DNA from: a virus
Lineage: Duplodnaviria; Caudoviricetes
IMG/VR virus record: IMGVR_UViG_3300045526_000101
Location: 1-56,770 of that record
Length of the DNA: 56,770 bases
Reading direction: 5' to 3' (one strand)
Part shown: piece after piece, positions 1 to 56,770 of the stretch
Layout: each line of letters begins with the position of its first letter
Position numbering within the stretch: position 1 is the stretch's first letter
Position numbers and translations under genes: made by a program
The notes under the pieces: generated by a model
What the model was told of the DNA's origin: nothing
Seen by the model: the letters and a program-made list of their open reading frames with translations, nothing else
Databases searched by the model: none

Positions 1-235
1 CTCCCGACCTATAATTATTCGACTGATGGAATAATTGTCGGGACAATAGGATAGAGGTGATGGAAGTGAACCTCATCTCTATTTCTTCTAGTAGTTCTGA
101 GAAGGTTTTACCTGACAATAGAGCCTCCATCAATTCTTCCTTAGTGGTAACCTTAGGGTCATCAAAATTGCCCTCCAAACGAGCCTTAATGTGGGCATCA
201 GCGATAGCTTTCGCCTGTTTACTTATGCGCTTCAT
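1..235 (-). CDS. hypothetical early protein, runs off the left window edge
   Basis: ATG at 235, open reading MKRISKQAKAIADAHIKARLEGNF... to position 1 without a stop; follows the 240..428 ORF. Confidence 0.6.
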   Translation of the reverse strand, partial: MKRISKQAKAIADAHIKARLEGNFDDPKVTTKEELMEALLSGKTFSELLEEIEMRFTSITSILLSRQLFHQSNNYRSG

Positions 236-239
236 ATTT

Positions 240-428
240 TTACTTTTTAGGGGTTATTAATCCGGCCTCGATTAGATCAACTGCTGTTCTGCCATAGAAT
301 CCTTGCATTTGCCATACTAGGCCAGTATCTAACAGGAATTGGAATGCATCCAGTACTTCCTGTTCTTCGGGTTCGTATCCGCAGAAGCCTTCAATGATGC
401 TACATGCATCGTAAATTGTCATTTCCAT
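240..428 (-). CDS. small conserved phage hypothetical protein
   Basis: 62 aa; LLDTGLVWQMQGFYGRTA..LIEAG motif recalled from small phage early proteins; AT-rich upstream region. Confidence 0.7.
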   Translation of the reverse strand: MEMTIYDACSIIEGFCGYEPEEQEVLDAFQFLLDTGLVWQMQGFYGRTAVDLIEAGLITPKK

Positions 429-466
429 ATAATCAAGTTTTATAGTTTAAAAATTTTAGTTCGGGG

Positions 467-658
467 TTATTCCCAATCAAGTTGCCTTAAAGACATTTTT
501 CCATTCAGCAAATCAGCTAATTCCGCTTTGGAAACTATAGCCACATTCCATCCATCAGATGTGTCGTGGATTTCAAACTGGTCTTCTGAGACTCTGTATA
601 TCTCTCTAGTAATAAGACCAAATTTCCAGTCTTGCCATGTGTCAATAGCTTGTGTCAT
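467..658 (-). CDS. hypothetical early protein
   Basis: 63-aa ORF in a co-directional array, AT-rich leader. Confidence 0.6.
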   Translation of the reverse strand: MTQAIDTWQDWKFGLITREIYRVSEDQFEIHDTSDGWNVAIVSKAELADLLNGKMSLRQLDWE

Positions 659-674
659 TTGAATTAAATTTTAT

Positions 675-733
675 GGTTAAGACCATCGGGGCATTGCCCC
701 TAGGTTTCTGCCATTAGGCGTCATCAGTTAACC
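675..733 (-). ncRNA. hammerhead ribozyme, type I (variant stem II)
   Basis: Minus strand GGUUAA-CUGAUGA-C-GCC-UAAU-GGC-A-GAAA-CC-UA-GGGGC-AAU-GCCCC-GAU-GGUC^UUAACC: full core, 6-bp stem I, GUC cleavage triplet (cut after 681); atypical C.A at the base of stem II. Confidence 0.75.
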
Positions 734-962
734 TTGCGTTCAATTCCATATCGGCTTCCATAAATAAATCACCGAAGGCATCTGTCACCTCTGTAGGGAG
801 GTATTTTTCTATGTGCCTGTATGAACGTACTAGGGCAAAGAATTCGCCAATAAAACTTTTTATCTCCTCTAGTTCGTTATTGCTTAATCTGTCGGCATAA
901 AACTTTTCTGTAGTTATATGCTCCATGTTTTCATTGTGTTTACCATCTCCGTAAATAGCCAT
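714..962 (-). CDS. hypothetical early protein
   Basis: 82-aa ORF; its last codons and TAA lie inside the type I hammerhead. Confidence 0.6.
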   Translation of the reverse strand: MAIYGDGKHNENMEHITTEKFYADRLSNNELEEIKSFIGEFFALVRSYRHIEKYLPTEVTDAFGDLFMEADMELNARLTDDA

Positions 963-1002
963 AGTATTAAATTTTAATTGTTAAAAAATTTCAGTTCGGG
1001 GG

Positions 1003-1077
1003 TTACATACATAACCCTAAGCACATGGCCGCAAATGCTATCAGCAGCCACATAATATCCTGTTGATTCTTTTTCAT
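1003..1077 (-). CDS. 24-aa hydrophobic peptide
   Basis: MKKNQQDIMWLLIAFAAMCLGLCM*; ATGA overlap with the upstream ORF; below the ORF-track cutoff. Confidence 0.5.
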   Translation of the reverse strand: MKKNQQDIMWLLIAFAAMCLGLCM

Positions 1078-1205
1078 ATTGATTCTATTAAGGTTCGTAA
1101 TGATTTCGCCACAATAGACTGAGGGAAGAATACGTAGGCGATAATTTGCGTCATGTCAAAAAGTGCCACCATAAACAGGAGGCCGATAAGTAATTTTTCT
1201 TTCAT
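1074..1205 (-). CDS. 43-aa membrane peptide
   Basis: MKEKLLIGLLFMVALFDMTQIIAYVFFPQSIVAKSLRTLIESI*; first ORF after the type III hammerhead. Confidence 0.55.
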   Translation of the reverse strand: MKEKLLIGLLFMVALFDMTQIIAYVFFPQSIVAKSLRTLIESI

Positions 1206-1236
1206 TGTAATTAGTGTTTAAGTATCTAAAATAGAG

Positions 1237-1290
1237 ACGTTTCGGCCTGTCCTTTGGCCTCATCAGTAGCGGAGGTTTACCGCTATACGC
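1237..1290 (-). ncRNA. hammerhead ribozyme, type III
   Basis: Minus strand GCGUA^UAGCGG-UAAACCU-CCGCUA-CUGAUGA-GGCC-AAAGGACA-GGCC-GAAACGU: canonical core, 6-bp stem I, 4-bp stem II, 4-bp stem III, GUA triplet (cut after 1286); loop I CCU can pair with loop II AGG. Confidence 0.9.
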
Positions 1291-1483
1291 TTTTCACTTA
1301 TTCGGCAAGTGCGAGGCGATAAATCAGCCTGTCTATTCTCCGATATAGTCTCATTCCTTCCGGCTCTAGAGACCCAACAACCTAACTTGAACATGGTCAA
1401 GGTTTGTCGCCTTCTGAACTACTAACAAAGCTTTGGGATGCCTTGTCGCCTCCGTAGAGGGTGTCGTGGATAAGTCCGTTGAC
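1291..1483 (-). ncRNA. structured 5' leader of the early transcript
   Basis: No ORF; successive hairpins (GGA-CUUA-UCC, CCUC-UACG-GAGG, CUUGA..UCAAG, GUCUC..GAGAC, AGGC..GCCU, CACUU..AAGUG); AGGCGACAA occurs twice. Confidence 0.45.
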
Positions 1484-1487
1484 AGAG

Positions 1488-1520
1488 CAAACATACGAAG
1501 CCTGTCGTAGATGCTCCAAA
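1488..1520 (-). promoter_or_regulatory. Bacteroidota primary-sigma promoter driving the early operon
   Basis: TTTG (1520-1517), 21 nt, TATGTTTG (1495-1488); matches the -33/-7 consensus TTTG/TANNTTTG. Confidence 0.75.
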
Positions 1521-1749
1521 TTTATTTTTGTAACATTGTTGCAAATATGGAATCAGCTAAAACAATTAGCTAGTGTTTATGCAGGTTACAGCCGATAAAA
1601 ATTTTTTTGTGTAGTATTGATGGGCATCTAACGGGTACGGGCAACCGAAAACCATGATGAGTACTGATTAAAAACAATATGTTAAAGAAATGTTAATCCC
1701 AAAAATTGTCCAGTTTGGTCAAGCCAAAACTTGCCAGTTCGGGGGCATA

Positions 1750-2070
1750 CTATAGCCTCTTATGTAGTAAATATCTCCGTATATAGGATAAGTAATCTCT
1801 GCCTCTATAGGTAAGGGAATAGAGAGCATCAGAACCCTCAATTAATCCGTATCGGGTAAGAATAGAAACGTTATTAGCAAGGGATGGATAATTGGCCACC
1901 AGTTCCGCCTTCTTGCAGATATTGAATAGCACAATAGTCTTAACTGGCGAATGGGTGCGGATAAGGAATAATAGGGTCAGTTGTAAGGTGGTGAGCCGTG
2001 GTAATTCCATCCGCTTGGATGCCATCCGAATGGAGGCCGGAAGATATAGCAAGTACTTCTCTATTTTCAT
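1750..2070 (-). CDS. winged-helix (MarR-like) DNA-binding protein
   Basis: LTTLQLTLL...NVSILTRYGLIE....YSLTYRGRDY wHTH pattern. Confidence 0.55.
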   Translation of the reverse strand: MKIEKYLLYLPASIRMASKRMELPRLTTLQLTLLFLIRTHSPVKTIVLFNICKKAELVANYPSLANNVSILTRYGLIEGSDALYSLTYRGRDYLSYIRRYLLHKRL

Positions 2071-2510
2071 GGGTATCTTTTTGTGAGATGGTATTGATAT
2101 GAGGAGGAGAGGGGGTTATTGTAATTGGTCAGACATGCGCCCATGTCGCCCCAGTTTCCCCACAGATGCTCCCAATATTCGGGTGGTGAATCCAGTTTTC
2201 CCCGTTTATCTTCACAACCTTGTCACACATGGTTCTTTTTTTAATCCTAAATAATCCGCTACAATGCACACTGGTATTGGCTTTTATTGTTTCTATGTAC
2301 ATAATAGTGCATTAAATTATGTGCCGATTTATCGATTTTGGAATAGCTAAATTGACCCCTACCCAGTCTTATTTTTGCGATTCGCACTTGCGTTGGTGGG
2401 TGGACATATATATGCATTACCCCACCTTCTCACCCACACATCACCTCCATTTTTCTCACTCTTATTTCTCACGACTTTTTGAATATGGCTGTGAGCTCAT
2501 TAGAGGCGAT

Positions 2511-2804
2511 TTAAGACTCCCTCATCATGGCTAGATACCTTACCTTCATCTGTTCTATTTCCTTGTCTTCATGCATCCAATTGGCGTAATGGTTTGCATC
2601 TTCCCAAGAGAAGAATACGCCAATAGTTTGAAAGCCATGTTCGCCATACCTTTCCACCACCCAGGCTTTCTCTAACCACACGGTCTCGTACCAAGAGTAC
2701 TCTGGTATCCAGCAGAACTTTCTTCTAATCCTAACATCTCCTGGGTTGTAACGTTTCCATTTCATATGTAAGGTTATAGCTTTACTTATTGTCTTATTTG
2801 TCAA
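2511..2804 (-). CDS. hypothetical protein
   Basis: 97-aa ORF (true start may be the internal ATG); RRKFCWIP...VWLE motif. Confidence 0.5.
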   Translation of the reverse strand: MTNKTISKAITLHMKWKRYNPGDVRIRRKFCWIPEYSWYETVWLEKAWVVERYGEHGFQTIGVFFSWEDANHYANWMHEDKEIEQMKVRYLAMMRES

Positions 2805-2950
2805 GGGATACCTTTACCCCTGAGCTGATTTAATATGCAACTTTTAATACCCCCAGAGTTGCTAACTGTGCCGCCCTACGATGCGGAATCCGAGTGAGCA
2901 GATCTTACGGTATGCCCGATTCTCTACGTCCGCCTAGCCTCAGCGGCATC

Positions 2951-3026
2951 TGTAGTCAGGACAGGATCTGCCCCTGTATCTCTCACCTACAATGATGAGG
3001 CGTTTTCTACCTTACGCCACCTGACT
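2951..3026 (-). tRNA. degenerate tRNA-like RNA
   Basis: AGUCAGG/CCUGACU 7-bp acceptor stem, GCGU/ACGC D-arm, CUCA/UGAG arm with 10-nt loop, ACAGG/CCUGU T-arm with non-canonical loop GGCAGAU; ends ACA. Confidence 0.6.
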
Positions 3027-3076
3027 ATATGCCTGTCTTTCCAGGCTGTCTGGATACGGATCAAAAACGGGCGATG

Positions 3077-3084
3077 CAAAGATA
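3077..3084 (-). promoter_or_regulatory. -7 promoter box upstream of the tRNA-like cluster
   Basis: TATCTTTG on the minus strand; no clear -33 box. Confidence 0.45.
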
Positions 3085-3353
3085 AACTCCCAACACTCGA
3101 AAATATTGTGTTACCCACGAACGTGGATAAGTAGAAATATGTTTTAAATAGTTTCTCTATTATTGTCAGACATGGTTCCACCTGCTAGGGAGTCTCCATT
3201 TAAAAGGCTGGCTAGGTTTACTCCAAGGGGAGATGTTTAAGCTGATGGCAGGAGCGACAGGGAAACCTGCTGGTTTATCCAGAGCTGCGTGACGGACGAG
3301 AGGTTGACGGTGCAGTATTTCTTCGCAAAGGCTCTTGCCTTTTAAGCGAAGCT

Positions 3354-3851
3354 TTGTTCAGAACTCAAAAGTTTCAGGTGCAGTATATAGCTAGACAGTA
3401 TAGACCCAAAGCCAAGGAGCAGAGTGACCTACTCTGTAAACTAGAGACAATAAGATTGTTCTCTACACACCCAAAGTATAGAGCTGTGATGGCGGAAGAC
3501 TTTTACCCAGATGATCCAAAGGTTCAGTACAGAGCCGACATGATCTTGACTGAGAATGGCGAACATAAGTATAGTCTGGAGGTGGAGCATAAGTGGATCT
3601 GGGATCAGGAGTTCCCCTGGCCGGATGTACAGTTCCTTCCCAGGAAGAAAGAGAAGTGGGACGATCCGAGGTTTACGTATGGTAAGCCAACCCATTTCAT
3701 TATGTATAATCGAGATGCCTCACGGCATCTGGTCATCTTCGATGACACTATACGAAATCTAGAGAACAGAAGAATGGTCAACTGCCAACAGAGGGGGCTG
3801 GAAGAATTATACTACGTACCGCTAGACCAGGTGCATTTTGACTATCTATGA
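3354..3851 (+). CDS. PD-(D/E)XK-like nuclease / hypothetical protein
   Basis: ADMIL...LEVEHK catalytic-like spacing; start uncertain (GTG 3378 plausible). Confidence 0.45.
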   Translation: MFRTQKFQVQYIARQYRPKAKEQSDLLCKLETIRLFSTHPKYRAVMAEDFYPDDPKVQYRADMILTENGEHKYSLEVEHKWIWDQEFPWPDVQFLPRKKEKWDDPRFTYGKPTHFIMYNRDASRHLVIFDDTIRNLENRRMVNCQQRGLEELYYVPLDQVHFDYL

Positions 3852-4099
3852 AAAAACACACTAAAATTTATTTAAAACATTTTGATTATGGTATCGATGA
3901 TTTTATTCCCTGCGAGGCATGCGGAAGTCGTGCTGTTGACATTCACCATATTGATTGTCGGGGTATGGGTGGCAGCAAAGCTAAAGACGAGATCGAAAAT
4001 CTAATGGCCCTGTGTAGGTCATGCCATATAAAGTATGGCGATAAAAAACAATACATAGAATTTTTAAAATCCAAACATCAATGCAGATTAGAAAAGTAG
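3848..4099 (+). CDS. HNH endonuclease
   Basis: CEACG..DIHHI...NLMALCRSCH. Confidence 0.85.
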   Translation: MKKHTKIYLKHFDYGIDDFIPCEACGSRAVDIHHIDCRGMGGSKAKDEIENLMALCRSCHIKYGDKKQYIEFLKSKHQCRLEK

Positions 4100-4725
4100 A
4101 CTTCCCTGCAAGTCAGTACATCCAGGAGGAGCATCCTAAAAAACAGATCTATCTACACCATACTGCTGGTGGGCCGGACGGGGTAAGAACATTTAGCAGT
4201 TGGGCAAATAACAAAGAAAGAATAGCCACCTGTGTAGCCATATCGGGTAAAGGTCGTGGCTGTAAGGATGGAGAAATCATCCAGGGATTTTCTTCCAAGC
4301 ATTGGGCCTTTCATTTAGGTCTGAAGGAATCCACTTTTCAGAAACATGGCGTTAAGTACAAATCTCTTGATAAGATATCTATTGGTATTGAGATCTGTAA
4401 CTGGGGACACCTGACTGAAAAGGATGGAAAGTTTTATAACTATGTAGGCGGTGTTGTGGAGGATGTGATTAAACTTCCTAAGAGTTACAAGGGGCATCAG
4501 TTTTTTCATAACTATACAGATGCTCAGATAGAGTCAACCAGGGATCTATTGTTACTATGGAAAGAGCGTTATAAGATACCGCTTACCTATAACGAAGATA
4601 TATGGGATATATGCCCCCGAGCTCTCGAGGGTAAGGCTGGCGTCTTTACACATAACAGTGTGCGTACAGACAAGATTGACATCTACCCACATCCCAAGAT
4701 GATTGAGATGTTAAAGAGCCTTTAA
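4081..4725 (+). CDS. endolysin, N-acetylmuramoyl-L-alanine amidase (Amidase_2)
   Basis: IYLHHTAG, SIGIEICNWG, HNSVRTDKID Zn-ligand motifs. Confidence 0.9.
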   Translation: MQIRKVDFPASQYIQEEHPKKQIYLHHTAGGPDGVRTFSSWANNKERIATCVAISGKGRGCKDGEIIQGFSSKHWAFHLGLKESTFQKHGVKYKSLDKISIGIEICNWGHLTEKDGKFYNYVGGVVEDVIKLPKSYKGHQFFHNYTDAQIESTRDLLLLWKERYKIPLTYNEDIWDICPRALEGKAGVFTHNSVRTDKIDIYPHPKMIEMLKSL

Positions 4726-4773
4726 ATCTATTAGTATAAATCAACCTTAATATTATATCAATAATTTAGCAGT

Positions 4774-5430
4774 ATGGTGGCGTTATTAATTATACTTACA
4801 ATCAACTCTGTTTCGACACCAGATGGGTACACAAGAATTAAGACAGACTCATTTGGCGAATACCTCAGAAGCTTATCTCTTAAAAAAGACAATACTGTTT
4901 ATTTATACAATGGTAAGAGGAAGGAGAATCAAGACGCTCAGTATGCAGTTATTGATGTTTCTGTAGGGAATAAAGATCTACAGCAATGTGCAGATGCTGT
5001 AATGAGGCTACGAGCAGAGTGGCTGTTTAAGACTGGTCAATATGAGAGAATAGCATTTAAATCGGTGGCTGGTAAGACAATGGCATTTAAACCCCCATAT
5101 ACATATGATAATTTTATAAAACACATGTACAATGTATTCAGCGTTTGTAACAGTTGGAGTCTTGAAAAGGAGCTGATGCCTAAAAGATTGCAGGACGTCC
5201 AAATAGGGGATGTCCTTATTAAGGGAGGTTTCCCAGGTCATGTGGTCATCGTTGTGGATGTAGCAGTAAATAAAAATGGAGATAAGGCATTTATGTTGGC
5301 CCAATCGTATATGCCAGCTCAAGATATTCATATATTAAAAGGAGAGGAAGGCCCTTGGTACTTTGTTAAAGAAGGGACTATTGATACTCCAGAATATACA
5401 TTCTATTCCAATCAGTTAAAGACTTGGTAG
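4774..5430 (+). CDS. DUF4846-like exported protein
   Basis: N-terminal hydrophobic stretch; DLQQCADAVMRLRAE, GGFPGHVVIVVD, LAQSYMPAQDIH motifs. Confidence 0.75.
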   Translation: MVALLIILTINSVSTPDGYTRIKTDSFGEYLRSLSLKKDNTVYLYNGKRKENQDAQYAVIDVSVGNKDLQQCADAVMRLRAEWLFKTGQYERIAFKSVAGKTMAFKPPYTYDNFIKHMYNVFSVCNSWSLEKELMPKRLQDVQIGDVLIKGGFPGHVVIVVDVAVNKNGDKAFMLAQSYMPAQDIHILKGEEGPWYFVKEGTIDTPEYTFYSNQLKTW

Positions 5431-5487
5431 AAAACTAGGTGGATAAATACTATCTAAAATAGAGAGTTAATCTTTAATTTAGCAGGT

Positions 5488-6036
5488 ATGCAATCACCTA
5501 CGAGAATTATCGTACAAATAGATAAAAAGTTTAACGACACGTCTAAAGGCGGTTTATATATTGACACTACTTACAAACCAGAGTATCATGTAAACATATC
5601 TGGTAAAGTAGTGGCGATTCCCAAACGCCTTCCTAAAGATTTTTCCAGAGAAGGGTACTACGCTACAGTTGAGGTTGGCGATAAGCTATACTTCCACTAC
5701 CTGGTAGTTCTAGATCCTGACTGTCATCTTTTTGACAACTATTATACAGTTGATTATTTCCAAGCCTTGGCTACTGTAAAGCCAGATGGCAAAGTTCTTC
5801 CAGTAGGAGAACATATTTTGATAGAACCTATGGAAGAAGAGATAACACATGATACGTTAGTTATCCCCGACCTGGCCAAAAAGGTGTCTCTAAATAAGGG
5901 TAAGGTATTCTCATCTAACGATCCATCTATTCCTAATGGAGCTATTGTAGGATTTGAGGAGCAGGGGAAGTTTGAGAATGAGATTGAGGGTCATACCCTA
6001 TACGTAATGTACAACAATAATATCCTATACAAATGA
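5488..6036 (+). CDS. GroES-like co-chaperonin (two tandem GroES-like domains)
   Basis: SKGGLYI..GKVVAIP..VEVGDKLYF followed by a second PVGEHILIEP..LVIPD..KGKV unit. Confidence 0.65.
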   Translation: MQSPTRIIVQIDKKFNDTSKGGLYIDTTYKPEYHVNISGKVVAIPKRLPKDFSREGYYATVEVGDKLYFHYLVVLDPDCHLFDNYYTVDYFQALATVKPDGKVLPVGEHILIEPMEEEITHDTLVIPDLAKKVSLNKGKVFSSNDPSIPNGAIVGFEEQGKFENEIEGHTLYVMYNNNILYK

Positions 6037-6383
6037 AACAACTAGACGTTCTAATCCGAAAGTTCTACGCACTTAGCGTAATTGCACACGTTGCACACAT
6101 AAACACCAGAAGCTTTTCTCAGCATGAAGCACTGGGTGAGTTTTATGGTGGAGTAAATGATTTTAAGGATCGCCTTATTGAATACCTGGTAGGTACTGGA
6201 AAGATTAATAAGGTTAATGCCGCAATGTTAGAGACTGGTGGAGATGTAATTAAAGAGGCTGAATCTTTGGCTGAATTATTCTGTGAAGTAGCTGAGTCTA
6301 TTGATGATGAGGCTTTGATTAATATGTCTGGAGAGTTTGAAGAAGCTGTGGGTAAACTTAAATACTTATTCCTATTATCGTGA
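6033..6383 (+). CDS. ferritin/Dps-like four-helix protein (DUF5856-like)
   Basis: HINTRSFSQHEALGEFY...D.LIE...KLKYLFLLS. Confidence 0.65.
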   Translation: MKQLDVLIRKFYALSVIAHVAHINTRSFSQHEALGEFYGGVNDFKDRLIEYLVGTGKINKVNAAMLETGGDVIKEAESLAELFCEVAESIDDEALINMSGEFEEAVGKLKYLFLLS

Positions 6384-6625
6384 AGAAGTCACAAATAAAA
6401 CAAATACGAGAGGTGGCTGCAATGTTGCCTCCCGTATTTGAACAAACGGTATCTGGATTCTACGAAGAGGACAACAAGATTGTTCCGAATGTAGTCGTAC
6501 ATGAAATCAATCATGAAAGGAGATTACGAAAGGCATATGAAAAGCTGGGTATGGAAGGCATACACCAGTATTTAGATATGATCAAAAAACTACAGCAAGA
6601 TAGAAGAGATGCCTTTGAACGGTGA
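6380..6625 (+). CDS. hypothetical protein
   Basis: 81-aa ORF coupled to neighbours. Confidence 0.6.
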   Translation: MKKSQIKQIREVAAMLPPVFEQTVSGFYEEDNKIVPNVVVHEINHERRLRKAYEKLGMEGIHQYLDMIKKLQQDRRDAFER

Positions 6626-6962
6626 TGCTATCGAGTCTTTGTTTGATTATGTGGCGATGTCTAAAGGCTTCACTGTCTCTGCACCTCAATCAAACATGGC
6701 GCAATACGACAGAATTATTGATGTGAACAATAAACTATTTAGAGTTCAGATCAAGGGCAGGAGGGGATTAGACAATCAGGTACTTGTTATCCCAAAAAGA
6801 AAACAAGGCAAAGTTCAGTATGGAGATAACGATTACGATGTACTGGCTGTGTATATAGAGAATAATAATTCCTGGTATTTCTATACAGATAAGAAAAAGG
6901 CATTTAAGATCAACACAAATAAAGAAGCACTAAACAACTGGGACATCTTTGAAACGCTTTAA
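6609..6962 (+). CDS. PD-(D/E)XK endonuclease
   Basis: E..F...YDRIID....RVQIK...YDVLAVY. Confidence 0.75.
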   Translation: MPLNGDAIESLFDYVAMSKGFTVSAPQSNMAQYDRIIDVNNKLFRVQIKGRRGLDNQVLVIPKRKQGKVQYGDNDYDVLAVYIENNNSWYFYTDKKKAFKINTNKEALNNWDIFETL

Positions 6963-7218
6963 AGTCATATACAAGAATCTAAAGAAAGCCTGGGGATATG
7001 CAGACTTAGGCATGAACCATGTAGTAATGGATAAACAACTTCACGGTAAAAAACATCTCGAGATACTGATCCATGAAATGACTCACCTATGTATGCCAGA
7101 CGCTACCGAGGAAGAGGTTGAAAGAATGTCCATATTAATGACCAATACCCTTTGGCAACAAAAGTACCGTAGGGTTGATGACCGTAACATTTTACCACTA
7201 CAAGACGGATCCAAATGA
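6949..7218 (+). CDS. small HEXXH metallopeptidase-like protein
   Basis: WGYA...LIHEMTH...EEEV. Confidence 0.55.
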   Translation: MKRFKVIYKNLKKAWGYADLGMNHVVMDKQLHGKKHLEILIHEMTHLCMPDATEEEVERMSILMTNTLWQQKYRRVDDRNILPLQDGSK

Positions 7219-7448
7219 GTGAAAGATTTAATATACTTCCTATGGTTTATGTCGAAGATGGAGATCTGTACACATCAGAGCTCAGACTTCTTCTATTCCA
7301 GGTAGAAGGCTATGCGCCAACGGCTATTCCATTTAATGACGAAGACGGCATACCAGCTGAGGCTGAAGCTACTAAGGTATTCATGAAGAGTGGATGCGAG
7401 TATGATATATTAATGTCTATTACGGATTTCGATCAACTCTTCAACTAA
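7215..7448 (+). CDS. hypothetical protein
   Basis: 77-aa coupled ORF. Confidence 0.55.
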   Translation: MSERFNILPMVYVEDGDLYTSELRLLLFQVEGYAPTAIPFNDEDGIPAEAEATKVFMKSGCEYDILMSITDFDQLFN

Positions 7449-7494
7449 ATCCACCCCCTGTTTTTCAACGACTTCCCACTGGTACGAAAGAACT

Positions 7495-8106
7495 TTGCAA
7501 GGTAATCTGTACCAAATGATCCCAAACGAAGAGTTCTCTAGAATGGAGTTTAATCCCTTAATTAAGGGTAAGCTTCTGGACAAACATCCAAAGCTAAAGT
7601 CTATTCTAAAAGAAGGTGATGATCGTATGATTAGGTATATCCTTTTGATGTATGATCAGCATTCTCCACTACGTCACCACTACCCAGACTTGTTTAAGAG
7701 AAAGCAGTTTGCTGCAGATCTAGCGGGATATGATCTCGATAAAGAAGATGTCGTATCCGTATATGAGTTTAGGATAAAGGTAGAGGATGGATATGAACCA
7801 TATGAGGAGTTGATTGAGTTGACCATGAAGTATCTGAAATATCAGAACAACATGGTGTGGCAAATGATCGTGAGTAATGAGCAGGCATTCTATGAATACA
7901 ACAGAAGGGTGATGATGCCTGTAGATGGAGCTAAGGATAAAGATATACTCCAGGCGGTAGAAATTAAGACTAAGATAATGGCGGCAATGGACGATATATT
8001 CCAGAGGCTGCAGAAGTATAAAAGAGAATTGACAGGTGGAGATGAAAAGCTAGAGGATGTGGTGGTGAAAAAAAGATTAACCCCAGAAAGTTTAGCTAAG
8101 AGGTAA
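7495..8106 (+). CDS. putative terminase small subunit
   Basis: Directly upstream of and coupled to terL; helical; likely ATG at 7516. Confidence 0.45.
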   Translation: MQGNLYQMIPNEEFSRMEFNPLIKGKLLDKHPKLKSILKEGDDRMIRYILLMYDQHSPLRHHYPDLFKRKQFAADLAGYDLDKEDVVSVYEFRIKVEDGYEPYEELIELTMKYLKYQNNMVWQMIVSNEQAFYEYNRRVMMPVDGAKDKDILQAVEIKTKIMAAMDDIFQRLQKYKRELTGGDEKLEDVVVKKRLTPESLAKR

Positions 8107-10106
8107 TGTATAATAAGGTAGAAAAAGGTACGCTTGAGGTTGTAAGTGGGATTGAGTGTTGGATCCCTCCTGTTGGTTACGGTGTAGATCGTATTACTGG
8201 CGAGTTGGTACGTGTAGGTGTTTATGAGAGAAGTCCTAAAAGGGCTGAACAAAAGTGGGAGAGAATAGATCTGCCAAGAGATTATGAAAAGAAACGAGCT
8301 AAGGAGCAGGCTCGACAAAAAGATGATCCAGAGTTCTTTGACCCCGAACTGGAATCCATTCGTGAGAAACATTGGATGTATAGACGATGTGGATTTTGGT
8401 TCAAAAATAATGGAGTACCAACCTACATAACAGGAACGCACTGGTATTATTTGAACTGGTGTGTAACCAACATAGGTTACATGGAATATAGAAATACAGA
8501 CAGAAAAATATTCTACTGTTTGGCTTCCGTAGAGAATGACCCCCGAGCTGGCGGACTGGTGTATGTATCGAGACGAAGAGGTGGTAAGACGTATATCGCA
8601 GGAGCCTGGTTGTTAGATCGGGTGAGTTTAGGATTAGATAAGATTGGCGGGATACAGAGTAAGACAGATGAGGACGCTAAGGTGGTATTTAATAAAACCA
8701 TAGTAAACTATTTTGTCAACCTTCCTCACTTCTTTAAACCTATTTACGATACATCACAAGGTCTTCGTCCAAAGAAAGAGTTGAGGTTCTTTAAACCAAC
8801 CATCAAAGGTAAAAATGCAGATGACATGCTGCATGGTGATGAGCTAAGAAGTACTATAAACTTCGGATCTAGTGAACCATTTGCTTATGACGGGAATGCT
8901 CTGTATGGATACATACTGGATGAATTTGGTAAGCCACAACGTGCTAATGTTTGGGATACCTGGAACATCGTTCGATACTGTATGGATCAGGATGGTAGAT
9001 GGGTAGGAAAGGCTTTTGTTACATCAACCATTGAAGATATAGATGTAACGGGCCAGGGCCCAAAAGACATATGGATCAACTCAGATCAGGGCAAGCGTGA
9101 TGGTAACGGTAGAACAACTTCTGGATTATATAGACTATTCTTTGGCGCACATGAGTCAACATTCTTTGATGAGTTCGGAAATGAAATGGTTGAAAGAGGT
9201 CTTGAGTATTACAACAACATGCGTAAGGCATATGCACATGATACTCGCCAATTAAGTTCAATCATCAGAAAGAATCCGTTTACAATCGAAGAGGCTTTCA
9301 GAGTAGATGGCGACAAGTGTTTGTATGATGCCATGAAGTTGAATGAGAGGCTGGATCGATTAACCTGGAAGGAGAATCTAACAACAAGAGGAAACTTTGT
9401 ATGGGAGGGTGGCGTAAGAGATTCCAGAATAGTGTGGGAACCAGCAGATAATGGTAAGTGGGAGGTTGCTACCATGTTTGATAAAACGGAAGAAACAAAT
9501 AAAGTTAGCAAACGTGGAGATCTGTTCTACCCAAACAACACCAGGTTTGTGATGGGAGTTGACCCGATAGATCATAACACTACTGAAGATGGTAGAAGAT
9601 CTAACGGTGCAGCACTGGTACTACAGAAGTATAGTCCATTAGATAGCAGTCCTTATAATAACGCCTTCATCTGTAAGTACAAACACAGACCAGATTCAGT
9701 AGCAGTATTCTATGAGGATATGATAAAAATGGCGGTGTTCTATGGGTGTAGTGTTTTGTTTGAGAATAACAAAATTGGATTGCTCAGGTATTTTGAAGAT
9801 CGGGGGTATGGTAACTTTTTAATATGGCTACCAGATAGACAACAACCTGGTATTGCCGCTTCACCAAAGACACATCAATACATCGCTGAGTTGACAGAGA
9901 CGTATATAAACGATAATCACGAACGAGTATTTTTTAAAGACTTGATTCAAGAGTGGTTGGAGTTTGACTTAAATAACACAACAAAATATGACGTTGCGAT
10001 GAGTGCTGGATACACACTGATTGCAGATCAATATAAGGTAGTAAAGAAAGAAAAGGAAGTAGTGACAGATATAGGCGGATTCTTTAAGACATATAAGGTA
10101 GGATAA
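8106..10106 (+). CDS. terL: terminase large subunit
   Basis: Walker A-like SRRRGGKT, Walker B YILDEFGK, RNase H-like GVDPIDH and YD..MSAG. Confidence 0.9.
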   Translation: MYNKVEKGTLEVVSGIECWIPPVGYGVDRITGELVRVGVYERSPKRAEQKWERIDLPRDYEKKRAKEQARQKDDPEFFDPELESIREKHWMYRRCGFWFKNNGVPTYITGTHWYYLNWCVTNIGYMEYRNTDRKIFYCLASVENDPRAGGLVYVSRRRGGKTYIAGAWLLDRVSLGLDKIGGIQSKTDEDAKVVFNKTIVNYFVNLPHFFKPIYDTSQGLRPKKELRFFKPTIKGKNADDMLHGDELRSTINFGSSEPFAYDGNALYGYILDEFGKPQRANVWDTWNIVRYCMDQDGRWVGKAFVTSTIEDIDVTGQGPKDIWINSDQGKRDGNGRTTSGLYRLFFGAHESTFFDEFGNEMVERGLEYYNNMRKAYAHDTRQLSSIIRKNPFTIEEAFRVDGDKCLYDAMKLNERLDRLTWKENLTTRGNFVWEGGVRDSRIVWEPADNGKWEVATMFDKTEETNKVSKRGDLFYPNNTRFVMGVDPIDHNTTEDGRRSNGAALVLQKYSPLDSSPYNNAFICKYKHRPDSVAVFYEDMIKMAVFYGCSVLFENNKIGLLRYFEDRGYGNFLIWLPDRQQPGIAASPKTHQYIAELTETYINDNHERVFFKDLIQEWLEFDLNNTTKYDVAMSAGYTLIADQYKVVKKEKEVVTDIGGFFKTYKVG

Positions 10107-10128
10107 ATATAAAAACCAATAGTTCGAG

Positions 10129-12534
10129 ATGAACGGAAATTTTCCATCCCATTTGATCAGCCCAGCCGATAAAGGCAAGGACTGGATTATGCAATACTGT
10201 AAAGCTGCTTGGGACAGCTTTGAAACCGATAACCCGAGAAATATTTTCTACCACGCCAGGTATCGGTATGAGGTCATCAAATCATACGCCCTAGGCAACC
10301 AATCTATCAGCAAGTATCGCCCATTGTTGGGTGTAGATGAAGAGTCTAAGGAAGATTGGTTAGCGATAGACTGGAGCGTTATACCAATCGTACCAAAGTT
10401 TAGAAGGATTGCACTTGGCAAGCTAAACAAGATTGGATATAATATTACAGCTACTCCAATTGACGCTATGGCTAATGATGAAGTCGAGGATTACTTTGCT
10501 GGAGTTAAGGCTAAGTTATTAATGCGTGATCAAGCCATGAAAGTGGATCCTTCCCTTTTAGAAGATCCTATACTTCAGCTAGAAGCGGGAGAGGCTAAGG
10601 ATATGGAGGAGCTAGAGATCCAGATGAACTATACCTTTAAACACAACATGGCCATCGAGGCAGAGCAAGCGATCACATTAGTGCTTGAGCAAAACCAGGT
10701 AGAGAAATTAAGAGAGCAAATTAAGGAAGACATTTTTGATTATGGTGTTGGCGGTTATAAGGAGTATATAGACTCTAATGGAGCTATTAAAATCCGAAAC
10801 ATTAATCCTAGAAATATAATCATTAATCAGTGTAGGAATAAAGATTTCAGTGACGCACAATATGTAGGTGAAGTTATTGAAATGACAATTGCTGATTTAA
10901 AGCAAATGGCGGGTAATCAATTCACTGAAGAGGAATATGAGGATATCGCCAGGAACGTAATTGGTCGTTGGGGTAATCCTAAGGAATGGCCTACATCTCT
11001 ATCAGTTTATAATAAAGGTTATGATAAGTTCAGGCTTCGTCTACTTGACATGGAGTTCTTCTCCGTTAATGAAATGGTATTTGAACAACGCATTGATAGA
11101 CGTGGAAATAAAATATACGCTCGTGCCAGATTCGAAGACCGAAACAAAAGGAAAGATAAATTTGAGCGTGTCGCCTATAAGGTAGTATATAAGGGTAAGT
11201 GGATCTTAGGAACCAACTACATATTTGACTATGGTCTTGCTACAAATATGAAGCGAGCTAAGTCAAGTTTAATGGACACCACCATGTCTTACCATTTGTA
11301 TGCGCCAGAGTTTTGGGATATGAGGGCATATGGAATTATGGAGCAATTAATTCCAATAGCCGATGCTATACAAATTGCATGGTATCGTTTACAGAATGCT
11401 ATAAACCAGGCTAGGCCAAAGGGTATTATGATTGAGATGGGAGCCCTTGAAGATATACCATTGGGTGCTGGTGGCAAGAAGTTAACGCCAATGAAAGTAA
11501 TTGACTTGTATAACAAGACAGGTACGTTGGTATATCGTAGGGCAGATCAGCAAGGTAGAATGACTAACTATAAACCAATCGAAGAATTAGAAAATGGATT
11601 GGGTAGAGATGTCATGACGTATTATCAGATCATTCAGAATCATATTCAGATGTTAAGGGACATCACAGGTATGAACGAGATGACAGACGGTTCTACTCCA
11701 GATCCAAGAACACTTACTACGGTTGCAAAACTTGCATACGAAGGAACTAACAATTCTCTTGCCCATATTATTGGGGGGGAAAAGAAGTTGTTGGAATCGC
11801 TATCTAATGCTATTGTATTGAGAATTCAAGATGTGGCCGAGGTCGGGGGAGTAAAGGGGTACGTGAGATCACTTGGATCAAACACAATGAAGTTCTTCCA
11901 GACTAGCCCTAACCTGGCTCTATATGAGTTTGGAATTTTTATAGAAGACAAACCAACCGATGATCAAAGAGCTATGCTACTTCAACAAGTACAAGCTGGT
12001 CAAGCAGGAGGAATGCTGGATATAGAAGATGCTATTGTTATCCAGAATACTGATAACTTAAAAGTTGCTCAACAAATACTGGCGTATAAGATTAAGAAGC
12101 GTAGAGAGCAGGCGCAACAAGATTCTATGCAACAACAGCAGATGAATGGTCAAATTCAAATGCAATCTGCACAAGCTTCTGAGCAAGCTAAACAGCAGAC
12201 CCTTCAATTGGAAGCTCAGGTTAAGTCACAACTTATTCAGGTTGAAAAGGAAATGGATGCTAAGCTTCTAGAGATGAAGTATCAGTATGAGATTATGCTT
12301 GAGGAATTACGTCAAACTGGTAAGATTAAATCCAAGAAGATTGAGAATCGTGGCAAAAAGTCTGTTCAAAAGATAAAGAACGGAATGCCAGACGATGAGC
12401 CAGAAGAAGATGAAGAATTGTATTCTAAGGTAGTGCCACAACAGCAAATGACGGAAGATGGAGTTGAACAGCAATATACCGAGCTTCAAGGCGAAGGTGA
12501 AGAGGGAATGGCTAACGAAGAGCTCGAGTCCTGA
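10129..12534 (+). CDS. portal protein
   Basis: 801 aa directly after terL; DWSVIPIVPKF motif, Q-rich coiled-coil C-terminus, typical of Bacteroidota podo-type portals. Confidence 0.85.
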   Translation: MNGNFPSHLISPADKGKDWIMQYCKAAWDSFETDNPRNIFYHARYRYEVIKSYALGNQSISKYRPLLGVDEESKEDWLAIDWSVIPIVPKFRRIALGKLNKIGYNITATPIDAMANDEVEDYFAGVKAKLLMRDQAMKVDPSLLEDPILQLEAGEAKDMEELEIQMNYTFKHNMAIEAEQAITLVLEQNQVEKLREQIKEDIFDYGVGGYKEYIDSNGAIKIRNINPRNIIINQCRNKDFSDAQYVGEVIEMTIADLKQMAGNQFTEEEYEDIARNVIGRWGNPKEWPTSLSVYNKGYDKFRLRLLDMEFFSVNEMVFEQRIDRRGNKIYARARFEDRNKRKDKFERVAYKVVYKGKWILGTNYIFDYGLATNMKRAKSSLMDTTMSYHLYAPEFWDMRAYGIMEQLIPIADAIQIAWYRLQNAINQARPKGIMIEMGALEDIPLGAGGKKLTPMKVIDLYNKTGTLVYRRADQQGRMTNYKPIEELENGLGRDVMTYYQIIQNHIQMLRDITGMNEMTDGSTPDPRTLTTVAKLAYEGTNNSLAHIIGGEKKLLESLSNAIVLRIQDVAEVGGVKGYVRSLGSNTMKFFQTSPNLALYEFGIFIEDKPTDDQRAMLLQQVQAGQAGGMLDIEDAIVIQNTDNLKVAQQILAYKIKKRREQAQQDSMQQQQMNGQIQMQSAQASEQAKQQTLQLEAQVKSQLIQVEKEMDAKLLEMKYQYEIMLEELRQTGKIKSKKIENRGKKSVQKIKNGMPDDEPEEDEELYSKVVPQQQMTEDGVEQQYTELQGEGEEGMANEELES

Positions 12535-13066
12535 TTACGATGATTGTTATGTGTTTGGGATGCAGTCGGTTTCAGGCAGCATCCTAACCTTCCACATCAT
12601 GACCGACTATGGAATGTTGAGAAGTCGTGTACCTATTTCGGAGATCTATTTAAAGGAACCAACCAAAGATGTTGAAAGACATTATAAGCAGTTATGGGAT
12701 TGCTTTGGTGAGGATGTATCTGTAACCAGGTATAGTTATCTAGATGGTAAGAAATGTGAGGTCGTATTAAGAGATGGATCAAAGGTTTGGGCTACGTACA
12801 TGTTTACGGTAGACTGGTGGAACAACCCATATTCGGAAGAACCAAGTGACTACAAATGTGGTCATGTACTGGCAGCAGACGATGGGTATCTGTTGTGTCA
12901 GCCCAATAACAGAATATTTTGGCGTGATTCAAATTGGATAACTAAAAACTTTCCAATACCTCCAAAAGAATTCAAAGTGGATGATGAATTTATAAGCGTG
13001 GAAAACACTTCTGATAGATGGGTGAGTGAAGATTCTGACTGCTTCTACTACAATATCACCCCCTAA
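12458..13066 (+). CDS. conserved phage hypothetical protein
   Basis: LNSNIP..QLWDCF..YMFTVDW..KCGHV..QPNNRI; overlaps the portal 3' end by 77 nt. Confidence 0.65.
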   Translation: MELNSNIPSFKAKVKREWLTKSSSPDYDDCYVFGMQSVSGSILTFHIMTDYGMLRSRVPISEIYLKEPTKDVERHYKQLWDCFGEDVSVTRYSYLDGKKCEVVLRDGSKVWATYMFTVDWWNNPYSEEPSDYKCGHVLAADDGYLLCQPNNRIFWRDSNWITKNFPIPPKEFKVDDEFISVENTSDRWVSEDSDCFYYNITP

Positions 13067-13099
13067 ATTCCATTGTTTATCCACACATAGTAAAAAACT

Positions 13100-14083
13100 T
13101 TGCACGATCAAACAACATACTCTATGGAAGATTTTGATTTCTCAAATGCCACGGCAGATGATTTTAAGATGCCTGGCGAAATTTCTGAGCCAACAGTAGA
13201 AGCTACTAGCTCAGAAGAAAGTGCGGTTGAGGAAGTCGCTCAAGAGCCATCTCAAGAGCCTGCTCCACAACCAGAAGTCTCTAAAACAGAGACTAAAACT
13301 ACAGAACCCGTATATAATTTCAAAGATGATTTTATTAAGGGTGTTGTAGAGTTCTATGAAAAGACTGGTGATATCACACCGTATCTGCAAGCCAAGACGG
13401 TTGACTTCAGCTCGATGTCTGACGAAGAAATCATGAGACGTGAACTTCGTGAACAATACAGCGAGTTGTCTGATAAAGCTTTTGATAGGCTATTCAAACA
13501 AGAAGTTATCGACAAGTACAAGCTAGATGTTGATGAATGGGGTGAAGACGAAGCTGAATACGGCAGAGAATTGCTGAAGATTCAAGCTGCTAAGTCCCGT
13601 GATAAGTTTCTAGAATGGCAAAGAAATTTCCAGGCCCCGGAACCTGAGCAGTTTCAAGACAACACACAAGAGTTGTTACAGCAGTTCGAAGAGAGTGTAC
13701 GCAATAGCGAGATTACTCGTCAGATCCTGGATGCTAAAAAAATTAGTATTCAATCTGGAGACGATTCGTTTCAATTCGAAGTGCCAAATGCAGATGCGCT
13801 GGTTGATATGACTATTGATAATGACAAGTTCTTTAGCCAGTTCGCAACTGAACCAGGTAAGCTGGACTATAACAAGTGGTATAAGACCGTTGCTTATAGT
13901 CAGAATCCAGAGTTGTTCGAGAAAGCCTTGATCAACTATGGTAAAACCTTGGGAAGAAGTGAGGTGACAAAGGAGCTTAAAAACCCAAGTACAGCTCCAG
14001 TGGGTGATGTGCCTACAGAAGGTTCGGGGGATTTTAAAACCGGGCTTTTGCAGGCGTTCGCAAACAGGGGCATTTCAAAGTAA
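13100..14083 (+). CDS. capsid scaffolding protein (putative)
   Basis: Acidic, low-complexity N-terminus; lies between portal and MCP. Confidence 0.65.
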   Translation: MHDQTTYSMEDFDFSNATADDFKMPGEISEPTVEATSSEESAVEEVAQEPSQEPAPQPEVSKTETKTTEPVYNFKDDFIKGVVEFYEKTGDITPYLQAKTVDFSSMSDEEIMRRELREQYSELSDKAFDRLFKQEVIDKYKLDVDEWGEDEAEYGRELLKIQAAKSRDKFLEWQRNFQAPEPEQFQDNTQELLQQFEESVRNSEITRQILDAKKISIQSGDDSFQFEVPNADALVDMTIDNDKFFSQFATEPGKLDYNKWYKTVAYSQNPELFEKALINYGKTLGRSEVTKELKNPSTAPVGDVPTEGSGDFKTGLLQAFANRGISK

Positions 14084-14102
14084 TAATTAAAACTAACTAA
14101 CT

Positions 14103-15428
14103 ATGCCTGGAACAATTGGACAAATTCAAAAGAATTATGTCTCTTCCGTAAACTTCCTCGATCAGAGGGAGATCCTCAATAAGATTCTTGACGTAACAAA
14201 CGAAGAGTCTTCTTTCTTAGATGTAATGGAATTAACTGGTCGCTCTGAAGTGACTTCAGTTCCTGAGTACCATCATTTCGTAAACGAAGAGTTATATGTA
14301 CTTGGTACTGTAACTTCTGGTGGAGCAACACCTGGCGATACCCTTACTTTGGTTATCGATGCTGATGCTTTCGCTTTCGTAAACGTAGGTGAATTGGTTC
14401 TTTTCCCAAGTGGTAAGGTTGGTATCGTAACTGCAAAGAATAGCGGTACTAGCGCAATCACTGTAAAGAATGTTGATGACGCTGATGGTAACTTGAATGT
14501 TGCTGACGGTGGTAAAATTGCATTCTTCTCTAACGCTGCTGGTGAGGGTTCTGCCTCTCCTGATGCAAAGCGTTGGAAGCCTACAAAGTATGCTAACCAA
14601 GTTCAGATCTTCAAAGGTAAATTCTCTATCACTGATATTCAGAAGGCATCTAAGATCGAAACTGAATTCAATGGTAAGCCATTCTACATGTACAAAGGTC
14701 AGCACGAATCTCTTTTGAAATTCCGTGGTGATATTTCTTTAGCTGCATGGTTCAGCCGTAAGAGTGCCACTAAGTTTTCTGATGCTAACCCTGCATTGGT
14801 TGATGCAGAAGGTAAGCCAATCCAGACTACAATGGGTGTTGATCAGTACGTAACTTCAATGGGTAAAGATCTTACAACTGATGTAACTGGTGTTCTTGAT
14901 CTTGATGATTGGGCTAAGTTAACTCAGACTTTGAACAAAGATCGTGCTCCACTGCAGTACTTCCTGTTCACTGGTACTTCTTCAAATATCCTGTTGGATA
15001 ACTTATTCAACAACTTAGGTAACTCTGCTCTGTTGTCACAGGGTGCTCGTTTCCAAATTGCTGGTAAGGAATTAGACCTGGGTATCGATACTATCAAGAT
15101 CTACGGACGTACTTTCTACAAGAAGTACTTGCCTTTGTTGGATCATAAGAATATCTTGAACTTCACTGGTGGATATAATGCTAAAGATAGCATCTATGGT
15201 ATCCCTGCTGACAAGATCAAGACTCAAGATGGTCAGATGGTTGATCGCCTTCGCATGCGTTACATGGCTGGTGACGGAACTGATCTGAAATATCGTGAGA
15301 TTCTGACTGGTGGTCTTGCCCCAGTTCCAACTGATGATCGTTCAGTATTGAATATCAGTTATGAATCAGTACAAGGTGTTGAGATCCTTGGAGCTCAGCA
15401 GACCTTCAAACTGAAGACTGTATTCTAA
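14103..15428 (+). CDS. major capsid protein
   Basis: 441 aa, strongly biased codon usage, follows the scaffold, followed by a terminator. Confidence 0.85.
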   Translation: MPGTIGQIQKNYVSSVNFLDQREILNKILDVTNEESSFLDVMELTGRSEVTSVPEYHHFVNEELYVLGTVTSGGATPGDTLTLVIDADAFAFVNVGELVLFPSGKVGIVTAKNSGTSAITVKNVDDADGNLNVADGGKIAFFSNAAGEGSASPDAKRWKPTKYANQVQIFKGKFSITDIQKASKIETEFNGKPFYMYKGQHESLLKFRGDISLAAWFSRKSATKFSDANPALVDAEGKPIQTTMGVDQYVTSMGKDLTTDVTGVLDLDDWAKLTQTLNKDRAPLQYFLFTGTSSNILLDNLFNNLGNSALLSQGARFQIAGKELDLGIDTIKIYGRTFYKKYLPLLDHKNILNFTGGYNAKDSIYGIPADKIKTQDGQMVDRLRMRYMAGDGTDLKYREILTGGLAPVPTDDRSVLNISYESVQGVEILGAQQTFKLKTVF

Positions 15429-15434
15429 TCTATA

Positions 15435-15468
15435 AGAGGGGGGAGAAATCCTCCCTCTATTTTATTTT
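15435..15468 (+). terminator. intrinsic terminator
   Basis: AGAGGGGGGA-GAAA-TCCTCCCTCT followed by ATTTTATTTT. Confidence 0.8.
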
Positions 15469-15483
15469 ACCAAACTTCCTAAT

Positions 15484-16317
15484 ATGAGAAAAACAGAATT
15501 GTTCAACAATGTAAGTCCTGAGCTTATAAAGTCAACTAAACTTAAGCCAGGCGAAAAGGTTGTGTATAGGATTTTAAACATTCAGCGCAACCCAATGGAT
15601 CCAACTAAATGGGCCATTCCTTCTATCAAGGCTGTTCCGCCAGTGGATCAGATCTATGACGAAAAAGCGCAGGAGTATGTTGATATTGCTGCAGTACGCA
15701 CAGTAGATCCTAAGGGCGAGCATTCTTTTCATGAGATTCATTTCTACGGTAATCAAGGTGGGATGTTAGTGTTGAATGGTGGCAGGGCTGCTGACCAGGA
15801 GATACACTCTTATTTGAGCCTTTGTAATTACAATGCATCTAATCCCAATCGTGATACTACTAAGGAAGCGATATTTGAATTTGTGGATGAAAGTGCAAGA
15901 AGTGAGAAGGAGCGTAAGAATAGAAATATTAAGCGTGAGGCACTTAACGCTGCATATGACCTGAGTGGTGATGAGGTTAAAAACTATATTGCCGCATTAG
16001 GACAAGATGATACAAGGCCAATGGATGTATTGAGAAATCAATTAGAATCTATGGCGGATAATGATCCAAAAGCTTTTCTGGATCTGATCAACAACAAACA
16101 AGCCTCAATGAAGGCCGTTATTAACAGAGCTGTATCAAAGGGTGTTATTCTTTTTGATAGTGAGAGTTCTAGATATACATGGCCAAACGGAGAAGCTATC
16201 TTAACTGTTGCTCGTACTACTGCTGGTGACGCTGCCGATGAACTGGTAAGCTTCTGTGTAAGCAGTGCAAAAGGCGAGAAGGTTTTCCAAACAATACAGT
16301 CAAAATCTAAGAAGTAA
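15484..16317 (+). CDS. conserved protein downstream of MCP (putative structural)
   Basis: 277 aa; position conserved in related Bacteroidota phages as I recall. Confidence 0.55.
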   Translation: MRKTELFNNVSPELIKSTKLKPGEKVVYRILNIQRNPMDPTKWAIPSIKAVPPVDQIYDEKAQEYVDIAAVRTVDPKGEHSFHEIHFYGNQGGMLVLNGGRAADQEIHSYLSLCNYNASNPNRDTTKEAIFEFVDESARSEKERKNRNIKREALNAAYDLSGDEVKNYIAALGQDDTRPMDVLRNQLESMADNDPKAFLDLINNKQASMKAVINRAVSKGVILFDSESSRYTWPNGEAILTVARTTAGDAADELVSFCVSSAKGEKVFQTIQSKSKK

Positions 16318-16353
16318 AGATAGTCTCTCGTAGGAGGGTTGTTTGGTGAACAC

Positions 16354-16381
16354 GGCCTGGGTCTATACCTGGGCCTTTTTT
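16354..16381 (+). terminator. intrinsic terminator
   Basis: GGCCTGGGT-CTAT-ACCTGGGCC followed by T6. Confidence 0.8.
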
Positions 16382-16434
16382 CATAGGTGCTTTTCCATAG
16401 GAATGTTATAGTTGTTAAGGAAATTTGCAGAATC

Positions 16435-17757
16435 ATGTCTACTATCAACAATACCTTTAATGTCAGATTTAATCTGTCTGGTACATTAAATCTTGTATTA
16501 ACAGATACTACTGTTTCTGCACCTAATGGTATGGTAGGCTTCTTCACGATCACCCAGCCTGATGGATCAACCAGGACGGGTAATGTGAATAGTCCAGATA
16601 TTACAGCTGCGGGAGGTAGTTATACATTTGCGCTGAATAGGGATAGTGCGGGAAATGTTCAATGTGGAACGTACACAATTAAATATACAGTAACAGCACC
16701 TGGTTATTTTTCTTCTGACTTTACTAGAAGTTTTGTATTTCAGTATAGTCCAGTTAGCCTAATCGTTACACAGCTATTTGATGTGTTTACACCTAACTTG
16801 AGTGTAAGGGATAATACCACTTACGCTGTTTCCAATTTCACTGCCGGATCTCCTACAAGATCCTGGTCTGTATCCAGCACTCCAACTGGAACATTGACAG
16901 GCTCGGGGGTAACTCAGAGTTTTGTATTTGGCGGACAATATTATTCTGCCCAGTATGCAATATCCCTTACCTCAAGTATTTTATATACCCATAGTCAGTA
17001 TGCATGGTTAACCGTTAATCAGACTCTTACAAACTCTTCTAGTGCGTGTATTCAACCGCCACCAGATTTCCAACACCTGGTAGAAGATGTGTCTGCTTTA
17101 AAGCTTGAACTTGATGAGGCAGTTAATACTTGCCAAACCTATGACAAGCTAAAGGCGGATTTTGAGTATGCCATTACGTTACTCACGCACATAATAAACA
17201 AGCTTAAGACGGCAGAGACGGATAATATCTATACAGATTTAAACGATCTTCTTTTAGTCCTTTCAAATAATCAGATACCTACTTGTACTCCAACAAACCA
17301 ACCTATCCCTGCCTATAATATTGGTGGACTAGACGGTACGGCATGGGGAACAATTACGGGTAATATTCAGTTACAAACTGACCTATGGTCATATCTATCA
17401 GATCTTATATCTAAGACTGGCCAGGCGACTGAGAGTGTGAAGGGGATAGCGGAACTAGCTACCCAAGTTGAAACGAATGCTGGGACTGATGATCTAAGAA
17501 TAGTTACACCGCTTAAACTTAAAACATTATTAGACAATAGAGTTGGTGGTTATGCGGTTACGATAGGCGATGGAGTTAATACTTCATATGCCTTGAGTCA
17601 TGGTTTAAATACAAGAGATGTTGTGGTTGCTATATATAAGGTGTCCACAAACGAGCAGGTGATTACAGACGTTACCGCCACATCAACAAGTGTGGTTACG
17701 GTATCGTTCTTTACTGCGCCTGCATCAAATTCATATAGAGTTGTAATCAAGAAATAA
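16435..17757 (+). CDS. virion structural / fibre-associated protein
   Basis: S/T-rich beta domains; KGIAELATQ.E.NAGTDD.RIVTPLKL fibre motif; H.LNTRDV.V C-terminal domain; ATG at 16435. Confidence 0.65.
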   Translation: MSTINNTFNVRFNLSGTLNLVLTDTTVSAPNGMVGFFTITQPDGSTRTGNVNSPDITAAGGSYTFALNRDSAGNVQCGTYTIKYTVTAPGYFSSDFTRSFVFQYSPVSLIVTQLFDVFTPNLSVRDNTTYAVSNFTAGSPTRSWSVSSTPTGTLTGSGVTQSFVFGGQYYSAQYAISLTSSILYTHSQYAWLTVNQTLTNSSSACIQPPPDFQHLVEDVSALKLELDEAVNTCQTYDKLKADFEYAITLLTHIINKLKTAETDNIYTDLNDLLLVLSNNQIPTCTPTNQPIPAYNIGGLDGTAWGTITGNIQLQTDLWSYLSDLISKTGQATESVKGIAELATQVETNAGTDDLRIVTPLKLKTLLDNRVGGYAVTIGDGVNTSYALSHGLNTRDVVVAIYKVSTNEQVITDVTATSTSVVTVSFFTAPASNSYRVVIKK

Positions 17758-20700
17758 ATGGAGCACTTATCAAGGATATTTGCCAAGGCTGGGTTGACTG
17801 TAGATAACGGTGCAACCTTCAATGGCCTGGTTAACGCAAACACAGATACAGACAGATTTTTAGTGGCGGATAATGGGGTATTGAAATTCCGTACCGGGGC
17901 TGAGATTCTGTCTGATATAGGTGGTGCATCTTCCGCTTCAGGTCTGCCAATTGGTGGAACTGCTGGTCAGATACTGGCAAAGATAGATGCCACTAATTAT
18001 AACACCGAGTGGATTGATAATTTTACAACAGATGTTCGTCAGTATGTAAAGGCTGGCGAGGCTATTAATAAAGGACAGGCGGTTTATATAAGCAGTGCAG
18101 ACGGGACAAACCCTATTGTAAGTAAGGCTTCTAATGCTTCAGAGGCAACGTCATCTAAGACACTTGGATTGCTTGCTCAGAACTTGTCTCATAATGGTTT
18201 TGGATATGTAATAACAGAGGGTAGATTGTCTGGTTTAGATACTTCATCAGCTCAGATAGCAGATCCAGTGTGGTTAGGTACAAATGGTAATTTAATATTT
18301 GGCCTAGCAAACAAACCTATCGCACCAGCTCACCTGGTTTACCTGGGTGTGGTTACTAGGGTGAACCAGAATAACGGTGAGATATTTGTTCATGTTCAAA
18401 ATGGGGTGGAGCTTAATGAGATACATGATGTATTAATCCAGTCCGTTGCCAATAAAGATATTTTATACAGAGATGCTTCTACAAATCTTTGGAAGAACGC
18501 ATCTATTGCTACCGTATTGGGATTCACCCCAGCGGATAATGCTGCTCTGGCAAACTATCAGTTGACTAGCCAAAAGGCTCAGCCTAATGGTTATGCCTCT
18601 CTAGATGGTAATGGTAAGGTTCCATTGGCGCAGATGAACGATAGTATTATCGGACAGGTCGAGTATATGGGATTGTGGAATGCAGCTACCAATACACCAA
18701 CATTGAGCAGTACCCCTCAGCAGAAGGGTCATTATTATATTGTATCTGCAGCAGGTACTCAATTTGGAATTACATTTGAGATTGGCGACTGGATCATCAG
18801 TGATGGAACTACCTGGTCTAAGGTGGACAATACTGATGCAGTTAGTTCTGTGTTTGGTAGAGTAGGGAATGTTGCTGCAGCAGAGGCGGATTATCAGTCA
18901 TTCTATCCTAGACTTTCCCAGGTGTATGCTAACCCATCATGGATAAGTGAATTAGCTTGGTCTAAGATTACGGGTACGCCTACTACTCTTGCAGGCTATG
19001 GTATTACTGATGCTGTTCCATCATCAAGGACAATTACAATAAACGGCACTACATATGATCTTAGTGCTAATAGAACTTGGACTATATCTGAGGCTGATAC
19101 TTTAGCAACTGTTACAGCTCGGGGTAACACTACAAGTGCTAATGTATTCTTAGGTCAGTACTTAAGAACTGGATCTTATCCTCATTTTGGTGAAACTGTA
19201 GGCGGCTTAGCTACTCTGGTTGGTAATAATGTTTTACCTGGAACAGGTGTCAATAAGATTGTTCGATATGCTGGAGGTGATAACGGAACTTATATAATAC
19301 TGCGTTATAATGCGGGAATTATATTTGGAACAGCCCTGGCATCTACGGTTGGATCAGAGGTAGATGATACTTCGGCAGAGGCTATGAGGATCACAACCAA
19401 CAGAAATGTTCTTATTAATACCAGTGTTGATACAGGTGACTACAGGCTTGATGCAAACGGATTCTTTAGGTTAGGGCCATCGACTGGACATAATATAAGT
19501 ATTGGGCCAAACTATCAATTCAGGTCTCTTGTTTCAAATACAATCATAACTCAGGACAGTGAGAATATATCTTTGTATGCAAACAATACAGGTAATATTG
19601 TATTGGGCACACAAGCAGTTCCACGATTTGCAGTTAATAATAATGGTACTATAACGGCTAGTTCTCTGTCGGGCACTGGAACCAGAATGGTAGTATCAGA
19701 CAGTTCGGGAGTATTGTCCACACAGGCTATACCAGTTGGAACTGTTACATCTGTTGGATTGTCTACAGGAACATCTGGAACAGATGTTAATGTGAGTGGA
19801 TCTCCTGTTACAGGATCTGGTGTAATAACATTCAACATCCCAACGGCATCGGCAACGAATAGAGGACTATTAAGTACGGCAGATTGGACGACTTTTAATA
19901 ATAAGGTAAGCAGTATAATAGCGGGTAATGCTATAACCGTGAGCAATGCTTCGGGTAACGTTACGGTGAACCATGCCGATACAAGTGGAGCCGACCCAGG
20001 TGCGACCATATCGGGATCAAATGTTTTCAGAAGTATAGTATTAGATACATACGGCCATGTAACTGGTTTAAGTTATTCAAGTTTTCTAATTTCTGATTTA
20101 GGAGGTACTGCCATCAGTTCACCTTCTAACGGACAAGTTTTAAGCTATAACGGAACGAATTGGGTAAATTCATCTCTAAGTGGTTTAAGTATCATAACGG
20201 GATCAGGAACTACTAACTGGGTTCCTAAGTTTACGAGTTCATCTGCTATTGGCTTATCGAATATATACGATGGCAGTTCGTTCATAGGTGTATTTACGGC
20301 AACCGACAACCTAAGCGGTGCGAAGTTGCAAGTGAATGGTGGGGCATATCTTAAAGGTACTAATGCTGGTCAATTAATACTTGACAATGATAATAGTCAA
20401 TATGTTCAATTATTATTACAAAGAAATTCAACGGCTAATACTGGTGGCGATATTTTATTAGATGGAACTAATAATAAATTTAATATTCGTGTATTATCAA
20501 CTGCATCATTTGTAGTATCAACGAGTTCTTCGGCTGGTTCTCCAATCGAAAGATTTACTATTTCTAATACTGGGGCGGCTACGTTTAGTAGTAGTGTAAC
20601 GGCTGGTTCACCAATTTCAGTAAAGGGAACAACCCCATTTTTTAGATGGTTAAATGACTCAGATGTTAGATTAGCATATATACAACATAATGCAAGTAAT

Positions 20701-23166
20701 TTAATATATAATGCAGATACGGGAAGTCATGTATTTAATCAAAACGTAGGAATCGGAGCCACTCCGAGTGCGTGGACTGCATTCAACCCAGTTTTACAAG
20801 TCAAAACGGGTAGTTTAGCGGGTAGCGGTACTGCCAATTTCAGAATGTTTGCTAATACATATTATGATGGTTCGTATAAGTACATCGGTACGGGAACGGC
20901 TACACAATATGAGCAAGATGGATATCACGCATGGTACACTGCACCTAGCGGAAGTGCGAATGCAGCTATCACGTTCACTCAGGCAATGACGCTAACGAGT
21001 GGTGGATTATTAGGAATTGGTGCTACTAATCCAACAAGAAGTTTGCAGATTACAAGAACATCTACTGCTTTTATCAATGCGGAGGGTAGTGTTGTTGCTA
21101 TGGGAAGTAGTGATACTGAATTAAGGCTTTACGGTAATAATACCGAAACAATGACTTTAAAGTCCGGCAACGTGGGGATTGGTACGGCTTCACCTACAAC
21201 CTTGTTATCATTAGCTGGAAGTGCATCAACAACATTTGGTTTATCCATTTCTGCTAGTGGATGGAATGATGCAAGGCATAGATTAACCATTCCGACAAGT
21301 GGTGATACATCAGTATGGAGTTGGAATTATAATGGATCAGCTATTGATAGTGCAAGTTATGGCACAAGTACTATAAGTGTTGGAAATGGTGTTTTAACTT
21401 TTAGTACGAATACTACCAATACTGCACCTACCGAACGTATGCGGATTACAAGTGGGGGGGATGTACAAGTTACAAAAACTACTGGAACATTATTAGATAT
21501 AAGAGCAACCAATACGGGTGGAACGGCTGAATTAAAACTTAATCCAGTAAATAATAATAATTATAGTTTATATACTTCTGGAAGTACAGATGCTTTGCAA
21601 TTTTTACGGAATGGTAGTGAGCAAATGCGGATTACGAATGTAGGGAATGTTGGCCTCGGTGTCACTCCAAGTGCGTGGAGTACGTTTACTGCAATGCAAA
21701 TAAAAAACGCATCATTTGCTGGTCAAGCGAATTTTGCTTATATGGGTGCAAACTATTATTATGATGGTACAAATAATAGATACATAGCATCTGATTTTGC
21801 GAGTAGGTATCAACAATTTAATGGGATACATCAATGGCTAACTGCATCCTCCGGTACGGCTGGAAATATTATCACGTTCAGTTCGGCTATGACGCTTGAT
21901 GCGAGTGGGCGGTTGGGTATTGGTACAACTTCGCCATCATATAGATTAGATATTTCGGGAAGTTCTATGACAAGAGGAACATTGGTAATTGATAACAATG
22001 GCACAGATACATCTCCGACAGAATATTTAAGATTTGAAAGGAATTCTCAAGGAAGCACAAACTATTTCAATAGCATTTATAGTTCAACAGGATCAGGCAC
22101 TAACTTAATGCAATTTAGATTATCTAATACATCAGGTAGTCAAGGAACTATAATGACATTAACAGGAACAGGCAACGTGGGGATTGGTACGGCTACGCCT
22201 TCATACAAATTAGATGTTCAAAATAATGGAGATTTTGATGTAAGAATAAAAGATACAACACTAGGTGGCACTGTTGGAATTTTATTTGAAGCTGCCAATG
22301 ATTTTAGTGGAACATCTCAGGCATATGTAAAAGGTATATTAAGCGGTAATTCTGGTACAAGTCAATTAATATTTGGTACTGCTGGGTCAAGTGGAGATGT
22401 AACAGCTACCGAGCGCATGAGAATAACCTCCAGCGGTAGCGTTTTAATCGGAAATACTGCTGGTAATGGATATAAGCTAGAGGTATTCGGTAGCACTCAA
22501 GCTGGAAATACATTCGGACAAACTTTTGCTGGTGTTGGTGCGTATTCACAATGGATAACAAGTGGAGGCGCATTTGCAATGGGTTTAGATGGAGCGGCTG
22601 GTGCTACAGAACGTCTTAGGATTACCTCTTCTGGCCGAGTACTAATCGGCACCACCACCGACAATACTATAGATCTGTTGCAAGTGGCGGGGAGTGGTAG
22701 GTTTAGCAATAATTTTGTAGCATCTGGATATTCAGCTTTTGGAAGAAGTGTAGATGGTTCATATAGAGTAATAATACAAGGTCAAGGTACAACATCATCG
22801 ACATTTGGCATATCTGCAACAGATAGTGGTGGGAATCAAAACTTTTGGGTTAGAGATGATGGAGCAGGATATTTAAGAGCATCAGCATGGACATATGGCT
22901 CAGATAAAAGAATTAAGGAAAATATTTCATATATCGAAAGTGGTATTGACAAGGTAATGAAATTGAAACCAGCAACATTTGATTATATCGATGGGGCAAA
23001 AAATAACATTGGATGGATTGCGCAAGATATTCAAGAGGTTATTCCCGAAGCGGTTTCAATAGTAAATGCTAAAGGTCAATTAGGTTTAAAATCTGAATTT
23101 ATTGTTCCCTATTTAGTCAAAGCCATCCAAGAATTAAAAACAGAATTAGATACTTTAAAAAAATAA
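17758..23166 (+). CDS. long tail fibre with C-terminal intramolecular chaperone (peptidase S74-like)
   Basis: 1802 aa; many ERMRI..GNVGIGT.P repeats; SDKRIKENI...GWIAQD...LVKAIQEL chaperone signature. Confidence 0.9.
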   Translation: MEHLSRIFAKAGLTVDNGATFNGLVNANTDTDRFLVADNGVLKFRTGAEILSDIGGASSASGLPIGGTAGQILAKIDATNYNTEWIDNFTTDVRQYVKAGEAINKGQAVYISSADGTNPIVSKASNASEATSSKTLGLLAQNLSHNGFGYVITEGRLSGLDTSSAQIADPVWLGTNGNLIFGLANKPIAPAHLVYLGVVTRVNQNNGEIFVHVQNGVELNEIHDVLIQSVANKDILYRDASTNLWKNASIATVLGFTPADNAALANYQLTSQKAQPNGYASLDGNGKVPLAQMNDSIIGQVEYMGLWNAATNTPTLSSTPQQKGHYYIVSAAGTQFGITFEIGDWIISDGTTWSKVDNTDAVSSVFGRVGNVAAAEADYQSFYPRLSQVYANPSWISELAWSKITGTPTTLAGYGITDAVPSSRTITINGTTYDLSANRTWTISEADTLATVTARGNTTSANVFLGQYLRTGSYPHFGETVGGLATLVGNNVLPGTGVNKIVRYAGGDNGTYIILRYNAGIIFGTALASTVGSEVDDTSAEAMRITTNRNVLINTSVDTGDYRLDANGFFRLGPSTGHNISIGPNYQFRSLVSNTIITQDSENISLYANNTGNIVLGTQAVPRFAVNNNGTITASSLSGTGTRMVVSDSSGVLSTQAIPVGTVTSVGLSTGTSGTDVNVSGSPVTGSGVITFNIPTASATNRGLLSTADWTTFNNKVSSIIAGNAITVSNASGNVTVNHADTSGADPGATISGSNVFRSIVLDTYGHVTGLSYSSFLISDLGGTAISSPSNGQVLSYNGTNWVNSSLSGLSIITGSGTTNWVPKFTSSSAIGLSNIYDGSSFIGVFTATDNLSGAKLQVNGGAYLKGTNAGQLILDNDNSQYVQLLLQRNSTANTGGDILLDGTNNKFNIRVLSTASFVVSTSSSAGSPIERFTISNTGAATFSSSVTAGSPISVKGTTPFFRWLNDSDVRLAYIQHNASNLIYNADTGSHVFNQNVGIGATPSAWTAFNPVLQVKTGSLAGSGTANFRMFANTYYDGSYKYIGTGTATQYEQDGYHAWYTAPSGSANAAITFTQAMTLTSGGLLGIGATNPTRSLQITRTSTAFINAEGSVVAMGSSDTELRLYGNNTETMTLKSGNVGIGTASPTTLLSLAGSASTTFGLSISASGWNDARHRLTIPTSGDTSVWSWNYNGSAIDSASYGTSTISVGNGVLTFSTNTTNTAPTERMRITSGGDVQVTKTTGTLLDIRATNTGGTAELKLNPVNNNNYSLYTSGSTDALQFLRNGSEQMRITNVGNVGLGVTPSAWSTFTAMQIKNASFAGQANFAYMGANYYYDGTNNRYIASDFASRYQQFNGIHQWLTASSGTAGNIITFSSAMTLDASGRLGIGTTSPSYRLDISGSSMTRGTLVIDNNGTDTSPTEYLRFERNSQGSTNYFNSIYSSTGSGTNLMQFRLSNTSGSQGTIMTLTGTGNVGIGTATPSYKLDVQNNGDFDVRIKDTTLGGTVGILFEAANDFSGTSQAYVKGILSGNSGTSQLIFGTAGSSGDVTATERMRITSSGSVLIGNTAGNGYKLEVFGSTQAGNTFGQTFAGVGAYSQWITSGGAFAMGLDGAAGATERLRITSSGRVLIGTTTDNTIDLLQVAGSGRFSNNFVASGYSAFGRSVDGSYRVIIQGQGTTSSTFGISATDSGGNQNFWVRDDGAGYLRASAWTYGSDKRIKENISYIESGIDKVMKLKPATFDYIDGAKNNIGWIAQDIQEVIPEAVSIVNAKGQLGLKSEFIVPYLVKAIQELKTELDTLKK

Positions 23167-23169
23167 AAT

Positions 23170-23472
23170 ATGAATACAATTCAATTCAATCTCTCAAGTC
23201 CACTACCTTACTTGAATACGCAAATTACAAAAGGTAGTTTTATAGTTTCTTATCCTAGTGGTTTATCGTATTGGCAGCTAGAGGATGAGAAAGGTAAAGT
23301 ATTAGATGGCAATTACACATTCAGCCAAGAAACTTTAAGTCAATGGACAGACTCAGATCAAGTGTTGATCGATGCTTTGTTAGAAGCAGAGCCATGGATA
23401 GTGAAGGAGCAACCAGCACCGGAGCCTCAGCCGGAGCCGGAGCCGATTGAGGAGGTTCCAGCCACTGAGTAA
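23170..23472 (+). CDS. fibre-associated hypothetical protein
   Basis: Follows the fibre gene; PEPQPEPEP tail. Confidence 0.55.
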   Translation: MNTIQFNLSSPLPYLNTQITKGSFIVSYPSGLSYWQLEDEKGKVLDGNYTFSQETLSQWTDSDQVLIDALLEAEPWIVKEQPAPEPQPEPEPIEEVPATE

Positions 23473-23812
23473 CCAGGGTGTTTTTTTGCCCTTTACGGCT
23501 AAAGTACTTAGTAAATTTGCACTAAATATTTTAGCTATGTTAGATTTTACCAAACATTTAGTAGGACTAGACGGACAACCAATTAAAGATGCCGATGGCC
23601 CAATCAGCCTGGGTAAGCTTTTATCTGGTCAACTAGCCTTTACCAACAAGGGAGATGCATTAAAGTTATTCACTTGGGCCCAGAAGCTCTACAAGGATGA
23701 ACCACTGGATCTTGATCCTAGTGACGCCTCAACCTTAAAGGAATTCATCAAGTCCAATGAACAACTGACAGTATTAGCAAAAGCACAATTGTTGGAAGTT
23801 TTCAAAGATTAA
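23447..23812 (+). CDS. hypothetical protein (likely ATG at 23537)
   Basis: TAAATTTG -7 box at 23512-23519 upstream of MLDFTK. Confidence 0.6.
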   Translation: MRRFQPLSNQGVFLPFTAKVLSKFALNILAMLDFTKHLVGLDGQPIKDADGPISLGKLLSGQLAFTNKGDALKLFTWAQKLYKDEPLDLDPSDASTLKEFIKSNEQLTVLAKAQLLEVFKD

Positions 23813-23814
23813 GT

Positions 23815-24069
23815 ATGATGCCCGTTGAGAAAGTAAAGTCGTGGCTGACCCCGATCCTAATTACAGGATTCAGTACAGTACTCTGGAATCTCTTTACCGA
23901 GATCCGTTCAGACATTAAAACACTGTTAGCTGCCAATGCGGAAGTACAAATTAAGATCCAGTCGCTAGAAAAGCGCATGGATGGGTTAGAGACCAAGGTA
24001 TATTCTCAGCGGGCATTCTTTCTAAAACCAGATGAAATTGAAATACCTAAGCCTAATAATCGTAATTAG
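23815..24069 (+). CDS. single-TM coiled-coil protein, holin candidate
   Basis: N-terminal TM (WLTPILITGFSTVLW) plus coiled coil; adjacent to the spanin-like gene. Confidence 0.45.
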   Translation: MMPVEKVKSWLTPILITGFSTVLWNLFTEIRSDIKTLLAANAEVQIKIQSLEKRMDGLETKVYSQRAFFLKPDEIEIPKPNNRN

Positions 24070-24577
24070 TCTTTCATGTAACCCTGTTAAGAAAGTCCTT
24101 AACGACCCGGCCAAATTTGACCAGGTTGCTGAGGAGGTCATTAAGAGGGGTAAGTGTGTGAATGATACCATTACGATTACCGAGGTTAAGGATTCAGTAG
24201 TATATAAGGACTCTATCGTAGAGACCATTAAGAACATACCCTGCAGGGACTTTGACACTACTATAGGTAGGGCCAGAATAAAAGTCAGCTCGGGGGTATT
24301 ATCCTACTCCACAAAAGACTCTGTAGTCTATAGAACTAAGACTGTAACCAATACAGTAAAAGACAGATCCCTAGAAAACCTTCTAAGGGGTGATATCGCC
24401 AAACTCAACCAGAACCTAGCAGATAGGGACGAACTAATTAAAAGCGAGTACGCTCGATATAAGAAGCTCTCCAGCGAACATACCTGGCTTAAAGTAAGAC
24501 TATGGTTTTTGATCATAGCGGCTTTGATTATAACATTCCGTAAACCAATTTTCAGATGGCTCTTTTCAAAGTTGTAG
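24032..24577 (+). CDS. unimolecular spanin-like lipoprotein
   Basis: N-terminal lipoprotein signal ending ISLSC; C-terminal TM (LWFLIIAALII) followed by basic residues. Confidence 0.6.
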   Translation: MKLKYLSLIIVISLSCNPVKKVLNDPAKFDQVAEEVIKRGKCVNDTITITEVKDSVVYKDSIVETIKNIPCRDFDTTIGRARIKVSSGVLSYSTKDSVVYRTKTVTNTVKDRSLENLLRGDIAKLNQNLADRDELIKSEYARYKKLSSEHTWLKVRLWFLIIAALIITFRKPIFRWLFSKL

Positions 24578-24834
24578 CAGCAAAAGATGGTGATCATGCC
24601 TGGCAAGCGACTGGCACGAATCCTAAGACGGGACGTGAGATTACGCTTAAAGGCGGTGAGGCAAAGCATCGTGGCAAGTGGGGAACCAAGGGTGGAAAGA
24701 CCGAAGGTCAGGTTAAAAGTTACTTTGCTAGACACGCCAATAATAAGAGCCCTGTGGCGTATATAAACGACAAGAACTGGAGAGAAGGATCGCAGATTGG
24801 AAAATCTGTGAACATACCCAATAATAGATTTTAA
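24556..24834 (+). CDS. small basic hypothetical protein
   Basis: 92 aa, K/G-rich, KSYFARH motif. Confidence 0.55.
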   Translation: MALFKVVAAKDGDHAWQATGTNPKTGREITLKGGEAKHRGKWGTKGGKTEGQVKSYFARHANNKSPVAYINDKNWREGSQIGKSVNIPNNRF

Positions 24835-24836
24835 AG

Positions 24837-25529
24837 ATGGATCTCAAGGTTATACACGATACAATCCGATACTATGTTAACAAAGACCAGCAGGCATACA
24901 TTAGTCCGCAGGAGATTGATAACGTATTGGATAAGGCACAGTTGGTTTTATTTAACCAATACCATACTAATCCAAAACTACCAGCCAAAGTCCAGGCTGC
25001 TGTATATGGGGATTCTCAACGTATAGACGATGCCTTAAGCATATTTAAAGACAAGTACACCTTTACTACTGGCGACACGCCAAGTGGTATAGTGACACTT
25101 CCGGCAAACTATCTACATCTACTTTCATTATACACCACTCAGTATAGTAACCAGCTCGGGAGAAATGTTTACTCAGCTGTGCAGGTACTAAATGAGGAGG
25201 AGCTGATAGAAAGATTAAACAGTCAGGTTATACCTGTTAGTGCGGAAGATCCTATTGCTATAATGAATAAGCAGAATAAGATTCAACTATTCCCAGAGGT
25301 CGCTACCAATGGCGGAGTGTACTATCTGAGAAGACCAGTTGCTCCAGTATTTGTATATACACAAAGTGGTAGAACGATTACCTATAACCAGGCGGGATCA
25401 ACCCAGCTTGAGTGGAGAGATATGGACGTGAACAATGTTATAGCTATAGCCTTGTCTTATTACGGATTAAACATGAGCTCTGGTGAGGTGATGCAATTTG
25501 CTCAAGCTAAACAAGTAGAAGGACAATGA
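24837..25529 (+). CDS. tail ring / head-tail adaptor protein
   Basis: NK.Q..YISPQEID..L.KAQL..F and YLRRP..P motifs of crAss-like ring proteins. Confidence 0.65.
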   Translation: MDLKVIHDTIRYYVNKDQQAYISPQEIDNVLDKAQLVLFNQYHTNPKLPAKVQAAVYGDSQRIDDALSIFKDKYTFTTGDTPSGIVTLPANYLHLLSLYTTQYSNQLGRNVYSAVQVLNEEELIERLNSQVIPVSAEDPIAIMNKQNKIQLFPEVATNGGVYYLRRPVAPVFVYTQSGRTITYNQAGSTQLEWRDMDVNNVIAIALSYYGLNMSSGEVMQFAQAKQVEGQ

Positions 25530-26146
25530 CAACCATATATTCCATATCCGAGCAAGTGATGCGCTTAATGGCAGGTAACATTATTATCAGTGGTCGATAC
25601 CACATTAATGATGTTAAGCGTCTTGTTGTTCAGGTTAGCAACCAATTGTTAAAGGCGGATCACTTTGCCATTAACGTACCAGAGGGTGACACTATACCTA
25701 ATAACTGTATGGTGTTTACTTATGATAATATTACGGTAACAACCTATAAGACAACTAAAAGTAAATGCACCCTTCCAAGCATACCTATAAGCTTACCCAG
25801 GAATATGGGGGTTCTACACATCTCTAAGACGGATGCTATAGATGAACCTTTTATTCCTATTCCAACATCGATGTATGGGATCATAAAGCCACAAGATCTT
25901 CTAGGAGATCTATCTGGATTGATCGGATACGAAGTGGTTGGTAAGGATGTAATCTTTACGAAGAATCTTCCAGGTATGGGCGTGAATGCGGTTTACATGA
26001 GACTTGTGGGTTCTGATATATCTCAGCTCGGGGATTACGATATTCTTCCATTATCAGCAGATATGGAAGCTCAGGTAATTCAAACTGTGTACAACATATT
26101 AGTTCAAACACCGCCAGCAGATAAGGCACAAAATAAGAACGACTAA
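25526..26146 (+). CDS. tail ring protein (putative)
   Basis: Coupled ORF within the tail block. Confidence 0.5.
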   Translation: MTTIYSISEQVMRLMAGNIIISGRYHINDVKRLVVQVSNQLLKADHFAINVPEGDTIPNNCMVFTYDNITVTTYKTTKSKCTLPSIPISLPRNMGVLHISKTDAIDEPFIPIPTSMYGIIKPQDLLGDLSGLIGYEVVGKDVIFTKNLPGMGVNAVYMRLVGSDISQLGDYDILPLSADMEAQVIQTVYNILVQTPPADKAQNKND

Positions 26147-26904
26147 TGAAACTATATACGTTAGATAAGCTGGTTCGGGGGGTACTCACATCAAGAGGAT
26201 ACCCTTTGCATTTCTACATGCAATTCCTTCATTATGGAATTCAAGCTCTTCGTGAGTTGAACTTTGATGTAATGCAGAATGTAAAGAGTGTTAGACTACC
26301 AGTTAATTCATACAAGGCGGTAACCATACCATGTGATTTTGTTGATTACGTAAGAATAGGTAACGAGCTTGGTCAGTATATTTTAAAGTGGGGCGAGAAA
26401 GATTCATTCAACAGACTGAATAGATTTGACGCCAATGGAAACAAGATCAACTACCCTGATATTGATTCGGCTAATGGTATGCTCCCGAACACATGGGAAA
26501 GCTACTATTACTCACTCTATGTTAACGATAAGGGTGAGCACCTGGGTAGGATCTTTAATAACAAGCCATCCTTCCCTAATTCATTTGAGGTGATCAGAGA
26601 GCGTAACGAGATTCAGTTGGATGAAGGATATGCGGGGACAGAAATTGTATTAGACTATATATCTGATGGAACTTCTGTAAGTGCTAGTAACGCCATACAC
26701 CCGTATGCTGCTGCTGCTATAGAAGCATATATCATATACAAAATGAAAGAGCACAGTCGTGCGTACAACCTTAGTGAAAGACAGTTAGCTCAGCAGGAGT
26801 GGTATAATCAATTGAGAATCCTAAGGGCACGTATGAACGGAATTGATACTAACGATATCCAGAGAAGCTTGTCAAGAAGCTACTCGCCAACTATCAAGAA
26901 CTAA
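26146..26904 (+). CDS. tail tubular/ring protein
   Basis: LRELNFD..P.DFVDYVRIG..IVLDYISDG..AIEAYI motifs. Confidence 0.65.
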   Translation: MKLYTLDKLVRGVLTSRGYPLHFYMQFLHYGIQALRELNFDVMQNVKSVRLPVNSYKAVTIPCDFVDYVRIGNELGQYILKWGEKDSFNRLNRFDANGNKINYPDIDSANGMLPNTWESYYYSLYVNDKGEHLGRIFNNKPSFPNSFEVIRERNEIQLDEGYAGTEIVLDYISDGTSVSASNAIHPYAAAAIEAYIIYKMKEHSRAYNLSERQLAQQEWYNQLRILRARMNGIDTNDIQRSLSRSYSPTIKN

Positions 26905-29900
26905 TGATTAGTAAAAAGATATTTACAGGTGGAATCAACGGAGATGACGCTGATGTGCTTATACAGCCAACAGAATATCTCAATGCGTTGAATGCTCGAT
27001 TCGCCACTACCGAGAATGGTAAGGTTGGAGAGATCAGCAACGTAGAGGGGAATGTATTGAAGGCACAGACTATTAACGCCCAGGGGCAAAAGGTTTCCTG
27101 GACGCTTCCGGCTGGGGTTAATACAACTATTGGGGCGATTGAGGATACACCTAACAAGAGAATCTTTTTCTTTAATAAGAACTCTAACGGTAGTCATGGT
27201 ATTTATTGTTATGATGCCGATACTGATCTAGTTTATAATGTGTTATTAAGCACCCAAGTTGTAGGTGGTTTGGGCTTTATAAGTAACATTAACTCGGTAT
27301 CCATTATTGGCAGCATGCTATACTGGACTGATGGGGTTAATCCTCAGCGCAGGATTAATGTAGAGGCTGCTATGAGATTAAATCAACCTGCTTACAATGG
27401 CGGGTTTGATCCATATGTACTAGATAAAAATAGCACAGGTGGTACTGGTACAACACACATGGCTCAATCTGTAATTAATTTAATAAGAAACCAGCCATGG
27501 TGTCCTTCTAAGATTGAAAAGAAAATTGATTTAGACTATAAGAGCAATCTTATTAAGAATGAGGCATTTCAATTTGCCTATCGTTTTGTGTATCGTGACT
27601 ATGAGACTAGTACATTCTCGCCATTATCTGATTTAGCCAATTTTAATACGGTCAAGGAGAATGACGATAAAGTCAATTATATAAAAGTCTCCCTACCAGT
27701 GGAGCAAAAGATAGAGCAAGATGTAATAAAGATAGAACTGGCGGCAAGATTTGTAGTTGGTGGGAAGTATTTTATTATTAAAACATTTAGCAATCCACTA
27801 GACTTTGCTACCCATAACACAAGTACACAGGCTAATACGCCATTGGTATTTAACTTTTATAATGACACAGCTGGTTATGCAGTAGATGATGCAAGTGCAT
27901 TTAAGCAATATGACTCCATTCCGTTGACATCTGGGACGCTAGAGATTGCCAAGAATAGATTATTCCTTGGTAATAATTCAGATGGTTATGATGATCCTAA
28001 GAGTACTTCTCTAACTGCTAGCCCCGTATTGGCTTCTAATAATACGGCTAGTGGAGACTGGTATATTGCAGCATACATTTCTAACTTACAACAACCAGGA
28101 CAGGTATATTTTTTATATATACCCTATATTCAAAATCCTGGGTTTTATACTACTACACCATATACAACTACAACACCTGGAGCAGGTTCAGTCAATTTTA
28201 ATACGCTAACATTTGTTGCTAGTACTCAGGCAGGAATGGAAAATTATGTAAGAAATACAGTTTCTCCTGGCTCTTACATAGCCTATTCAAATGCTGTAAG
28301 TACGGTATCTGTAACAAATGCTCCACAATATGCAGGAATAGTAGGCAGAAGGGTATTTAAGAGTGACTCTGTTTATAGGGTTGGAATTGTATTCTACGAT
28401 GAGGCAGGAAGAAAGTGTGGTGTTGTGACGAGCGAAGCTTTAAAGGTTACTACTGCTGACAGGCCATATGATGTAACAGAATATACGTCTCAAATTAGGT
28501 GGTTATTATCTAATGTTGATGCACTGGTTGAGATCCCAATATGGGCTACCCATTATTCTGTCGTTCTAACAAAATCATTAAGAACATCGTTCTTTATGCA
28601 GTTTAAAGCGGACGATATAAAATGGGTTACTAAAAAGACAGATGGAACGTACAACATTGAAACTACATGGGCTGCTGACAGATATGGTGTAGCGATTGAT
28701 GTGAAGTCTTTATTTGGAGTTGGGTACGGCTATCAATATCAAGAAGGAGATCTAATGAAAGTATACTCGGCTAGTGCTGCAGCTGGTAGTACTATCGCTA
28801 TCAAGGATACTTATGGATCTTATATTATATGTGATAACGCAAATCTGTCATTACCGCTTATATATGAAATATACACACCATATATACAAAGTGCTAATGA
28901 GCCTTATTACGAACGTGCTCAGACATTCCTAGTTTCTAATCCAGGTACAAGTCAAAGAAGCTATTCAACCGTTGAGGGTACATTTAATGGTGATGTTACT
29001 ATAATTAACAGGGGTACGGTAAATACTCCAGTATTAATGGAAGCTATGTCGCCATCTGATGCAAATTGGAAAATCTGGAATACTGATGCTGGAAGGCCGA
29101 ATATTATTCTTGATACAGATCTTGTAAATAAAAAGACTAATGTATGTTTTTCTAATGTGATTTTATTAGGATCGCAAACCAACGGACTATCCACATTCGA
29201 TGTACTTGATCAAACGCAATTGCCATATGAGCTGGCTTCTATTCAGAGGCTTGTATTGGTTAGTAAAGTAATTGCAGAGGGTACAGTAATGTTGGCTATA
29301 GGGGAGCAGGAAACGGCATCTATGTACCTGGGTGAGTCTCAGATCGTAGATAATAGAGGAGGTTCGTTCTTGGCTACGAGTTCGGGGGTAATAGGAACAG
29401 TGAACGTATTAAGAGGTTCATACGGTACTATTAACCCAGAGAGTGTGGTTAAATATATGGGGAACGTATATTGGTTTGACGCTAATCGTGGTGCGGTTGT
29501 AAGCTACTCTCAGAATGGTTTATTCCCAATCTCCTCAAACAAGATGGATAAGTATTTCCGAAAAGTAGGAAGTGACATCTTTGACAATAAGCTTAGTATC
29601 TATGGCGGGGTAGATCCGTATCATAACGAGATATTAATGTTTGCTCCAAGGCGTTCAGCTATACCTGAGGGGCCTCGCTTGACGGATATGGTTGGATCAA
29701 GCAACACCTATTCATTTACAACACAGGTTGCATCCTCTACAATATCTGTAGTGGGTTCAGCTACATATACATATTCGGGTGGACAGGCTGGCCCAAATCA
29801 GTCTGTGGTAACTGGATCAACCGGGCCTGTGACATATACATATGTAGGTACTGGCGGAACGGCTTATGGCCCGAGTGCAGTAAGACCTTCATTGGTTGGT

Positions 29901-30551
29901 ACATATAGTGTAACTGCTACTGTAGCCAGCGATGGTATATATCAGGCAGCAACATCTGCTCCATTCGCCTTTGCCATTCAGCAGGCGTTTGTTTTCGATG
30001 CAGATTACATGTTATTAACCTATCAGTTTACGGATGGTCTTGACCTGGATACACGTACACGTATCGTAACGCCAGATGTTGGCCAGGATACTCAGCCAGA
30101 GTATGTCGGTTGGGGTGTGGCTAGTGTATGGCCAGCTGCGGGTACTCCATTACTAGACTGGGGTGGCGATAATACAGGTACTGGGTTTGAGTCTGTATTG
30201 ATTAATGTGGCTCAATTAAAGGCTAGTTATCCAAACGCATCTACTCTGGTGGTAGACCTAAGGGCCTTCTGGTACAACACGCAAGGCTTCAACCCAGTGA
30301 ACGTTGCTGCAACTCTTTGGAAAGGCGGTACGCCAATTAAACAGGGAGCAGGTGGTAACCCAGCCTATAGTTATACTAACCCAACAGCTACAGCTACATT
30401 AAATATAGCCTCTGTGGGTAAGCAGATCACCCTGGCTCCGACTACTAATAAACAACAAAGCTCAGGCGAGCGTGTCGCTACATTGACATACAGCCTGTCT
30501 ACCAATACAGGATCTTTTAATATAAACGATACAACAACACCTAGCGTATGA
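26904..30551 (+). CDS. tail stabilisation/muzzle protein, N-terminal part with appended Ig-like domains
   Basis: F.GG.N.D....QP.EY.NA.N start; YWTDGVNP.RRIN, NRLFLGN, YRVGIVFYDE.GR, NPES, GGVDPY motifs. Confidence 0.75.
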   Translation: MISKKIFTGGINGDDADVLIQPTEYLNALNARFATTENGKVGEISNVEGNVLKAQTINAQGQKVSWTLPAGVNTTIGAIEDTPNKRIFFFNKNSNGSHGIYCYDADTDLVYNVLLSTQVVGGLGFISNINSVSIIGSMLYWTDGVNPQRRINVEAAMRLNQPAYNGGFDPYVLDKNSTGGTGTTHMAQSVINLIRNQPWCPSKIEKKIDLDYKSNLIKNEAFQFAYRFVYRDYETSTFSPLSDLANFNTVKENDDKVNYIKVSLPVEQKIEQDVIKIELAARFVVGGKYFIIKTFSNPLDFATHNTSTQANTPLVFNFYNDTAGYAVDDASAFKQYDSIPLTSGTLEIAKNRLFLGNNSDGYDDPKSTSLTASPVLASNNTASGDWYIAAYISNLQQPGQVYFLYIPYIQNPGFYTTTPYTTTTPGAGSVNFNTLTFVASTQAGMENYVRNTVSPGSYIAYSNAVSTVSVTNAPQYAGIVGRRVFKSDSVYRVGIVFYDEAGRKCGVVTSEALKVTTADRPYDVTEYTSQIRWLLSNVDALVEIPIWATHYSVVLTKSLRTSFFMQFKADDIKWVTKKTDGTYNIETTWAADRYGVAIDVKSLFGVGYGYQYQEGDLMKVYSASAAAGSTIAIKDTYGSYIICDNANLSLPLIYEIYTPYIQSANEPYYERAQTFLVSNPGTSQRSYSTVEGTFNGDVTIINRGTVNTPVLMEAMSPSDANWKIWNTDAGRPNIILDTDLVNKKTNVCFSNVILLGSQTNGLSTFDVLDQTQLPYELASIQRLVLVSKVIAEGTVMLAIGEQETASMYLGESQIVDNRGGSFLATSSGVIGTVNVLRGSYGTINPESVVKYMGNVYWFDANRGAVVSYSQNGLFPISSNKMDKYFRKVGSDIFDNKLSIYGGVDPYHNEILMFAPRRSAIPEGPRLTDMVGSSNTYSFTTQVASSTISVVGSATYTYSGGQAGPNQSVVTGSTGPVTYTYVGTGGTAYGPSAVRPSLVGTYSVTATVASDGIYQAATSAPFAFAIQQAFVFDADYMLLTYQFTDGLDLDTRTRIVTPDVGQDTQPEYVGWGVASVWPAAGTPLLDWGGDNTGTGFESVLINVAQLKASYPNASTLVVDLRAFWYNTQGFNPVNVAATLWKGGTPIKQGAGGNPAYSYTNPTATATLNIASVGKQITLAPTTNKQQSSGERVATLTYSLSTNTGSFNINDTTTPSV

Positions 30552-30742
30552 TGACAGAGAAACAAGCAATGGGACTGGTGTACTATAATCTAGGAGATGT
30601 GGTATTGGTTGAGCGTGATGGTCAGCGAAATGTTTTCAGTTCGGGGGCAGGATTTATGGTCGCCATATTAGACGGAGATAATAGCTCAGTAAGCCCAGTA
30701 TTTCAAACCCTACAAGAAGCACAAGCATGGTCGCAACAATAA
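30548..30742 (+). CDS. small hypothetical protein
   Basis: 64-aa ORF coupled on both sides. Confidence 0.5.
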   Translation: MMTEKQAMGLVYYNLGDVVLVERDGQRNVFSSGAGFMVAILDGDNSSVSPVFQTLQEAQAWSQQ

Positions 30743-31476
30743 ATATAACCGTCACAGAAGGTAAGGAGTATTTGGTTACAGCCCCGGCAGGTATCACAGT
30801 AAGATACAATAACGAGGTAGTGACCAGTACGTTTATAGCTGTGGCTAGTGTTAACCAAATCCTGGCACTCTCTGATTCTGTTCAGTCAGGACAGATTGTA
30901 GTGACAGAGGTTCAGAGAAGTTATTATGAGCCATACGATGCTCAAGGTGGCGTATGGGCTTATCAGCCTTCTATAGATAAATGGACAACTCAGTACAGCT
31001 TTCGTCCAGAGTGGATGACACTAGTAGGGAATAGATTGGTTTCGTTTAAGGCTGGAAGTCCTTATGTACACGATAGTGCAACATATAACACGTTTTATGG
31101 ACAGGCATATGATACCGTATTAGCCTTTCCACATAATGAAGCTGGGAATGTTATTAAGTCTTATCAGTCGTTTTCGATTGAAGGAGATACCCCCGACCTG
31201 GTGCATAATCGCACAGAGGTTCCTTATGTACAGAGTTCTGATATAAGATTGGATGAATTTAGAATTAAGGAGGGCGTAAACTATGCTACAATTTTAAGGG
31301 ATAGATTATCGCCAAATGCTAGTGGAAGTTATGATCAAAAGGTCGTAACAGGAGATAAGATGAGAGGAGAGGTTGGAAAGTTCCAGGTGGTATATACAAA
31401 CCCTACTGCGAAGAAGGAATTGAAGTTTGCCAACATAGGATTTATACCTAGTCTTGGTCACACAACCACCCCCTAA
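30727..31476 (+). CDS. C-terminal part of the tail stabilisation/muzzle protein
   Basis: WTTQYSFRPEWM...SFK.G..Y.HD....TFYG, KEG..YA, G.KMRG motifs that I recall as C-terminal in single-chain homologues. Confidence 0.6.
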   Translation: MVATINITVTEGKEYLVTAPAGITVRYNNEVVTSTFIAVASVNQILALSDSVQSGQIVVTEVQRSYYEPYDAQGGVWAYQPSIDKWTTQYSFRPEWMTLVGNRLVSFKAGSPYVHDSATYNTFYGQAYDTVLAFPHNEAGNVIKSYQSFSIEGDTPDLVHNRTEVPYVQSSDIRLDEFRIKEGVNYATILRDRLSPNASGSYDQKVVTGDKMRGEVGKFQVVYTNPTAKKELKFANIGFIPSLGHTTTP

Positions 31477-31517
31477 AATAGAGATAAACTCAACATTAAC
31501 AAGATAATTTTGCAAGT

Positions 31518-32105
31518 ATGTTAGGCTTAGGATTAATTACACAAGGACTTTCTTCCATATATGGAATTGGTTCTGGCATTAGCCAAAGAAAAGCGGCTAA
31601 AAAAATCAACCCAGATTACTTCGCTATCAATGACCCACGCCTAAACACAATGGCTAGCCCATATGCTCAACAGATGTTAGGTCGTGCACAGATGCAGGTT
31701 AATGCCCGTATGCCGGGTGCTGCTCAGCGAGAGCGTCAATTACTGGCAGGTACAGCTGGAACTCAGGCTGCGATTAGCAGAGGCGCAACGGATATGTCTT
31801 CTGCAATGCAGGGTATATTGGCGGCTCAGGCTATGGGTGCTGACCAGATCAACAACCAGGCTTTAATGGAGGCTCAATTCCAACAGCAGCGTGAAGGTCA
31901 GCTGATGAACGCTCAACAGACCATGATAGGCGAAAGAGACAAGGCTTTTAACGCCATGAATCAAAAGTACATGATGGATTTAGAGCGCAAGAACGCACTA
32001 CAAAATGCCGCTCAAGAAAGCATTAGTGGTGGTCTTGGAGGATTGGCTGCAGGATTCTTTAGTGCGGCACGTGCAAAAGCGGCAGGTGCTAAGATGTGGG
32101 GATAA
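31518..32105 (+). CDS. internal virion / ejection protein
   Basis: G/A-rich termini, Q/A-rich helical core; TAATTTTG box upstream. Confidence 0.6.
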   Translation: MLGLGLITQGLSSIYGIGSGISQRKAAKKINPDYFAINDPRLNTMASPYAQQMLGRAQMQVNARMPGAAQRERQLLAGTAGTQAAISRGATDMSSAMQGILAAQAMGADQINNQALMEAQFQQQREGQLMNAQQTMIGERDKAFNAMNQKYMMDLERKNALQNAAQESISGGLGGLAAGFFSAARAKAAGAKMWG

Positions 32106-32133
32106 TAAGTACTAACAATAGACTTTTTCAAAT

Positions 32134-33684
32134 ATGATACAGCCGGAAGGATATAAAGTTGATCTACGACCACTTCAGTTTTTGGGCGAATATGTTGATG
32201 ACCTAAGACGTGAGCAAGAATTCCAAAAGACTTTGTTTAAAAAGGATCAAAATCAGTTTGCCAATCTATATGATGACTGGGCAAGGCAGTTTGTTACTGC
32301 ATCAAAAGATCTTCCGGCATCTGTTAGATCAAATGGGTTAGCCTCTACGCTTAATCAGGTTAAGGATATTATTTTAAAAAAGGGTAATACAGCGGAAGCT
32401 AATCAATTAATCAATGATCAGTTTGCAAACTTTGTTGGCCGTTCTGCAGCGTATGCAGAATATGACAAGACTGGTGATGAGATAGCTAGGGAATTAAAGG
32501 ATAGAGCATACGACCCAAATCTAGTTAAATCATTTGTTTCTCAGAATTTGTTTAAGATAAATCCAGCAACAGGACAGGCTATTCCGAAGGACGTTTCGGA
32601 GATCGGAGACATCAACGAGGTTATAACTAATGAGCTTAAGGCAAATAAGAATAAATACTTCAACAGGTCAAAGGGAGGTAAATCAATCTTTGGTGTAACT
32701 AAGAATGTTAAGCCTGCATTGAGGAAAGAGGATATGACCATAGACTCAACGGGTAAGATGGTTACAGCTGTTGATTATCAGACTCAGAACTTCCCTTGGA
32801 CTAAGGTTGTGCCTGTAAAAGACCAGAAGACTGGTCAAGAATATTTCAAAACGGTAATGGATAAAGAGGAGATAGAGATTGAGGATCCAAACAATCCAGG
32901 TCAAACCGTTAAAGTTCCTGTGATATCTCAGAATGGATTTAGATCTTTTGTGATGGCTGACGAAACTGCTGCAGATGCTATTGAAGTTGGAGCACTTGAT
33001 TTAATCGAAGAGCAAAACCAATTGCGTGTTGCAGAGGGTGGTTATAAAGATGATAATGGCAGGCCATTAGATGTTACCAAGATTAGAAACGAGGACGACT
33101 TCAATAAATTAATCGCCAAGGGGTATAATTTAATAAACCCATATGACGATCAGAATCGTGAGAATTTCGGGCGTATCTACCTAACTGGACATCCAGCTAT
33201 GCAACAATATGTTGAGCGTGTAGATGTGTCTGTATCTAGGCGAAAAGACGCAGCTCCAACAGTTAATGTTTACAATAGCGTAAACACTGGCGCACTGACA
33301 GGTGGTTATATGGATTCTTATAAAGTACTGGATGATGTAGCTGGATCCGGGCCAGATGAGGTTGTTAACGGTAAGGTTGCTGGTAAATCCATAAGTGGAT
33401 TGCCTAGTGATATTCAAGAGTATCTGGTATCTGTAGCAGACGATGTAGGTAAGAGAAGAAAAGCTAATATAAAATATAGTGCAGGAGATCTTGTTGTGAA
33501 AAAGGTTGGTAATAATGTACAGTTATTTGAAAAGAATTCTGGCAATCTAGTATCTACTATTACTAAGGCCAATCTGAATATATACACAAACAATCCATTA
33601 GGTTCAGAAAGAAAAAATAGAGCAGCAGGTGGTGCTCCAGTTTATAAGGGACTTGATGCTAAGGGTAATCCAATATTTGAATAA
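32134..33684 (+). CDS. internal virion / ejection protein
   Basis: 516 aa between the small and giant ejection proteins. Confidence 0.5.
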   Translation: MIQPEGYKVDLRPLQFLGEYVDDLRREQEFQKTLFKKDQNQFANLYDDWARQFVTASKDLPASVRSNGLASTLNQVKDIILKKGNTAEANQLINDQFANFVGRSAAYAEYDKTGDEIARELKDRAYDPNLVKSFVSQNLFKINPATGQAIPKDVSEIGDINEVITNELKANKNKYFNRSKGGKSIFGVTKNVKPALRKEDMTIDSTGKMVTAVDYQTQNFPWTKVVPVKDQKTGQEYFKTVMDKEEIEIEDPNNPGQTVKVPVISQNGFRSFVMADETAADAIEVGALDLIEEQNQLRVAEGGYKDDNGRPLDVTKIRNEDDFNKLIAKGYNLINPYDDQNRENFGRIYLTGHPAMQQYVERVDVSVSRRKDAAPTVNVYNSVNTGALTGGYMDSYKVLDDVAGSGPDEVVNGKVAGKSISGLPSDIQEYLVSVADDVGKRRKANIKYSAGDLVVKKVGNNVQLFEKNSGNLVSTITKANLNIYTNNPLGSERKNRAAGGAPVYKGLDAKGNPIFE

Positions 33685-33686
33685 TT

Positions 33687-36600
33687 ATGGCTGAATACTT
33701 ATTTGAGCAAGATCAGTTAGATCAAATGGATAATAACATTCGTGATATGCTTTCTAAGGGTGCAACCCGTGAGGATGTCATGATGTACACTAATGATTAC
33801 AAGGAGAAATTTGTTAAAAAAAAAGATGGTACAACGGGCCTACCATCTTCTCCATCAGTATCAGTTGGTATAGATCCAGAAGAGCTCAAGGCTAGATATG
33901 CTCGCATAGGTGGCGGAAATAAATACATCAATGACTTAATTGATAGTAAAAGATCAAAGGATCCAGCCTTCGCTCCTAGGGCTTCTGAGTTCATTTCTGG
34001 TGCAAATAACCTTAATGAAAAGAACTTAAAGGCAGAAAGGGTTAACTACGTTTACGATTTCTTAAAAAAAGATTCTGACATTGAAACTAATGATCAGACA
34101 AGAGATGCGTTTTTAAGCTCCCAATACGCTGGTGCTTATTATTCAGAGTCACCAGATTTGCAAAAAGAATATCAACAGTCCGATCTTAAGGACATATTAA
34201 CTCCAAGGCAATTCACTGGTTTAAAGTCATTGTCTTTTGGTAGGCAATCTGATTATTTAAAGTCAATAAATAAATTAAAGAGTGCTGACGTTGATGAATC
34301 AGAAAAGGAAGCAACAAAGCTTGAACTGGATAAATTTGGTATTGATATAGACCAGGATGCAGCAGCATCTATGTTTAATCAAAACGTAAATCCACAGCTT
34401 GTTGATACTATATACACAAGAGCAAAGACGGATTTGCCGATTGTTCAAGAGAAGCTTAGACAGATTGATTATGAAAACCCATACACGGCTCGTTCGTTTA
34501 AGAACATTATAAACGGAGCTATCAATCGTGGTGTGGCTATGGGTTCTACTGCCGACTTGTTGACCGTAACATCTGAACAGTCAGGTATAGATGTGGAAAG
34601 ACTTGCTGCCATTCAGAGAGATTTACAAGCGGCTAAAAGTTCAAAGGCATACGAAGAGTTTAGTAAAAATCCATCGCTAGAAACATTTAGTAGGAATCCA
34701 ATTGGAATACTTACTGAGTTGAGTTTAGAAAGCTTAGCAGCATTATACTCTCATGGTTCAACTAGGATGGCTACTGGTGGTGCTACTGGTGCAGCTATGG
34801 GTAGTGTTGTTCCAGGTATTGGTACTGCTGTTGGCCTTACAAGTGGTATAACGGCAGGTCTAGGGTTGTCTTCTTTGAATCTAGAATATTCTTCAAAGAT
34901 ACTAGAAGGTCTTAACGAATTAGGAGTTGATGTAACAAAACCAGATCAAATAAAAAATGCATTTTCTGATGAGCAACTAATGTCTAAGCTTAAGTCTGAT
35001 GGCTTAAAGAAGGGCGTTCCGGTTGCGTTGTTTGATATGCTAAGTGCTGGATTGGCTGGTAAGATTGTTTCAAAGCCCACAAAGAGTGTTGCTGGTAAAT
35101 TATTACAAGGTACTACAGAAGTCGGAGTACAGGCTGGTCTTGGAGGTGCGGGTGAAGCATCAGGTCAATTGGTTTCTGAAGGTAAGATATCTAGGCCCAA
35201 TGATATCATCATGGAGATGGTGGGAGAGTTTGGCCCAGGTTCCGTTGAGATTGCCTATGGTAGTGTAGTAGAAAGTGCAAAGAAGGGTAGCCCCGTAAAG
35301 ACTTCAGATATAGTAAATATCGTCACTAGTGACAAGAAGAATATAATTGATAATAACATAAAATCTGAAGTTGTTGCTGGAACTATTACACAAGAACAGG
35401 CGGATGTTATCAATAAGGAGATTGCAAAGGTTGAGGCAAGTCTGCCTAAGGTTCCAGAAGATTTATCAGCAGATGCGAAAGCAAGAACCATAGAACTGAT
35501 AGATCAAAAGACTAAGCTAACAAGACAACTTAAGAATCTTGACGATGCATTCAAACCGGACATCACTAACAAGATTAAGTCGATTGATGAACAAATTATT
35601 TCAATAGCTCAAACAGATAGAAATGCCATTACAGAAAGCCAAGTCCAAGAAGGACGAACAGAAAGCAATATCAGCCAACCTCAGGGAGCTGTACAAGGAC
35701 AACCAGAAATCGGGCAAGGAGAGGGGCAACAAGGGCAAGCCGAGATCCCGCAAGCAGATGTTAGCGATAGCAATATCAGCGGCAAAAGGGAAGTAATCAA
35801 ACAGAAGTTTGACTTTGTTACTGACCAGGATTTCGTTGCTGAGGCATTCACTCCAGAAGAAGATGCTGCAGATCGTGCTGCACTTCCAGAGTCTGAATTC
35901 AAATCAGAAGAGGAGTTATCTAACTTCTTAGCTAATGGAGAGTACGCCATGTTAACCGGGCAGAATCCCGATGCAGTACCACTCTCTAAAATAGCGAATA
36001 AGAAGCTAAATGAAAGAGCTACTCAATGGTTAGCAGATCGGGGGCTTAAGGCGACTCCAATCTTTGGTAAATATGACAATTCAGAAAGATCTTTCCTGGT
36101 TCCAAACATGACTAAAGCTCAGGCTATAGAGTTTGCTAAAGATTTTCAGCAAGACTCCGTAGCCCACAGCTCTGGTCTTGTATATAAGGATGGGTCTTTC
36201 AACCCACGTACGGAAGGAGTTAATCTTGAACCAAGGTTCGATCAGGGTGGCGACTTTTTCTCTTCTATAAACATAGGCGGTAAGCCAGTTGATTTTAGTG
36301 TAAACTATGACTTCGAGACTACCGTTCCTGCTGAAGGAATGCAAGTTGATGAGCAGGGTCAGTTGATAGATACTAAACTTCAAGATGCTGTAGGTAAGGC
36401 TTCTCAAGCCTTACAGAAATCTGGCATTAAGTTTAACATAATAGACAGCTCGGTTAACCCTGAGCAGGCAGATGCGGCTCGAGGCAACCAGGCTATATTC
36501 AGAGATACTGACGGAACAATAACTATTGACAAGTCTAAGCTTGCCAATGATATCGAGGCTGGGATAGTGGTGTGGCATGAATCGTCACATCCTGTTATGA

Positions 36601-39600
36601 ATATCATCCGAAACACAGATCGTAATCTATACGATGCCGTGGTTCGGGGGTTAACATCTGCTGCTCAAAGGAATGAAGGTATTCAGAAGGCACTTAATTG
36701 GGCTACTGATGGATATGAAGGTAATGACGTACAGGCTGATGAAGCTCTTGTTGAAACCATTGCCAGAATCGCAGAAGGGGTGGTAGATATAAGCACACTA
36801 GATACTGGATTGCGCCAAAGGATCATTGATTTTATTAATGATATTGCTAAATTTTTTGGCATTAATCCTATTATTGACAACACAGATCTGGCAGAATTTA
36901 AACGTGTTGCTACTCAGGTGGCAGAAGCATTAAGCCAGGGTAGGGATATAGCAGAGATTGTAGGTGAGGAGAATGTAATGGAGTATGGTGCGCCTATTGG
37001 CGTTCCTGTACAACCTAAGATTGCAGATAAGTATGGGCCTAAGGTTAGTCATAATGGCGGCAACTATAAGCTGTCATTTGTAAGACCATCAGACATCATT
37101 GATATTAAATCCCTAATTAAGGAAATCGCTGACAAGGATCAAAAGGTTTGGTTTTGGGTAGCGGATCAGCTCGGTAGGGGAATGTATTATGATAGTGTGA
37201 TAGATGGAGAACATTACCTGGATGCCGGGCCATCGTTTGCTCTTGACCCAAAGAACAGGGATAAGAAAGTTATATGGGCAACTGGTAAGGGAGAGAAGTG
37301 GGTTAAGGATAAGATCGCAAAGAGTGACTACATCTTTATCATAAGTGGATCTCCTAAAAATAGTAAACTATTCAACAAGCGTGTTGCCGAGATTACATTT
37401 AACAGAATAAAGAAGGTAGTAGGCGAAGAAGGATCTTGGGATAAGTTTAAGTCTGAAGTTCTTGGCGTTTCTAAGATTGGGAAAATAAACGAGATATTAA
37501 ACAAGTACAATTCATTTGAAGAGTTGTTAGCAACTCCTGATAGAAAGGAATTACTAATACAGTTTGACGAACAGAAGGCGAAGAAAGGTACACCACTAAA
37601 GGCGTTGTTAGAAAAGTATGGTGCATTTATAGATTACAACGATCTGCGTGATGGCTTCTTTAAGGACAATGACTTCAATATGAATGATGTCATGCTTGTT
37701 CTCAAGCCTACTGAATATGGCGGAAAGTCTGATCACAGTACATACGAGAATAATATTCTTGGCGAAGTAGTTGGTGTACCCGATAGAAGGGTTGACGCAT
37801 TTGAATTGATGCCTGATGATTTCAAGGCAAAGTATGCGCCAGACATGTCAAAGACAGGACGGTCTCAAGCGGTTGCCCCGTATGGTTCTGGTATTAAAAA
37901 CATACAAGCTTCAGTCGGATTAAGAGAAGACCTAGTAGCTGATGCTGGCCTCAGAAAAAAGATGACCGAGGATGGGGAAGGCAACTACGTATTCTTCCAC
38001 TACAGTGATAAGGAGTTTAAAAAAGTAGATCCAAGTAGGTTTGGTAGCAGTAATATAACAGGTCGTGATGAACGTCCTGGTGTGGATATTGCTATGTTTT
38101 ATACAGATCCTGATACTTCAGAGTTTAATGCAAACTATGGATACTCTGTTCGCATACCAAAAGATCAGGTATATACATTCGATACAGATCCACTGAATCT
38201 ATTGCCGGAAGCTAGAAGGGCTTTTGAAAAACAATATCCAGGCCAGGCATTTGATGCTAATAAGCAGGTTGGATTTGTTACGAAGATCGCTGCAGAGAAT
38301 GGATTCCCAATGACGGTGGCATCCTGGAAGCTCGGGGGTAAAAAGATGCTTCGTGCACAAACCACAGAGAAACTTCCTGTAAAAAAATACAGTGAAATAG
38401 TACCAGGTACATTTAACCAGGTAGAGTATAAAGAAGAGTTTACCGCCAATAGTAAGAAGCGTGGACAGTTTTCTGTTGGTGGTAGATCGGAAGAGGAGCT
38501 TCGTGCAGAAGGACAGGGTAAAGAGAGGAATCGTGCATTGGCTTCTAAGTATGGAGATCTAAGTCCAGAGACTCAGGCCAAGATTGAAGATGATGCAGTT
38601 ACTTATTTCCAGAGACCTAATAAACAAACTGAGAAAGCAGTTGAAGATTTTATTGAGGGTATTAATATTATGGACGCTGCCGACTACGTGCTTGGCAATC
38701 CAGATATCCCAGAGGTTTCTAAGGTATGGATGGCGGCAACTGTAGCTAAGAGATTGAATGCAGAGATTGATGCAGCTAAGACTGATAATAACCAGGATCT
38801 AGTTGAAGCATTGACAAGTAAACAGGCGGAGATATATAATGAATTCGCTAAGAAAGCTACATCACTTGGTCAAGCAGTTCAGGCGTTCATTGCATTCAAA
38901 AATGATCCTAATGCAGTTGGTTTCTTCCTACCCAAGATTCTTAGACAATTAAAGAAGGCTGGAGTTGAAGAGGTTACTGAGGTTCAAAAGGCCGATATAA
39001 TTAACAGACTTAAGAATGTTAACGAAGCCAAGCCTGGTCTTCCGAAGGATAAGGCAATTATTGAATTGTCTCATTACCTGGCTGGTATTGCCCCAATGAA
39101 ACCAGTAGATATACTGCAAGCATTGTGGTATGCTAAAATCCTTTCTGGTGTAACCACCCAGGCTACCAACTTCTTTGCCAACGTATTCAATACTCTGTTT
39201 GAATTACCAGCAGTAGGTATGCGTATAGCAATAAAGAGTGGCGATCCATTGGCTGTTATATATGGGATTAAAGGCTTTGGATCTGGCGTTGTTAAGGGTG
39301 CTGTATCGGCTGCAGACATTATCAAGACGGGCGTTAGGTCTAAAGAGATTGACAAATACTTCTCAGAAAACCCTCTAGAATATTTCACTTGGAGTAAGTG
39401 GCTTGGTGAGAAAGGTAAGGTGTTAGATAAAATACCGCCAGTTAATTTTGGCGCATGGAAATATATTGGTAGAATACTGGCAGCTACCGATGCGCTGTTC
39501 TCTACAGCAAACCAAGAAGCTGTAGCAAATATGTTAGCATATGCAGATTCAGATGGTAAGCCTAGTAGAAATAAGTTTCGCCAGGTTGATAATCTTCTGA

Positions 39601-40922
39601 ACAACACCTCCGAGAAGGCATTAGCTGCCAAGAAACAAGCCATAAGAGAAGGCTTTAAGAGGGATTCTTTACAGTGGAAAAGAAGGGTTATTGAGTTGAT
39701 TGATCAAGGTAGAGATGCTAAGGTAATGGAAGAGGCGGATGCAATAGGTAAGCGCATTACCATGAACTATGATCCAGAAGGATGGACTAAGCCTGTTTTT
39801 GATGCCGTTGTTGGATTGCAAAGGAACATCCCTATCATTAAAATGGTTGTGCCTTTCGCTAGGATCGTAGCCAACCTAACTGAGAACGCATTAAACTACA
39901 CCCCAGCAGGTGCGGTTAGGGCTGTAATTGGAAAGCGAAGCCCATTCAACAAGTCTGGTACGCCATTGACAACGAACGAAAGAATAGACCTTATGTCTAA
40001 GTTCGCAATTGGCATGGGAGCTCTCGCTATTTTAGCGACTAAAGTAGGGGATGACGATGATGACTGGTTCGATATAACAGCTGGTGGCCCTAATGATACT
40101 CAAAAGAAATACGAATTACAAAAGGGTGGTTGGAGACCATACACTATTGTATTCAAGGATGGCACTAGACTAAACTATAAGGACTGGCCAATTGCTGGAA
40201 TACTAGCTGGTATGGGTAATATCAGAGACTCAAAAAAATATGGAGAAGCTGACGAAACATCTATGGCTTTAGCTGCATATGGATTCTTCTTAAACTTCTA
40301 CGATAAGTCTCTTCTTAGTGGCCTATCTGATTTCTTCGGAATCTTTAATGTTAATGCCGGAAGAGGCAAGTATGCGCCAGAAACCAAAGCGTCTGAACGT
40401 GCTACTAAATGGGCAGCACAACAGGCTAAGTCAGTAGCGGTTTCTAACCTAGCTCAGCAGACTGGTAAGTTATATAGTGAATTGGTTACTGGTGATCCAC
40501 AGCGTGATGCTAAAACATTCACAGAGATAATCTATCGTGATCTTCCAATGTTTAACGATGGCATCAGACCGATTATTGATGTCTTTGGTGACGAGGTTAA
40601 ATATACCATAACAGAAAGGCTTTCTCCAATCATGGCTGAACCTGAAAAGGATTCTTTAATCAAGTGGTTAAATGAGAATAAGTTATTTGTTGGCGTTCCA
40701 AAGAAGACCAATATATATGACTTTGATTCAGATACCGAAAGGCCAATGACCGATGAGGAATACTACGAGTACAGAAAGCTAGCAGGTAAAAAGACAAAGG
40801 AGTGGATACTAGATTTCATGGCGGATATGAAGGGTGATGAAAGGCAGGTTACTGAAGCTATGTTTGATGCAGCAAAGAGAGCTGCACGAAGTGAGGCATA
40901 TGCGGAGTTGTTTGTGAAATAA
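33687..40922 (+). CDS. giant polyvalent ejection protein
   Basis: 2411 aa; G/A-rich membrane-like segment, MLTGQNP..GKY...ERSFLV domain, HESSH zincin motif, FHYS...DPSRFG ART-like motif, helical C-terminus. Confidence 0.7.
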   Translation: MAEYLFEQDQLDQMDNNIRDMLSKGATREDVMMYTNDYKEKFVKKKDGTTGLPSSPSVSVGIDPEELKARYARIGGGNKYINDLIDSKRSKDPAFAPRASEFISGANNLNEKNLKAERVNYVYDFLKKDSDIETNDQTRDAFLSSQYAGAYYSESPDLQKEYQQSDLKDILTPRQFTGLKSLSFGRQSDYLKSINKLKSADVDESEKEATKLELDKFGIDIDQDAAASMFNQNVNPQLVDTIYTRAKTDLPIVQEKLRQIDYENPYTARSFKNIINGAINRGVAMGSTADLLTVTSEQSGIDVERLAAIQRDLQAAKSSKAYEEFSKNPSLETFSRNPIGILTELSLESLAALYSHGSTRMATGGATGAAMGSVVPGIGTAVGLTSGITAGLGLSSLNLEYSSKILEGLNELGVDVTKPDQIKNAFSDEQLMSKLKSDGLKKGVPVALFDMLSAGLAGKIVSKPTKSVAGKLLQGTTEVGVQAGLGGAGEASGQLVSEGKISRPNDIIMEMVGEFGPGSVEIAYGSVVESAKKGSPVKTSDIVNIVTSDKKNIIDNNIKSEVVAGTITQEQADVINKEIAKVEASLPKVPEDLSADAKARTIELIDQKTKLTRQLKNLDDAFKPDITNKIKSIDEQIISIAQTDRNAITESQVQEGRTESNISQPQGAVQGQPEIGQGEGQQGQAEIPQADVSDSNISGKREVIKQKFDFVTDQDFVAEAFTPEEDAADRAALPESEFKSEEELSNFLANGEYAMLTGQNPDAVPLSKIANKKLNERATQWLADRGLKATPIFGKYDNSERSFLVPNMTKAQAIEFAKDFQQDSVAHSSGLVYKDGSFNPRTEGVNLEPRFDQGGDFFSSINIGGKPVDFSVNYDFETTVPAEGMQVDEQGQLIDTKLQDAVGKASQALQKSGIKFNIIDSSVNPEQADAARGNQAIFRDTDGTITIDKSKLANDIEAGIVVWHESSHPVMNIIRNTDRNLYDAVVRGLTSAAQRNEGIQKALNWATDGYEGNDVQADEALVETIARIAEGVVDISTLDTGLRQRIIDFINDIAKFFGINPIIDNTDLAEFKRVATQVAEALSQGRDIAEIVGEENVMEYGAPIGVPVQPKIADKYGPKVSHNGGNYKLSFVRPSDIIDIKSLIKEIADKDQKVWFWVADQLGRGMYYDSVIDGEHYLDAGPSFALDPKNRDKKVIWATGKGEKWVKDKIAKSDYIFIISGSPKNSKLFNKRVAEITFNRIKKVVGEEGSWDKFKSEVLGVSKIGKINEILNKYNSFEELLATPDRKELLIQFDEQKAKKGTPLKALLEKYGAFIDYNDLRDGFFKDNDFNMNDVMLVLKPTEYGGKSDHSTYENNILGEVVGVPDRRVDAFELMPDDFKAKYAPDMSKTGRSQAVAPYGSGIKNIQASVGLREDLVADAGLRKKMTEDGEGNYVFFHYSDKEFKKVDPSRFGSSNITGRDERPGVDIAMFYTDPDTSEFNANYGYSVRIPKDQVYTFDTDPLNLLPEARRAFEKQYPGQAFDANKQVGFVTKIAAENGFPMTVASWKLGGKKMLRAQTTEKLPVKKYSEIVPGTFNQVEYKEEFTANSKKRGQFSVGGRSEEELRAEGQGKERNRALASKYGDLSPETQAKIEDDAVTYFQRPNKQTEKAVEDFIEGINIMDAADYVLGNPDIPEVSKVWMAATVAKRLNAEIDAAKTDNNQDLVEALTSKQAEIYNEFAKKATSLGQAVQAFIAFKNDPNAVGFFLPKILRQLKKAGVEEVTEVQKADIINRLKNVNEAKPGLPKDKAIIELSHYLAGIAPMKPVDILQALWYAKILSGVTTQATNFFANVFNTLFELPAVGMRIAIKSGDPLAVIYGIKGFGSGVVKGAVSAADIIKTGVRSKEIDKYFSENPLEYFTWSKWLGEKGKVLDKIPPVNFGAWKYIGRILAATDALFSTANQEAVANMLAYADSDGKPSRNKFRQVDNLLNNTSEKALAAKKQAIREGFKRDSLQWKRRVIELIDQGRDAKVMEEADAIGKRITMNYDPEGWTKPVFDAVVGLQRNIPIIKMVVPFARIVANLTENALNYTPAGAVRAVIGKRSPFNKSGTPLTTNERIDLMSKFAIGMGALAILATKVGDDDDDWFDITAGGPNDTQKKYELQKGGWRPYTIVFKDGTRLNYKDWPIAGILAGMGNIRDSKKYGEADETSMALAAYGFFLNFYDKSLLSGLSDFFGIFNVNAGRGKYAPETKASERATKWAAQQAKSVAVSNLAQQTGKLYSELVTGDPQRDAKTFTEIIYRDLPMFNDGIRPIIDVFGDEVKYTITERLSPIMAEPEKDSLIKWLNENKLFVGVPKKTNIYDFDSDTERPMTDEEYYEYRKLAGKKTKEWILDFMADMKGDERQVTEAMFDAAKRAARSEAYAELFVK

Positions 40923-40967
40923 CACCCCGTATTCTGAATAGATAAGAGTAACACTAATAGTAATTTT

Positions 40968-41279
40968 ATGCGACTTGGCGATCTGTTTAATGACGAGAAT
41001 CACATCAATGAGAAATCCATAATAGGGATAATATCATTCTTGATCATGATCGTTTACTCCCTGGTAGATGTAATATATGCCATGATGGGTAAGGTTGTTG
41101 AGATAAACGAAAGGATTTATACCTCTTTCGAGACGATAGTACTAGGAGCATTCCTAATCAGCTCGGGGGAAAAGATTGTAAAAGTTATAACGCATGGCAA
41201 AAGTAACAGAGTCAAGAAAAACCACGTTCGGAAAGAGAAGGAAAGGGAAAGCCCAGAAGAGGAAGGGGCCGAAGGATAA
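40968..41279 (+). CDS. two-TM membrane protein, holin candidate
   Basis: NEKSIIGIISFLIMIV and second hydrophobic segment; charged tail. Confidence 0.5.
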   Translation: MRLGDLFNDENHINEKSIIGIISFLIMIVYSLVDVIYAMMGKVVEINERIYTSFETIVLGAFLISSGEKIVKVITHGKSNRVKKNHVRKEKERESPEEEGAEG

Positions 41280-41309
41280 ACAAGTAAGCAAGTATAAAGG
41301 ACAAGGAAG

Positions 41310-42065
41310 ATGATACAACCACCTAGAATATCCATGCCAGGAGCATCAATGATTAATGCGGTAACTGGCCTAGTGTCTAAAGTTAAGAACAGGCTGTATA
41401 ACAATCTGTACCCATACGGTTATTCTACACAGCAGTATAATCCAGAAACAAAGACAATGGAGGAAGTAGGCCCGGCCAAAAGATTGTTTAGGGCTGTGGT
41501 ATTAAACCAGCCTGAGCAAGAAGTAGCTGCTGCTAAATCTAATCCACAGGGATATGAGAAGGAGAAGTATGATCTGTGGGGAATGTATCTAGGTAAAGGA
41601 CAGAAGAGCAACTCTATCAAGCAGTCCACCTATGCGCCTACTAGAGGCTCTGGCAAGGGTACATATTACGCTATCCCTAAACTTGAAGAGCAGATCGGGG
41701 CGGTAGGAGAGATCAAGGCTAAGGACTTTAATGACTTTAGAAACCAGGTATTAAGCTCTACAGAGGGTGGTACGTTTGGATTTAATGCGGTAAGCGGAAG
41801 TCGTGATGATAAGAAGGCTAAGATTGTAGCTAATGTACAACCACTGGGAGATGCTACGATATCTGCTGGTGAGGATGATAAGGGGTATTATATTTCTTAC
41901 TATGATAAGTGGGATCTGAATCCATTCAGTGGTGGAAGCGGAGTAGCAAGTGATATAGCTAAGAAACTTAAGCTAGATAAGATCGATGATCTTGCTGGCA
42001 TAGATGGCCCAGAGATTTACGGACGTATATACTTTGATAAGAAAACTGGAAAACGAATAAAATAA
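41310..42065 (+). CDS. hypothetical protein
   Basis: 251 aa; YISYYDKWDLNP...EIYGRIY motif. Confidence 0.55.
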   Translation: MIQPPRISMPGASMINAVTGLVSKVKNRLYNNLYPYGYSTQQYNPETKTMEEVGPAKRLFRAVVLNQPEQEVAAAKSNPQGYEKEKYDLWGMYLGKGQKSNSIKQSTYAPTRGSGKGTYYAIPKLEEQIGAVGEIKAKDFNDFRNQVLSSTEGGTFGFNAVSGSRDDKKAKIVANVQPLGDATISAGEDDKGYYISYYDKWDLNPFSGGSGVASDIAKKLKLDKIDDLAGIDGPEIYGRIYFDKKTGKRIK

Positions 42066-42067
42066 AA

Positions 42068-42997
42068 ATGGCAAAGACGCAAACATTAAGCCCATCACAA
42101 GTAGATCCGAGTAAGGTAACGTCAGCTGTTGCTAGATTGAAATCTTATATATCAGTGGCAAAAGATTATGATAATCTCGCTGAAAATTTCAAAGAAAAAT
42201 CAGGTGTTGATTTAAGAAAAGTAAAGGATCCAAGAGATTTTGTATCTCAGAAAATGATCAACGATGCAAAGTCTAGGACAAAAAGAGGTAAAGAAGGTGC
42301 TATTTCTGTTATTGGAAATCCCAAAAATGAAAATACGTGTGCTGCTGGCGTATGTACTATAGCTGCAGATGCTGGTGTAAGTTTTGATAAAATGAGTGGT
42401 ACTGGAATGACGGGGTTAGCTACGGATAAATTGGGCAGAAAGATTCCACAGTATAATCCTTTATTCACAGCACAACTTGATAAGACTGGATACTATGAAC
42501 TGTCTCCAGATGAGAAACCAGTGCCTGGAGATTTGGTTCAATATTTTGAGCCAAGGGGAAGTCTTAACGAATTAGTTCCATACCACATGGAATTTATTAC
42601 TGATGAAAAGGGAGGTGGTAAGTATGCAACATTTAACAATTACGGACTATTCAATGAGGGGAAGGGAGAGTCTGAGGTGGTCGATGCAAGAGGATCTGAT
42701 AAAGGAGACAAGGGGAGAGATAGTTCCGTTAATAGATTTTATAGATTGAAGCCAGAGGCTGCAAGTGCTGCCGTTGGTAAGGACAATATGACAACTATTG
42801 CACGGGCAAAAGAACTTTCCAATCAATTAGATTCCATTTTCCAAAAGGGAATACCAGGAGAAAGTAGTGATTTTTTTGACTTTGTATCATCTGCAATCTT
42901 AACCAATCAGCCTAAAGAAAAGGTTCTTAAGATTGCTCTTGATTATTCAAAAGATAAAGAACTTGCAAAAGCCCTAGTTGAAAAGATGTATCAATAA
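42068..42997 (+). CDS. CHAP/NlpC-P60-like cysteine hydrolase domain protein
   Basis: TCAAGVC...PVPGDLVQY...YHMEF Cys/His arrangement. Confidence 0.5.
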   Translation: MAKTQTLSPSQVDPSKVTSAVARLKSYISVAKDYDNLAENFKEKSGVDLRKVKDPRDFVSQKMINDAKSRTKRGKEGAISVIGNPKNENTCAAGVCTIAADAGVSFDKMSGTGMTGLATDKLGRKIPQYNPLFTAQLDKTGYYELSPDEKPVPGDLVQYFEPRGSLNELVPYHMEFITDEKGGGKYATFNNYGLFNEGKGESEVVDARGSDKGDKGRDSSVNRFYRLKPEAASAAVGKDNMTTIARAKELSNQLDSIFQKGIPGESSDFFDFVSSAILTNQPKEKVLKIALDYSKDKELAKALVEKMYQ

Positions 42998-43373
42998 GAT
43001 GGTAGCAAATAAAACTAATCCTAAACTATGGGAAGCCGCCAAGCGTGAGGCTAAGGCTAAGATGGGTGGCAAACACTCGGCCAGAGCTATGCAGCTGGCT
43101 GTTGCCATTTATAAAAAGAAGGGCGGTAAGTTTGAGGGTAAGAAGTCTTCTGAGAATAGTCTAGCAAAATGGACTAGACAGGAGTGGAGAACCTCAGACG
43201 GATCTAAGTCAGAAGGTAAGAAACGCTATCTACCAGACAAGGCTTGGGATGCACTAAGCCCAGCAGAAAAAGCCGCCACTAATCGAGCCAAGGCGGAAGG
43301 GGATAAGAAGGGTAAACAGTTTGTTAAACAACCCGATAAGATAGCAGAAAAGACCGCCAAGTATAGAAAATAA
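42978..43373 (+). CDS. basic conserved phage protein (DUF5872-like)
   Basis: SARAMQLA..YKKKGG, SLAKWT.QEWRT, RYLP.KAW motifs; true start probably the internal MVANK. Confidence 0.6.
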   Translation: MKRCINKMVANKTNPKLWEAAKREAKAKMGGKHSARAMQLAVAIYKKKGGKFEGKKSSENSLAKWTRQEWRTSDGSKSEGKKRYLPDKAWDALSPAEKAATNRAKAEGDKKGKQFVKQPDKIAEKTAKYRK

Positions 43374-43382
43374 TTCGTATAT

Positions 43383-43583
43383 TTGAGTATGCTCGACATA
43401 TTCAATTCGTGTGTTGACTTACTGTACTGGGCGGCATGGGTTTTAGGTATAACCTATGAGGAGATCAATGTGATCCTTTTTGTTTTTATACACCCAGCAA
43501 TAACCATCTTGTTGTTCATTCTCCTAATGATAAGCAATAGGAAACTAAAGCGACTCAATCAACATCTTAATCTGGATAAGTAG
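43383..43583 (+). CDS. small membrane protein
   Basis: CVDLL...GITYEEINV.LFV; TATATTTG box immediately upstream. Confidence 0.55.
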   Translation: MSMLDIFNSCVDLLYWAAWVLGITYEEINVILFVFIHPAITILLFILLMISNRKLKRLNQHLNLDK

Positions 43584-43757
43584 ATCCACAATCTTTTGTG
43601 AGGTTTCTGTAAGGCAGTAATGATTGCCATCTGTTTTCGATATTAGCTTATCCTTTTCCAGTTGCCTAAGACTAACCGTTAACATATTGCCACTAACGCC
43701 ATTTACAAGCTGTTTAAGCTTGTTAAATCTGACTGGCTTGTGGTATAGTATTATCAA
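43545..43757 (-). CDS. HxlR-family winged-helix regulator (start irregular, possibly degenerate)
   Basis: IGGKWK..I...L...RFN.L....GVS..ML...LRQLE.D.LI; the IGGKWK motif lies upstream of the first start codon. Confidence 0.6.
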   Translation of the reverse strand: MIILYHKPVRFNKLKQLVNGVSGNMLTVSLRQLEKDKLISKTDGNHYCLTETSQKIVDLLIQIKMLIESL

Positions 43758-43968
43758 TATGATAGGCTTCCATTTGCCTCCTATCTTCTTTCTATTGACA
43801 TTTATAATATGTGGATCAATCTTTCGGATGTTATTAAGTTATATAAAGCATAAACATTAATCACTACAGGTTGTAACAAACAGGTTACAAATACCTAACC
43901 TAGTTTTATCTATCTTAAATCGGTCTAACTATCTGTTATAGATATTTGGCGTACTAAATCAACAACCT

Positions 43969-44292
43969 ATGGCTACAATCAAGAAGCCCCAACCAAAGAA
44001 AGATTTGCCAGTCGGAAGATCTGTCAGAGTAGAATCTGGAGAGATCTTTATTATTCAAAAAGACATTCCAGTTCTAGGTGTAAGGTCTATGGGTACTGCA
44101 TTAAGGTATCCATTTAGTGAGATGCAGGCAGGAGAATCTTTTGAGATCAAGTCAAATCCAAAGGAAACCAGAAGAATGGTATCCAGAGTAAGTTCCGCCT
44201 GTGTGTCTTATGTCAAGCGAGCAAACAAGGCAGCTAAGTTTACAGTAAGGCGAACAAGTGATCAAACAATTAGGGTTTGGCGGATTAAGTAG
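43969..44292 (+). CDS. small basic DNA-binding-like protein
   Basis: YPF..M..GESF...KFTVR...IRVWR motif. Confidence 0.6.
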   Translation: MATIKKPQPKKDLPVGRSVRVESGEIFIIQKDIPVLGVRSMGTALRYPFSEMQAGESFEIKSNPKETRRMVSRVSSACVSYVKRANKAAKFTVRRTSDQTIRVWRIK

Positions 44293-44295
44293 CGG

Positions 44296-44318
44296 AAGGC
44301 CCCCAGCTCGGGGGCTTT
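44296..44318. terminator. bidirectional terminator between convergent genes
   Basis: GCCCCC-AGCTC-GGGGGC hairpin between stops at 44292 (+) and 44317 (-). Confidence 0.65.
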
Positions 44319-44637
44319 ACCATATCTTAACATTATTCCATATATAATCCCTCATCCACTTAGCACCCTCTATCCATTTTGGGTCTGTAGATTGACTCAG
44401 AATATAATCATCCCTTAAATTTTGTGGCATTATCCTAACGGATGCATAGGATTTTACTTCCTCTTCATCGTTGCCTATAATCATCATAGGATTAAAGATA
44501 ACGTCTTTGCCCTCCTCAGGATCTTCTAGATCATCGGGATTATGTACAGGTAGTTCGTTGTAATTAAACTCTCCTTCTATATCGAAGACGAATGATACAT
44601 ACCATTCGCCATCTTTGTTAATCAAGGTTCCATTCAT
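44317..44637 (-). CDS. hypothetical protein
   Basis: 106-aa acidic ORF; EGAKWMRD motif. Confidence 0.6.
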   Translation of the reverse strand: MNGTLINKDGEWYVSFVFDIEGEFNYNELPVHNPDDLEDPEEGKDVIFNPMMIIGNDEEEVKSYASVRIMPQNLRDDYILSQSTDPKWIEGAKWMRDYIWNNVKIW

Positions 44638-44842
44638 GTTCTGCTAGTTTATTGTGTAGGGTTTCACGGACTTCATCCAACTTGTCATACACCTCCTGGG
44701 TTTGCTCGGTGTATTTGATTTGGGTGCGTAAGTACTGATCAAATTCCCAGATGGCTACGTATAGGCCATTTACCTTTACCGCTCTCTTGTGATCTTCCCG
44801 ATCATCGGGTTCGTTCAGGTCAAACTCTAGTATTGCTTTCAT
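44618..44842 (-). CDS. hypothetical protein
   Basis: MKAILEFDL..D..H..A...WEFDQYLR motif common in aquatic phages. Confidence 0.65.
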   Translation of the reverse strand: MKAILEFDLNEPDDREDHKRAVKVNGLYVAIWEFDQYLRTQIKYTEQTQEVYDKLDEVRETLHNKLAEHEWNLD

Positions 44843-45068
44843 ATTTTTCGTTGTAATATTGTTCTGCTGTCATATCATTTTTACTTACAACACCTGACGC
44901 CCACGCATTAATTATCTGCTCCTTCTCCATTTGTTTGGCTTGGTCATATATTCTTGTAGGATTGAGTTTTATAACCGTAGAATCATCACTCTTTCTTATA
45001 CCATCTAATTCTTTATCCAATTCTACAAGCTGTTCAATCAACCATTCTACTGCTGTTTGTTGTGCCAT
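44820..45068 (-). CDS. QTAVEW-family hypothetical protein
   Basis: MAQQTAVEWL...QAKQMEKEQI...EQYYNE. Confidence 0.65.
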   Translation of the reverse strand: MAQQTAVEWLIEQLVELDKELDGIRKSDDSTVIKLNPTRIYDQAKQMEKEQIINAWASGVVSKNDMTAEQYYNEKYESNTRV

Positions 45069-45101
45069 AGTTATCTGGTTTAATGACGATATTTTTAATT
45101 A

Positions 45102-45365
45102 TCACTTGTTTGAATGATATGTTTCGTTGTAGTATTCTTCTAGTAAGTCAACAGTTATTTCTGCACCATCATACTTTGATTTAGCGTGTAGCATTTCACC
45201 TAAATAATTTCTATTCTTATCAGGATAGGATGCTACAAACTCTGCAAACCTTATCATCTGCTCCTTCTCCATTTGTTTAGCCTGCTCTATTTCTTTATGG
45301 TACATATTAACTATTCTAATAGGCAACTGGTCAATGAACCATTCAACTGCCGTTTTTTGTGCCAT
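45102..45365 (-). CDS. QTAVEW-family hypothetical protein (paralogue)
   Basis: MAQKTAVEWF...QAKQMEKEQM...EYYNE. Confidence 0.65.
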   Translation of the reverse strand: MAQKTAVEWFIDQLPIRIVNMYHKEIEQAKQMEKEQMIRFAEFVASYPDKNRNYLGEMLHAKSKYDGAEITVDLLEEYYNETYHSNK

Positions 45366-45366
45366 G

Positions 45367-45594
45367 TTATTTTCTTATTGGTGGGTGATAGTATAATTCT
45401 AACCATTGAAACGGAGACATGTCTGAGTCGTTACACTCGGCTTCTAGTTCGCCCCAGTGTTCTCTCCCCCGAACCTTTATTTTTTCTAGGAATCTTTTCT
45501 CTAAAGCTTCCAGAAGTTCATCAATAGTTAAGTTCTCTTTCTCGTACTCGAAGATCAATTCCTTAAAGTCAGATACTTTTATTAGACTTGACAT
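45367..45594 (-). CDS. hypothetical protein
   Basis: 75-aa coupled ORF. Confidence 0.5.
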   Translation of the reverse strand: MSSLIKVSDFKELIFEYEKENLTIDELLEALEKRFLEKIKVRGREHWGELEAECNDSDMSPFQWLELYYHPPIRK

Positions 45595-45793
45595 GATGTA
45601 TTCTTATTGCGTATTCTTTACCGTTTGATTCTACCCTTGTACCAGGCTTTAACCTCCTGGCGATATACTTTTCTGTAGTTCCTAAATACCTGGCTGCATC
45701 AACCCTAGATGGGAAGATCTTAGCCTTCTTCTTTCTCTCCTCTAATGGAAGAGATAAGTCATATACTATATGTGGTATAGCGTTCTCTATCAT
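45569..45793 (-). CDS. NUMOD1/HTH-like small protein
   Basis: IFPSRVDAARYLG....I. Confidence 0.5.
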   Translation of the reverse strand: MIENAIPHIVYDLSLPLEERKKKAKIFPSRVDAARYLGTTEKYIARRLKPGTRVESNGKEYAIRIHHVKSNKSI

Positions 45794-46083
45794 AAATCGT
45801 TAATAAATTTTTCTAGTTTATTCTTCTGTTCGTCTGTCATATGAGTAGCACATCTAAGTAGCTCATCATAGAATAAGTGATCCTTCTCCCGAGCTAATTT
45901 TCTTTTCTCTGGTGGTAGTCTCAATTCCATGGCGGTCTTTAACCATCTTAACTTGGTTACAAATGCAGACATAGTCTCACGCATGTCCGTTTTAAGCAGA
46001 TCCTCTGCGTACAATAAACCATTACTAATGTTGGCGTATAATAACTCTAATGATTCAGCTTGCGATTCTGTTAGTTTCTTCAT
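45790..46083 (-). CDS. hypothetical protein
   Basis: 97-aa coupled ORF. Confidence 0.55.
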   Translation of the reverse strand: MKKLTESQAESLELLYANISNGLLYAEDLLKTDMRETMSAFVTKLRWLKTAMELRLPPEKRKLAREKDHLFYDELLRCATHMTDEQKNKLEKFINDL

Positions 46084-46201
46084 TGATAAGCTCTTGAAGT
46101 TTACACAATACTTGTCCTACTACGATTCCGATCTTGAGGTTATCTCCATCTTCTACGGCCCTAGCCAGGGATACGTACAGATTCTTTAAGTCGTCTATCA
46201 T
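46055..46201 (-). CDS. 48-aa hypothetical protein
   Basis: MIDDLKNLYVSLARAVEDGDNLKIGIVVGQVLCKLQELINEETNRIAS*; fills the gap between genes. Confidence 0.4.
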   Translation of the reverse strand: MIDDLKNLYVSLARAVEDGDNLKIGIVVGQVLCKLQELINEETNRIAS

Positions 46202-46811
46202 TTAAAAACTTTTTTACTTGATTCTCTAAATACTCTAAGTCTCCGTTATTGTTTATGTAATACTCAAACAGATATTCATCCAGTGCAGTCTCAGATGGAT
46301 GAGCATTAACTGGCTTATAGTAAGGTCTGTTTACACGAACCACAATGCCGCCATGTTGCTGAATAGCATGTAGCTCATTTGGGAAACGCACATCGGTTAC
46401 AATCCATTTGCTTGGACTATATTCACTCATCTTGTGTGGTCGATAGGTAGAGAACATGGCGTTAACCCATGCATCCTCATGTAGGTTATTACGTACCGCT
46501 TCGGTTCCTAGCTTTTGAAGAAGCTCCCGAACTGTCATACTTTTACGATACGCCTCCCCCGTGAAGTGTGGATTTACATGGTCTCCATCATTTCGACCCT
46601 TATATCCCCACGTATCCCATTCCGGCCCCAACTTCTGAGACTTAACATCCTGATCATCCATCGTGCTTGCTGGAATACCCGTTAGTATTTCAGCAACTTG
46701 TTTAAGAGGTTGAGAAAATCCTTTAATCTCCCATCCTGGTTCTAACTTCTGAATGAGTTCAGCTACTGTTGACTTACCAACTTTACCATAACCCGACAAT
46801 CCTATAATCAT
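46161..46811 (-). CDS. deoxynucleoside monophosphate kinase (T4 gp1-like)
   Basis: GLSGYGKVGKST P-loop; RELLQKLGTE; DVRFPNE; HPSE. Confidence 0.9.
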   Translation of the reverse strand: MIIGLSGYGKVGKSTVAELIQKLEPGWEIKGFSQPLKQVAEILTGIPASTMDDQDVKSQKLGPEWDTWGYKGRNDGDHVNPHFTGEAYRKSMTVRELLQKLGTEAVRNNLHEDAWVNAMFSTYRPHKMSEYSPSKWIVTDVRFPNELHAIQQHGGIVVRVNRPYYKPVNAHPSETALDEYLFEYYINNNGDLEYLENQVKKFLNDRRLKESVRIPG

Positions 46812-47098
46812 ATTTCCTTTACTACTTGAGGTTCTATAAATTGTAACTTACCCTTGTTGTGATGGATCATTAATACCAATAGGCGTTCAAAAGAATCATA
46901 ATCCAGATTGATTTTTTGCCCATCTATTTTTATCTTGACACCATTGCCATCATCGACTAGCATACCACACACTTGGCCAGGGTAAACCCAATCACCATTG
47001 TTGGCGTATCGTATAACAGCAGTGTCTTCATTCTGTACGAGGTCATAATCATAGCGATCTATTTCACCGCCTATTTCTGAGTTTGTCCAAACTTGCAT
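46808..47098 (-). CDS. hypothetical protein
   Basis: 96-aa coupled ORF. Confidence 0.55.
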   Translation of the reverse strand: MQVWTNSEIGGEIDRYDYDLVQNEDTAVIRYANNGDWVYPGQVCGMLVDDGNGVKIKIDGQKINLDYDSFERLLVLMIHHNKGKLQFIEPQVVKEI

Positions 47099-47109
47099 AA
47101 GGAAAGTTT

Positions 47110-47127
47110 AAAAGGGGATTGCTCCCC
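47110..47127 (-). terminator. intrinsic terminator after SSB
   Basis: GGGGA-GCAA-TCCCC-TTTT on the minus strand. Confidence 0.65.
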
Positions 47128-47133
47128 CTGGTT

Positions 47134-47397
47134 TTAGAATGGTAGATCCTCATTCTGAATAGTCTTAAGCCTCTGCTTGTTTACAGCAGCTTGCTTAGCG
47201 TCTTCAGCGTTTACCTTAGGTTCATAGGTGTCAATCTGTAACCTGTAGTCTGGCGATCTTTCACCTTCCTTCTTGAAGGTGTTTGGCCATGCTGTGTAGC
47301 GTTTGTCACCGATAGTGATGGACAATACTTCTACTTCTCCGTTCTTGGTGTTGATCACCTTCTTCCAGGCTGCGCCTGCTGATTGATTGTTACTCAT
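47134..47397 (-). CDS. ssDNA-binding protein (DUF736-like)
   Basis: GAAWKK...PDYRL and acidic EDLPF C-terminal tip. Confidence 0.7.
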   Translation of the reverse strand: MSNNQSAGAAWKKVINTKNGEVEVLSITIGDKRYTAWPNTFKKEGERSPDYRLQIDTYEPKVNAEDAKQAAVNKQRLKTIQNEDLPF

Positions 47398-47399
47398 AA

Positions 47400-47525
47400 T
47401 TATGATTGTTTAGTGAATACGATTGCCTTGTTATAGAATGCTAATACTAGTTCCTTGTCTGTTTTAACCCAGGCTATTACTGGGAGGAAGAACAGTACGT
47501 CCAGATGTTCGATTTTAATTGTCAT
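47400..47525 (-). CDS. 41-aa hypothetical protein
   Basis: MTIKIEHLDVLFFLPVIAWV...; ATGA-coupled to the resolvase gene. Confidence 0.4.
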   Translation of the reverse strand: MTIKIEHLDVLFFLPVIAWVKTDKELVLAFYNKAIVFTKQS

Positions 47526-47899
47526 GGTTTTATTATTTTATTACTGATTAACATATCTAAGATCTCTTTGAAATCTTCTATAGTCATGGCGACTATTGTA
47601 CCCTTTCGATTACGCTTGTGAAAGACAAGGTTGTAATTGTTCTTAGGCATCTTAGCAAGGATGTCGTGCAGACTACCAAGCTTCTCAACCGCCTTAGCTT
47701 GTACATGAAATGGATCGGTATAACATAGATCGATACCCTGATCATCTTTGCGTTTACTCTCGGATCGGGAGCTAACACATTCTGTCCATCCTAGTTCCTT
47801 GAACCAGTCTCTAATCTGTAGTTCATATCCGTGGCCCTTCTTTCGGGCGTTTATTTTCTGCGCCATACTCTTGGTTGTAGTTCTTCTATTGTTGACCAA
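47522..47899 (-). CDS. Holliday junction resolvase (Hjc-type PD-(D/E)XK)
   Basis: RKKGHGYE...GIDL...VQAK; true start probably MAQKIN. Confidence 0.75.
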   Translation of the reverse strand: MVNNRRTTTKSMAQKINARKKGHGYELQIRDWFKELGWTECVSSRSESKRKDDQGIDLCYTDPFHVQAKAVEKLGSLHDILAKMPKNNYNLVFHKRNRKGTIVAMTIEDFKEILDMLISNKIIKP

Positions 47900-48129
47900 T
47901 TAACAATGGGATCAAATACAGTAGGATGAAAGTGATTAGGTTTCGCCTTCTGCTGCATATAGTACTGTTCTCCTGGAACAATTTCTTCAAGGGGAACCTT
48001 TTCAAGAAGGTTATCTCCTCGAACATCCTCCACATACTCTAACCATCTACCTCCTCCATTGAAATACCTCCATTGCTCTTTAAACAATATCTGTGAGGCG
48101 TTTAAACTTTTGGATGTCTTCCTTGCCAT
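47851..48129 (-). CDS. hypothetical protein
   Basis: 92-aa ORF overlapping neighbours. Confidence 0.45.
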   Translation of the reverse strand: MARKTSKSLNASQILFKEQWRYFNGGGRWLEYVEDVRGDNLLEKVPLEEIVPGEQYYMQQKAKPNHFHPTVFDPIVNWSTIEELQPRVWRRK

Positions 48130-49810
48130 ATGGTTGACCTACGAATTTTGTATCGTCCGAACCATCGTTGATTTTTTCTGCTGGCTCGAAACGAGAGTTA
48201 TTAATATTGTAAGTGAAGTATGATGTACCTACCTCTCCAGAATACTTGAACCTTATCTTCCATCTATGTACTTCTGTCTGCTTGGTTTCAAAGTTTCTAT
48301 ACACTGTTAGGCCATTGTCCACCAGGTTAAACCAGTGAGAAGAATCACCAACATCGTATCCGTTAGGTACTTCGTAATTGTTTTTAATCTTGGATATCTT
48401 CTTTGGATGCGCCACTAGATATACATGTACACCGTAGTTCCTGGCGAACCTGGATACATCATTCATGATTAACTTAATCTGATGATGTCTTGTGTCTGAC
48501 TGATTAGATAGGCTCTTCTCAACCGTACTCATGTTATCTATCACCAGACCATTGATACCATATCGCTTCACCATTTCTTTTGCCTTACCTAGAATACCTT
48601 CAATAGTTAGGTCGTTATCACTTAGTCTATAATACTTGAAGTGTTCATTCATGAACGGAGTCAATGACTCAACTTCCTCTTTAGATACACGTTCAGCGTA
48701 TGGCTGTTTAAAGAATGACTTCCCGGTAACAATCTGAAACATTTCACTCAGCGCATGAGCTGTGTTCGCTTCTTCTGCTGAATAGATAAAGAATCTTTGA
48801 TCGTGATCAAGGGCTAATAAAGACATTACATTTCTTAAGAATGAAGACTTACCATGACCAGGTATCCCTGTGATCAATGTTACCTGACCCGGATGCCATA
48901 TCATTCCAGAACCAACGTCTGCACCCTTTGGGTAACCTTCTTCATACAGACGAAGAATCTCTTCCCTTACAGAATAAGCATCGTCTATACCCTCTACTGG
49001 AAATGGAGTGGCGGAGTTGTAACATTCTACCAAACGATCTGCGCCATACGTGGTTAGTACCTCATTGGCATCCTTGCATGGGAAGTCAATGATCATGCAG
49101 TTCTCTTTGCCTAAACGCCTGGCTAGTTCATTTCTAAGTGCAAGACCTGGCTCATCGGTATCAGTGGCGATATAGATCTTCTTGCCTTCAAATACATGAA
49201 CGAATTCGTCTAGCCATTCTAGTTTTTGAGATCCTTTGCTTGCCCCGTTAGGAACCGATACAGCCGTTTTAATCCCTGACTCATAGAATGATAGAGCATC
49301 GATCTCTCCCTCGCAAATAATAATTTCAGAATCGCTATTATCACATGCAATATCAATGCCGTAAGGCCCAAGAAGAGCACCACTAACCAGCTTAAAATTT
49401 TTATCCCTATCTCTGTGCTTAATGTTGAAAATCTTCCCATTGTAGTAATAGTTAAAATGTATAGTTCTAACTTCCTTTTCTGCCTGGGGCATGTAGTCTA
49501 TACCTTCTGTAACCTGATAGCGAAGAAGAGTTTGATTGGATATCCCCCGAGCTGCGAACCAACTGATAACCTGATCGGATAGATTCTTATGTTCTACTTG
49601 TGGTATTACATACTCCTTCTCAATCTTTCTAGTTACAGCACCCTTGAATCCACAGTTATGACAATTCCAGATACCCTCCTCAACATCAACGCTGAGACAT
49701 GGATCGTTCTTTTTCTTTCGATCCTGGCTACACTTAGGGCATGTGGTCTTTATATTACCACGTTGGCCAAAGCGAACATTGATTCCGAGCTTCTGTAATT
49801 CTTGTATCAT
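48080..49810 (-). CDS. primase-helicase (T7 gp4/Twinkle-like)
   Basis: CPKC..CHNC Zn finger, TOPRIM EGEIDALS/DTD, SF4 helicase TGIPGHGKS, VID, LVAHP. Confidence 0.92.
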   Translation of the reverse strand: MIQELQKLGINVRFGQRGNIKTTCPKCSQDRKKKNDPCLSVDVEEGIWNCHNCGFKGAVTRKIEKEYVIPQVEHKNLSDQVISWFAARGISNQTLLRYQVTEGIDYMPQAEKEVRTIHFNYYYNGKIFNIKHRDRDKNFKLVSGALLGPYGIDIACDNSDSEIIICEGEIDALSFYESGIKTAVSVPNGASKGSQKLEWLDEFVHVFEGKKIYIATDTDEPGLALRNELARRLGKENCMIIDFPCKDANEVLTTYGADRLVECYNSATPFPVEGIDDAYSVREEILRLYEEGYPKGADVGSGMIWHPGQVTLITGIPGHGKSSFLRNVMSLLALDHDQRFFIYSAEEANTAHALSEMFQIVTGKSFFKQPYAERVSKEEVESLTPFMNEHFKYYRLSDNDLTIEGILGKAKEMVKRYGINGLVIDNMSTVEKSLSNQSDTRHHQIKLIMNDVSRFARNYGVHVYLVAHPKKISKIKNNYEVPNGYDVGDSSHWFNLVDNGLTVYRNFETKQTEVHRWKIRFKYSGEVGTSYFTYNINNSRFEPAEKINDGSDDTKFVGQPYGKEDIQKFKRLTDIV

Positions 49811-50367
49811 TTTTTATTCCAATACATGGTGGCTTGATCGAGGTATTCCATAAACTTCTTAGGACTTCTGAATAGTGTAGTGGGCCGATTGTATTCCTTC
49901 ATCTTCTCATCATCTCCCCAGGTTTCTTTCTTGTGAATGATTACACTTCTGAAGTGATCTATAGTGAGCCTTGGCATAGCCTTTAGGATTGCCTTAACCA
50001 GTTCTATATTGTTAGGTAATTGGTATCGTGTACCATTAATTTCATTGAACAACTCTACAGCCTCCTTAGCCAGTTCGATATTGGCGGTAGTGACTTCTAC
50101 ATTGTTATCAATAGTCGCCATGAACCAGTGCTTAGTAGGGTATATACTTCCGTTCTCAGCTATCTCAAGGAGAGCAGGTTGAGATGTTCGCATATCATCA
50201 ACTGCTACAGACACCGCTCTGACACTCAGGCCAAGAGCCTCCGCCACAGAAGTGATGGAGGTCGAGAGCCAGAGGTTCTTGTATTGGGAACAGAGGTCTG
50301 CAACTAGGTAATGAACCGATGATATGCCTAGCTTCTGCCGGACATTATGATCGATTGCTTGTATCAT
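49807..50367 (-). CDS. replication initiator-like protein (N-terminal HTH, conserved phage C-terminal domain)
   Basis: VAEALGLS.RAV HTH; W.DDEKM.EY.RP.TLF...KF.EYL. Confidence 0.7.
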   Translation of the reverse strand: MIQAIDHNVRQKLGISSVHYLVADLCSQYKNLWLSTSITSVAEALGLSVRAVSVAVDDMRTSQPALLEIAENGSIYPTKHWFMATIDNNVEVTTANIELAKEAVELFNEINGTRYQLPNNIELVKAILKAMPRLTIDHFRSVIIHKKETWGDDEKMKEYNRPTTLFRSPKKFMEYLDQATMYWNKK

Positions 50368-50780
50368 ACTTGTATGTATTGTTCCATTTTTAAATAGGGG
50401 TTACTCTTTGAATTGAACTTGATAGCATTCAAGCAAAGACCCGTCTTGATAAATATTTTAGAAGTATTATCGTTATGCTCTTTAAGAACTCCGGCATATT
50501 CTCTTCTCTTTCCTTCTCGCCAAGACTCACGGAAGTTCATTAGCTTATTACGATACGTATCATAACCGCAGTCCAGGTATTCCATAACCTCAGTCTGCTT
50601 ATGTCCATACATATCTGCCAGACCTACAAATACCGTCCTGGCCAGTTCTAGATTGCCTTCGAAATCTTCGTTGACTTGCATTTTCTTCTGTGGATTCTTA
50701 TGCCATATAAACTGAGGTCTCATAATCGCCTCTAAGTCTGTTAGTTTGATCATAGTTTGATATTGAATTGTTTCCGCCAT
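50364..50780 (-). CDS. hypothetical protein (HTH-like)
   Basis: ARTVFVGLA..YG.KQ.EV..YL; true start probably MIKL. Confidence 0.5.
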   Translation of the reverse strand: MAETIQYQTMIKLTDLEAIMRPQFIWHKNPQKKMQVNEDFEGNLELARTVFVGLADMYGHKQTEVMEYLDCGYDTYRNKLMNFRESWREGKRREYAGVLKEHNDNTSKIFIKTGLCLNAIKFNSKSNPYLKMEQYIQV

Positions 50781-51730
50781 GTGATCTTGCCATTGGGCAG
50801 GATCAAATTGGTTGCACCTTCCTTCTCCATTACCTGCTTAAGGCGGTTCTGAAATAATTGTTTCTCTGATTCTAATGATTTGATCTGACTGCTTATGTCC
50901 TGGTGAGTTCTTGCCCATTCTTCATGCTCTTCTGTACCTTGTATTGTAATCTCTTCCTCACGAGCTTTGTGTTTTTCGGATATGAAGGCATCAAACGCCT
51001 TAGAGTTATCAGCTTCAGGCTCATATAGTGTAGCCATCTGCCAAGCTTCATCACCTTCTAACTGCACAATAGCCTCCCGAGCTGCACGTACCCTGTTATA
51101 ATACTCTTCTGCCTCAAACAAGATTCTATCCTGCAATTCCTGGTCTCGTTCAAATGTTACCAGTCCAAGTTGTCTGCCATCTTTTAAATAGCATATCTCT
51201 GCGTATTTCAATTCAGTCACAAGCATATAGTGTTGCACTTGGAGTAGATAGCTCGGTGGGATACCTGCCTCATAAGCATCAGAGGAATAGCCGGAGATCG
51301 TTTTGATCTCCAGTATTCCCTGTCCCTTGTAGTCGGGATGTTTGGTGATAATGCCATCCACATTAGCAAACAGAAATGGATATTTCGGATTGATGGCAAT
51401 AGCTTTTAGCTTCTTATATTTCTTTATCTTATTATCCTTAAGAGTGTTCTCAACCCAACCTTCTTCTGTACCATCGAAGTACTGCCAACAACTAGCTACA
51501 TAATCTTCTAGTTGTTTGCCATGTAGCATGGCGGCATTCATCTTGTTGGGTACATTAGATAATCCTATCGCCTGATAGAATAAATTGATCGGTGATTTAT
51601 ATTGATTGAGACCGAGTAAGGTTCCTGCATCGGATCCACCTACCATACCTTTGGTTACAAATGATTGGCGCAGGCTCTGCCATTCAGCCTCGCTAAGCTT
51701 GGCTGTGGGAATTAATTCTAGATGTTTCAT
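50750..51730 (-). CDS. YqaJ-like viral recombinase exonuclease
   Basis: W...R...GGSDAG..LG..Y.SP; ANVDG; LEIKT; Y..QVQHYM. Confidence 0.9.
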   Translation of the reverse strand: MKHLELIPTAKLSEAEWQSLRQSFVTKGMVGGSDAGTLLGLNQYKSPINLFYQAIGLSNVPNKMNAAMLHGKQLEDYVASCWQYFDGTEEGWVENTLKDNKIKKYKKLKAIAINPKYPFLFANVDGIITKHPDYKGQGILEIKTISGYSSDAYEAGIPPSYLLQVQHYMLVTELKYAEICYLKDGRQLGLVTFERDQELQDRILFEAEEYYNRVRAAREAIVQLEGDEAWQMATLYEPEADNSKAFDAFISEKHKAREEEITIQGTEEHEEWARTHQDISSQIKSLESEKQLFQNRLKQVMEKEGATNLILPNGKITWRKQFNIKL

Positions 51731-52338
51731 TATTTCTTTTTAGCAGCTTTGATTACGGCCTCTGATTTAGACTTATTGATGAGTGAGGTGAGGACTTTCT
51801 TCTGCGCATCATTCAATGCATACTTCTTTAGCGCACCTTCTACTTCATTAATCTTACCCTCGTTGATGAACTTTACCATCGCATCGTATTTATCCTGGGT
51901 AAGAGGCGGATGTTCGTTAGATACGTTTATTGCAGGACTAGCTTTTACAGTCTGCGAATTGCGAACTGCGGCATTCCCATCATCATCTTCATCTTGAATG
52001 ATCAGGTTTAATAACCCAGTCATAGAGTATCTTTTAGCGTATGATACTGCTGAACCATAGTCCTGTGCCGAGGCTTTGGCTACTACAACTGGGAATACAG
52101 ATATAATAGATTCGCCAGACTCAACGTGCCATACAATTGTCTGAACAAATGGTAGTTCGTTTATAATAGTATTGGCCTGGGTCACAACAAGACCACAATC
52201 ATTTAGATATGGCTTGATATGCTGTTGAATAGACTCTAAAGTGGCGTACTTGGACTTGAAGAACGGATTATTTTCCGCCCTCTTGATTGCTGGACATGAT
52301 GCCTGGAACTTCGCCAGTGCTTTTAGAATTGATTTCAT
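51730..52338 (-). CDS. ERF-family ssDNA annealing protein
   Basis: NPFFKSKYATL, Q.YGSA.SYAKRYS, DDDGN; ATG at 52338. Confidence 0.9.
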   Translation of the reverse strand: MKSILKALAKFQASCPAIKRAENNPFFKSKYATLESIQQHIKPYLNDCGLVVTQANTIINELPFVQTIVWHVESGESIISVFPVVVAKASAQDYGSAVSYAKRYSMTGLLNLIIQDEDDDGNAAVRNSQTVKASPAINVSNEHPPLTQDKYDAMVKFINEGKINEVEGALKKYALNDAQKKVLTSLINKSKSEAVIKAAKKK

Positions 52339-52555
52339 CGATAAATTGTTTAGTGAACTGGTATTCATTGGCGAGAAAGTATATCTGCTGCCAATCGTAT
52401 GTGAACTTGGTGCGGTCACTTAGACGTATTGCCTTGATAAAGTGGCCATTGCAAAGCTGCTCGTGGTTTGAAAGCAGCCATTGTCTAAACGGCTTTAGAG
52501 GATAATCTTTACCCTCAACCGTCATTGTATCGTGGTTATAATCGTACTTAATCAC
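52268..52555 (-). CDS. hypothetical protein, first gene of the leftward replication operon
   Basis: Downstream of the TAATTTTG box. Confidence 0.5.
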   Translation of the reverse strand: MIKYDYNHDTMTVEGKDYPLKPFRQWLLSNHEQLCNGHFIKAIRLSDRTKFTYDWQQIYFLANEYQFTKQFIDEINSKSTGEVPGIMSSNQEGGK

Positions 52556-52560
52556 GAATA

Positions 52561-52624
52561 CAAAATTATAACTATCTAAAATAGATAGTTCTTGACTTTT
52601 ACACGCAGTTTTACACTATATTTG
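52561..52624. promoter_or_regulatory. divergent promoters with a palindromic operator (lysis/lysogeny switch)
   Basis: Minus TAATTTTG 52561-52568; perfect inverted repeat AACTATCTA-AAA-TAGATAGTT 52570-52590; plus TATATTTG 52617-52624. Confidence 0.7.
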
Positions 52625-52642
52625 AGCAAAGGATTCATCTAT

Positions 52643-52957
52643 ATGAGAGTTGTTAAGTCTAAAACACACGATGATATTGGCTCAAGACTGCGTGAAATAA
52701 GAATTGAAAACCGTCTAACACAAAAAGAGATGGCTGAACTTATCTCAATGACACCAGGTGCAGTAGGTGCGTTAGAAAACAATCTTTACACACCTAATTT
52801 TGATGTCTTGAGAATACTTAAGAAGAAGTTGAATGTCTCTTACGATTATCTGTTAGACGGAGAAAAGGGAAGTAGCGTTCACATTAGACAAGAGAACGAG
52901 ATGTTGAAAAAAGAAGTAGCTAGACTTACGAAGATTGTAGATAAGCTACTCAAGTGA
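52643..52957 (+). CDS. XRE-family HTH repressor
   Basis: RLREIR....LTQKEMA...........LENN..TP.....V.YDYLL.G; C-terminal coiled coil. Confidence 0.88.
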   Translation: MRVVKSKTHDDIGSRLREIRIENRLTQKEMAELISMTPGAVGALENNLYTPNFDVLRILKKKLNVSYDYLLDGEKGSSVHIRQENEMLKKEVARLTKIVDKLLK

Positions 52958-53131
52958 ATCCTTGATTTCATTCCATACAAACTCTCCATTCTCTCCCCAA
53001 TAGAAGTCGCATTTGCCGTCTTTAATTGGGGGATCAGCGAAGTACATTTGATATTCTCCAGGATCTGCTGTGAACCTGTGGCATTGTTCTTTAAACGGGC
53101 AGTCAAGGCCCGTACACATTGTGATGTCCAT
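52946..53131 (-). CDS. small Cys-rich hypothetical protein
   Basis: DITMCTG.DCP.KE.C.RF. Confidence 0.6.
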   Translation of the reverse strand: MDITMCTGLDCPFKEQCHRFTADPGEYQMYFADPPIKDGKCDFYWGENGEFVWNEIKDSLE

Positions 53132-53142
53132 ATTTGTGGGGT

Positions 53143-53308
53143 TTAGATGATTTCAAATTGTTTCCTCAGTTTGATCTCCTCCATTCTTTTTATGGTGTTT
53201 CTCTTCACACACGCATTACAATGACTATTCCTCCCATCTATTCTAGATGCGTTCTTTCCGAATTGTTCAAGACTCTTGGTCTCTTTACATTTTGTACATT
53301 TTTTCATA
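53143..53308 (-). CDS. small zinc-finger protein
   Basis: MKKCTKCKETK....F......DG..SHCNAC. Confidence 0.6.
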
Positions 53309-53310
53309 AC

Positions 53311-53332
53311 AAAAAGCCCCCAGTTCGGGGGC
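53311..53332 (-). terminator. intrinsic terminator after the integrase
   Basis: GCCCCC-GAACT-GGGGGC-TTTTT on the minus strand. Confidence 0.7.
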
Positions 53333-53338
53333 CGTCTT

Positions 53339-54643
53339 TTATTCGCCAAGAAACTGTTTATAATAACTCGTAACCTCAGACTTGAAGTGCCGTTCTACAA
53401 AGGCGACATATCGTTCAAAGGCTACGCTATTGGAAGCATGACCACTACAGAACTTGATGTGTCTCTCAGGTACTTTATAGTAGATCATAGTAGTGATAGC
53501 GGTTTTCCTTAACATGTGCGGATGAACGTGTTGATACATGGGTTTGGTTTCGATAACCTCTTCCCCACGAACTCCGATAGTTTTGACCGTTGTTGGATTA
53601 TGCATCTCAGGATACAGGCTAAATAGATCCGCCATGTTATTGTATATGGTAGCGTAGCGATTGTCTTTTAGCGTGTAGATTCTCCCGAACTGAGCCAGGT
53701 TACGATCAAATACCTTCGCCAAAAACTTAGGCAGAGGAACATCTGTGTATTCCCTGGTCTTTCCATTCATCTTAGACATGAACATATCGTTCTTGACGAT
53801 CCGAATATCGCTAACTGATAGATCGATGGCGTCCCTTACCCTCATTGTAGTCACCAGCATCACCGAACAGACTTCCCATACATATTTTAGCAGCTCGGGG
53901 AGGTTATTATAGGTCTTTTCATCCGTCAGAAATCGCTGTACAAACTCAGGTTCTAATACGACTACTGGATTAGGATCAGCCTGGTAAAGTTTAATCTTTG
54001 GCGGCTGAAGATATAGATGTTCCTTCCAATAGTTCAGCATCACAGATACATTTAGAATGTAATTTGCCCTGGTTGCCATGCTATAGTTCATATCGATCAT
54101 CCATTCGTCCCATCCTGTGAAGTAACTATCCCATTTGTCGGTGATAAGCCGCTTCCGTTGGATAGTATCCTTTGGACTGATAGACATCTCTAACAAATCC
54201 AGGTTTCCTGCGATCTCACTATACTCATATAAGGATTCTATTGAATATTTATAGGCACTGATCGTTCCAGGTTTAAGTTGTCTATTCCCCCTCGACTTGA
54301 TCTCACCCTTGATTGCTTTTTTTAAATATTCCCGACACAGATAAGCCAGTTCGTAGGATTCTTTAGGCTCTTCCTGTATGTCGGTATAGCATGGGTTGAA
54401 ACTAGCCTTGATCTTTTTTAAATCGCCTTTATAGGTCACGTATAGATCTGTCAGGCGTACTCTGTTTCTATTGAGATCGTTATTCATGGCCATGACTTCG
54501 GGGGAATTGCCGACAAATTTTCCCTTGTCAAACTTCATACTCTTCGGGATCTTGATGCCTGTACTCAGCCGGAGGGAAACTGTTTTACCATCCGTTAACC
54601 GGGCCTGGATCGTGTTACCTCTTGCATTAAATGAAACTGTCAT
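53339..54643 (-). CDS. int: tyrosine recombinase / integrase
   Basis: Catalytic R (TTMRVRD), K (KT), HMLR, GH, Y (FERY); N-terminal LSTGIKI arm-binding segment of Bacteroidota integrases. Confidence 0.9.
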   Translation of the reverse strand: MTVSFNARGNTIQARLTDGKTVSLRLSTGIKIPKSMKFDKGKFVGNSPEVMAMNNDLNRNRVRLTDLYVTYKGDLKKIKASFNPCYTDIQEEPKESYELAYLCREYLKKAIKGEIKSRGNRQLKPGTISAYKYSIESLYEYSEIAGNLDLLEMSISPKDTIQRKRLITDKWDSYFTGWDEWMIDMNYSMATRANYILNVSVMLNYWKEHLYLQPPKIKLYQADPNPVVVLEPEFVQRFLTDEKTYNNLPELLKYVWEVCSVMLVTTMRVRDAIDLSVSDIRIVKNDMFMSKMNGKTREYTDVPLPKFLAKVFDRNLAQFGRIYTLKDNRYATIYNNMADLFSLYPEMHNPTTVKTIGVRGEEVIETKPMYQHVHPHMLRKTAITTMIYYKVPERHIKFCSGHASNSVAFERYVAFVERHFKSEVTSYYKQFLGE

Positions 54644-54951
54644 AAATTATTAGATTGGTGAAAAAACGGATAACTCTCTATAATATTGTTACACTTTCCA
54701 TTTCATTTTTACTCGTGTGACAAGGATCATTAAGAGACCGAACTTCATTATCTTACATACATGAATAGGTACATTAAAAGAATACATAGCACACATTTTG
54801 TTGTCACTTTGGCATCTAAAGCAATGATATTCAATTGATTATCTTTTTGCATTTATATTAGCCGACCTTACTGACAACTCAAATATAGTTTGTATTTCAA
54901 TTATTTGCAACAATTATCCACGAATTTGTCCACCACTATCCATTAGAATTG

Positions 54952-55314
54952 TCACGCAATTTCACGTATCATTTGCACAACCTCATCTACATCTACAAAG
55001 TATGGATTTTTATTTATTGATTCCTTAAGCAAGATATCATAAAGGTCTTTATACTCGGGTTCAAATTTGTATCGTATTTCATGGGCCTGGGTATGGTGAA
55101 TGGCGGTACTATGGTCTATGTTAAATAGGCGACCAATCTTTACAGGGCCGAGTTGATATTGATCGGCCAGGATATTCATTATACAAGCCTTGATCATCAC
55201 GACTTCAAATTTCCTAGACCTAACCACACGTACCTCCGAGTCTTTTACGTAAACAATTCCCTGTCCTGTGTAATCCTTAGCTATTTGAGCTAGTCTGAGT
55301 AGTTCCTCTGTCAT
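54952..55314 (-). CDS. DnaA C-terminal-like HTH protein
   Basis: SRK.EVV.......KIGRLFNIDHSTAIH. Confidence 0.7.
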   Translation of the reverse strand: MTEELLRLAQIAKDYTGQGIVYVKDSEVRVVRSRKFEVVMIKACIMNILADQYQLGPVKIGRLFNIDHSTAIHHTQAHEIRYKFEPEYKDLYDILLKESINKNPYFVDVDEVVQMIREIA

Positions 55315-55468
55315 TTCTATCGTTTAAAATTTCAATAAATTTATCACATAGCTCTTCGTTGATCTGCTTTAAGGCTTCTGCTATTCTTGCCGCCTCTCCC
55401 CTGGGTGCGGTTTCTATTCTCGTTAGTCCCTCGTTGATCTTGTGGAATACCTTTAATACATTGTTCAT
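55277..55468 (-). CDS. hypothetical protein
   Basis: 63-aa helical ORF. Confidence 0.45.
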   Translation of the reverse strand: MNNVLKVFHKINEGLTRIETAPRGEAARIAEALKQINEELCDKFIEILNDRNDRGTTQTSSNS

Positions 55469-55534
55469 ATTTCTTTAGGGTTTCGGGTGGATAATTAAGT
55501 TCTTTGTAGATGTGTAACATCCATTCATTGAAAG

Positions 55535-55891
55535 TCATATCTCGGTAAGTTTAAATACGCCTATTAAGTCCTTCTGTGAGTGCTTTTCTGTGTATGCAGC
55601 CAGGGCATCTGTGGCAGAAGGATAGATCTTAAACGACAATACCTTAGTTCCTAGAGATCGGAATACATACACCCACATCTCTTCCTCCTGGACTACCAGG
55701 TCAAACTCGCTTTGCTCTCCATCGGGTAGAAAATTTCCATTCGAATACCAGGTGAATAGCGTGCCGCCATCTACCAATCCTGCAAACATTTTGCCCACTA
55801 CATTAGGGAAATGAATTAGGTATTCTACTGGTTCTCCCCTTCTTGTGGTGACTTTAGCACCTCGTTGCCATTTTTCTAAATTAAATTCCAT
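55535..55891 (-). CDS. hypothetical protein
   Basis: FNLE....G.KV.TR.G..V...DL motif common in phages. Confidence 0.65.
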   Translation of the reverse strand: MEFNLEKWQRGAKVTTRRGEPVEYLIHFPNVVGKMFAGLVDGGTLFTWYSNGNFLPDGEQSEFDLVVQEEEMWVYVFRSLGTKVLSFKIYPSATDALAAYTEKHSQKDLIGVFKLTEI

Positions 55892-55914
55892 AAAGTGTAA
55901 TTTTTAAAAGTTTA

Positions 55915-55940
55915 AACTGGCAGACCGAAATCTGCCAGTT
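55915..55940 (-). terminator. strong hairpin / possible terminator
   Basis: AACTGGCAGA-(6 nt)-TCTGCCAGTT 10-bp perfect stem, followed on the minus strand by TAAACTTTT. Confidence 0.5.
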
Positions 55941-56061
55941 CGGGGGCTATCTCGTTGCCAACGCCTCTGTATAGCTTATCTCCAATGAAAGCACTACCAC
56001 ACAACCTGAAGATCATCAGCCATACTATGTCTATCCCAACCCCGAGGCCAGGGTGCAAGGG

Positions 56062-56274
56062 TTAATTTAGGTTGGTGGGATTATGCAGTCTGTTAAGCAC
56101 ATCAAAATCTAGCTGATCCTCTTCGTAGATGTCTAGTACCTGGGTAACCAGTTTTCTAAACTCAGGATCGGTAGAGATGGCCAACATTAATAATGCAGAA
56201 AGCTCAAGTTCGCTGCCTTCTATAATCTTTTTAGCACCACCATCAGGTGTGCGTTCTAATAATATTCTTCCCAT
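56062..56274 (-). CDS. hypothetical protein
   Basis: 70-aa ORF. Confidence 0.55.
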   Translation of the reverse strand: MGRILLERTPDGGAKKIIEGSELELSALLMLAISTDPEFRKLVTQVLDIYEEDQLDFDVLNRLHNPTNLN

Positions 56275-56300
56275 GATTTAGTTTTAATAGAATGGATATT

Positions 56301-56702
56301 TTATGGGTTTAGATTGTCATACAGGTATATCAGTTGATATACTTCACCTTCTCTTATTATTGTTATTCGGAAGGCTTTTCTTCCATCCCTGTGTAGCAGC
56401 ATATCAAAAAGACAGGCCGTATTGCTTATCATTTCGGTCGCCTTATATCGGAATCCTTTGTAGTTCGTTTCCGATATACTTTGCTTTGAATCTTCTTTTA
56501 TCCTGTAAGTTGTTGGCGATTCGGCATCTATTATAACCGAATTACCATTAATGTAGATTGGGATGTTGACATTCTCGTTCTCATCTAGTTTAACTAGTTG
56601 ATCCTTTGATCCAACAAACAGGGCGGTTCTGTATGCATAGTACTGGGCGTTTGCTTGGGCGAATAGTATTACCGCCAAAAGCATTAGTAGTATTCTTTTC
56701 AT
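56301..56702 (-). CDS. exported protein with Bacteroidota-type signal peptide
   Basis: MKRILLMLLAVILFAQANA^Q signal peptide. Confidence 0.65.
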   Translation of the reverse strand: MKRILLMLLAVILFAQANAQYYAYRTALFVGSKDQLVKLDENENVNIPIYINGNSVIIDAESPTTYRIKEDSKQSISETNYKGFRYKATEMISNTACLFDMLLHRDGRKAFRITIIREGEVYQLIYLYDNLNP

Positions 56703-56770
56703 TCTTCGTTTAATGCTCCTATGTCAATTAAATACCGGGCATAAGCCTCTTCCATTACTTCTGCGAATGG

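What the first reader, a model, noticed from the sequence alone, without database searches (positions are those of the whole stretch)
458..55946. Genome-wide over-represented, strand-biased motif (C)AG(Y)TCGGG(G/A)G
By eye I count 23 TCGGGGG (18 plus, 5 minus), almost all preceded by RGN. A rough zero-order expectation at ~40% GC is about 2. With 4-G and GGGAG variants the total is ~40. Copies occur inside genes in several reading frames and between genes, and the plus-strand bias persists in leftward-transcribed regions, so codon usage does not explain it. This points to a DNA-level signal. Inferred candidates: host Chi-like site, KOPS-like polar translocase site, packaging/ejection signal, or binding site of a phage DNA-coating protein (several HTH proteins are encoded).
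Basis: partly seen in the sequence, partly recalled or inferred. Interest (0 to 1): 0.82.

Follow-up and report, generated by a model that had tools for sequence, protein, structure and literature searches.

The report
Polar 11-base motif saturating a phage clade
A short G-rich DNA word, CAGYTCGGGGG, is about 80 times too frequent in this freshwater phage and all its close relatives. Its orientation flips at the replication genes, which fits a direction-sensitive DNA signal such as a recombination hotspot better than a by-product of the genes.

Summary
TCGGGGG occurs 23 times (18+/5-) against about 2.3 expected. The real word is (C)RG-N-TCGGGGG (22 vs 0.28 expected), with two weaker variants bringing the total to about 38 sites. 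Enrichment survives codon-preserving shuffles (15 vs 1).

The window is a whole, temperate-looking phage contig with Bacteroidota-style gene starts. All 11 clade members tested carry 13-35 copies, and 6 of 6 outgroups carry none. Existing copies are conserved about 5 times better than their surroundings, yet positions turn over between lineages while density is kept.

Orientation follows neither the strand nor transcription. It flips at the replication-initiator gene: leftward genes are 17 sense/4 antisense on one side and 8/26 on the other. A second minus-strand cluster lies at the terminase genes.

My best reading (about 0.4) is a Chi-like, orientation-dependent hotspot read by a translocating helicase-nuclease, as in the Chi-rich phages LLS and MD8. 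The main rival (about 0.2) is recognition sites of a phage nickase, as in the nicked phages tf and T5; the clade has its own HNH gene. I could not reach a host genome, so the decisive test is still open.

The parts
993..1002 (+). motif RG-N-TCGGGGG, intergenic
1736..1745 (+). motif (gCCAGTTCGGGGGc), intergenic
4614..4623 (-). motif, antisense in the amidase-like gene; part of the minus cluster upstream of TerL
8540..8549 (-). motif, antisense in the 5' part of TerL; position shared with 4 relatives (5 of 17 sequences)
9797..9806 (+). motif, sense in TerL; position shared by 7 of 17 genomes
11840..11849 (+). motif, sense in the portal gene
14021..14030 (+). motif, sense; position shared by 8 of 17 genomes
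16900..16909 (+). motif, sense; position shared by 6 of 16 genomes
24287..24296 (+). motif, sense
26172..26181 (+). motif, sense
29379..29388 (+). motif, sense in the 1215-aa virion protein gene
30638..30647 (+). motif, sense
31190..31199 (-). motif, antisense (minority orientation in the late block)
36035..36044 (+). motif, sense in the 2411-aa ORF
36641..36650 (+). motif, sense in the 2411-aa ORF
38329..38338 (+). motif, sense in the 2411-aa ORF
41160..41169 (+). motif, sense
44305..44314 (+). motif in the loop and 3' arm of hairpin GCCCCC-AGCTC-GGGGGC, between the convergent late and early blocks
45466..45475 (-). motif, sense in a leftward early gene (minus domain left of the initiator)
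49544..49553 (-). motif, sense in the primase-helicase gene (minus domain)
53316..53332 (+). bidirectional terminator hairpin GCCCCC-AGTTC-GGGGGC holding a motif copy (53322-53331), just downstream of the integrase gene
54495..54504 (+). TCGGGGG copy without G at -2 (the 1 of 23 exception), antisense in the integrase gene
55937..55946 (+). motif (gCCAGTTCGGGGGc), intergenic, directly after a 7-bp-stem hairpin
458..467 (+). 4-G variant RG-N-TCGGGGT
5864..5873 (-). 4-G variant, minus cluster upstream of TerL
8341..8350 (-). 4-G variant in the 5' part of TerL, minus cluster
19116..19125 (+). 4-G variant
23848..23857 (-). 4-G variant
26025..26034 (+). 4-G variant
41692..41701 (+). 4-G variant
53892..53901 (+). 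4-G variant, antisense in the integrase gene
1..10 (-). GGGAG variant (RG-N-TCGGGAG), lying exactly at the contig's left end
19702..19711 (+). GGGAG variant
25153..25162 (+). GGGAG variant
45886..45895 (-). GGGAG variant
46524..46533 (-). GGGAG variant
47762..47771 (+). GGGAG variant
51074..51083 (-). GGGAG variant
53682..53691 (-). GGGAG variant
49807..50367 (-). replication-initiator gene (Phg_2220_C). Motif polarity flips here in 7 of 7 genomes, so the origin is inferred to lie here
48080..49810 (-). primase-helicase (Toprim + DnaB_C). Candidate reader under the priming rival; clade-specific
50750..52419 (-). YqaJ-type exonuclease (50750-51730) and Erf annealase (51730-52419): the phage's own recombination module
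3848..4099 (+). 83-aa HNH endonuclease, 65-71% identical in 6 of 6 motif-positive genomes and not found in outgroup G021. Candidate nickase
6609..6962 (+). PD-(D/E)XK endonuclease, clade-specific
8106..10106 (+). large terminase. The second polarity divergence lies in its 5' part
53339..54643 (-). tyrosine integrase (temperate lifestyle inferred)

Best explanation
The word (S)CAG-Y-TCGGGGG-H is an orientation-dependent DNA signal kept at high density by selection. Most likely it is a Chi-like hotspot, read from one side by a helicase-nuclease that travels along the DNA from a double-strand end. In Bacteroidota that would be the host's AddAB-type enzyme.

On meeting a correctly oriented copy, the enzyme would stop degrading the DNA and hand the 3' end to recombination. 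This would protect phage DNA ends and broken replication forks and feed recombination-dependent replication, as in the Chi-rich phages LLS and MD8.

Shown here: the enrichment, its independence from coding, its presence throughout the clade, the constraint on sites, and the four-domain polarity with flips at the initiator gene and at the terminase genes.

For: 1. Statistics match the known Chi-rich phages. Here there are 23 core copies (18:5) in 56.8 kb against 2.3 expected. Phage LLS has 23 Chi in 42.8 kb, 20:3, against 0.85 expected, and phage MD8 has 32 host-type Chi in one orientation (PMC12315714, passages read).

2. The geometry is the same as in LLS. The G-rich word sits on the top strand with the terminase genes at the left, and is denser in the region to the right of the initiator (about 0.60 vs 0.40 '+' sites per kb, pooled over 7 genomes).

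3. Selection acts on density. Sites occur in all frames and use rare codons. Intergenic DNA (5-9% of the genomes) holds 37 of 218 copies. Positions turn over between lineages. Close pairs under 300 bp are under-represented in 7 of 7 genomes.

4. Both orientations are enriched: antisense 4 vs 0.76. They are also placed non-randomly.
- The flip lies at the initiator gene. Sites in the primase-helicase gene are 9-/1+ and sites in exo+Erf are 2-/8+ (Fisher p=0.005).
- Leftward genes are 17 sense/4 antisense on one side and 8/26 on the other (p=6e-5).
- Minus sites are concentrated around terS and the 5' part of TerL: 12-/11+ there vs 30-/160+ elsewhere (p=2e-4).
This is what an orientation-dependent reader entering at DNA ends or forks predicts.

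5. Existing sites are under constraint: 2 of 120 motif bases changed against 10.6 expected.

6. The clade keeps one and the same word over GC 0.37-0.51.

7. The Chi sequence of Bacteroides AddAB was still unknown in PMC2887965 (2010; passages read), so no known Chi contradicts this word. My searches found no later identification.
Against: 1. No host genome could be examined. Seven Bacteroidota plasmids show no genome-wide excess over the reversed-pattern control: Flavobacterium, two from Haliscomenobacter, Pontibacter, Fulvitalea, Bacteroides finegoldii and Hymenobacter.

2. No unrelated phage lineage with the true word turned up. The searches were narrow.

3. The phage has its own recombination module (YqaJ exonuclease, Erf, RusA). 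In PMC12315714 the Chi-rich phages are mostly those without such a module.

4. The word has 10-11 specified bases. That is longer than any Chi I know of (5-8 nt, recalled), and its enrichment (about 80-fold) exceeds that of LLS (about 27-fold).

5. The word co-occurs strictly with a clade-specific replication/recombination module and an HNH gene. That fits a phage-encoded reader equally well.
Confidence: 0.4

Rival explanations
1. The word is the recognition site of a phage-encoded nicking endonuclease, with the 83-aa HNH protein at 3848-4099 as the candidate. Virion DNA would then carry localized single-strand interruptions at the word, as in phages T5, tf and phiKMV-like phages.
For: Phage tf has 14 copies of a 9-bp consensus, all nicked. 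Its relatives PaP3 and LUZ24 keep 8-9 copies, and the word is specific to that phage group (PMC3517423, passages read). Copy number, word length and clade specificity there are close to what is seen here.

The HNH gene is 65-71% identical in 6 of 6 motif-positive genomes and is not found in outgroup G021. A PD-(D/E)XK nuclease is also clade-specific.

Close pairs of sites are avoided, which would prevent double-strand breaks. No unrelated lineage carries the word.
Against: In tf, T5 and phiKMV-like phages all sites lie on one strand. Here 59 of 245 copies (24%) lie on the minority strand. That strand is itself enriched and arranged in domains that flip at the initiator gene. Positions turn over strongly. 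Small HNH genes near terminase genes are common packaging accessories (abstract of PMC3592412 seen), so the gene's presence is weak evidence.
Confidence: 0.2
2. The word is a replication signal read by the phage's own replisome, for example a preferred priming or loading site of the clade-specific Toprim/DnaB-type primase-helicase on the lagging-strand template.
For: The polarity flips at the initiator and primase-helicase genes in 7 of 7 genomes. The word co-occurs strictly with this replication module. Mean spacing is 1.5-2.4 kb, which is about Okazaki-fragment size (recalled). The word starts with (C)AG, the complement of the CTG start site of DnaG-type primases (recalled). The enzyme has a CxxC motif in its N-terminal part (peptide WNCHNCGF; N-terminal primase match).
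Against: Known primase recognition sites are 3-5 nt (recalled), and nothing explains selection on 11 bases. To explain all four domains, a second origin near the terminase genes has to be assumed. Spacing is close to random, with gaps up to 9 kb.
Confidence: 0.12
3. The word is a KOPS-like guide for a host DNA translocase (FtsK type). The phage would keep it because it lives as a prophage or plasmid in the host.
For: The word is G-rich and polar, and its orientation diverges from the inferred origin. The phage looks temperate (integrase, cI-like HTH).
Against: The skew is only 76%. The convergence points (about 2-4 kb and about 44-45 kb) are not at the recombinase gene (53.3-54.6 kb). An integrated prophage would need one uniform polarity. 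An 80-fold enrichment in a 57-kb replicon has no known rationale. The Bacteroidota plasmids tested show no excess.
Confidence: 0.06
4. The word is the binding site of a phage DNA-binding protein (HTH repressor, nucleoid-like or coating protein).
For: The word is clade-specific. Several small proteins are also clade-specific, among them orf81 with a weak H-NS-like hit and orf120 with a weak DnaA-C HTH hit, both below the curated cut-offs.
Against: There is no clustering and no palindromic symmetry. Why the orientation would flip at the initiator gene is not explained. The cI-like HTH protein is not present throughout the clade (3 of 6).
Confidence: 0.05
5. The word is a DNA uptake sequence of a naturally competent host (DUS/USS-like), carried over into the phage.
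For: It is a 10-11-mer, enriched about 80-fold, found in all frames, in excess between genes and inside terminator hairpins.
Against: It has strong, organised polarity, whereas DUS/USS are about equally frequent in both orientations (recalled). Related phages have none. The plasmids tested show no excess.
Confidence: 0.03
6. It is a by-product of coding, transcription or RNA-level selection.
For: In the late block most copies are on the sense strand.
Against: The enrichment survives synonymous and codon-order shuffles. Copies lie in all three frames with rare codons. In leftward genes to the right of the initiator, 26 of 34 copies are antisense, and 31 of 32 intergenic copies there are on '+'. 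There is no Rfam match.
Confidence: 0.02

Closest known systems
Chi-rich lambdoid phages (E. coli phage LLS; Pseudomonas phage MD8), PMC12315714
   Same: There are tens of copies of one short G-rich word per roughly 45-57 kb genome, against about 1 expected. Orientation bias is 80-100%, on the top strand with the terminase genes at the left, and copies are denser toward the right-hand region.
   Different: In those phages the word is the host's known Chi and the phages lack a recombination module. Here the host and its Chi are unknown and the phage has exonuclease, Erf and RusA. The word is longer (10-11 nt), and its polarity flips in a block next to the initiator gene.
Localized nick sites of phages tf, T5 and phiKMV-like phages (PMC3517423)
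   Same: A phage-group-specific asymmetric 7-9-bp (or longer) consensus is repeated about 5-17 times, strand-biased and independent of transcription direction. Related phages keep it.
   Different: There every copy is on one strand and positions are similar between relatives. Here 24% of copies are on the other strand, arranged in domains, and positions turn over. Whether nicks exist here is unknown.
Bacterial Chi and KOPS/AIMS (polar chromosome words)
   Same: They are over-represented G-rich words whose orientation diverges from the replication origin. About 75% of E. coli Chi lie on the leading strand (recalled).
   Different: This case is a 57-66 kb virus, with two divergence points and much higher density and enrichment.
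DNA uptake sequences (Neisseria DUS, Haemophilus USS)
   Same: Word length, degree of enrichment, occurrence in all frames and use inside terminator hairpins.
   Different: DUS/USS are not polar (recalled). Here orientation is organised, and relatives with the same virion genes have no copies.

Membership tests
Chi (crossover hotspot instigator) sites / Chi-rich phages | Short G-rich word strongly over-represented beyond what composition and coding explain | tested here: met
   23 vs 2.3; 22 vs 0.28 for the 10-mer; survives codon shuffles
Chi (crossover hotspot instigator) sites / Chi-rich phages | Orientation bias tied to replication direction or DNA ends, not to transcription | tested here: met
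   Flip at the initiator gene in 7 of 7 genomes; Fisher p=6e-5 and p=0.005. Minus cluster at terS/TerL
Chi (crossover hotspot instigator) sites / Chi-rich phages | The same word over-represented and skewed in the host chromosome | not testable with these tools
   No host genome was reachable. Seven Bacteroidota plasmids show no excess, but the taxon sampling is small
Chi (crossover hotspot instigator) sites / Chi-rich phages | Recognised by RecBCD/AddAB with a change of nuclease activity | not testable with these tools
   Needs biochemistry
Chi (crossover hotspot instigator) sites / Chi-rich phages | Word length of 5-8 nt (recalled range of known Chi) | tested here: inconclusive
   The invariant core is 7 nt, but positions -4 to -1 and +7 add preferences, giving 10-11 nt in all
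Chi (crossover hotspot instigator) sites / Chi-rich phages | Chi-rich phages lack their own recombination module (a trend reported in PMC12315714) | tested here: not met
   YqaJ exonuclease, Erf and RusA are present
Localized nick sites (T5 / tf / phiKMV type) | Phage-group-specific asymmetric consensus repeated many times per genome | tested here: met
   11 of 11 clade members positive, 6 of 6 outgroups with zero copies
Localized nick sites (T5 / tf / phiKMV type) | All copies on one DNA strand | tested here: not met
   186:59 majority to minority over 11 genomes; the minority strand is itself enriched
Localized nick sites (T5 / tf / phiKMV type) | Physical single-strand interruptions in virion DNA | not testable with these tools
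   Only assembled contigs of the runs are held
Localized nick sites (T5 / tf / phiKMV type) | Phage-encoded nickase | tested here: inconclusive
   A clade-specific HNH (PF01844, E=1.6e-7) and a PD-(D/E)XK gene exist; their specificity is unknown
KOPS / architecture-imparting sequences | Very high skew, converging on the dimer-resolution site | tested here: not met
   Skew is 76%; the convergence points are at about 2-4 kb and 44-45 kb, not at the recombinase gene
DNA uptake sequences | Both orientations about equally frequent | tested here: not met
   The bias is 3-4:1 in every genome
Primase recognition sites | 3-5-nt template word on the lagging-strand template | tested here: inconclusive
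   The geometry is compatible; the length is not

The most novel reading that the evidence does not exclude
The word belongs to a self-contained, phage-encoded polarity system. A virus would organise its own 57-66 kb genome into replichore-like domains with an 11-base word. The word would be read by its own machinery (HNH or PD-(D/E)XK nuclease, YqaJ/Erf recombination module, or primase-helicase) and not by the host. There would be two divergence points, one at the initiator gene and one at the terminase genes.
Probability: 0.3. Interest if true: 0.85.

Novelty: new variant of a known kind. Interest (0 to 1): 0.72.

Why it matters
If the word is the host's Chi, this phage clade supplies the first concrete candidate for the Chi sequence of a Bacteroidota AddAB-type enzyme. 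That sequence was explicitly unknown for B. fragilis AddAB in PMC2887965. A single in-vitro assay or a genome count could test the candidate. It would also show that Chi-rich phages occur outside Proteobacteria and even alongside a phage recombination module.

If the word is read by phage proteins instead, it would be a new kind of virus-encoded genome-architecture signal. It might also give a functional clue to the long-unexplained localized nicks of T5-like phages.

Either way, the word is a sharp marker of this uncultured freshwater phage clade: 13-35 copies in members against zero in outgroups.

Tried and rejected
Host genome test: not possible.
- The one scan of bacterial genomes, run with a portal alignment, gave only a 14.5-kb motif-free contig in a MAG labelled Parvibaculum. 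That MAG shows no excess (44 vs 49 control).
- A taxon name is not accepted as a centre.
- Plasmid records receive no kinship.
- The one metagenome scan, run with the integrase, gave two short fragments and no host junction.

Host clues. There is no tRNA gene. The protein atlas returned only viral clusters. The sequencing-run index says only 'freshwater/riverine metagenome' (20 rows holding the stretch from 12 studies, 2 rows being possible sources).

Unrelated phages carrying the word.
- The hairpin form was scanned across IMG/VR and gave 78 stretches. The enriched low-GC ones all belong to this clade. G010 and G007 looked enriched for TCGGGGG, but their copies lack the RG-N prefix or are a tandem repeat.
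- The tail-fibre C-terminus had no relatives.
- The C-terminal domain of gene 16387 is promiscuous (GC 0.30-0.68) and so is no proxy for the host.

Separating the modules. Primase-helicase relatives at 62% identity or more (12 loci) are all from the same clade. The 11 longer than 10 kb each carry 5-18 copies of GNTCGGGGG; the 4-kb fragment L191 carries 1. The 12 relatives at 39% identity or less carry none, apart from a single copy in L201. No mosaic genome was found.

Iterons. Three RCCAGTTCnAnATTG repeats lie in the initiator and orf138 genes of the window, but half-word clusters do not recur there in relatives.

Plasmid pHALHY01 has GGTTCGGGGGTTC arrays upstream of its first gene. Its proteins show no similarity to phage proteins, so this remains a lead only.

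GC skew as an independent marker of replication direction gave modest support, in 5 of 7 genomes.

Spacing regularity is weak (CV significantly low in 2 of 7 genomes).

Literature. A search for the word itself gave only incidental primer or sequence hits among the 25 listed.

Full report
OBSERVATION

TCGGGGG occurs 23 times in the 56,770-base window, 18 on the plus and 5 on the minus strand. One hundred dinucleotide-preserving shuffles give a mean of 2.33 and never more than 8. In an unbiased scan it is the most over-represented 7-mer under Markov orders 1 and 3.

Aligning the 23 sites shows a longer word. Position -3 is A or G in 23 of 23, position -2 is G in 22 of 23, position -1 is mostly C or T, position -4 is often C, and the base after the G-run is G only once. 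The full 10-mer RG-N-TCGGGGG occurs 22 times against 0.28 expected from a first-order model.

Two weaker forms are also enriched: RG-N-TCGGGG[ACT] (8 vs 0.92) and RG-N-TCGGGAG (8 vs 0.36).

NOT A CODING ARTEFACT

I used a simple longest-ORF gene map of 74 ORFs covering 95% of the window. It is naive; for example, ORF 53134-53373 is probably spurious. On this map the core word lies in all three frames: TCG-GGG, xTC-GGG-GGx and xxT-CGG-GGG, i.e. Ser-Gly, x-Gly-Gly and Arg-Gly.

Shuffling synonymous codons within each gene gives 0.99 sense-strand copies on average, against 15 observed (0 of 500 shuffles reach 15). The antisense strand has 4 against 0.76 (2 of 500). Permuting codon order gives 0.72 and 0.39.

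WHAT THE WINDOW IS

The window is the whole assembly, a single virus record rated linear and 82% complete. Its genes include:
- a large terminase about 31% identical to those of Flavobacterium and Cellulophaga podophages;
- a P22-type portal and virion and tail-fibre proteins;
- a leftward early block with primase-helicase, an initiator with a Phg_2220_C domain, a YqaJ-type exonuclease, Erf, RusA, a dNMP kinase, a tyrosine integrase and a cI-like HTH protein.

Only 6 of 74 ORFs have a Shine-Dalgarno-like sequence, and the leaders are A-rich. This fits a Bacteroidota host. The DNA occurs in freshwater and riverine metagenomes. There is no tRNA gene and no Rfam match.

DISTRIBUTION AMONG RELATIVES

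IMG/VR holds many relatives. In the 22-kb loci around the terminase gene, the word is the top or near-top 7-mer in relatives down to about 52% terminase identity. It is absent beyond that.

Over whole records:
- 5 of 5 near-complete relatives carry 23-40 TCGGGGG, against 3-4 for the reversed pattern.
- 11 of 11 further clade members carry 13-35 GNTCGGGGG, against 0-2 for the control.
- 6 of 6 outgroup records carry none. Three of these are rated 100% complete, two of them with terminal repeats.

The flank preferences are the same in all lineages examined, over GC 0.37-0.51. From 37 intergenic copies in 7 genomes, the unconstrained consensus is S-C-A-G-T-TCGGGGG-H followed by A/T-rich sequence. 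Intergenic DNA makes up 5-9% of these genomes but holds 17% of the copies.

SITE DYNAMICS

In codon-aware alignments of eight genes from up to 17 genomes, some positions are widely shared:
- one site in the terminase gene in 7 of 17;
- one site in gene 13100-14083 in 8 of 17;
- one site in gene 16387-17757 in 6 of 16.

Most sites, however, are lineage-specific. They often lie a few bases from a site in another lineage, or on the other strand. The capsid-like gene 14103-15428 has none in 17 of 17.

Against the closest relative, 13 of 15 alignable sites are intact. Only 2 of 120 specified bases differ, where local divergence predicts 10.6 (Poisson P=0.002).

Spacing is close to random or slightly even: the CV is below the random mean in 6 of 7 genomes and significantly so in 2. 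Pairs closer than 300 bp are fewer than random in 7 of 7 genomes.

Together this points to selection for the presence and density of the word, not for particular positions.

POLARITY

I rebuilt six further motif-positive genomes and the outgroup G021 from fetched pieces. I then mapped the sites on orthologous genes.

The orientation follows neither the plus strand nor transcription. In window coordinates there are four domains:
- plus from about 53.3 kb through the contig junction to 1.7 kb, where most genes run leftward and many copies are intergenic;
- minus at 4.6-8.5 kb, up to the 5' part of the terminase gene;
- plus from 9.8 to 44.3 kb, the late block, with two exceptions;
- minus at 45.5-49.5 kb, the leftward replication genes.

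All seven genomes show the same arrangement. Pooled:
- Leftward genes to the left of the initiator gene have 17 sense and 4 antisense copies. Those to its right have 8 sense and 26 antisense (Fisher p=6e-5). Intergenic copies to its right are 31 plus to 1 minus.
- Sites in the primase-helicase gene are 9 minus to 1 plus. Sites in the exonuclease and Erf genes are 2 minus to 8 plus (p=0.005).
- Around terS and the terminase start (-4 kb to +0.6 kb), minus copies are 12 of 23, against 30 of 190 elsewhere (p=2e-4).

These pooled tests treat related genomes as independent. Site turnover only partly justifies that.

After masking the word, leftward genes are more C-skewed to the left of the initiator than to its right in 5 of 7 genomes. 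This is modest independent support for a replication-linked asymmetry. That the flip marks an origin is an inference.

WHO READS IT

Compared with outgroup G021, the motif-positive genomes share a distinct set of genes:
- a distinct replication/recombination module: RusA, primase-helicase, initiator, a 138-aa ORF, YqaJ exonuclease and Erf;
- an 83-aa HNH endonuclease;
- a PD-(D/E)XK nuclease;
- a few small ORFs.

Primase-helicase relatives at 62% identity or more all belong to the same clade, so no mosaic genome separates these modules from the virion genes or from the word.

The host could not be reached with the tools. Seven Bacteroidota plasmids from five orders show no general excess. I found no unrelated phage lineage with the true word, though the searches were narrow.

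COMPARISON WITH KNOWN SYSTEMS

Two precedents fit.

Chi-rich lambdoid phages. Phage LLS has 23 Chi in 42.8 kb, 20 of them in the active orientation on the top strand with the terminase genes at the left. They are concentrated at the right end, against 0.85 expected. Pseudomonas phage MD8 has 32 host-type Chi, all in one orientation (PMC12315714: abstract, outline and passages read). Numbers and geometry match the present case.

Here, both orientations are enriched and placed in a position-dependent way. An orientation-dependent reader entering at DNA ends or at broken forks predicts exactly this. The Chi of Bacteroides AddAB was unknown in 2010 (PMC2887965, passages). My searches found no later identification.

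Against this reading, the Chi-rich phages in that paper mostly lack a recombination module, and this phage has one. The word is also longer than known Chi sequences.

Localized nick sites. Phage tf has 14 copies of a 9-bp consensus, all in the top strand and all nicked. Its relatives keep 8-9 copies in one strand (PMC3517423, passages). Copy number, word length and clade specificity match, and the clade has its own HNH gene. But in those phages every copy is on one strand. Here 24% are on the other strand, arranged in organised domains.

VERDICT

The finding is real, highly significant and shared by a whole clade. It is a DNA-level, orientation-dependent signal under selection. My estimates are:
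- a Chi-like hotspot read by a host helicase-nuclease: about 0.4;
- a phage nickase site: about 0.2;
- a signal of the phage's own replisome: about 0.12;
- the remaining readings lower still.

I file it as a new variant of a known kind. It works like the Chi sites of Chi-rich phages. Membership cannot be granted until the host chromosome or the enzyme is tested. One trend of that group, the absence of a phage recombination module, is not met.

Noticed in passing
L184 5620-5660 and 5773-5812 (plasmid NC_015511 pHALHY01, about 163,620-163,810): There are two arrays of GGTTCGGGGGTTC-type repeats, with four exact matches to the phage 10-mer, all on one strand. They lie directly upstream of the plasmid's first gene, a 497-aa hypothetical protein with no Pfam family. 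The rest of the 164-kb plasmid shows no excess, and the plasmid's proteins show no similarity to phage proteins.
   Followed up: partly
window 14103-15428: The capsid-like (virion structural) gene has no TCGGGG copy in the window or in any of 16 relatives. About 0.5 copies per genome would be expected at the average density. Possibly the word's rare codons are avoided in a highly expressed gene.
   Followed up: partly
window 33687-40922: A 2411-aa ORF matches no PHROG family. It is conserved at 44-58% in the 6 other motif-positive genomes compared, and tblastn does not find it in outgroup G021.
   Followed up: no
window 49997-50011, 50069-50083, 50641-50655: Three iteron-like direct repeats RCCAGTTCnAnATTG lie inside the initiator and orf138 genes and share the word's 5' half. 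Comparable clusters do not recur at this place in relatives.
   Followed up: yes
window 1-10: The contig's left end coincides exactly with a GGGAG-variant copy of the word on the minus strand. Compared with relatives, the roughly 9 kb that the window lacks lies at this contig junction.
   Followed up: no
L004 + L082-L084 (record G003): The 'direct terminal repeat' of this 65,922-bp relative is a 127-bp identical end overlap. That looks more like a circular assembly than true genome ends.
   Followed up: partly
L089 3187-3460: An unrelated 102-kb viral contig carries about 18 tandem copies of a 15-bp unit, (C)GTCGGGGCCGCGTCC. This explains its apparent TCGGGG excess.
   Followed up: yes
window 17305-17754 (C-terminus of gene 16387-17757): A roughly 110-aa C-terminal domain is shared at 55-82% identity with phages of GC 0.30-0.68, including contigs over 160 kb. 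It is 72% identical in outgroup G021, whose other virion proteins are only 25-48% identical. This suggests a promiscuous fibre or decoration domain.
   Followed up: partly
L214 (IMG/VR contig of 51,238 bp): This lineage shares three virion proteins with the window at 43-64% identity but has no copy of the word in the 20 kb held.
   Followed up: no

Follow-up and report, generated by a model that had tools for sequence, protein, structure and literature searches.

Do two hammerhead ribozymes of different types, set on either side of three small phage genes, cut a separate message out of the transcript that carries them, and is that message linear or circular? The question is raised by the left end of IMG/VR record IMGVR_UViG_3300045526_000101, where small ORFs lie on the minus strand. 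The original prediction placed two hammerheads there as a cassette that could excise, and possibly circularise, a 605-nt mRNA. The window analysed here is the whole of this linear, complete record of 56,770 bp, which is estimated to be 82% complete as a virus and encodes a large terminase, a portal, structural proteins, an integrase, a RecE-like exonuclease and a primase/helicase. The DNA runs containing the record are labelled freshwater metagenomes; no RNA run is listed for window positions 300-1700, and one RNA run of the same study (X24) gave no match, from which nothing follows for expression, cleavage or circles. A blastn search of window positions 1-6000 against the phages collection returned no match, and a search of prokaryote genome contigs for the terminase returned no relative; the phage is a freshwater one, probably of Bacteroidota type.

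In a close relative (L094), the two ends of the record are joined through about 2.3 kb that is absent from the window, and by this comparison the minus-strand genes run from position 1 into position 56770 and on to the integrase, recombination and replication genes, all on the same strand. Because the ends are linked in this relative and the genes continue across them, both ribozymes are placed near the head of a long leftward operon. Such an operon is plausibly early, and we infer, rather than observe, that its small genes are early and first-expressed. A scan for sigma-70 promoters stayed at chance level (8 found, 8.3 expected), and the candidate promoter that would put both ribozymes on one transcript is a motif picked out by eye. 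On the minus strand between the two ribozymes, a search for a terminator-like site found none.

Two hammerheads of different types on one strand

The two elements lie 605 nt apart in this phage DNA, on the sense strand of the ORFs between them. The upstream one on the leftward transcript is a type III hammerhead with the following parts:

1293-1234, minus strand: type III hammerhead ribozyme, cut between A1286 and U1285, its body kept on the downstream RNA
1290-1287 with 1240-1237, minus strand: stem III (G1290-U1287 with A1240-U1237)
1286, minus strand: nucleotide H17 (A1286)
1285-1280 with 1272-1267, minus strand: stem I
1266-1260, minus strand: core CUGAUGA
1259-1256 with 1247-1244, minus strand: stem II
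1243-1241, minus strand: core GAA

The invariant core is complete, with CUGAUGA, GAA, the A15.1-U16.1 pair (A1240-U1287) and a non-G nucleotide at the cleavage site (A1286). The cmscan alignment leaves stem III open, with stems I and II loop-closed around the core, and the minimum-free-energy fold is a three-way junction. The Rfam model RF00008 scores the element at 36.1 bits (E 2e-5 in a 3-kb search, 9e-8 over the whole record), which is below the gathering score of 48.5, a curator's threshold and not a biological feature. A default Rfam gathering scan of the whole window accordingly gave 0 matches, and relying on that scan alone would have led us to dismiss both hammerheads wrongly. The Rfam search proposed with the original prediction gave the type III element a sub-threshold score and failed for the type I element, for which the hammerhead models, RF00163 included, gave no match in a 161-nt search at E ≤ 10.

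We fetched 80 terminase relatives and scanned 1.22 Mb of their loci with a strict hammerhead descriptor. The descriptor matched 14 times, compared with 2.3 times per shuffled replicate, and on this basis we reject chance as the explanation. Eleven of the 14 matches are type III and come from the window and from relatives whose terminase is at least 52% identical; two further type III copies (L019 and L029) carry an extra U after A9. Whole-record searches with RF00008 in the records of five relatives gave one match each, at 17.7-45.3 bits and so all under 48.5, and added the copies of L011 and L013. The type III element is present in 14 of the 17 terminase relatives (L010-L025 and L029), always on the strand opposite the terminase gene; in L017, L024 and L025 it was not found in the DNA fetched. 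A search of viral contigs with the exact 28-nt type III core gave 0 matches.

Covariation points to selection on the fold. In an alignment of 11 type III sequences, 85% of cells are paired and 11 of the 18 pairs have changed on both sides; the covariation score is 0.584 against 0.151 in shuffles, none of 500 shuffles scored as well, and slid controls reached at most 0.09. The position of the element is also regular: among 12 relatives scanned, it ends 9-16 nt before an ATG in the 11 listed (L010 is the one not listed), and the genes that follow it are mutually non-homologous. The corresponding distance in the window is 33 nt. As a separate observation, homology of the window to L010 and to contigs of DNA runs X3, X9 and X19 stops at position 1235, precisely where the type III element has its 3' edge.

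The downstream element is a type I hammerhead:

735-673, minus strand: type I hammerhead ribozyme, cut between C681 and U680, its body kept on the upstream RNA
733-728 with 680-675, minus strand: stem I (open)
727-721, minus strand: core CUGAUGA
719-717 with 712-710, minus strand: stem II, with a C720/A709 mismatch at its base
708-706, minus strand: core GAA
705-703 with 684-682, minus strand: stem III, extended by 700-696 with 692-688
681, minus strand: nucleotide C17

All letters of its invariant core are intact, the A705-U682 pair is present together with the three helices, and the minimum-free-energy fold is the hammerhead three-way junction. We built a covariance model, R1, from 25 unrelated phage copies of this ribozyme, leaving the window copy out. 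With filters off, R1 finds the window element as the sole strong match in the whole window (43.1 bits, E 7.4e-8). The canonical type I copies of two relatives, L010 and L091, score 68-77 bits with the same model.

The lower score of the window copy, its failure to match Rfam, its interrupted stem III and the C720/A709 mismatch, at a position where all 25 aligned seed sequences have G-C, would suit a reading in which only the type III element functions, the type I element is weakened or dead and no 605-nt unit is released. We regard this as unlikely. The pair at the base of stem II (10.1-11.1) is usual and not invariant, and among the copies listed the same C...A combination recurs in L107 and in two copies of L113, with A...A in L156. 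The mismatch is a natural variant that could lower the cleavage rate, and it removes no core nucleotide. Along with the intact core and the junction fold, the retention of the region by strain variants in DNA contigs also argues against a dead element.

The closest relative offers a further comparison. L010 has a terminase 99% identical to that of the window in a mosaic genome, with its type III element at 3929-3876 (44 bits) and a textbook type I element about 1.1 kb past it. The stem I of this type I copy is as in the window, and its stems II and III differ from the window in sequence and are fully paired. It overlaps the end of an ORF homologous to the 82-aa ORF of the window (C-terminal 56 aa, 32% identity, E 8e-8). 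Since the two type I elements lie at the ends of homologous ORFs, we consider them orthologous. Taken together, the core and folds of both elements, the covariation of type III and the R1 score of type I uphold the original prediction for the sites, strand, types and cuts of the two hammerheads.

The message that the two cuts would release, and the cistron that follows it, are laid out as follows:

1294..1420, minus strand: non-coding leader, conserved and structured, immediately ahead of the type III cut, with a predicted 2',3'-cyclic phosphate end
681..1285, minus strand: predicted excised RNA of 605 nt with three ORFs, from the two cut sites and hammerhead chemistry
1074..1205, minus strand: 43-aa ORF with a hydrophobic stretch (maximum Kyte-Doolittle value of a 17-residue window 2.12)
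1003..1077, minus strand: hydrophobic ORF of 24 aa that overlaps the 43-aa ORF at its stop (ATGA), within the block conserved in L010
714..962, minus strand: 82-aa ORF, its last codons (RLTDDA) encoded by stem I, core and stem II of the type I element
467..658, minus strand: next cistron, 63 aa, its ATG 22 nt past the type I cut

The three bracketed ORFs and the 605-nt length agree with those first proposed. The 43-aa ORF starts 29 nt past the end of the type III match and 33 nt past its GAAAC box, and L010 shares the block at 992-1235 with 94.7% identity. Loop II of the type I element contains the stop codon (716-714) of the 82-aa ORF. A PHROG scan assigned no function to any of the three ORFs and no PHROG family to the 82-aa ORF. 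Eight loci found through this last ORF (L002-L009) share only its first 15-48 residues and are uninformative on the ribozymes; they contain no Rfam hammerhead at E ≤ 0.01 and no R1 match.

Position of the ribozymes and probable segmentation of the transcript

To place the type I element in a wider context, we wrote a family pattern from these type I copies and searched it in viral contigs and in prokaryote genome contigs. It matched at least 120 viral stretches, in which copies occur between unrelated genes in many phages, and gave 17 matches in prokaryote genome contigs. Four of the genome-contig carriers are Bacteroidota isolates, namely three Mucilaginibacter strains (M. pedocola TBZ30, M. 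gynuensis JCM 17705 and Mucilaginibacter sp. SP1R1) and Paraflavitalea speifideaquila BL16E. Twenty-five copies align gap-free at uniform length, with 400 of 400 cells paired and a covariation score of 0.618 (shuffles: 0.111); the search pattern itself fixes about half of these pairs, so that the informative ones are the inner pairs of stems II and III together with a single pair in stem I.

The family follows a strict rule of position. Of 98 distinct copies among the matches listed, 83 are followed by an ORF of at least 30 aa whose ATG lies 14-32 nt past the cut (median 22 nt); for random positions drawn from these loci, the count is 43 of 415. In 95 of the 98, an open frame of 30 codons or more reaches its stop within the ribozyme or shortly ahead of it, most often as UAA in stem I or UGA in the core. 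The window copy obeys the rule: it lies between two ORFs, 22 nt ahead of the ATG at 658. A looser descriptor run on the family loci, 887 kb in total, found 177 type I elements and 12 of type III, compared with 2 matches in a shuffle. The longest arrays have nine members by this descriptor and eight by R1 (L224), and where both types occur on one strand, type III leads in 9 of 12 cases. In L091, from a record with terminal repeats, three type I copies lie past a type III element, and each of them separates two small ORFs. The Rfam type I model matched one of these three canonical copies, at 23.5 bits against a cut-off of 34, and the thresholds of Rfam 15 thus miss a very common phage type I family.

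As type I copies lie between ORFs at a median of 22 nt before the next start codon, the position rule favours segmentation into linear mRNAs, which the original prediction had offered as the simpler alternative to a circle and which fits the family-wide placement. We think it likely that both elements are active hammerheads, that they cleave the leftward transcript of the minus strand during its synthesis, and that the products remain linear. Cleavage in vivo and its effects on stability and translation are what we infer; the sequences, folds, covariation, positions and family rules are observed. The layout is explained by the topology of the two types: a type III ribozyme discards the leader and keeps its body on the downstream RNA, and a type I ribozyme keeps its body on the upstream RNA and gives the next cistron a short leader.

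Applied to the window, type III cleavage would remove a conserved structured leader of roughly 130-220 nt, and the type III body would remain compactly folded at the start of the first message, which would begin with a 5'-OH. The type I element, on the last codons of the 82-aa gene, would stay at the 3' end of this message as a hairpin followed by a 2',3'-cyclic phosphate, and its cut would free the next cistron with a short, unstructured 22-nt leader beginning with a 5'-OH. The product would be a three-gene mRNA of 605 nt whose two ends lie in ribozyme folds; insulated from the RNA on either side, it could have a stability and a translation rate of its own.

The leader itself could be the main product. 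It is predicted to form three hairpins, and in an alignment of 7 relatives (MAFFT and RNAalifold) 14 of its 25 predicted pairs show compensatory changes. It adjoins the cut site in those 7 relatives, and variants of it occur in others. If the type III element mainly set the 3' end of this leader (1294 to about 1420 or beyond) and so freed a small RNA, processing of the mRNA would be secondary. However, L010 keeps the type III element where the leader is absent, and the constant trait across relatives is the short distance from type III to the ATG, which makes this reading improbable to us. The leader gave no match to Rfam at E ≤ 10, and a search with a pattern of its core found six contigs, all of them already among the terminase relatives, so that it appears confined to this phage clade.

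The occurrence of the type I family between unrelated genes in many phages and the break of homology exactly at 1235, towards L010 as well as towards the X3, X9 and X19 contigs, would also be expected of portable linkers or selfish passengers of gene cassettes, which mark recombination joints and bring little benefit to expression. The strict spacing to the start codon and the covarying pairing indicate instead selection on RNA function, and we consider it very unlikely that the ribozymes are linkers of this kind.

Against the preferred reading stands the distribution of the pair. Type III is paired with type I copies in 2 of the 17 terminase relatives, and in 15 of the 17 type III is alone in the DNA fetched. 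The pair is therefore not a conserved unit, and the check originally proposed, whether relatives keep paired ribozymes around the first ORFs, came out negative for most of them.

Possible circularisation of the predicted fragment

Hammerhead cleavage leaves 5'-OH and 2',3'-cyclic phosphate ends. That the fragment from 1285 to 681 would carry both ribozyme bodies and both kinds of end, as originally proposed, follows from the topology of the two hammerheads, which predicts a 5'-OH at one hairpin and a 2',3'-cyclic phosphate after the other. By established chemistry these ends are the substrates of RtcB, and we considered whether a host ligase of RtcB type could join the 605-nt fragment end to end into a circle, an mRNA for the three small proteins that would resist exonucleases. 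As originally predicted, too, the ligated junction would restore neither ribozyme: stem I of the type I element would not re-form, stem III of the type III element would regain only 2 pairs, and a circle once made would not be cut again. By the same token, since the junction rebuilds no ribozyme, neither ribozyme could perform the ligation and a protein ligase would be needed. RtcB is encoded by all four of the Bacteroidota isolates that carry a type I copy of the family, but also by 10 of 14 control genomes.

The predicted structure of the fragment speaks against a circle. Stem I of the type III element holds its 5' end and stem III of the type I element its 3' end; these are separate local hairpins, the two ends do not pair with each other, and no rod or closing stem is predicted. 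Overall the fragment is about as stable as its shuffles (z -0.70, 20 shuffles). RtcB was not found in the phage record, at its estimated 82% completeness, and the pairing of type III with type I is missing from 15 of the 17 relatives. Moreover, in the portions of Perreault et al. 2011 (PMC3088659) available to us, the authors state that clustered phage hammerheads gave no circles or spliced RNAs that they could detect (data not shown). In the library available to us, a literature search turned up no demonstration of circular mRNAs made by pairs of phage hammerheads. With unpaired ends, an unremarkable fold and no RtcB in the record, the circular part of the original prediction fared poorly, and we hold a circle to be highly improbable.

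A broader version of the idea would have hammerhead-punctuated phage operons make circles in two ways, the 605-nt fragment of the window through host RtcB and the type I arrays through resealing by the ribozymes. In arrays whose copies share stem I, the 3' ribozyme of a fragment could pair with the 5' end of that fragment and restore a hammerhead able to reseal it, as in viroid-like RNAs. Stems are compatible in 26 of 28 neighbouring type I pairs from 14 arrays, compared with 59% of random copy pairs, a difference that is confounded by local duplication. The open stems of the two ribozymes of the window are unrelated and so lack the feature by which identical ribozymes reseal, and the point about arrays does not apply to its mixed pair of type III and type I. 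We give this broader version very little credence, and segmentation into linear messages remains the reading that we prefer.

Relation to known hammerhead systems

Several natural and engineered systems share parts of this layout. Tornado constructs place flanking ribozymes so that one fragment bears a 5'-OH and a 2',3'-cyclic phosphate, and circles are made from it. In synthetic biology, the engineered insulators of RiboJ type use a type III hammerhead that removes the leader and stays as a structured 5' end before the coding region. The window shares the removal of a leader and the structured 5' end, but its type III element occurs naturally and has a type I element as its 3' partner. Retrozymes and viroid-like RNAs, in the portions of the literature available to us, resemble the window in that flanking self-cleaving ribozymes leave the 5'-OH and the 2',3'-cyclic phosphate on one fragment. 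Unlike the window, with its unrelated open stems and unpaired ends, they have repeats of the same ribozyme or ends held by a stem or rod, and their circles have been demonstrated.

In RNA viruses, according to the available portions of PMC13725137, type I hammerheads lie in 5' UTRs, in some cases as tandem pairs that flank short segments, and self-cleavage is needed for translation of the downstream ORF. Those systems belong to eukaryotic RNA viruses with cap-independent translation, whereas the window is a DNA phage with bacterial translation whose arrangement is known from sequence. A position comparable to that of our type III element is described in the parts of PMC3088659 available to us for HHphage, the hammerhead of the haloviruses HF1/HF2, which lies 13 nt upstream of the first start codon on an early polycistronic transcript whose 5' end was mapped at the cut site. 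HHphage is a single copy with a variant core in an archaeal virus, whereas the window has a canonical core and a second ribozyme downstream.

The closest precedent is the work of Perreault et al. 2011 (PMC3088659), of which, as of the review cited below, we draw on the portions available to us. It describes clustered hammerheads flanking genes in prophages and proposes that they process transcripts into single-gene mRNAs; three tandem prophage arrangements cleaved in vitro at all sites, and one cleaved in E. coli. A 2019 review (PMC6765202) states the idea of polycistron processing and describes the purpose of clustered phage hammerheads as still to be defined. The window is like these cases in having hammerheads of mixed type close together, on one strand of phage DNA, flanking genes or short blocks. 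It is unlike them in that its type III element follows a conserved leader and its type I element overlaps the end of a gene, and in its source, a freshwater phage probably of Bacteroidota type. The type I family or the arrangement may already be contained in Figure 3, Figures S1-S3 or Dataset S1 of PMC3088659.

From the family as a whole we suggest three general rules: type III tends to sit at the head of an operon, after a leader; type I sits between cistrons and cuts about 22 nt before the next start codon; and the stop codons of the upstream genes lie inside the ribozyme. The Bacteroidota with chromosomal copies are cultivable, so that cleavage, stability, translation and circle formation could be measured in them directly. 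The arrangement is of a kind known in phages since 2011, to which the window adds a further case, and what this case adds is modest: the family-wide rules and the cultivable carriers.

Mosaic joint and leader at the type III ribozyme

Homology between the window and its closest terminase relative, L010, ends exactly at position 1235, at the 3' boundary of the type III hammerhead, and homology to contigs from three DNA sequencing runs (X3, X9 and X19) ends at exactly the same position. In these variants, the ribozyme is separated from the 43-aa ORF by an additional ORF. A mosaic joint falls at the edge of the type III ribozyme, at window position 1235.

On the upstream side, the cut site is adjoined by a conserved non-coding element:

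1294-1420, minus strand: conserved leader element

The element comprises three hairpins, with compensatory changes in 14 of the 25 predicted pairs, and the blocks kept in it include GCGCCAAACC, GUUAGGGUGUUGG, CCGAAAGG and GAUUUAUC. It is also present in terminase relatives L012, L018, L019, L022, L023 and L029; L010 retains the type III ribozyme and lacks the element. A pattern search with its core found matches confined to the window's phage clade, and an Rfam search (E<=10) returned no match to the element.

Shared N-terminus and tRNA matches

Residues 1-15 of the 82-aa ORF, MA[IF]YGDGKHNENME (window 918-962, minus strand), are kept in eight viral contigs of 46-238 kb that differ otherwise (L002-L009, located near 3001-3045 in each). 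The codons of this segment differ chiefly at third positions and the remainder of each protein is divergent. The segment looks like a putative N-terminal tag common to otherwise differing proteins.

Two of these contigs also contain tRNA matches in which the anticodon-arm region carries a long insertion; these may be phage tRNAs with introns:

L005 3905-4026: tRNA match, ~59 nt inserted
L009 4987-5084: tRNA match, ~40 nt inserted

Type I arrays and a core variant

Our covariance model of the phage type I family, R1, matches eight hammerheads within the 5.8 kb of locus L224. Arrays are also very dense in L228, L233, L132 and L131 (4-7 hits in loci other than L224), and the density is about one type I hammerhead per small ORF. 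Some array contigs carry MAG labels (Aliivibrio, Methanoregula, Streptomycetaceae) that may stem from phage contigs having been misbinned. Two type I copies only ~160 nt apart occur at 3830-4075 of L232, from the chromosome of Paraflavitalea speifideaquila, a cultivable bacterium with a complete genome.

A single additional U between A9 and the first stem II pair is found in the hammerheads at L019 2380-2455 and L029 1050-1120 and in a number of type I copies, L124, L127, L153 and L158 among them; this variant recurs across both the type III and type I hammerheads.

Candidate promoter

Reading by eye, we noted a promoter-like motif:

1517-1545, minus strand: TTTG, 17 nt, TAAATTTG

The sequence AAATTTGGAG is common to the window, L010 and another terminase relative, L015. 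If this motif is a promoter, the type III ribozyme would cut off a leader of ~225 nt. The motif is similar to the Bacteroidota promoter consensus.

Follow-up and report, generated by a model that had tools for sequence, protein, structure and literature searches.

The minus strand of positions 733 to 675 encodes a hammerhead ribozyme that belongs to an abundant, poorly catalogued phage family, in which the type I fold is built on a stem I of GGUUAA paired with UUAACC. Located across the end of one small gene and just before the start of the next, it probably functions as a self-cleaving, mRNA-processing element that separates the cistron of ORF 714-962 from that of ORF 467-658. The base of its stem II has C10.1 opposite A11.1 and, as judged by its occurrence in other hammerhead-shaped sequences, this is a natural variation that recurs, not an isolated defect.

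A type I hammerhead between two small phage genes

The window, by which we mean all of the DNA analysed, is a whole 56,770-base IMG/VR virus record. Genes for a large terminase, a portal protein, a primase/helicase, a RecE-like exonuclease and an integrase are present, and the terminase shares ~31% identity with its counterparts in Flavobacterium, Cellulophaga and Tenacibaculum phages. The sequencing runs that contain this phage DNA are freshwater metagenomes, and the phage probably infects a member of the Flavobacteriia. No RNA run is listed among them, and comparison of the record with one RNA run gave no match. The integrase gene is positioned toward the right end of the record (53339-54643, minus strand), a small HNH endonuclease ORF (3848-4099, plus strand) opens a rightward module, and the phage is probably temperate. 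The left 2.8 kb, which includes the ribozyme, has the following features.

2-235, 240-428, 467-658, 714-962, 1074-1205, 1750-2070 and 2511-2804, minus strand: small leftward ORFs
714-962, minus strand: upstream ORF, 82 aa, ending ...LTDDA*, its final 20 nt inside the ribozyme
467-658, minus strand: downstream ORF, 63 aa, with its ATG at 658-656, 22 nt past the predicted cut
1234-1293, minus strand: type III hammerhead with a canonical G10.1-C11.1 pair (Rfam RF00008, 36.1 bits, E 3.8e-4; fold)
675-733, minus strand: whole type I hammerhead ribozyme, 59 nt (sequence, MFE fold and family model R1)

Read 5' to 3' on the minus strand, from 733 to 675, the ribozyme is composed of these elements.

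728-733, minus strand: stem I, 5' strand, GGUUAA, the family signature, with a UAA in one reading frame
721-727, minus strand: core C3 to A9, CUGAUGA, within the codons ACU GAU GAC
709-720, minus strand: stem II and loop II, made up of C10.1 (720), GCC (719-717), UAAU (716-713), GGC (712-710) and A11.1 (709)
705-708, minus strand: core G12, A13 and A14 followed by A15.1, GAAA (sequence)
682-704, minus strand: stem III hairpin, CC, an internal loop, GGGGC-AAU-GCCCC, the other side of the internal loop and GG, then U16.1 (682)
680-681, minus strand: predicted cleavage site, after C17 (681) and before U (680), placed by the hammerhead consensus
675-680, minus strand: stem I, 3' strand, UUAACC, the predicted 5' end of the downstream mRNA after cleavage

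The core at 733-675 is canonical, with C3 U4 G5 A6 U7 G8 A9, G12 A13 A14, an A15.1-U16.1 pair and C17. The A15.1-U16.1 pair and H17, by which membership is judged, are present as A705 paired with U682 and followed by C681, in the triplet GUC. The sole departure is C10.1 (C720) opposite A11.1 (A709), in place of G10.1-C11.1. When the 59 nt are folded alone, the MFE structure corresponds exactly to the three-way junction (-19.3 kcal/mol, z -2.6); only 2 of 200 shuffles do as well, and the junction is kept when the sequence is folded in a 141-nt context. Both this fold and the alignment to all 57 positions of R1 leave stem I open and close stems II and III with loops, which is the type I topology. 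In the frame of ORF 714-962, the stretch from stem I through the core and into stem II is translated as L T D D A stop, and the UAA stop codon (716-714) provides the first three letters of loop II. The original prediction, of a type I hammerhead embedded in the end of a coding sequence with its CUGAUGA core doubling as codons of ...LTDDA* and the stop in loop II, is therefore borne out by the core, the fold, the R1 score given below and the translation of the ORF.

The Rfam hammerhead models (RF00163, RF00008, RF02275-7 and RF03152) have no match at 733-675 at their gathering scores, and searches of the whole phage record and of 131 nt at E values up to 10 also returned no hammerhead match there. 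The bare core pattern, CUGANGA...GAAA, occurs in the phage record at a chance rate, with 6 matches versus 4.9 expected, and was left out as evidence. The significance of the site comes, instead, from the family covariance model R1, which was built without the phage record's sequence and scores 733-675 at 46.2 bits (E 3.7e-9); the runner-up match in the record has 16.0 bits. Rfam Hammerhead_1 (RF00163), which has the type I topology and the same core as 733-675, matches two canonical family members, one being L100:3639-3688 at 29.5 bits, below its gathering score of 34. RAGATH-1 (RF03152) weakly matches four family members, at 28.6 to 34.8 bits, below its gathering score of 56.3, and does not match 733-675. 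Like the GGUUAA family, RAGATH-1 comes from microbial and phage sequence and combines the type I topology with a stem I that is short and a stem III that is long, but the additional 5' hairpin in the RF03152 model is not evident at 733-675. The C·A variant and most of the GGUUAA family escape the current Rfam models and so are missed by annotation pipelines.

Outside stem I, the minus strand can form an 8-bp helix between 740-747 and 661-668 (GGAAUUGA with UUUAAUUC) that prolongs stem I past a 5 x 6 nt internal loop and resembles the arrangement in tertiary-stabilised type I hammerheads. A helix of 8 bp was reached in just 2 of 100 shuffles. As a family trait, an outer helix extending stem I was rejected (3.63 versus 3.90). 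Fast hammerhead cleavage needs a tertiary contact of loop II with stem I or with a flank. The complementarity of loop II to the flanks was 4.87 versus 4.74 for shuffles on the 5' side, and 4.13 versus 4.33 on the 3' side, no better than in shuffled sequence, and gives no support to a pseudoknot of loop II with a flank.

The product of ORF 714-962 has relatives, over its N-terminal 15-48 residues, in 8 viral contigs and matched no PHROG family. Relatives of the ORF 467-658 product are present in 13 viral contigs, with 49-68% identity in the best segment. An 11-nt motif, UAAAAUUUAAU, is repeated on the minus strand at 662-672 and 966-976, positioned 3-4 nt 5' of the ATGs of ORF 467-658 and ORF 714-962. 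Neither of these ATGs is preceded by a Shine-Dalgarno-like sequence, a feature that fits with a Bacteroidota host.

The type III hammerhead, at 1293-1234, is ~500 nt upstream of 733-675 on the same strand and transcript, and directly precedes ORF 1074-1205. Its RF00008 score is below the gathering score of 48.5, and it is predicted to cleave between 1286 and 1285. Stretches poor in ORFs (1294-1750, 2100-2500 and 2810-3350) are located between the block of small leftward genes and the structural module, which runs rightward; they have no Rfam family match. In contigs from two other freshwater runs, 1236-1733 is swapped for 999 other letters; the left boundary of the replaced stretch (1235/1236) is just within the 3' edge of the type III hammerhead, and the hammerheads in this phage record may be points of module exchange. 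One contig of run X6 matches only 399-442, ~651-671 and 992-1021, omits the two ORFs between, and has 1371 letters across a region that occupies 623 bases in the phage record (399-1021). This looks like the replacement of gene cassettes between conserved intergenic pieces. A blastn search with 400-1400 against phage records gave no match.

The GGUUAA family and its position between genes

A scan for GGUUAACUGAUGA, a gap and GAAA identified type I hammerheads with a GGUUAA/UUAACC stem I in at least 117 viral stretches. A contig from a freshwater run aligned to 666-715 and thereafter had a canonical stem II, and scanning viral contigs for the sequence of that contig yielded 8 loci. The family set consists of 80 loci among the matches listed, these earlier 8 loci and the phage record. 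It contains 91 distinct sites, among the matches listed, of which 67 are closed by U-H-UUAACC and have the full architecture. The alignment used for R1 has 62 members of no more than 75 nt, without the site in the phage record, and RNAalifold, applied to the MAFFT alignment of these 62, detected compensatory changes in 9 of 16 predicted pairs. With R1, 101 sites were found over 89 sources, with scores of 44.4 to 69.5 bits, and 733-675 ranked 98th (among the matches listed).

In the 91 rows, from the matches listed, standard pairs occupy 95.9% of cells, versus 71.8% in shuffles and 28-42% with slid partners, in an alignment that was fitted to R1 and so favours the structure. In the same rows, among the matches listed, cells with a double change number 388 versus 119 in shuffles, and 12 of the 17 pairs have changes on both sides. 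Stems II and III of the family, again among the matches listed, covary strongly. The closest relative among the matches listed, L103:9664-9723, has a stem I and a stem III helix identical to those of 733-675 and a different stem III loop. Its stem II is GUCCUGAAUGGAC, versus CGCCUAAUGGCA at 733-675, a difference of four substitutions and one deletion. From L103:9664-9723 to 733-675, pair 10.2-11.2 changes from U-A to G-C, which is compensatory, 10.1/11.1 changes from G-C to C·A, and loop II is one G shorter.

Many loci have several family ribozymes, with eight in L183 and five in L103. In the viral contigs L183, L103, L181 and L113, four to eight family hammerheads are present within a few kb and nearly every small gene is flanked. 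With one family member as query, blastn against phage records returned only partial matches, to other, unannotated sites in Streptomyces and Agrobacterium phages.

Covariation among homologues was one of the checks suggested with the original prediction, and the outcome depends on which homologues are considered. Among the relatives of the ribozyme itself the stems are conserved by covariation, as documented above. Strain variants of the phage are identical across 351-1124, so the locus itself provides no covariation. Loci homologous through the flanking proteins (8 plus 13) have no hammerhead core at the matching place, and R1 detected the ribozyme in 0 of these 21, with one 12.1-bit match that consists of stem I letters only. 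As the flank-homologous loci do not have the ribozyme, stem conservation must be evaluated in the ribozyme's own homologues. Family ribozymes are found between unrelated genes in different phages.

The position of the ribozyme relative to the upstream gene was scored in the 67 full sites, among the matches listed, by following the longest frame entering the ribozyme to its stop codon. The counts below are all among the matches listed.

UAA of stem I is the upstream stop: 14 of 67
First UGA of the core is the upstream stop: 16 of 67
Upstream stop overlaps the first G of the ribozyme: 10 of 67
Upstream stop in stem or loop II (733-675 and L126): 2 of 67
Upstream stop later in the ribozyme: 1 of 67
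Upstream stop just before the ribozyme: 19 of 67
Upstream stop after the ribozyme: 1 of 67
No long upstream ORF: 4 of 67

The upstream stop is thus inside or touching the ribozyme at 43 of the 67 sites, among the matches listed, and in most of the 67, with the same scope, the first ATG is 12-20 nt past the ribozyme. With its stop at ribozyme position 18 and an ATG 16 nt after the ribozyme, 733-675 conforms to this placement, using the rare third frame, in loop II. The overlap of stop codon and ribozyme to which the original prediction drew attention is, accordingly, present at this site but is the family norm and not special to it. A third-frame stop in stem or loop II is available at 36 of the 67 sites, among the matches listed, versus 19% when the interior letters are shuffled.

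The C10.1/A11.1 arrangement

Positions 10.1 and 11.1 are G-C in 80 of the 91 family rows, 4 of these with an inserted base, among the matches listed. The remaining rows, with the same scope, have an extra U before G10.1 (6), U·U (3), G·U (1) or C·A (1), the single C·A being 733-675 itself. Outside the family, the pattern CUGAUGA-CGCC-loop-GGCA-GAAAC is present in 5 viral, 57 metagenome and 13 genome loci, at 57 distinct sites. In a simple pairing test of the flanks, 27 of these 57 sites score 10 or more, versus 1.7% of 5000 positions drawn at random from these loci. Those that are hammerhead-shaped are mostly type III, with six of type I. A wider scan that allowed any G/C triplets identified 28 loci; hammerhead-shaped sites were 11 of the 19 with a complementary stem II versus 0 of the 9 with a non-complementary stem II, and some of them carry GGC/GCC stems.

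In an alignment of 15 type III C·A sites, every stem I cell is paired (100%) and 6 of the 7 stem I pairs have double changes. Across the whole alignment the paired fraction is 95.0% versus 76.5% in shuffles, and stems I and III covary. Seven of 22 rows, with a one-column MAFFT shift, were excluded (L043, L055, L064, L068, L075, L226 and L236), and a 23rd type III site, L063, at a contig edge, is not in the alignment. The original prediction had regarded the C·A juxtaposition as a possible mark of a variant subclass, and its recurrence in unrelated hammerheads with covarying stems supports its being a recurrent natural variant. Rfam matched 1 of 17 C·A variant sites (16 loci), at 33.4 bits, and recognised canonical hammerheads elsewhere in three of those 16 loci; the phage record likewise has both kinds. 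We found no hammerhead paper, in the open literature searched, that describes a hammerhead with C10.1 and A11.1.

In five metagenome and Patescibacteria contigs (L033, L037, L066, L074 and L095), two C·A type III hammerheads are present on the same strand, 675-679 nt apart, and such pairs could release a defined RNA of ~675 nt. L095 is titled Patescibacteria group, and there are further C·A sites in Azambacteria (L098) and Saccharibacteria (L099) contigs. At L026 5766-5789, and also in L046 and L054, a C·A site with stems I and III that are good by eye has a C in place of U16.1, and the L026 site may be a further core variant.

In Perreault et al. 2011 (PMC3088659), as far as the main text goes, 10.1-11.1 is called the most conserved pair after 15.1-16.1, and a natural U10.1-U11.1 mismatch is reported as active. 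The accessible text of PMC7151607 has metal ions bound by the A9 phosphate and a nitrogen of G10.1 (N7). Given this conservation and the role of G10.1 N7 as a metal ligand, C·A is expected to weaken a minimal hammerhead. PMC7151607, in the same text, describes a natural A6C core variant in phage Bcep176 that works with Mn2+ and poorly with Mg2+. This is, similarly, a natural phage hammerhead changed at a conserved position, with the change at A6 in Bcep176 and at 10.1/11.1 in 733-675.

Proposed transcript processing and alternative readings

The cleavage proposed at 733-675, the chemistry of the RNA ends and the effects on stability and translation derive from established hammerhead chemistry. 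Once the 3' strand of stem I is transcribed, the RNA would fold into the three-way junction and be cut between 681 and 680, directly 3' of C17. On the upstream side, cleavage would release an RNA that contains all of ORF 714-962 with its stop codon and terminates in the stem III hairpin, bearing a 2',3'-cyclic phosphate. The downstream product would start with a 5'-OH on UUAACC, the beginning of a 22-nt A/U-rich leader before the ATG of ORF 467-658. Together, 733-675 and the type III hammerhead at 1293-1234 would cut the polycistronic RNA to yield a short gene block.

Similar arrangements are known. Prophage hammerheads that are clustered and flank genes have a proposed role in processing long phage transcripts (Perreault et al. 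2011, PMC3088659). As presented in the main text of that paper, these clusters resemble the family described here in having a canonical core, and several ribozymes flanking single genes or short blocks in which the gene identities are not constant; they differ in that 733-675 has C·A rather than U·U, stem I is nearly fixed as GGUUAA/UUAACC, and upstream stops are regularly embedded. In fungal and plant RNA viruses, type I hammerheads fill short intergenic regions just before start codons, according to the accessible text of PMC13725137. They share with 733-675 the type I topology, a long stem III, a short intergenic location and a cut a few nt before a start codon. The hosts there are, however, eukaryotic RNA viruses with the ribozyme tied to translation initiation, whereas 733-675 is in a DNA phage of bacteria.

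Two other readings would deny the site a function in cleavage. Chance resemblance, or a mere terminator-like hairpin, might be argued from the chance frequency of the bare core and the silence of Rfam at 733-675, but the R1 E value, a consensus scan that found no terminator-like site on the minus strand at 733-675, and the presence of the same stems I and III in the hammerhead of an independent phage (L103:9664-9723) exclude this for practical purposes, and we give it almost no credence. The site could, alternatively, be a decayed or strongly impaired copy of a canonical family hammerhead, in which C·A and the shorter loop II abolish, or nearly abolish, cleavage and leave a structured intergenic spacer. 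It has the lone C·A of the 91 family rows and a rank near the bottom of the R1 scores (both among the matches listed), it has lost the highly conserved 10.1-11.1 pair (PMC3088659) and with it the metal-binding G10.1 N7 (PMC7151607), and mismatches of types other than U·U fare worse, according to the main text of PMC3088659. Every catalytic core base is, however, intact, and the change at 10.2-11.2 is compensatory and retains a stem II of three G-C pairs. C-[GCC/GGC]-A or C-[GGC/GCC]-A is, furthermore, shared by dozens of hammerhead-shaped sites that are unrelated and have covarying stems, and this recurrence argues against decay, which would not yield the same arrangement repeatedly. We therefore regard an impaired copy as improbable and a self-cleaving ribozyme as the better explanation.

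Control by translation is plausible as an addition to self-cleavage at 733-675, not as a replacement for it. Ribosomes on the 5' half would keep the ribozyme unfolded, so that the RNA would be cut only after termination, with the timing set by translation of the upstream gene. This would accommodate the stop codon in loop II of 733-675, the upstream stops inside or touching the majority of full family sites, the UAA (stem I) and UGA (core) that supply stops in two frames of the 5' half, and the excess of third-frame stops over shuffled sequences. A ribosome halted at any of these stops would occupy the RNA from stem I to stem II, core included. Compact phage genomes do, however, overlap signals without coupling them, the third-frame excess may reflect a loop II consensus of U-R-A, and, as cleavage is irreversible and needs just one ribosome-free interval, such gating might be kinetically trivial. 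In the main text of PMC3088659, 'stop codon' and 'translation' each occur 0 times; its supplementary alignments may contain C·A members. We consider translational gating, the idea of the original prediction extended here to the whole family, rather unlikely. A broader reading would join both themes. C10.1/A11.1 hammerheads would be a natural, selected subclass that dispenses with the G10.1 N7 metal ligand and may form an A+·C wobble, with a pH- or metal-dependent cleavage that is tunable, not constitutive, and the GGUUAA family would be a portable 'gene-end cassette' of Bacteroidota phages, with stops in up to three frames, a cut site and a leader, between which unrelated genes are swapped and at which terminating ribosomes time the cut. 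This combination is speculative and, taken as a whole, we think it unlikely to be correct.

Phage hammerheads were already known. The GGUUAA family is large and very uniform: its ribozymes regularly begin within or directly at the stop codon of the preceding gene, and the next start codon follows at a short, fixed distance. Placing 733-675 within this family offers a specific and testable model of how ribozymes may process operons in Bacteroidota phages. The C10.1/A11.1 arrangement removes a base treated as a metal ligand, and with it the most conserved stem pair; should C·A ribozymes prove active, nature would thereby have provided a test of what the A9/G10.1 metal site contributes.

Follow-up and report, generated by a model that had tools for sequence, protein, structure and literature searches.

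A candidate self-cleaving ribozyme lying just before the small genes of a leftward operon in a tailed phage raises the question of whether it is a genuine, conserved ribozyme and what its cleavage would accomplish at that position. The phage sequence is an IMG/VR record (IMGVR_UViG_3300045526_000101) of 56,770 bases, analysed over its whole length and referred to here as the window, which is classed as linear and about 82% complete. Reading the record as a simple circular permutation was rejected, as the ORF cut at position 1 has no continuation at position 56770. The window carries genes for terminase, portal protein, primase/helicase, RecE-like exonuclease and integrase (the last at 53339-54643), a gene content that indicates a temperate tailed phage. 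Relatives of the terminase were found in 112 cultured-phage records at about 31% identity, and the hosts or organisms named in these records are all Bacteroidota (Flavobacterium in 68, Cellulophaga in 15, followed by Tenacibaculum, Maribacter and Azobacteroides); a host from the Bacteroidota is likely for the window phage. The sequencing runs listed near the record carry only freshwater or lake-water metagenome labels. A DNA search with positions 1-8000 of the window gave no match in the phage collection, and the prokaryote genomes searched contained no terminase relative and yielded no host genome or prophage copy.

The preliminary description had proposed a complete type III hammerhead with all core nucleotides at the head of this operon. 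Its parts were laid out on the minus strand as follows.

1237..1290, minus strand: type III hammerhead ribozyme, placed from the sequence; the Rfam match and the match to our own model span 1234-1293
1290-1287 with 1240-1237, minus strand: stem III, 4 pairs including A15.1-U16.1 and one G-U
1288-1286, minus strand: cleavage triplet GUA, of the NUH type (H, not G)
between A1286 and U1285, minus strand: predicted cleavage site, from hammerhead numbering of the sequence
1285-1280 with 1272-1267, minus strand: stem I, 6 bp
1279-1273, minus strand: loop I, 7 nt, with CCU at 1275-1273 as the proposed partner of loop II
1266-1260, minus strand: core CUGAUGA, read from the sequence
1259-1256 with 1247-1244, minus strand: stem II, 4 bp
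1255-1248, minus strand: loop II, 8 nt (5 nt in most relatives), with AGG at 1253-1251 as the proposed partner of loop I
1243-1241 and 1240, minus strand: GAA followed by A15.1, together the GAAA block, in which A1240 pairs with U1287

The window thus contains the full catalytic core and three helices, of which I and II are closed by loops and III is open, which confirms that 1290..1237, read on the minus strand, form a complete type III hammerhead, and the comparison within the clade reported below adds evidence of selection. The new 5' end expected at 1285 and its distance of 80 nt to the ATG at 1205 were likewise correct in coordinates and arithmetic. Hammerhead cleavage leaves a 2',3'-cyclic phosphate on the upstream product, here the leader, and a 5'-OH on the downstream product, here at U1285.

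A search with Rfam covariance models, which had been suggested as a check, was in part favorable. RF00008 matched the window hammerhead end to end (model positions 1-54) with 36.1 bits and was the sole Rfam match in the window at E ≤ 1, with E-values of 2.7e-6 for 401 nt searched, 3.8e-4 for the whole window against 4227 families and 9.0e-8 for RF00008 alone. However, the score falls below the RF00008 gathering score of 48.5, which is a database threshold and not a property of the RNA. At that threshold RF00008 also gave no match in the six relatives' loci scanned; lying below it, the hammerheads of this clade are missed by routine annotation. When positions 1100-1500 were scanned against Rfam at E ≤ 10, the hammerhead was accompanied by four implausible eukaryotic or archaeal families and nothing else. 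The minimum-free-energy fold of a 64-nt ribozyme piece is the hammerhead fold, with an unremarkable folding energy (z = -1.47; 15 of 200 shuffles fold equally well).

We then turned to the relatives, retrieving 80 related loci via the terminase gene, 18 of them with at least 45% identity and 62 with 35-37%. A covariance model, R1, was built from eight hammerhead copies, among them the window copy, which R1 accordingly scores as a seed member at 59.3 bits; L122 was left out of the seed since MAFFT had offset its hammerhead by 2 columns. Among the 18 closer loci (terminase identity of 45% or more), R1 detected type III hammerheads in 12, always on a common strand and 6.1-9.0 kb upstream of the terminase gene, and the non-seed copies L122, L131 and L141 scored 53, 38 and 38 bits. 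A thirteenth contig is positive as well: the flank of L136 is too short, and the hammerhead is visible in L210 of the same contig. The 62 loci at 35-37% terminase identity gave no R1 match below E 0.069. Three loci of the closer group (L123, L129 and L137) have the upstream region available and contain neither a hammerhead nor another Rfam ribozyme, showing that the ribozyme is dispensable in the clade. With an 82-aa downstream ORF as the query, we retrieved eight loci matching only its first 15-48 residues, none of which holds a hammerhead. In two relatives, L222 and L208, series of hammerheads flank small genes.

Comparison of 11 distinct copies revealed that 93.1% of the cells pair (100% in stems I and II) and that both partners have changed in 11 of the 16 pairs, compensatory substitutions being found in each of the three stems; these figures are to be read with the caveat that the alignment was fitted to the model and that 8 of the 11 copies had been picked by a descriptor requiring at least 3 pairs per stem, both of which favor structure. 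Neither the pairing nor the covariation score was matched by any of 500 shuffles, and pairing fell to 29-42% when the 3' partners were slid. In 22 clade copies the core is invariant except for the variable position 7, and position 17, the cleavage site, is C, A or U throughout the 22 aligned copies; L131 and L141 have an extra U between A9 and G10.1. Judged from these patterns of substitution, the window hammerhead is genuine, under selection and evolutionarily conserved.

A contact between loops I and II, with CCU paired to AGG, had also been predicted. In the parts of PMC3088659 consulted, loop I/loop II pseudoknots are described for each of the three hammerhead types and for about 40% of representatives, and are required for fast cleavage at 0.5 mM Mg2+ as judged by mutation and rescue; in type III they accompany a stem I exceeding stem II by 2 bp. 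The window stems I and II, at 6 and 4 bp, have exactly this 2-bp difference, and CCU (1275-1273) is complementary to AGG (1253-1251). Across 21 unique viral type III loop pairs, the mean Watson-Crick run was 2.57 for a copy's own loops versus 2.25 for swapped loops, and the observed complementarity was reached by 218-323 of 5000 swap permutations and by 8-167 of 5000 within-loop shuffles. A second comparison considered an in-register contact of three pairs in 21 distinct clade copies, in which 86.7% of the cells pair versus 78.1% in shuffles (1 of 500 reached the observed value), pairing drops to 16-40% when the contact is slid, five cells change on both sides, and G-C/A-U and U-A/C-G exchanges occur. 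For the family, these alignments make a contact between loops I and II likely. For the window copy the complementarity, the published geometry and the covarying contact of the clade speak for CCU:AGG; however, the window loop II is 3 nt longer than that of most relatives, which shifts CCU:AGG out of the clade register and leaves it uncovered by the covariation, and a 3-bp Watson-Crick match occurs in 29% of 402 mismatched loop combinations. The predicted contact in the window copy is thus plausible but unproven.

The ribozyme had further been placed at the head of an early operon, behind a leader of about 200 nt. Upstream of it, we found a promoter-like motif from which the start of the leader can be predicted.

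1517..1520, minus strand: promoter-like -33 element TTTG, part of TTTG-N21-TATGTTTG
1488..1495, minus strand: promoter-like -7 element TATGTTTG, with a predicted transcription start at about 1483
1411..1483, minus strand: variable 5' part of the predicted leader, unconserved past its first ~22 nt and including the core-pairing segment 1418-1431

Eight of 11 clade copies carry TTTG-N21-TATGTTTG at a distance of 194-410 nt upstream of the hammerhead; the spacing never differs among the eight, and the spacer itself comes in five sequences. L128 and L130 are without the motif, and L141 has only a variant with other spacing. According to the consulted parts of PMC6847099 (also PMC9723704), the Bacteroidetes -33/-7 consensus is TTTG/TANNTTTG, with its final G at -5. 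Placing the final G of the window's -7 box at -5, as in PMC6847099, puts +1 at about 1483, which yields a predicted 5' cleavage product of 198 nt. The window box has a G at -9, a base that the same part of PMC6847099 describes as almost never seen there in F. johnsoniae promoters. The block 1461-1499 is 89.7% identical to L122, and the flanking leader is not. A scan of positions 900-2200 for sigma-70 promoters and terminators found sites no more numerous than in shuffles, which is to be expected if the host uses another type of promoter. Two same-strand ORFs lie upstream, at 1750-2070 (weak winged-helix matches below Pfam cut-offs) and 2511-2804; since they precede the promoter motif, the placing of an operon head here depends entirely on that motif. 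Both the operon head and the ~200-nt leader of the preliminary description agree with the conserved motif, the start at about 1483 and the length of 198 nt, and the operon would be an early one, judging from the small ORFs and replication genes on the minus strand.

Much of the leader is taken up by a second structured element, directly next to the ribozyme.

1295..1410, minus strand: conserved structured leader element of ~110 nt with five helices
1410-1406/1381-1377, minus strand: helix P1, which holds conserved G-U pairs
1401-1397/1390-1386, minus strand: helix P2
1373-1369/1352-1348, with the tip 1363-1362/1357-1356, minus strand: helix P3
1343-1340/1305-1302, minus strand: helix P5
1330-1327/1317-1314, minus strand: helix P4
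1300-1295, minus strand: conserved tail

Comparison of the leaders showed conserved blocks, and RNAalifold predicted four of the helices, P1-P4, unaided. When the five-helix model was imposed on an unfitted MAFFT alignment of 10 copies, 92.1% of the cells paired and 15 of 27 pairs changed on both sides; none of 500 shuffles reached the observed values, and slid controls paired at 32-41%. In a model-fitted alignment of 22 distinct copies, the paired cells amounted to 94.5%. Invariant unpaired nucleotides lie inside the covarying helices, and the conserved G-U pairs in P1 indicate that the element is structured on the minus (gene) strand only. Its signature pattern was found in 10 viral, 25 metagenome and 3 genome stretches, and a covariance model confirmed 32 copies (22 distinct) and did not confirm any genome match (Meiothermus, Bacteroidaceae and Anaplasma records). 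The 4227 families of Rfam release 15 contain no match to the element, nor do the cultured phage records, among which a DNA search with 1234-1425 was empty at E ≤ 1. On comparative grounds, the leader contains a conserved structured RNA and is not a spacer, and this RNA is apparently one that has not been described previously.

What follows the element differs from copy to copy. A type III hammerhead abuts it in 16 of the 22 distinct copies, while three others have a type I hammerhead substrate strand within ~10 nt and the enzyme strands beyond the next ORF. The remaining three copies are without a hammerhead, and in the two that were read (L236 and L221) a GC-rich terminator-like hairpin and a U-rich run are present; no other ribozyme class was found beside the copies without a hammerhead. 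Tentatively, and with somewhat more doubt than confidence, we suggest that the element represents a new class of phage regulatory RNA whose 3' end is set mostly by a type III hammerhead, in some copies by a type I or split site and in others by an intrinsic terminator, and which acts independently once released, the cut also unmasking the start region of the first gene. If so, the released element might be an RNA immunity factor, an antitermination RNA binding RNA polymerase or another protein, or a sensor; phage hammerheads would gain a defined job, a question standing since 2011; and the clade of the element would consist of freshwater phages probably infecting Bacteroidota.

On the other side of the ribozyme, the window shows a short linker and a small gene.

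1206..1236, minus strand: untranslated, A/U-rich linker leading from the ribozyme to the start codon
1074..1205, minus strand: first ORF after the ribozyme, 43 aa, hydrophobic, without a family match, conserved in L122 at 3298-3429

In 19 of 22 copies, the 3' end of the hammerhead is followed after 4-28 nt by an ORF that starts with ATG and encodes at least 30 aa, the gap being 4-12 nt in 18 of the 22, against a background in which 11.9% of 1100 random same-strand positions lie within 30 nt of such a start. The gap in the window, 28 nt, is at the long end of the range. Because the first genes are non-homologous across copies, the hammerhead is linked to start codons generally and not to one gene.

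Taken together, we consider it likely that the leftward operon's transcript contains a working type III hammerhead, cleavage of which would release the structured leader and insulate the start. Transcription would begin at the conserved promoter near 1483, and the first ~198 nt would be untranslated, including the structured element of ~110 nt, with the ribozyme directly next to it and the first ORF 28 nt later. The nascent ribozyme would fold, probably aided by the loop I/loop II contact, and cut itself between A1286 and U1285. As only the 4-bp stem III would retain the leader after cleavage, the leader should dissociate, and it would be set free as a separate RNA ending in a 2',3'-cyclic phosphate. 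The mRNA would begin with a 5'-OH, its 5' UTR would be fixed, consisting of the ribozyme body and a short unstructured A-rich linker, and cleavage would also free the 3' strand of stem III. With its 5' UTR fixed in this way, the start codon would be insulated from structure in the leader. In the Bacteroidetes, according to the consulted parts of PMC6847099, initiation does not use Shine-Dalgarno pairing and is tuned by structure near the start codon. This scheme starts from what was observed, namely the motif with its conservation and covariation, its constant place between leader element and start codon, and the promoter-like motif; that cleavage occurs in vivo, what becomes of the two products and what they do, and when the operon is expressed are inferred from these.

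Among the alternatives, a regulated ribozyme has the most substance, in which the leader element senses a ligand, a protein or folding kinetics, and a fold that sequesters the core switches both cleavage and translation of the first gene. The starting point is that, when leader and ribozyme are folded together (278 nt), the structure of minimum free energy contains no hammerhead: 1431-1418 pairs instead with 1270-1257 (the stem I 3' strand and the core), forming 14 contiguous pairs (5 of them G-U) that enclose the element, a run reached by none of 200 shuffles of the upstream 100 nt. The element itself resembles a ligand- or protein-binding RNA in its invariant unpaired nucleotides within covarying helices, and the hairpin that follows it in two copies without a hammerhead looks like the terminator of an attenuator. 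However, the sequestering helix is not conserved. In 13 of 16 copies tested the pairing is at chance level, and comparable runs adjoining the element were seen only in L130 (10 bp; 15 of 200 shuffles) and L131 (9 bp; 58 of 200), where different parts of the ribozyme are paired; even in the window, the energy of the duplex is ordinary, being equalled by 39 of 200 shuffles. Moreover, the hammerheads of L122, L127, L128 and L132 keep their relation to the start codon behind quite different leaders, and we know of no natural allosteric hammerhead. Regulation of this kind is consequently unlikely.

How the window relates to L122, the closest of its relatives at 99% terminase identity, bears on a second alternative. 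DNA of the two phages matches on both flanks of the locus, with a different leader and hammerhead in between; the replaced module measures 225 nt in the window and 660 nt in L122, the latter including an extra 67-aa ORF. Homology resumes at 94.7% identity over 992-1235, and the break in the window falls at the 3' end of the ribozyme. By this alignment, leader and ribozyme have been exchanged as a unit between the window and L122, and in L122, L127 and L128/L132 the hammerhead is combined with unrelated leaders. One might therefore see the hammerhead as the boundary of an exchangeable or mobile cassette that comprises leader RNA and ribozyme and may or may not include a small gene, serving mainly the spread of the cassette, RNA circularisation or splicing, and not the expression of the operon. 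The clean replacement (flanks 89.7% and 94.7% identical), the joining of several unrelated leader types to related hammerheads and the small genes flanked by hammerhead series in L222 and L208 would all fit. However, the window's cassette contains no integrase, reverse transcriptase, homing endonuclease or second ribozyme, and with only one hammerhead found in the window no RNA of unit length could be excised. Phage genomes commonly exchange small modules in mosaic fashion, and the arrangement is confined so far to one syntenic site. In the hammerhead clusters of prophages, the consulted parts of PMC3088659 report that spliced or circular products were sought and went undetected. We regard a primary role in cassette mobility as very improbable.

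That the motif arose by chance or has decayed into inactivity, as its score below the Rfam gathering value, its unremarkable folding energy and a stem III of only 4 pairs might suggest, is hardly credible in view of the window-wide E-value of 3.8e-4, the intactness of every core nucleotide, the fixed relation to start codons and a broadly syntenic position kept although the sequence has changed extensively, with compensation in each of the three stems.

The preferred reading, a ribozyme that releases the leader and fixes the mRNA 5' end, can be set against several known systems. Hundreds of hammerheads occur in bacteria and prophages, including prophage hammerheads that flank genes, and their role there is described as still unproven in the consulted parts of PMC3088659. 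With the bacterial and prophage type III hammerheads of those parts, the window copy shares the core, the three-helix topology open at stem III, the NUH site and a stem I longer by 2 bp, as well as its location in a temperate phage just before genes; the flanking of single small genes by several hammerheads in relatives such as L222 also recalls the clusters in PMC3088659. In contrast to the hammerheads described there, the clade copies abut a specific conserved leader RNA, end 4-12 nt ahead of a start codon (28 nt ahead for the window copy) and score under the RF00008 gathering value (36.1 bits for the window). Sequences similar to the clade hammerheads may already be present in the supplementary figures of PMC3088659. 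The ribozyme itself is of an ordinary, known kind, and its context is more interesting than the ribozyme.

A parallel among phage RNAs is offered by the VIPR vrRNAs, which, as described in the consulted part of bioRxiv 10.64898/2026.04.26.720920, consist of 9-16 tandem YNNGG repeats followed by a conserved 3' tail and form arrays interspersed with hammerheads. Like a vrRNA of that preprint, the leader element is a structured phage RNA of ~100 nt whose end would be set by an adjoining hammerhead. However, the conserved part of the window element is a five-helix fold without YNNGG periodicity, in contrast to the vrRNAs as characterized in that part. Identification of the leader as a VIPR vrRNA was rejected, GGY occurring at only 4 scattered positions in 110 nt with no 5-nt periodicity, and the proteins scanned beside the hammerhead site gave no Vipr match.

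A structured RNA cut from the leader of a downstream-gene transcript at the head of a phage operon is also known from the c4 RNAs of P1/P7 and the CI RNA of P4 (Rfam family C4), which are matured by host RNases and pair with sites in their own transcript. The window element would share their position and origin and would differ in being matured by a ribozyme; it has no Rfam C4 match. The leader as a cis-antisense RNA was rejected too, as no conserved sites complementary to the unpaired segments of the element were found within 500 nt upstream and 900 nt downstream in the 22 copies.

RiboJ is an engineered insulator derived from a plant satellite RNA, in which a hammerhead removes variable upstream RNA and leaves a constant 5' UTR. 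The window hammerhead similarly lies between promoter-proximal RNA and the start region and may have a comparable insulating effect; unlike RiboJ, it would be of natural origin and act in hosts whose phylum, according to the consulted parts of PMC6847099, does without Shine-Dalgarno pairing.

Discontinuous (split) hammerheads occur in the 3' UTRs of mammalian Clec2 genes. Similarly, in L208 a substrate strand lies beside the leader element and an enzyme strand beyond the next ORF, and the two could, from their sequences, assemble across the gene. The window hammerhead, unlike either, is contiguous.

The order seen in the clade, with a conserved promoter, a structured leader RNA, one ribozyme and a start codon ~10 nt further on, is a testable arrangement, which predicts that the ribozyme matures a discrete leader RNA and standardises an unobstructed mRNA 5' end. 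In practical terms, the clade ribozymes go unannotated under the Rfam threshold, and the leader element is likewise without a match among the 4227 families of release 15. Nature supplies variants for comparison, in which a terminator-like hairpin stands in place of the ribozyme, or a different leader in place of this one.

Comparison of the window with L122, the locus of its nearest relative, revealed a clean module replacement, in which window positions 1236-1460 stand against L122:3460-4119, and the terminases of the two phages are 99% identical. On the window side the exchanged module consists of the leader element (the covarying five-helix RNA just upstream of the hammerhead) and the type III hammerhead. 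On the L122 side both the leader and the hammerhead are different ones, and there is an additional ORF of 67 aa. Separately, a second leader type, unrelated to the first, was observed upstream of the hammerhead in two related loci, L128:2084-2400 and L132:3682-4000 (both minus strand), and comparison of these two relatives gave 77.7% identity over 385 nt.

Within the window leader, positions 1418-1431 can form 14 contiguous pairs with 1257-1270 (minus strand), joining a stretch immediately 5' to the leader element with the 3' strand of hammerhead stem I and the core. This helix forms in the minimum-free-energy fold predicted for the whole leader, and a run of this length is unusual for the window (0 of 200 shuffles); no conservation of the run was found among the relatives compared. 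Just upstream of the -33 element of the promoter-like motif, we also noted an imperfect inverted repeat at 1528-1544 (8-nt arms, one mismatch), of which L141 has a perfect version in the corresponding place. The repeat is operator-like, and the winged-helix-like protein encoded upstream may bind to it.

The hammerheads themselves vary among the relatives. A series of three type III hammerheads, spaced about 320-350 nt apart, occurs in L222:4864-5594 (minus strand); they score 50-51 bits apiece, each lies 5-11 nt upstream of the start of a small ORF, and the first abuts the leader element. Three other loci hold variants:

L131:2392-2453, hammerhead with an extra U and a 5-bp stem II
L141:1059-1119, the same variant
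L210:8002-8063, the same variant

In all three, one additional U separates A9 from G10.1 and stem II has 5 bp. Their scores reach only about 38 bits against the clade model, which was built from eight type III hammerhead copies, including that of the window. In L127, a tRNA gene (140-209, minus strand; Rfam tRNA match, 52 bits) shares the strand of the hammerhead and lies about 3 kb downstream from it.

In L208 (7849-8445), and likewise in L225, L224, L234 and L237, a hammerhead substrate strand follows the leader element. Further downstream, these relatives have two complete type I hammerheads, in L208 at the following positions:

L208 about 8205-8290, complete type I hammerhead
L208 about 8389-8445, complete type I hammerhead

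The stem I strands of the two are identical, so that an enzyme strand could pair with the substrate strand on either side of an ORF, and a split hammerhead spanning a gene is possible in these relatives.

Where the hammerhead is absent, L236:1030-1100 and L221:2640-2690 (minus strand) share a hairpin after the leader element. It has a GC-rich stem of 6 bp, to which L236 adds an outer 8-bp stem, and is followed by a U-rich run and, about 35-45 nt further on, by an ORF start; the hairpin and U-rich run together look like a terminator or attenuator.

Elsewhere, CAGTTCGGGGG occurs at 17 window sites with at most one mismatch (chance expectation 0.5; 17 reached by 0 of 100 shuffles), among them:

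992-1002, window, CAGTTCGGGGG site
1735-1745, window, CAGTTCGGGGG site
30637-30647, window, CAGTTCGGGGG site
53321-53331, window, CAGTTCGGGGG site
55936-55946, window, CAGTTCGGGGG site

Two of the copies lie just beyond the stops of the 43-aa and 106-aa ORFs (minus strand), inside short GC-rich hairpins. They may act as terminators or represent a repeat to which a protein binds.
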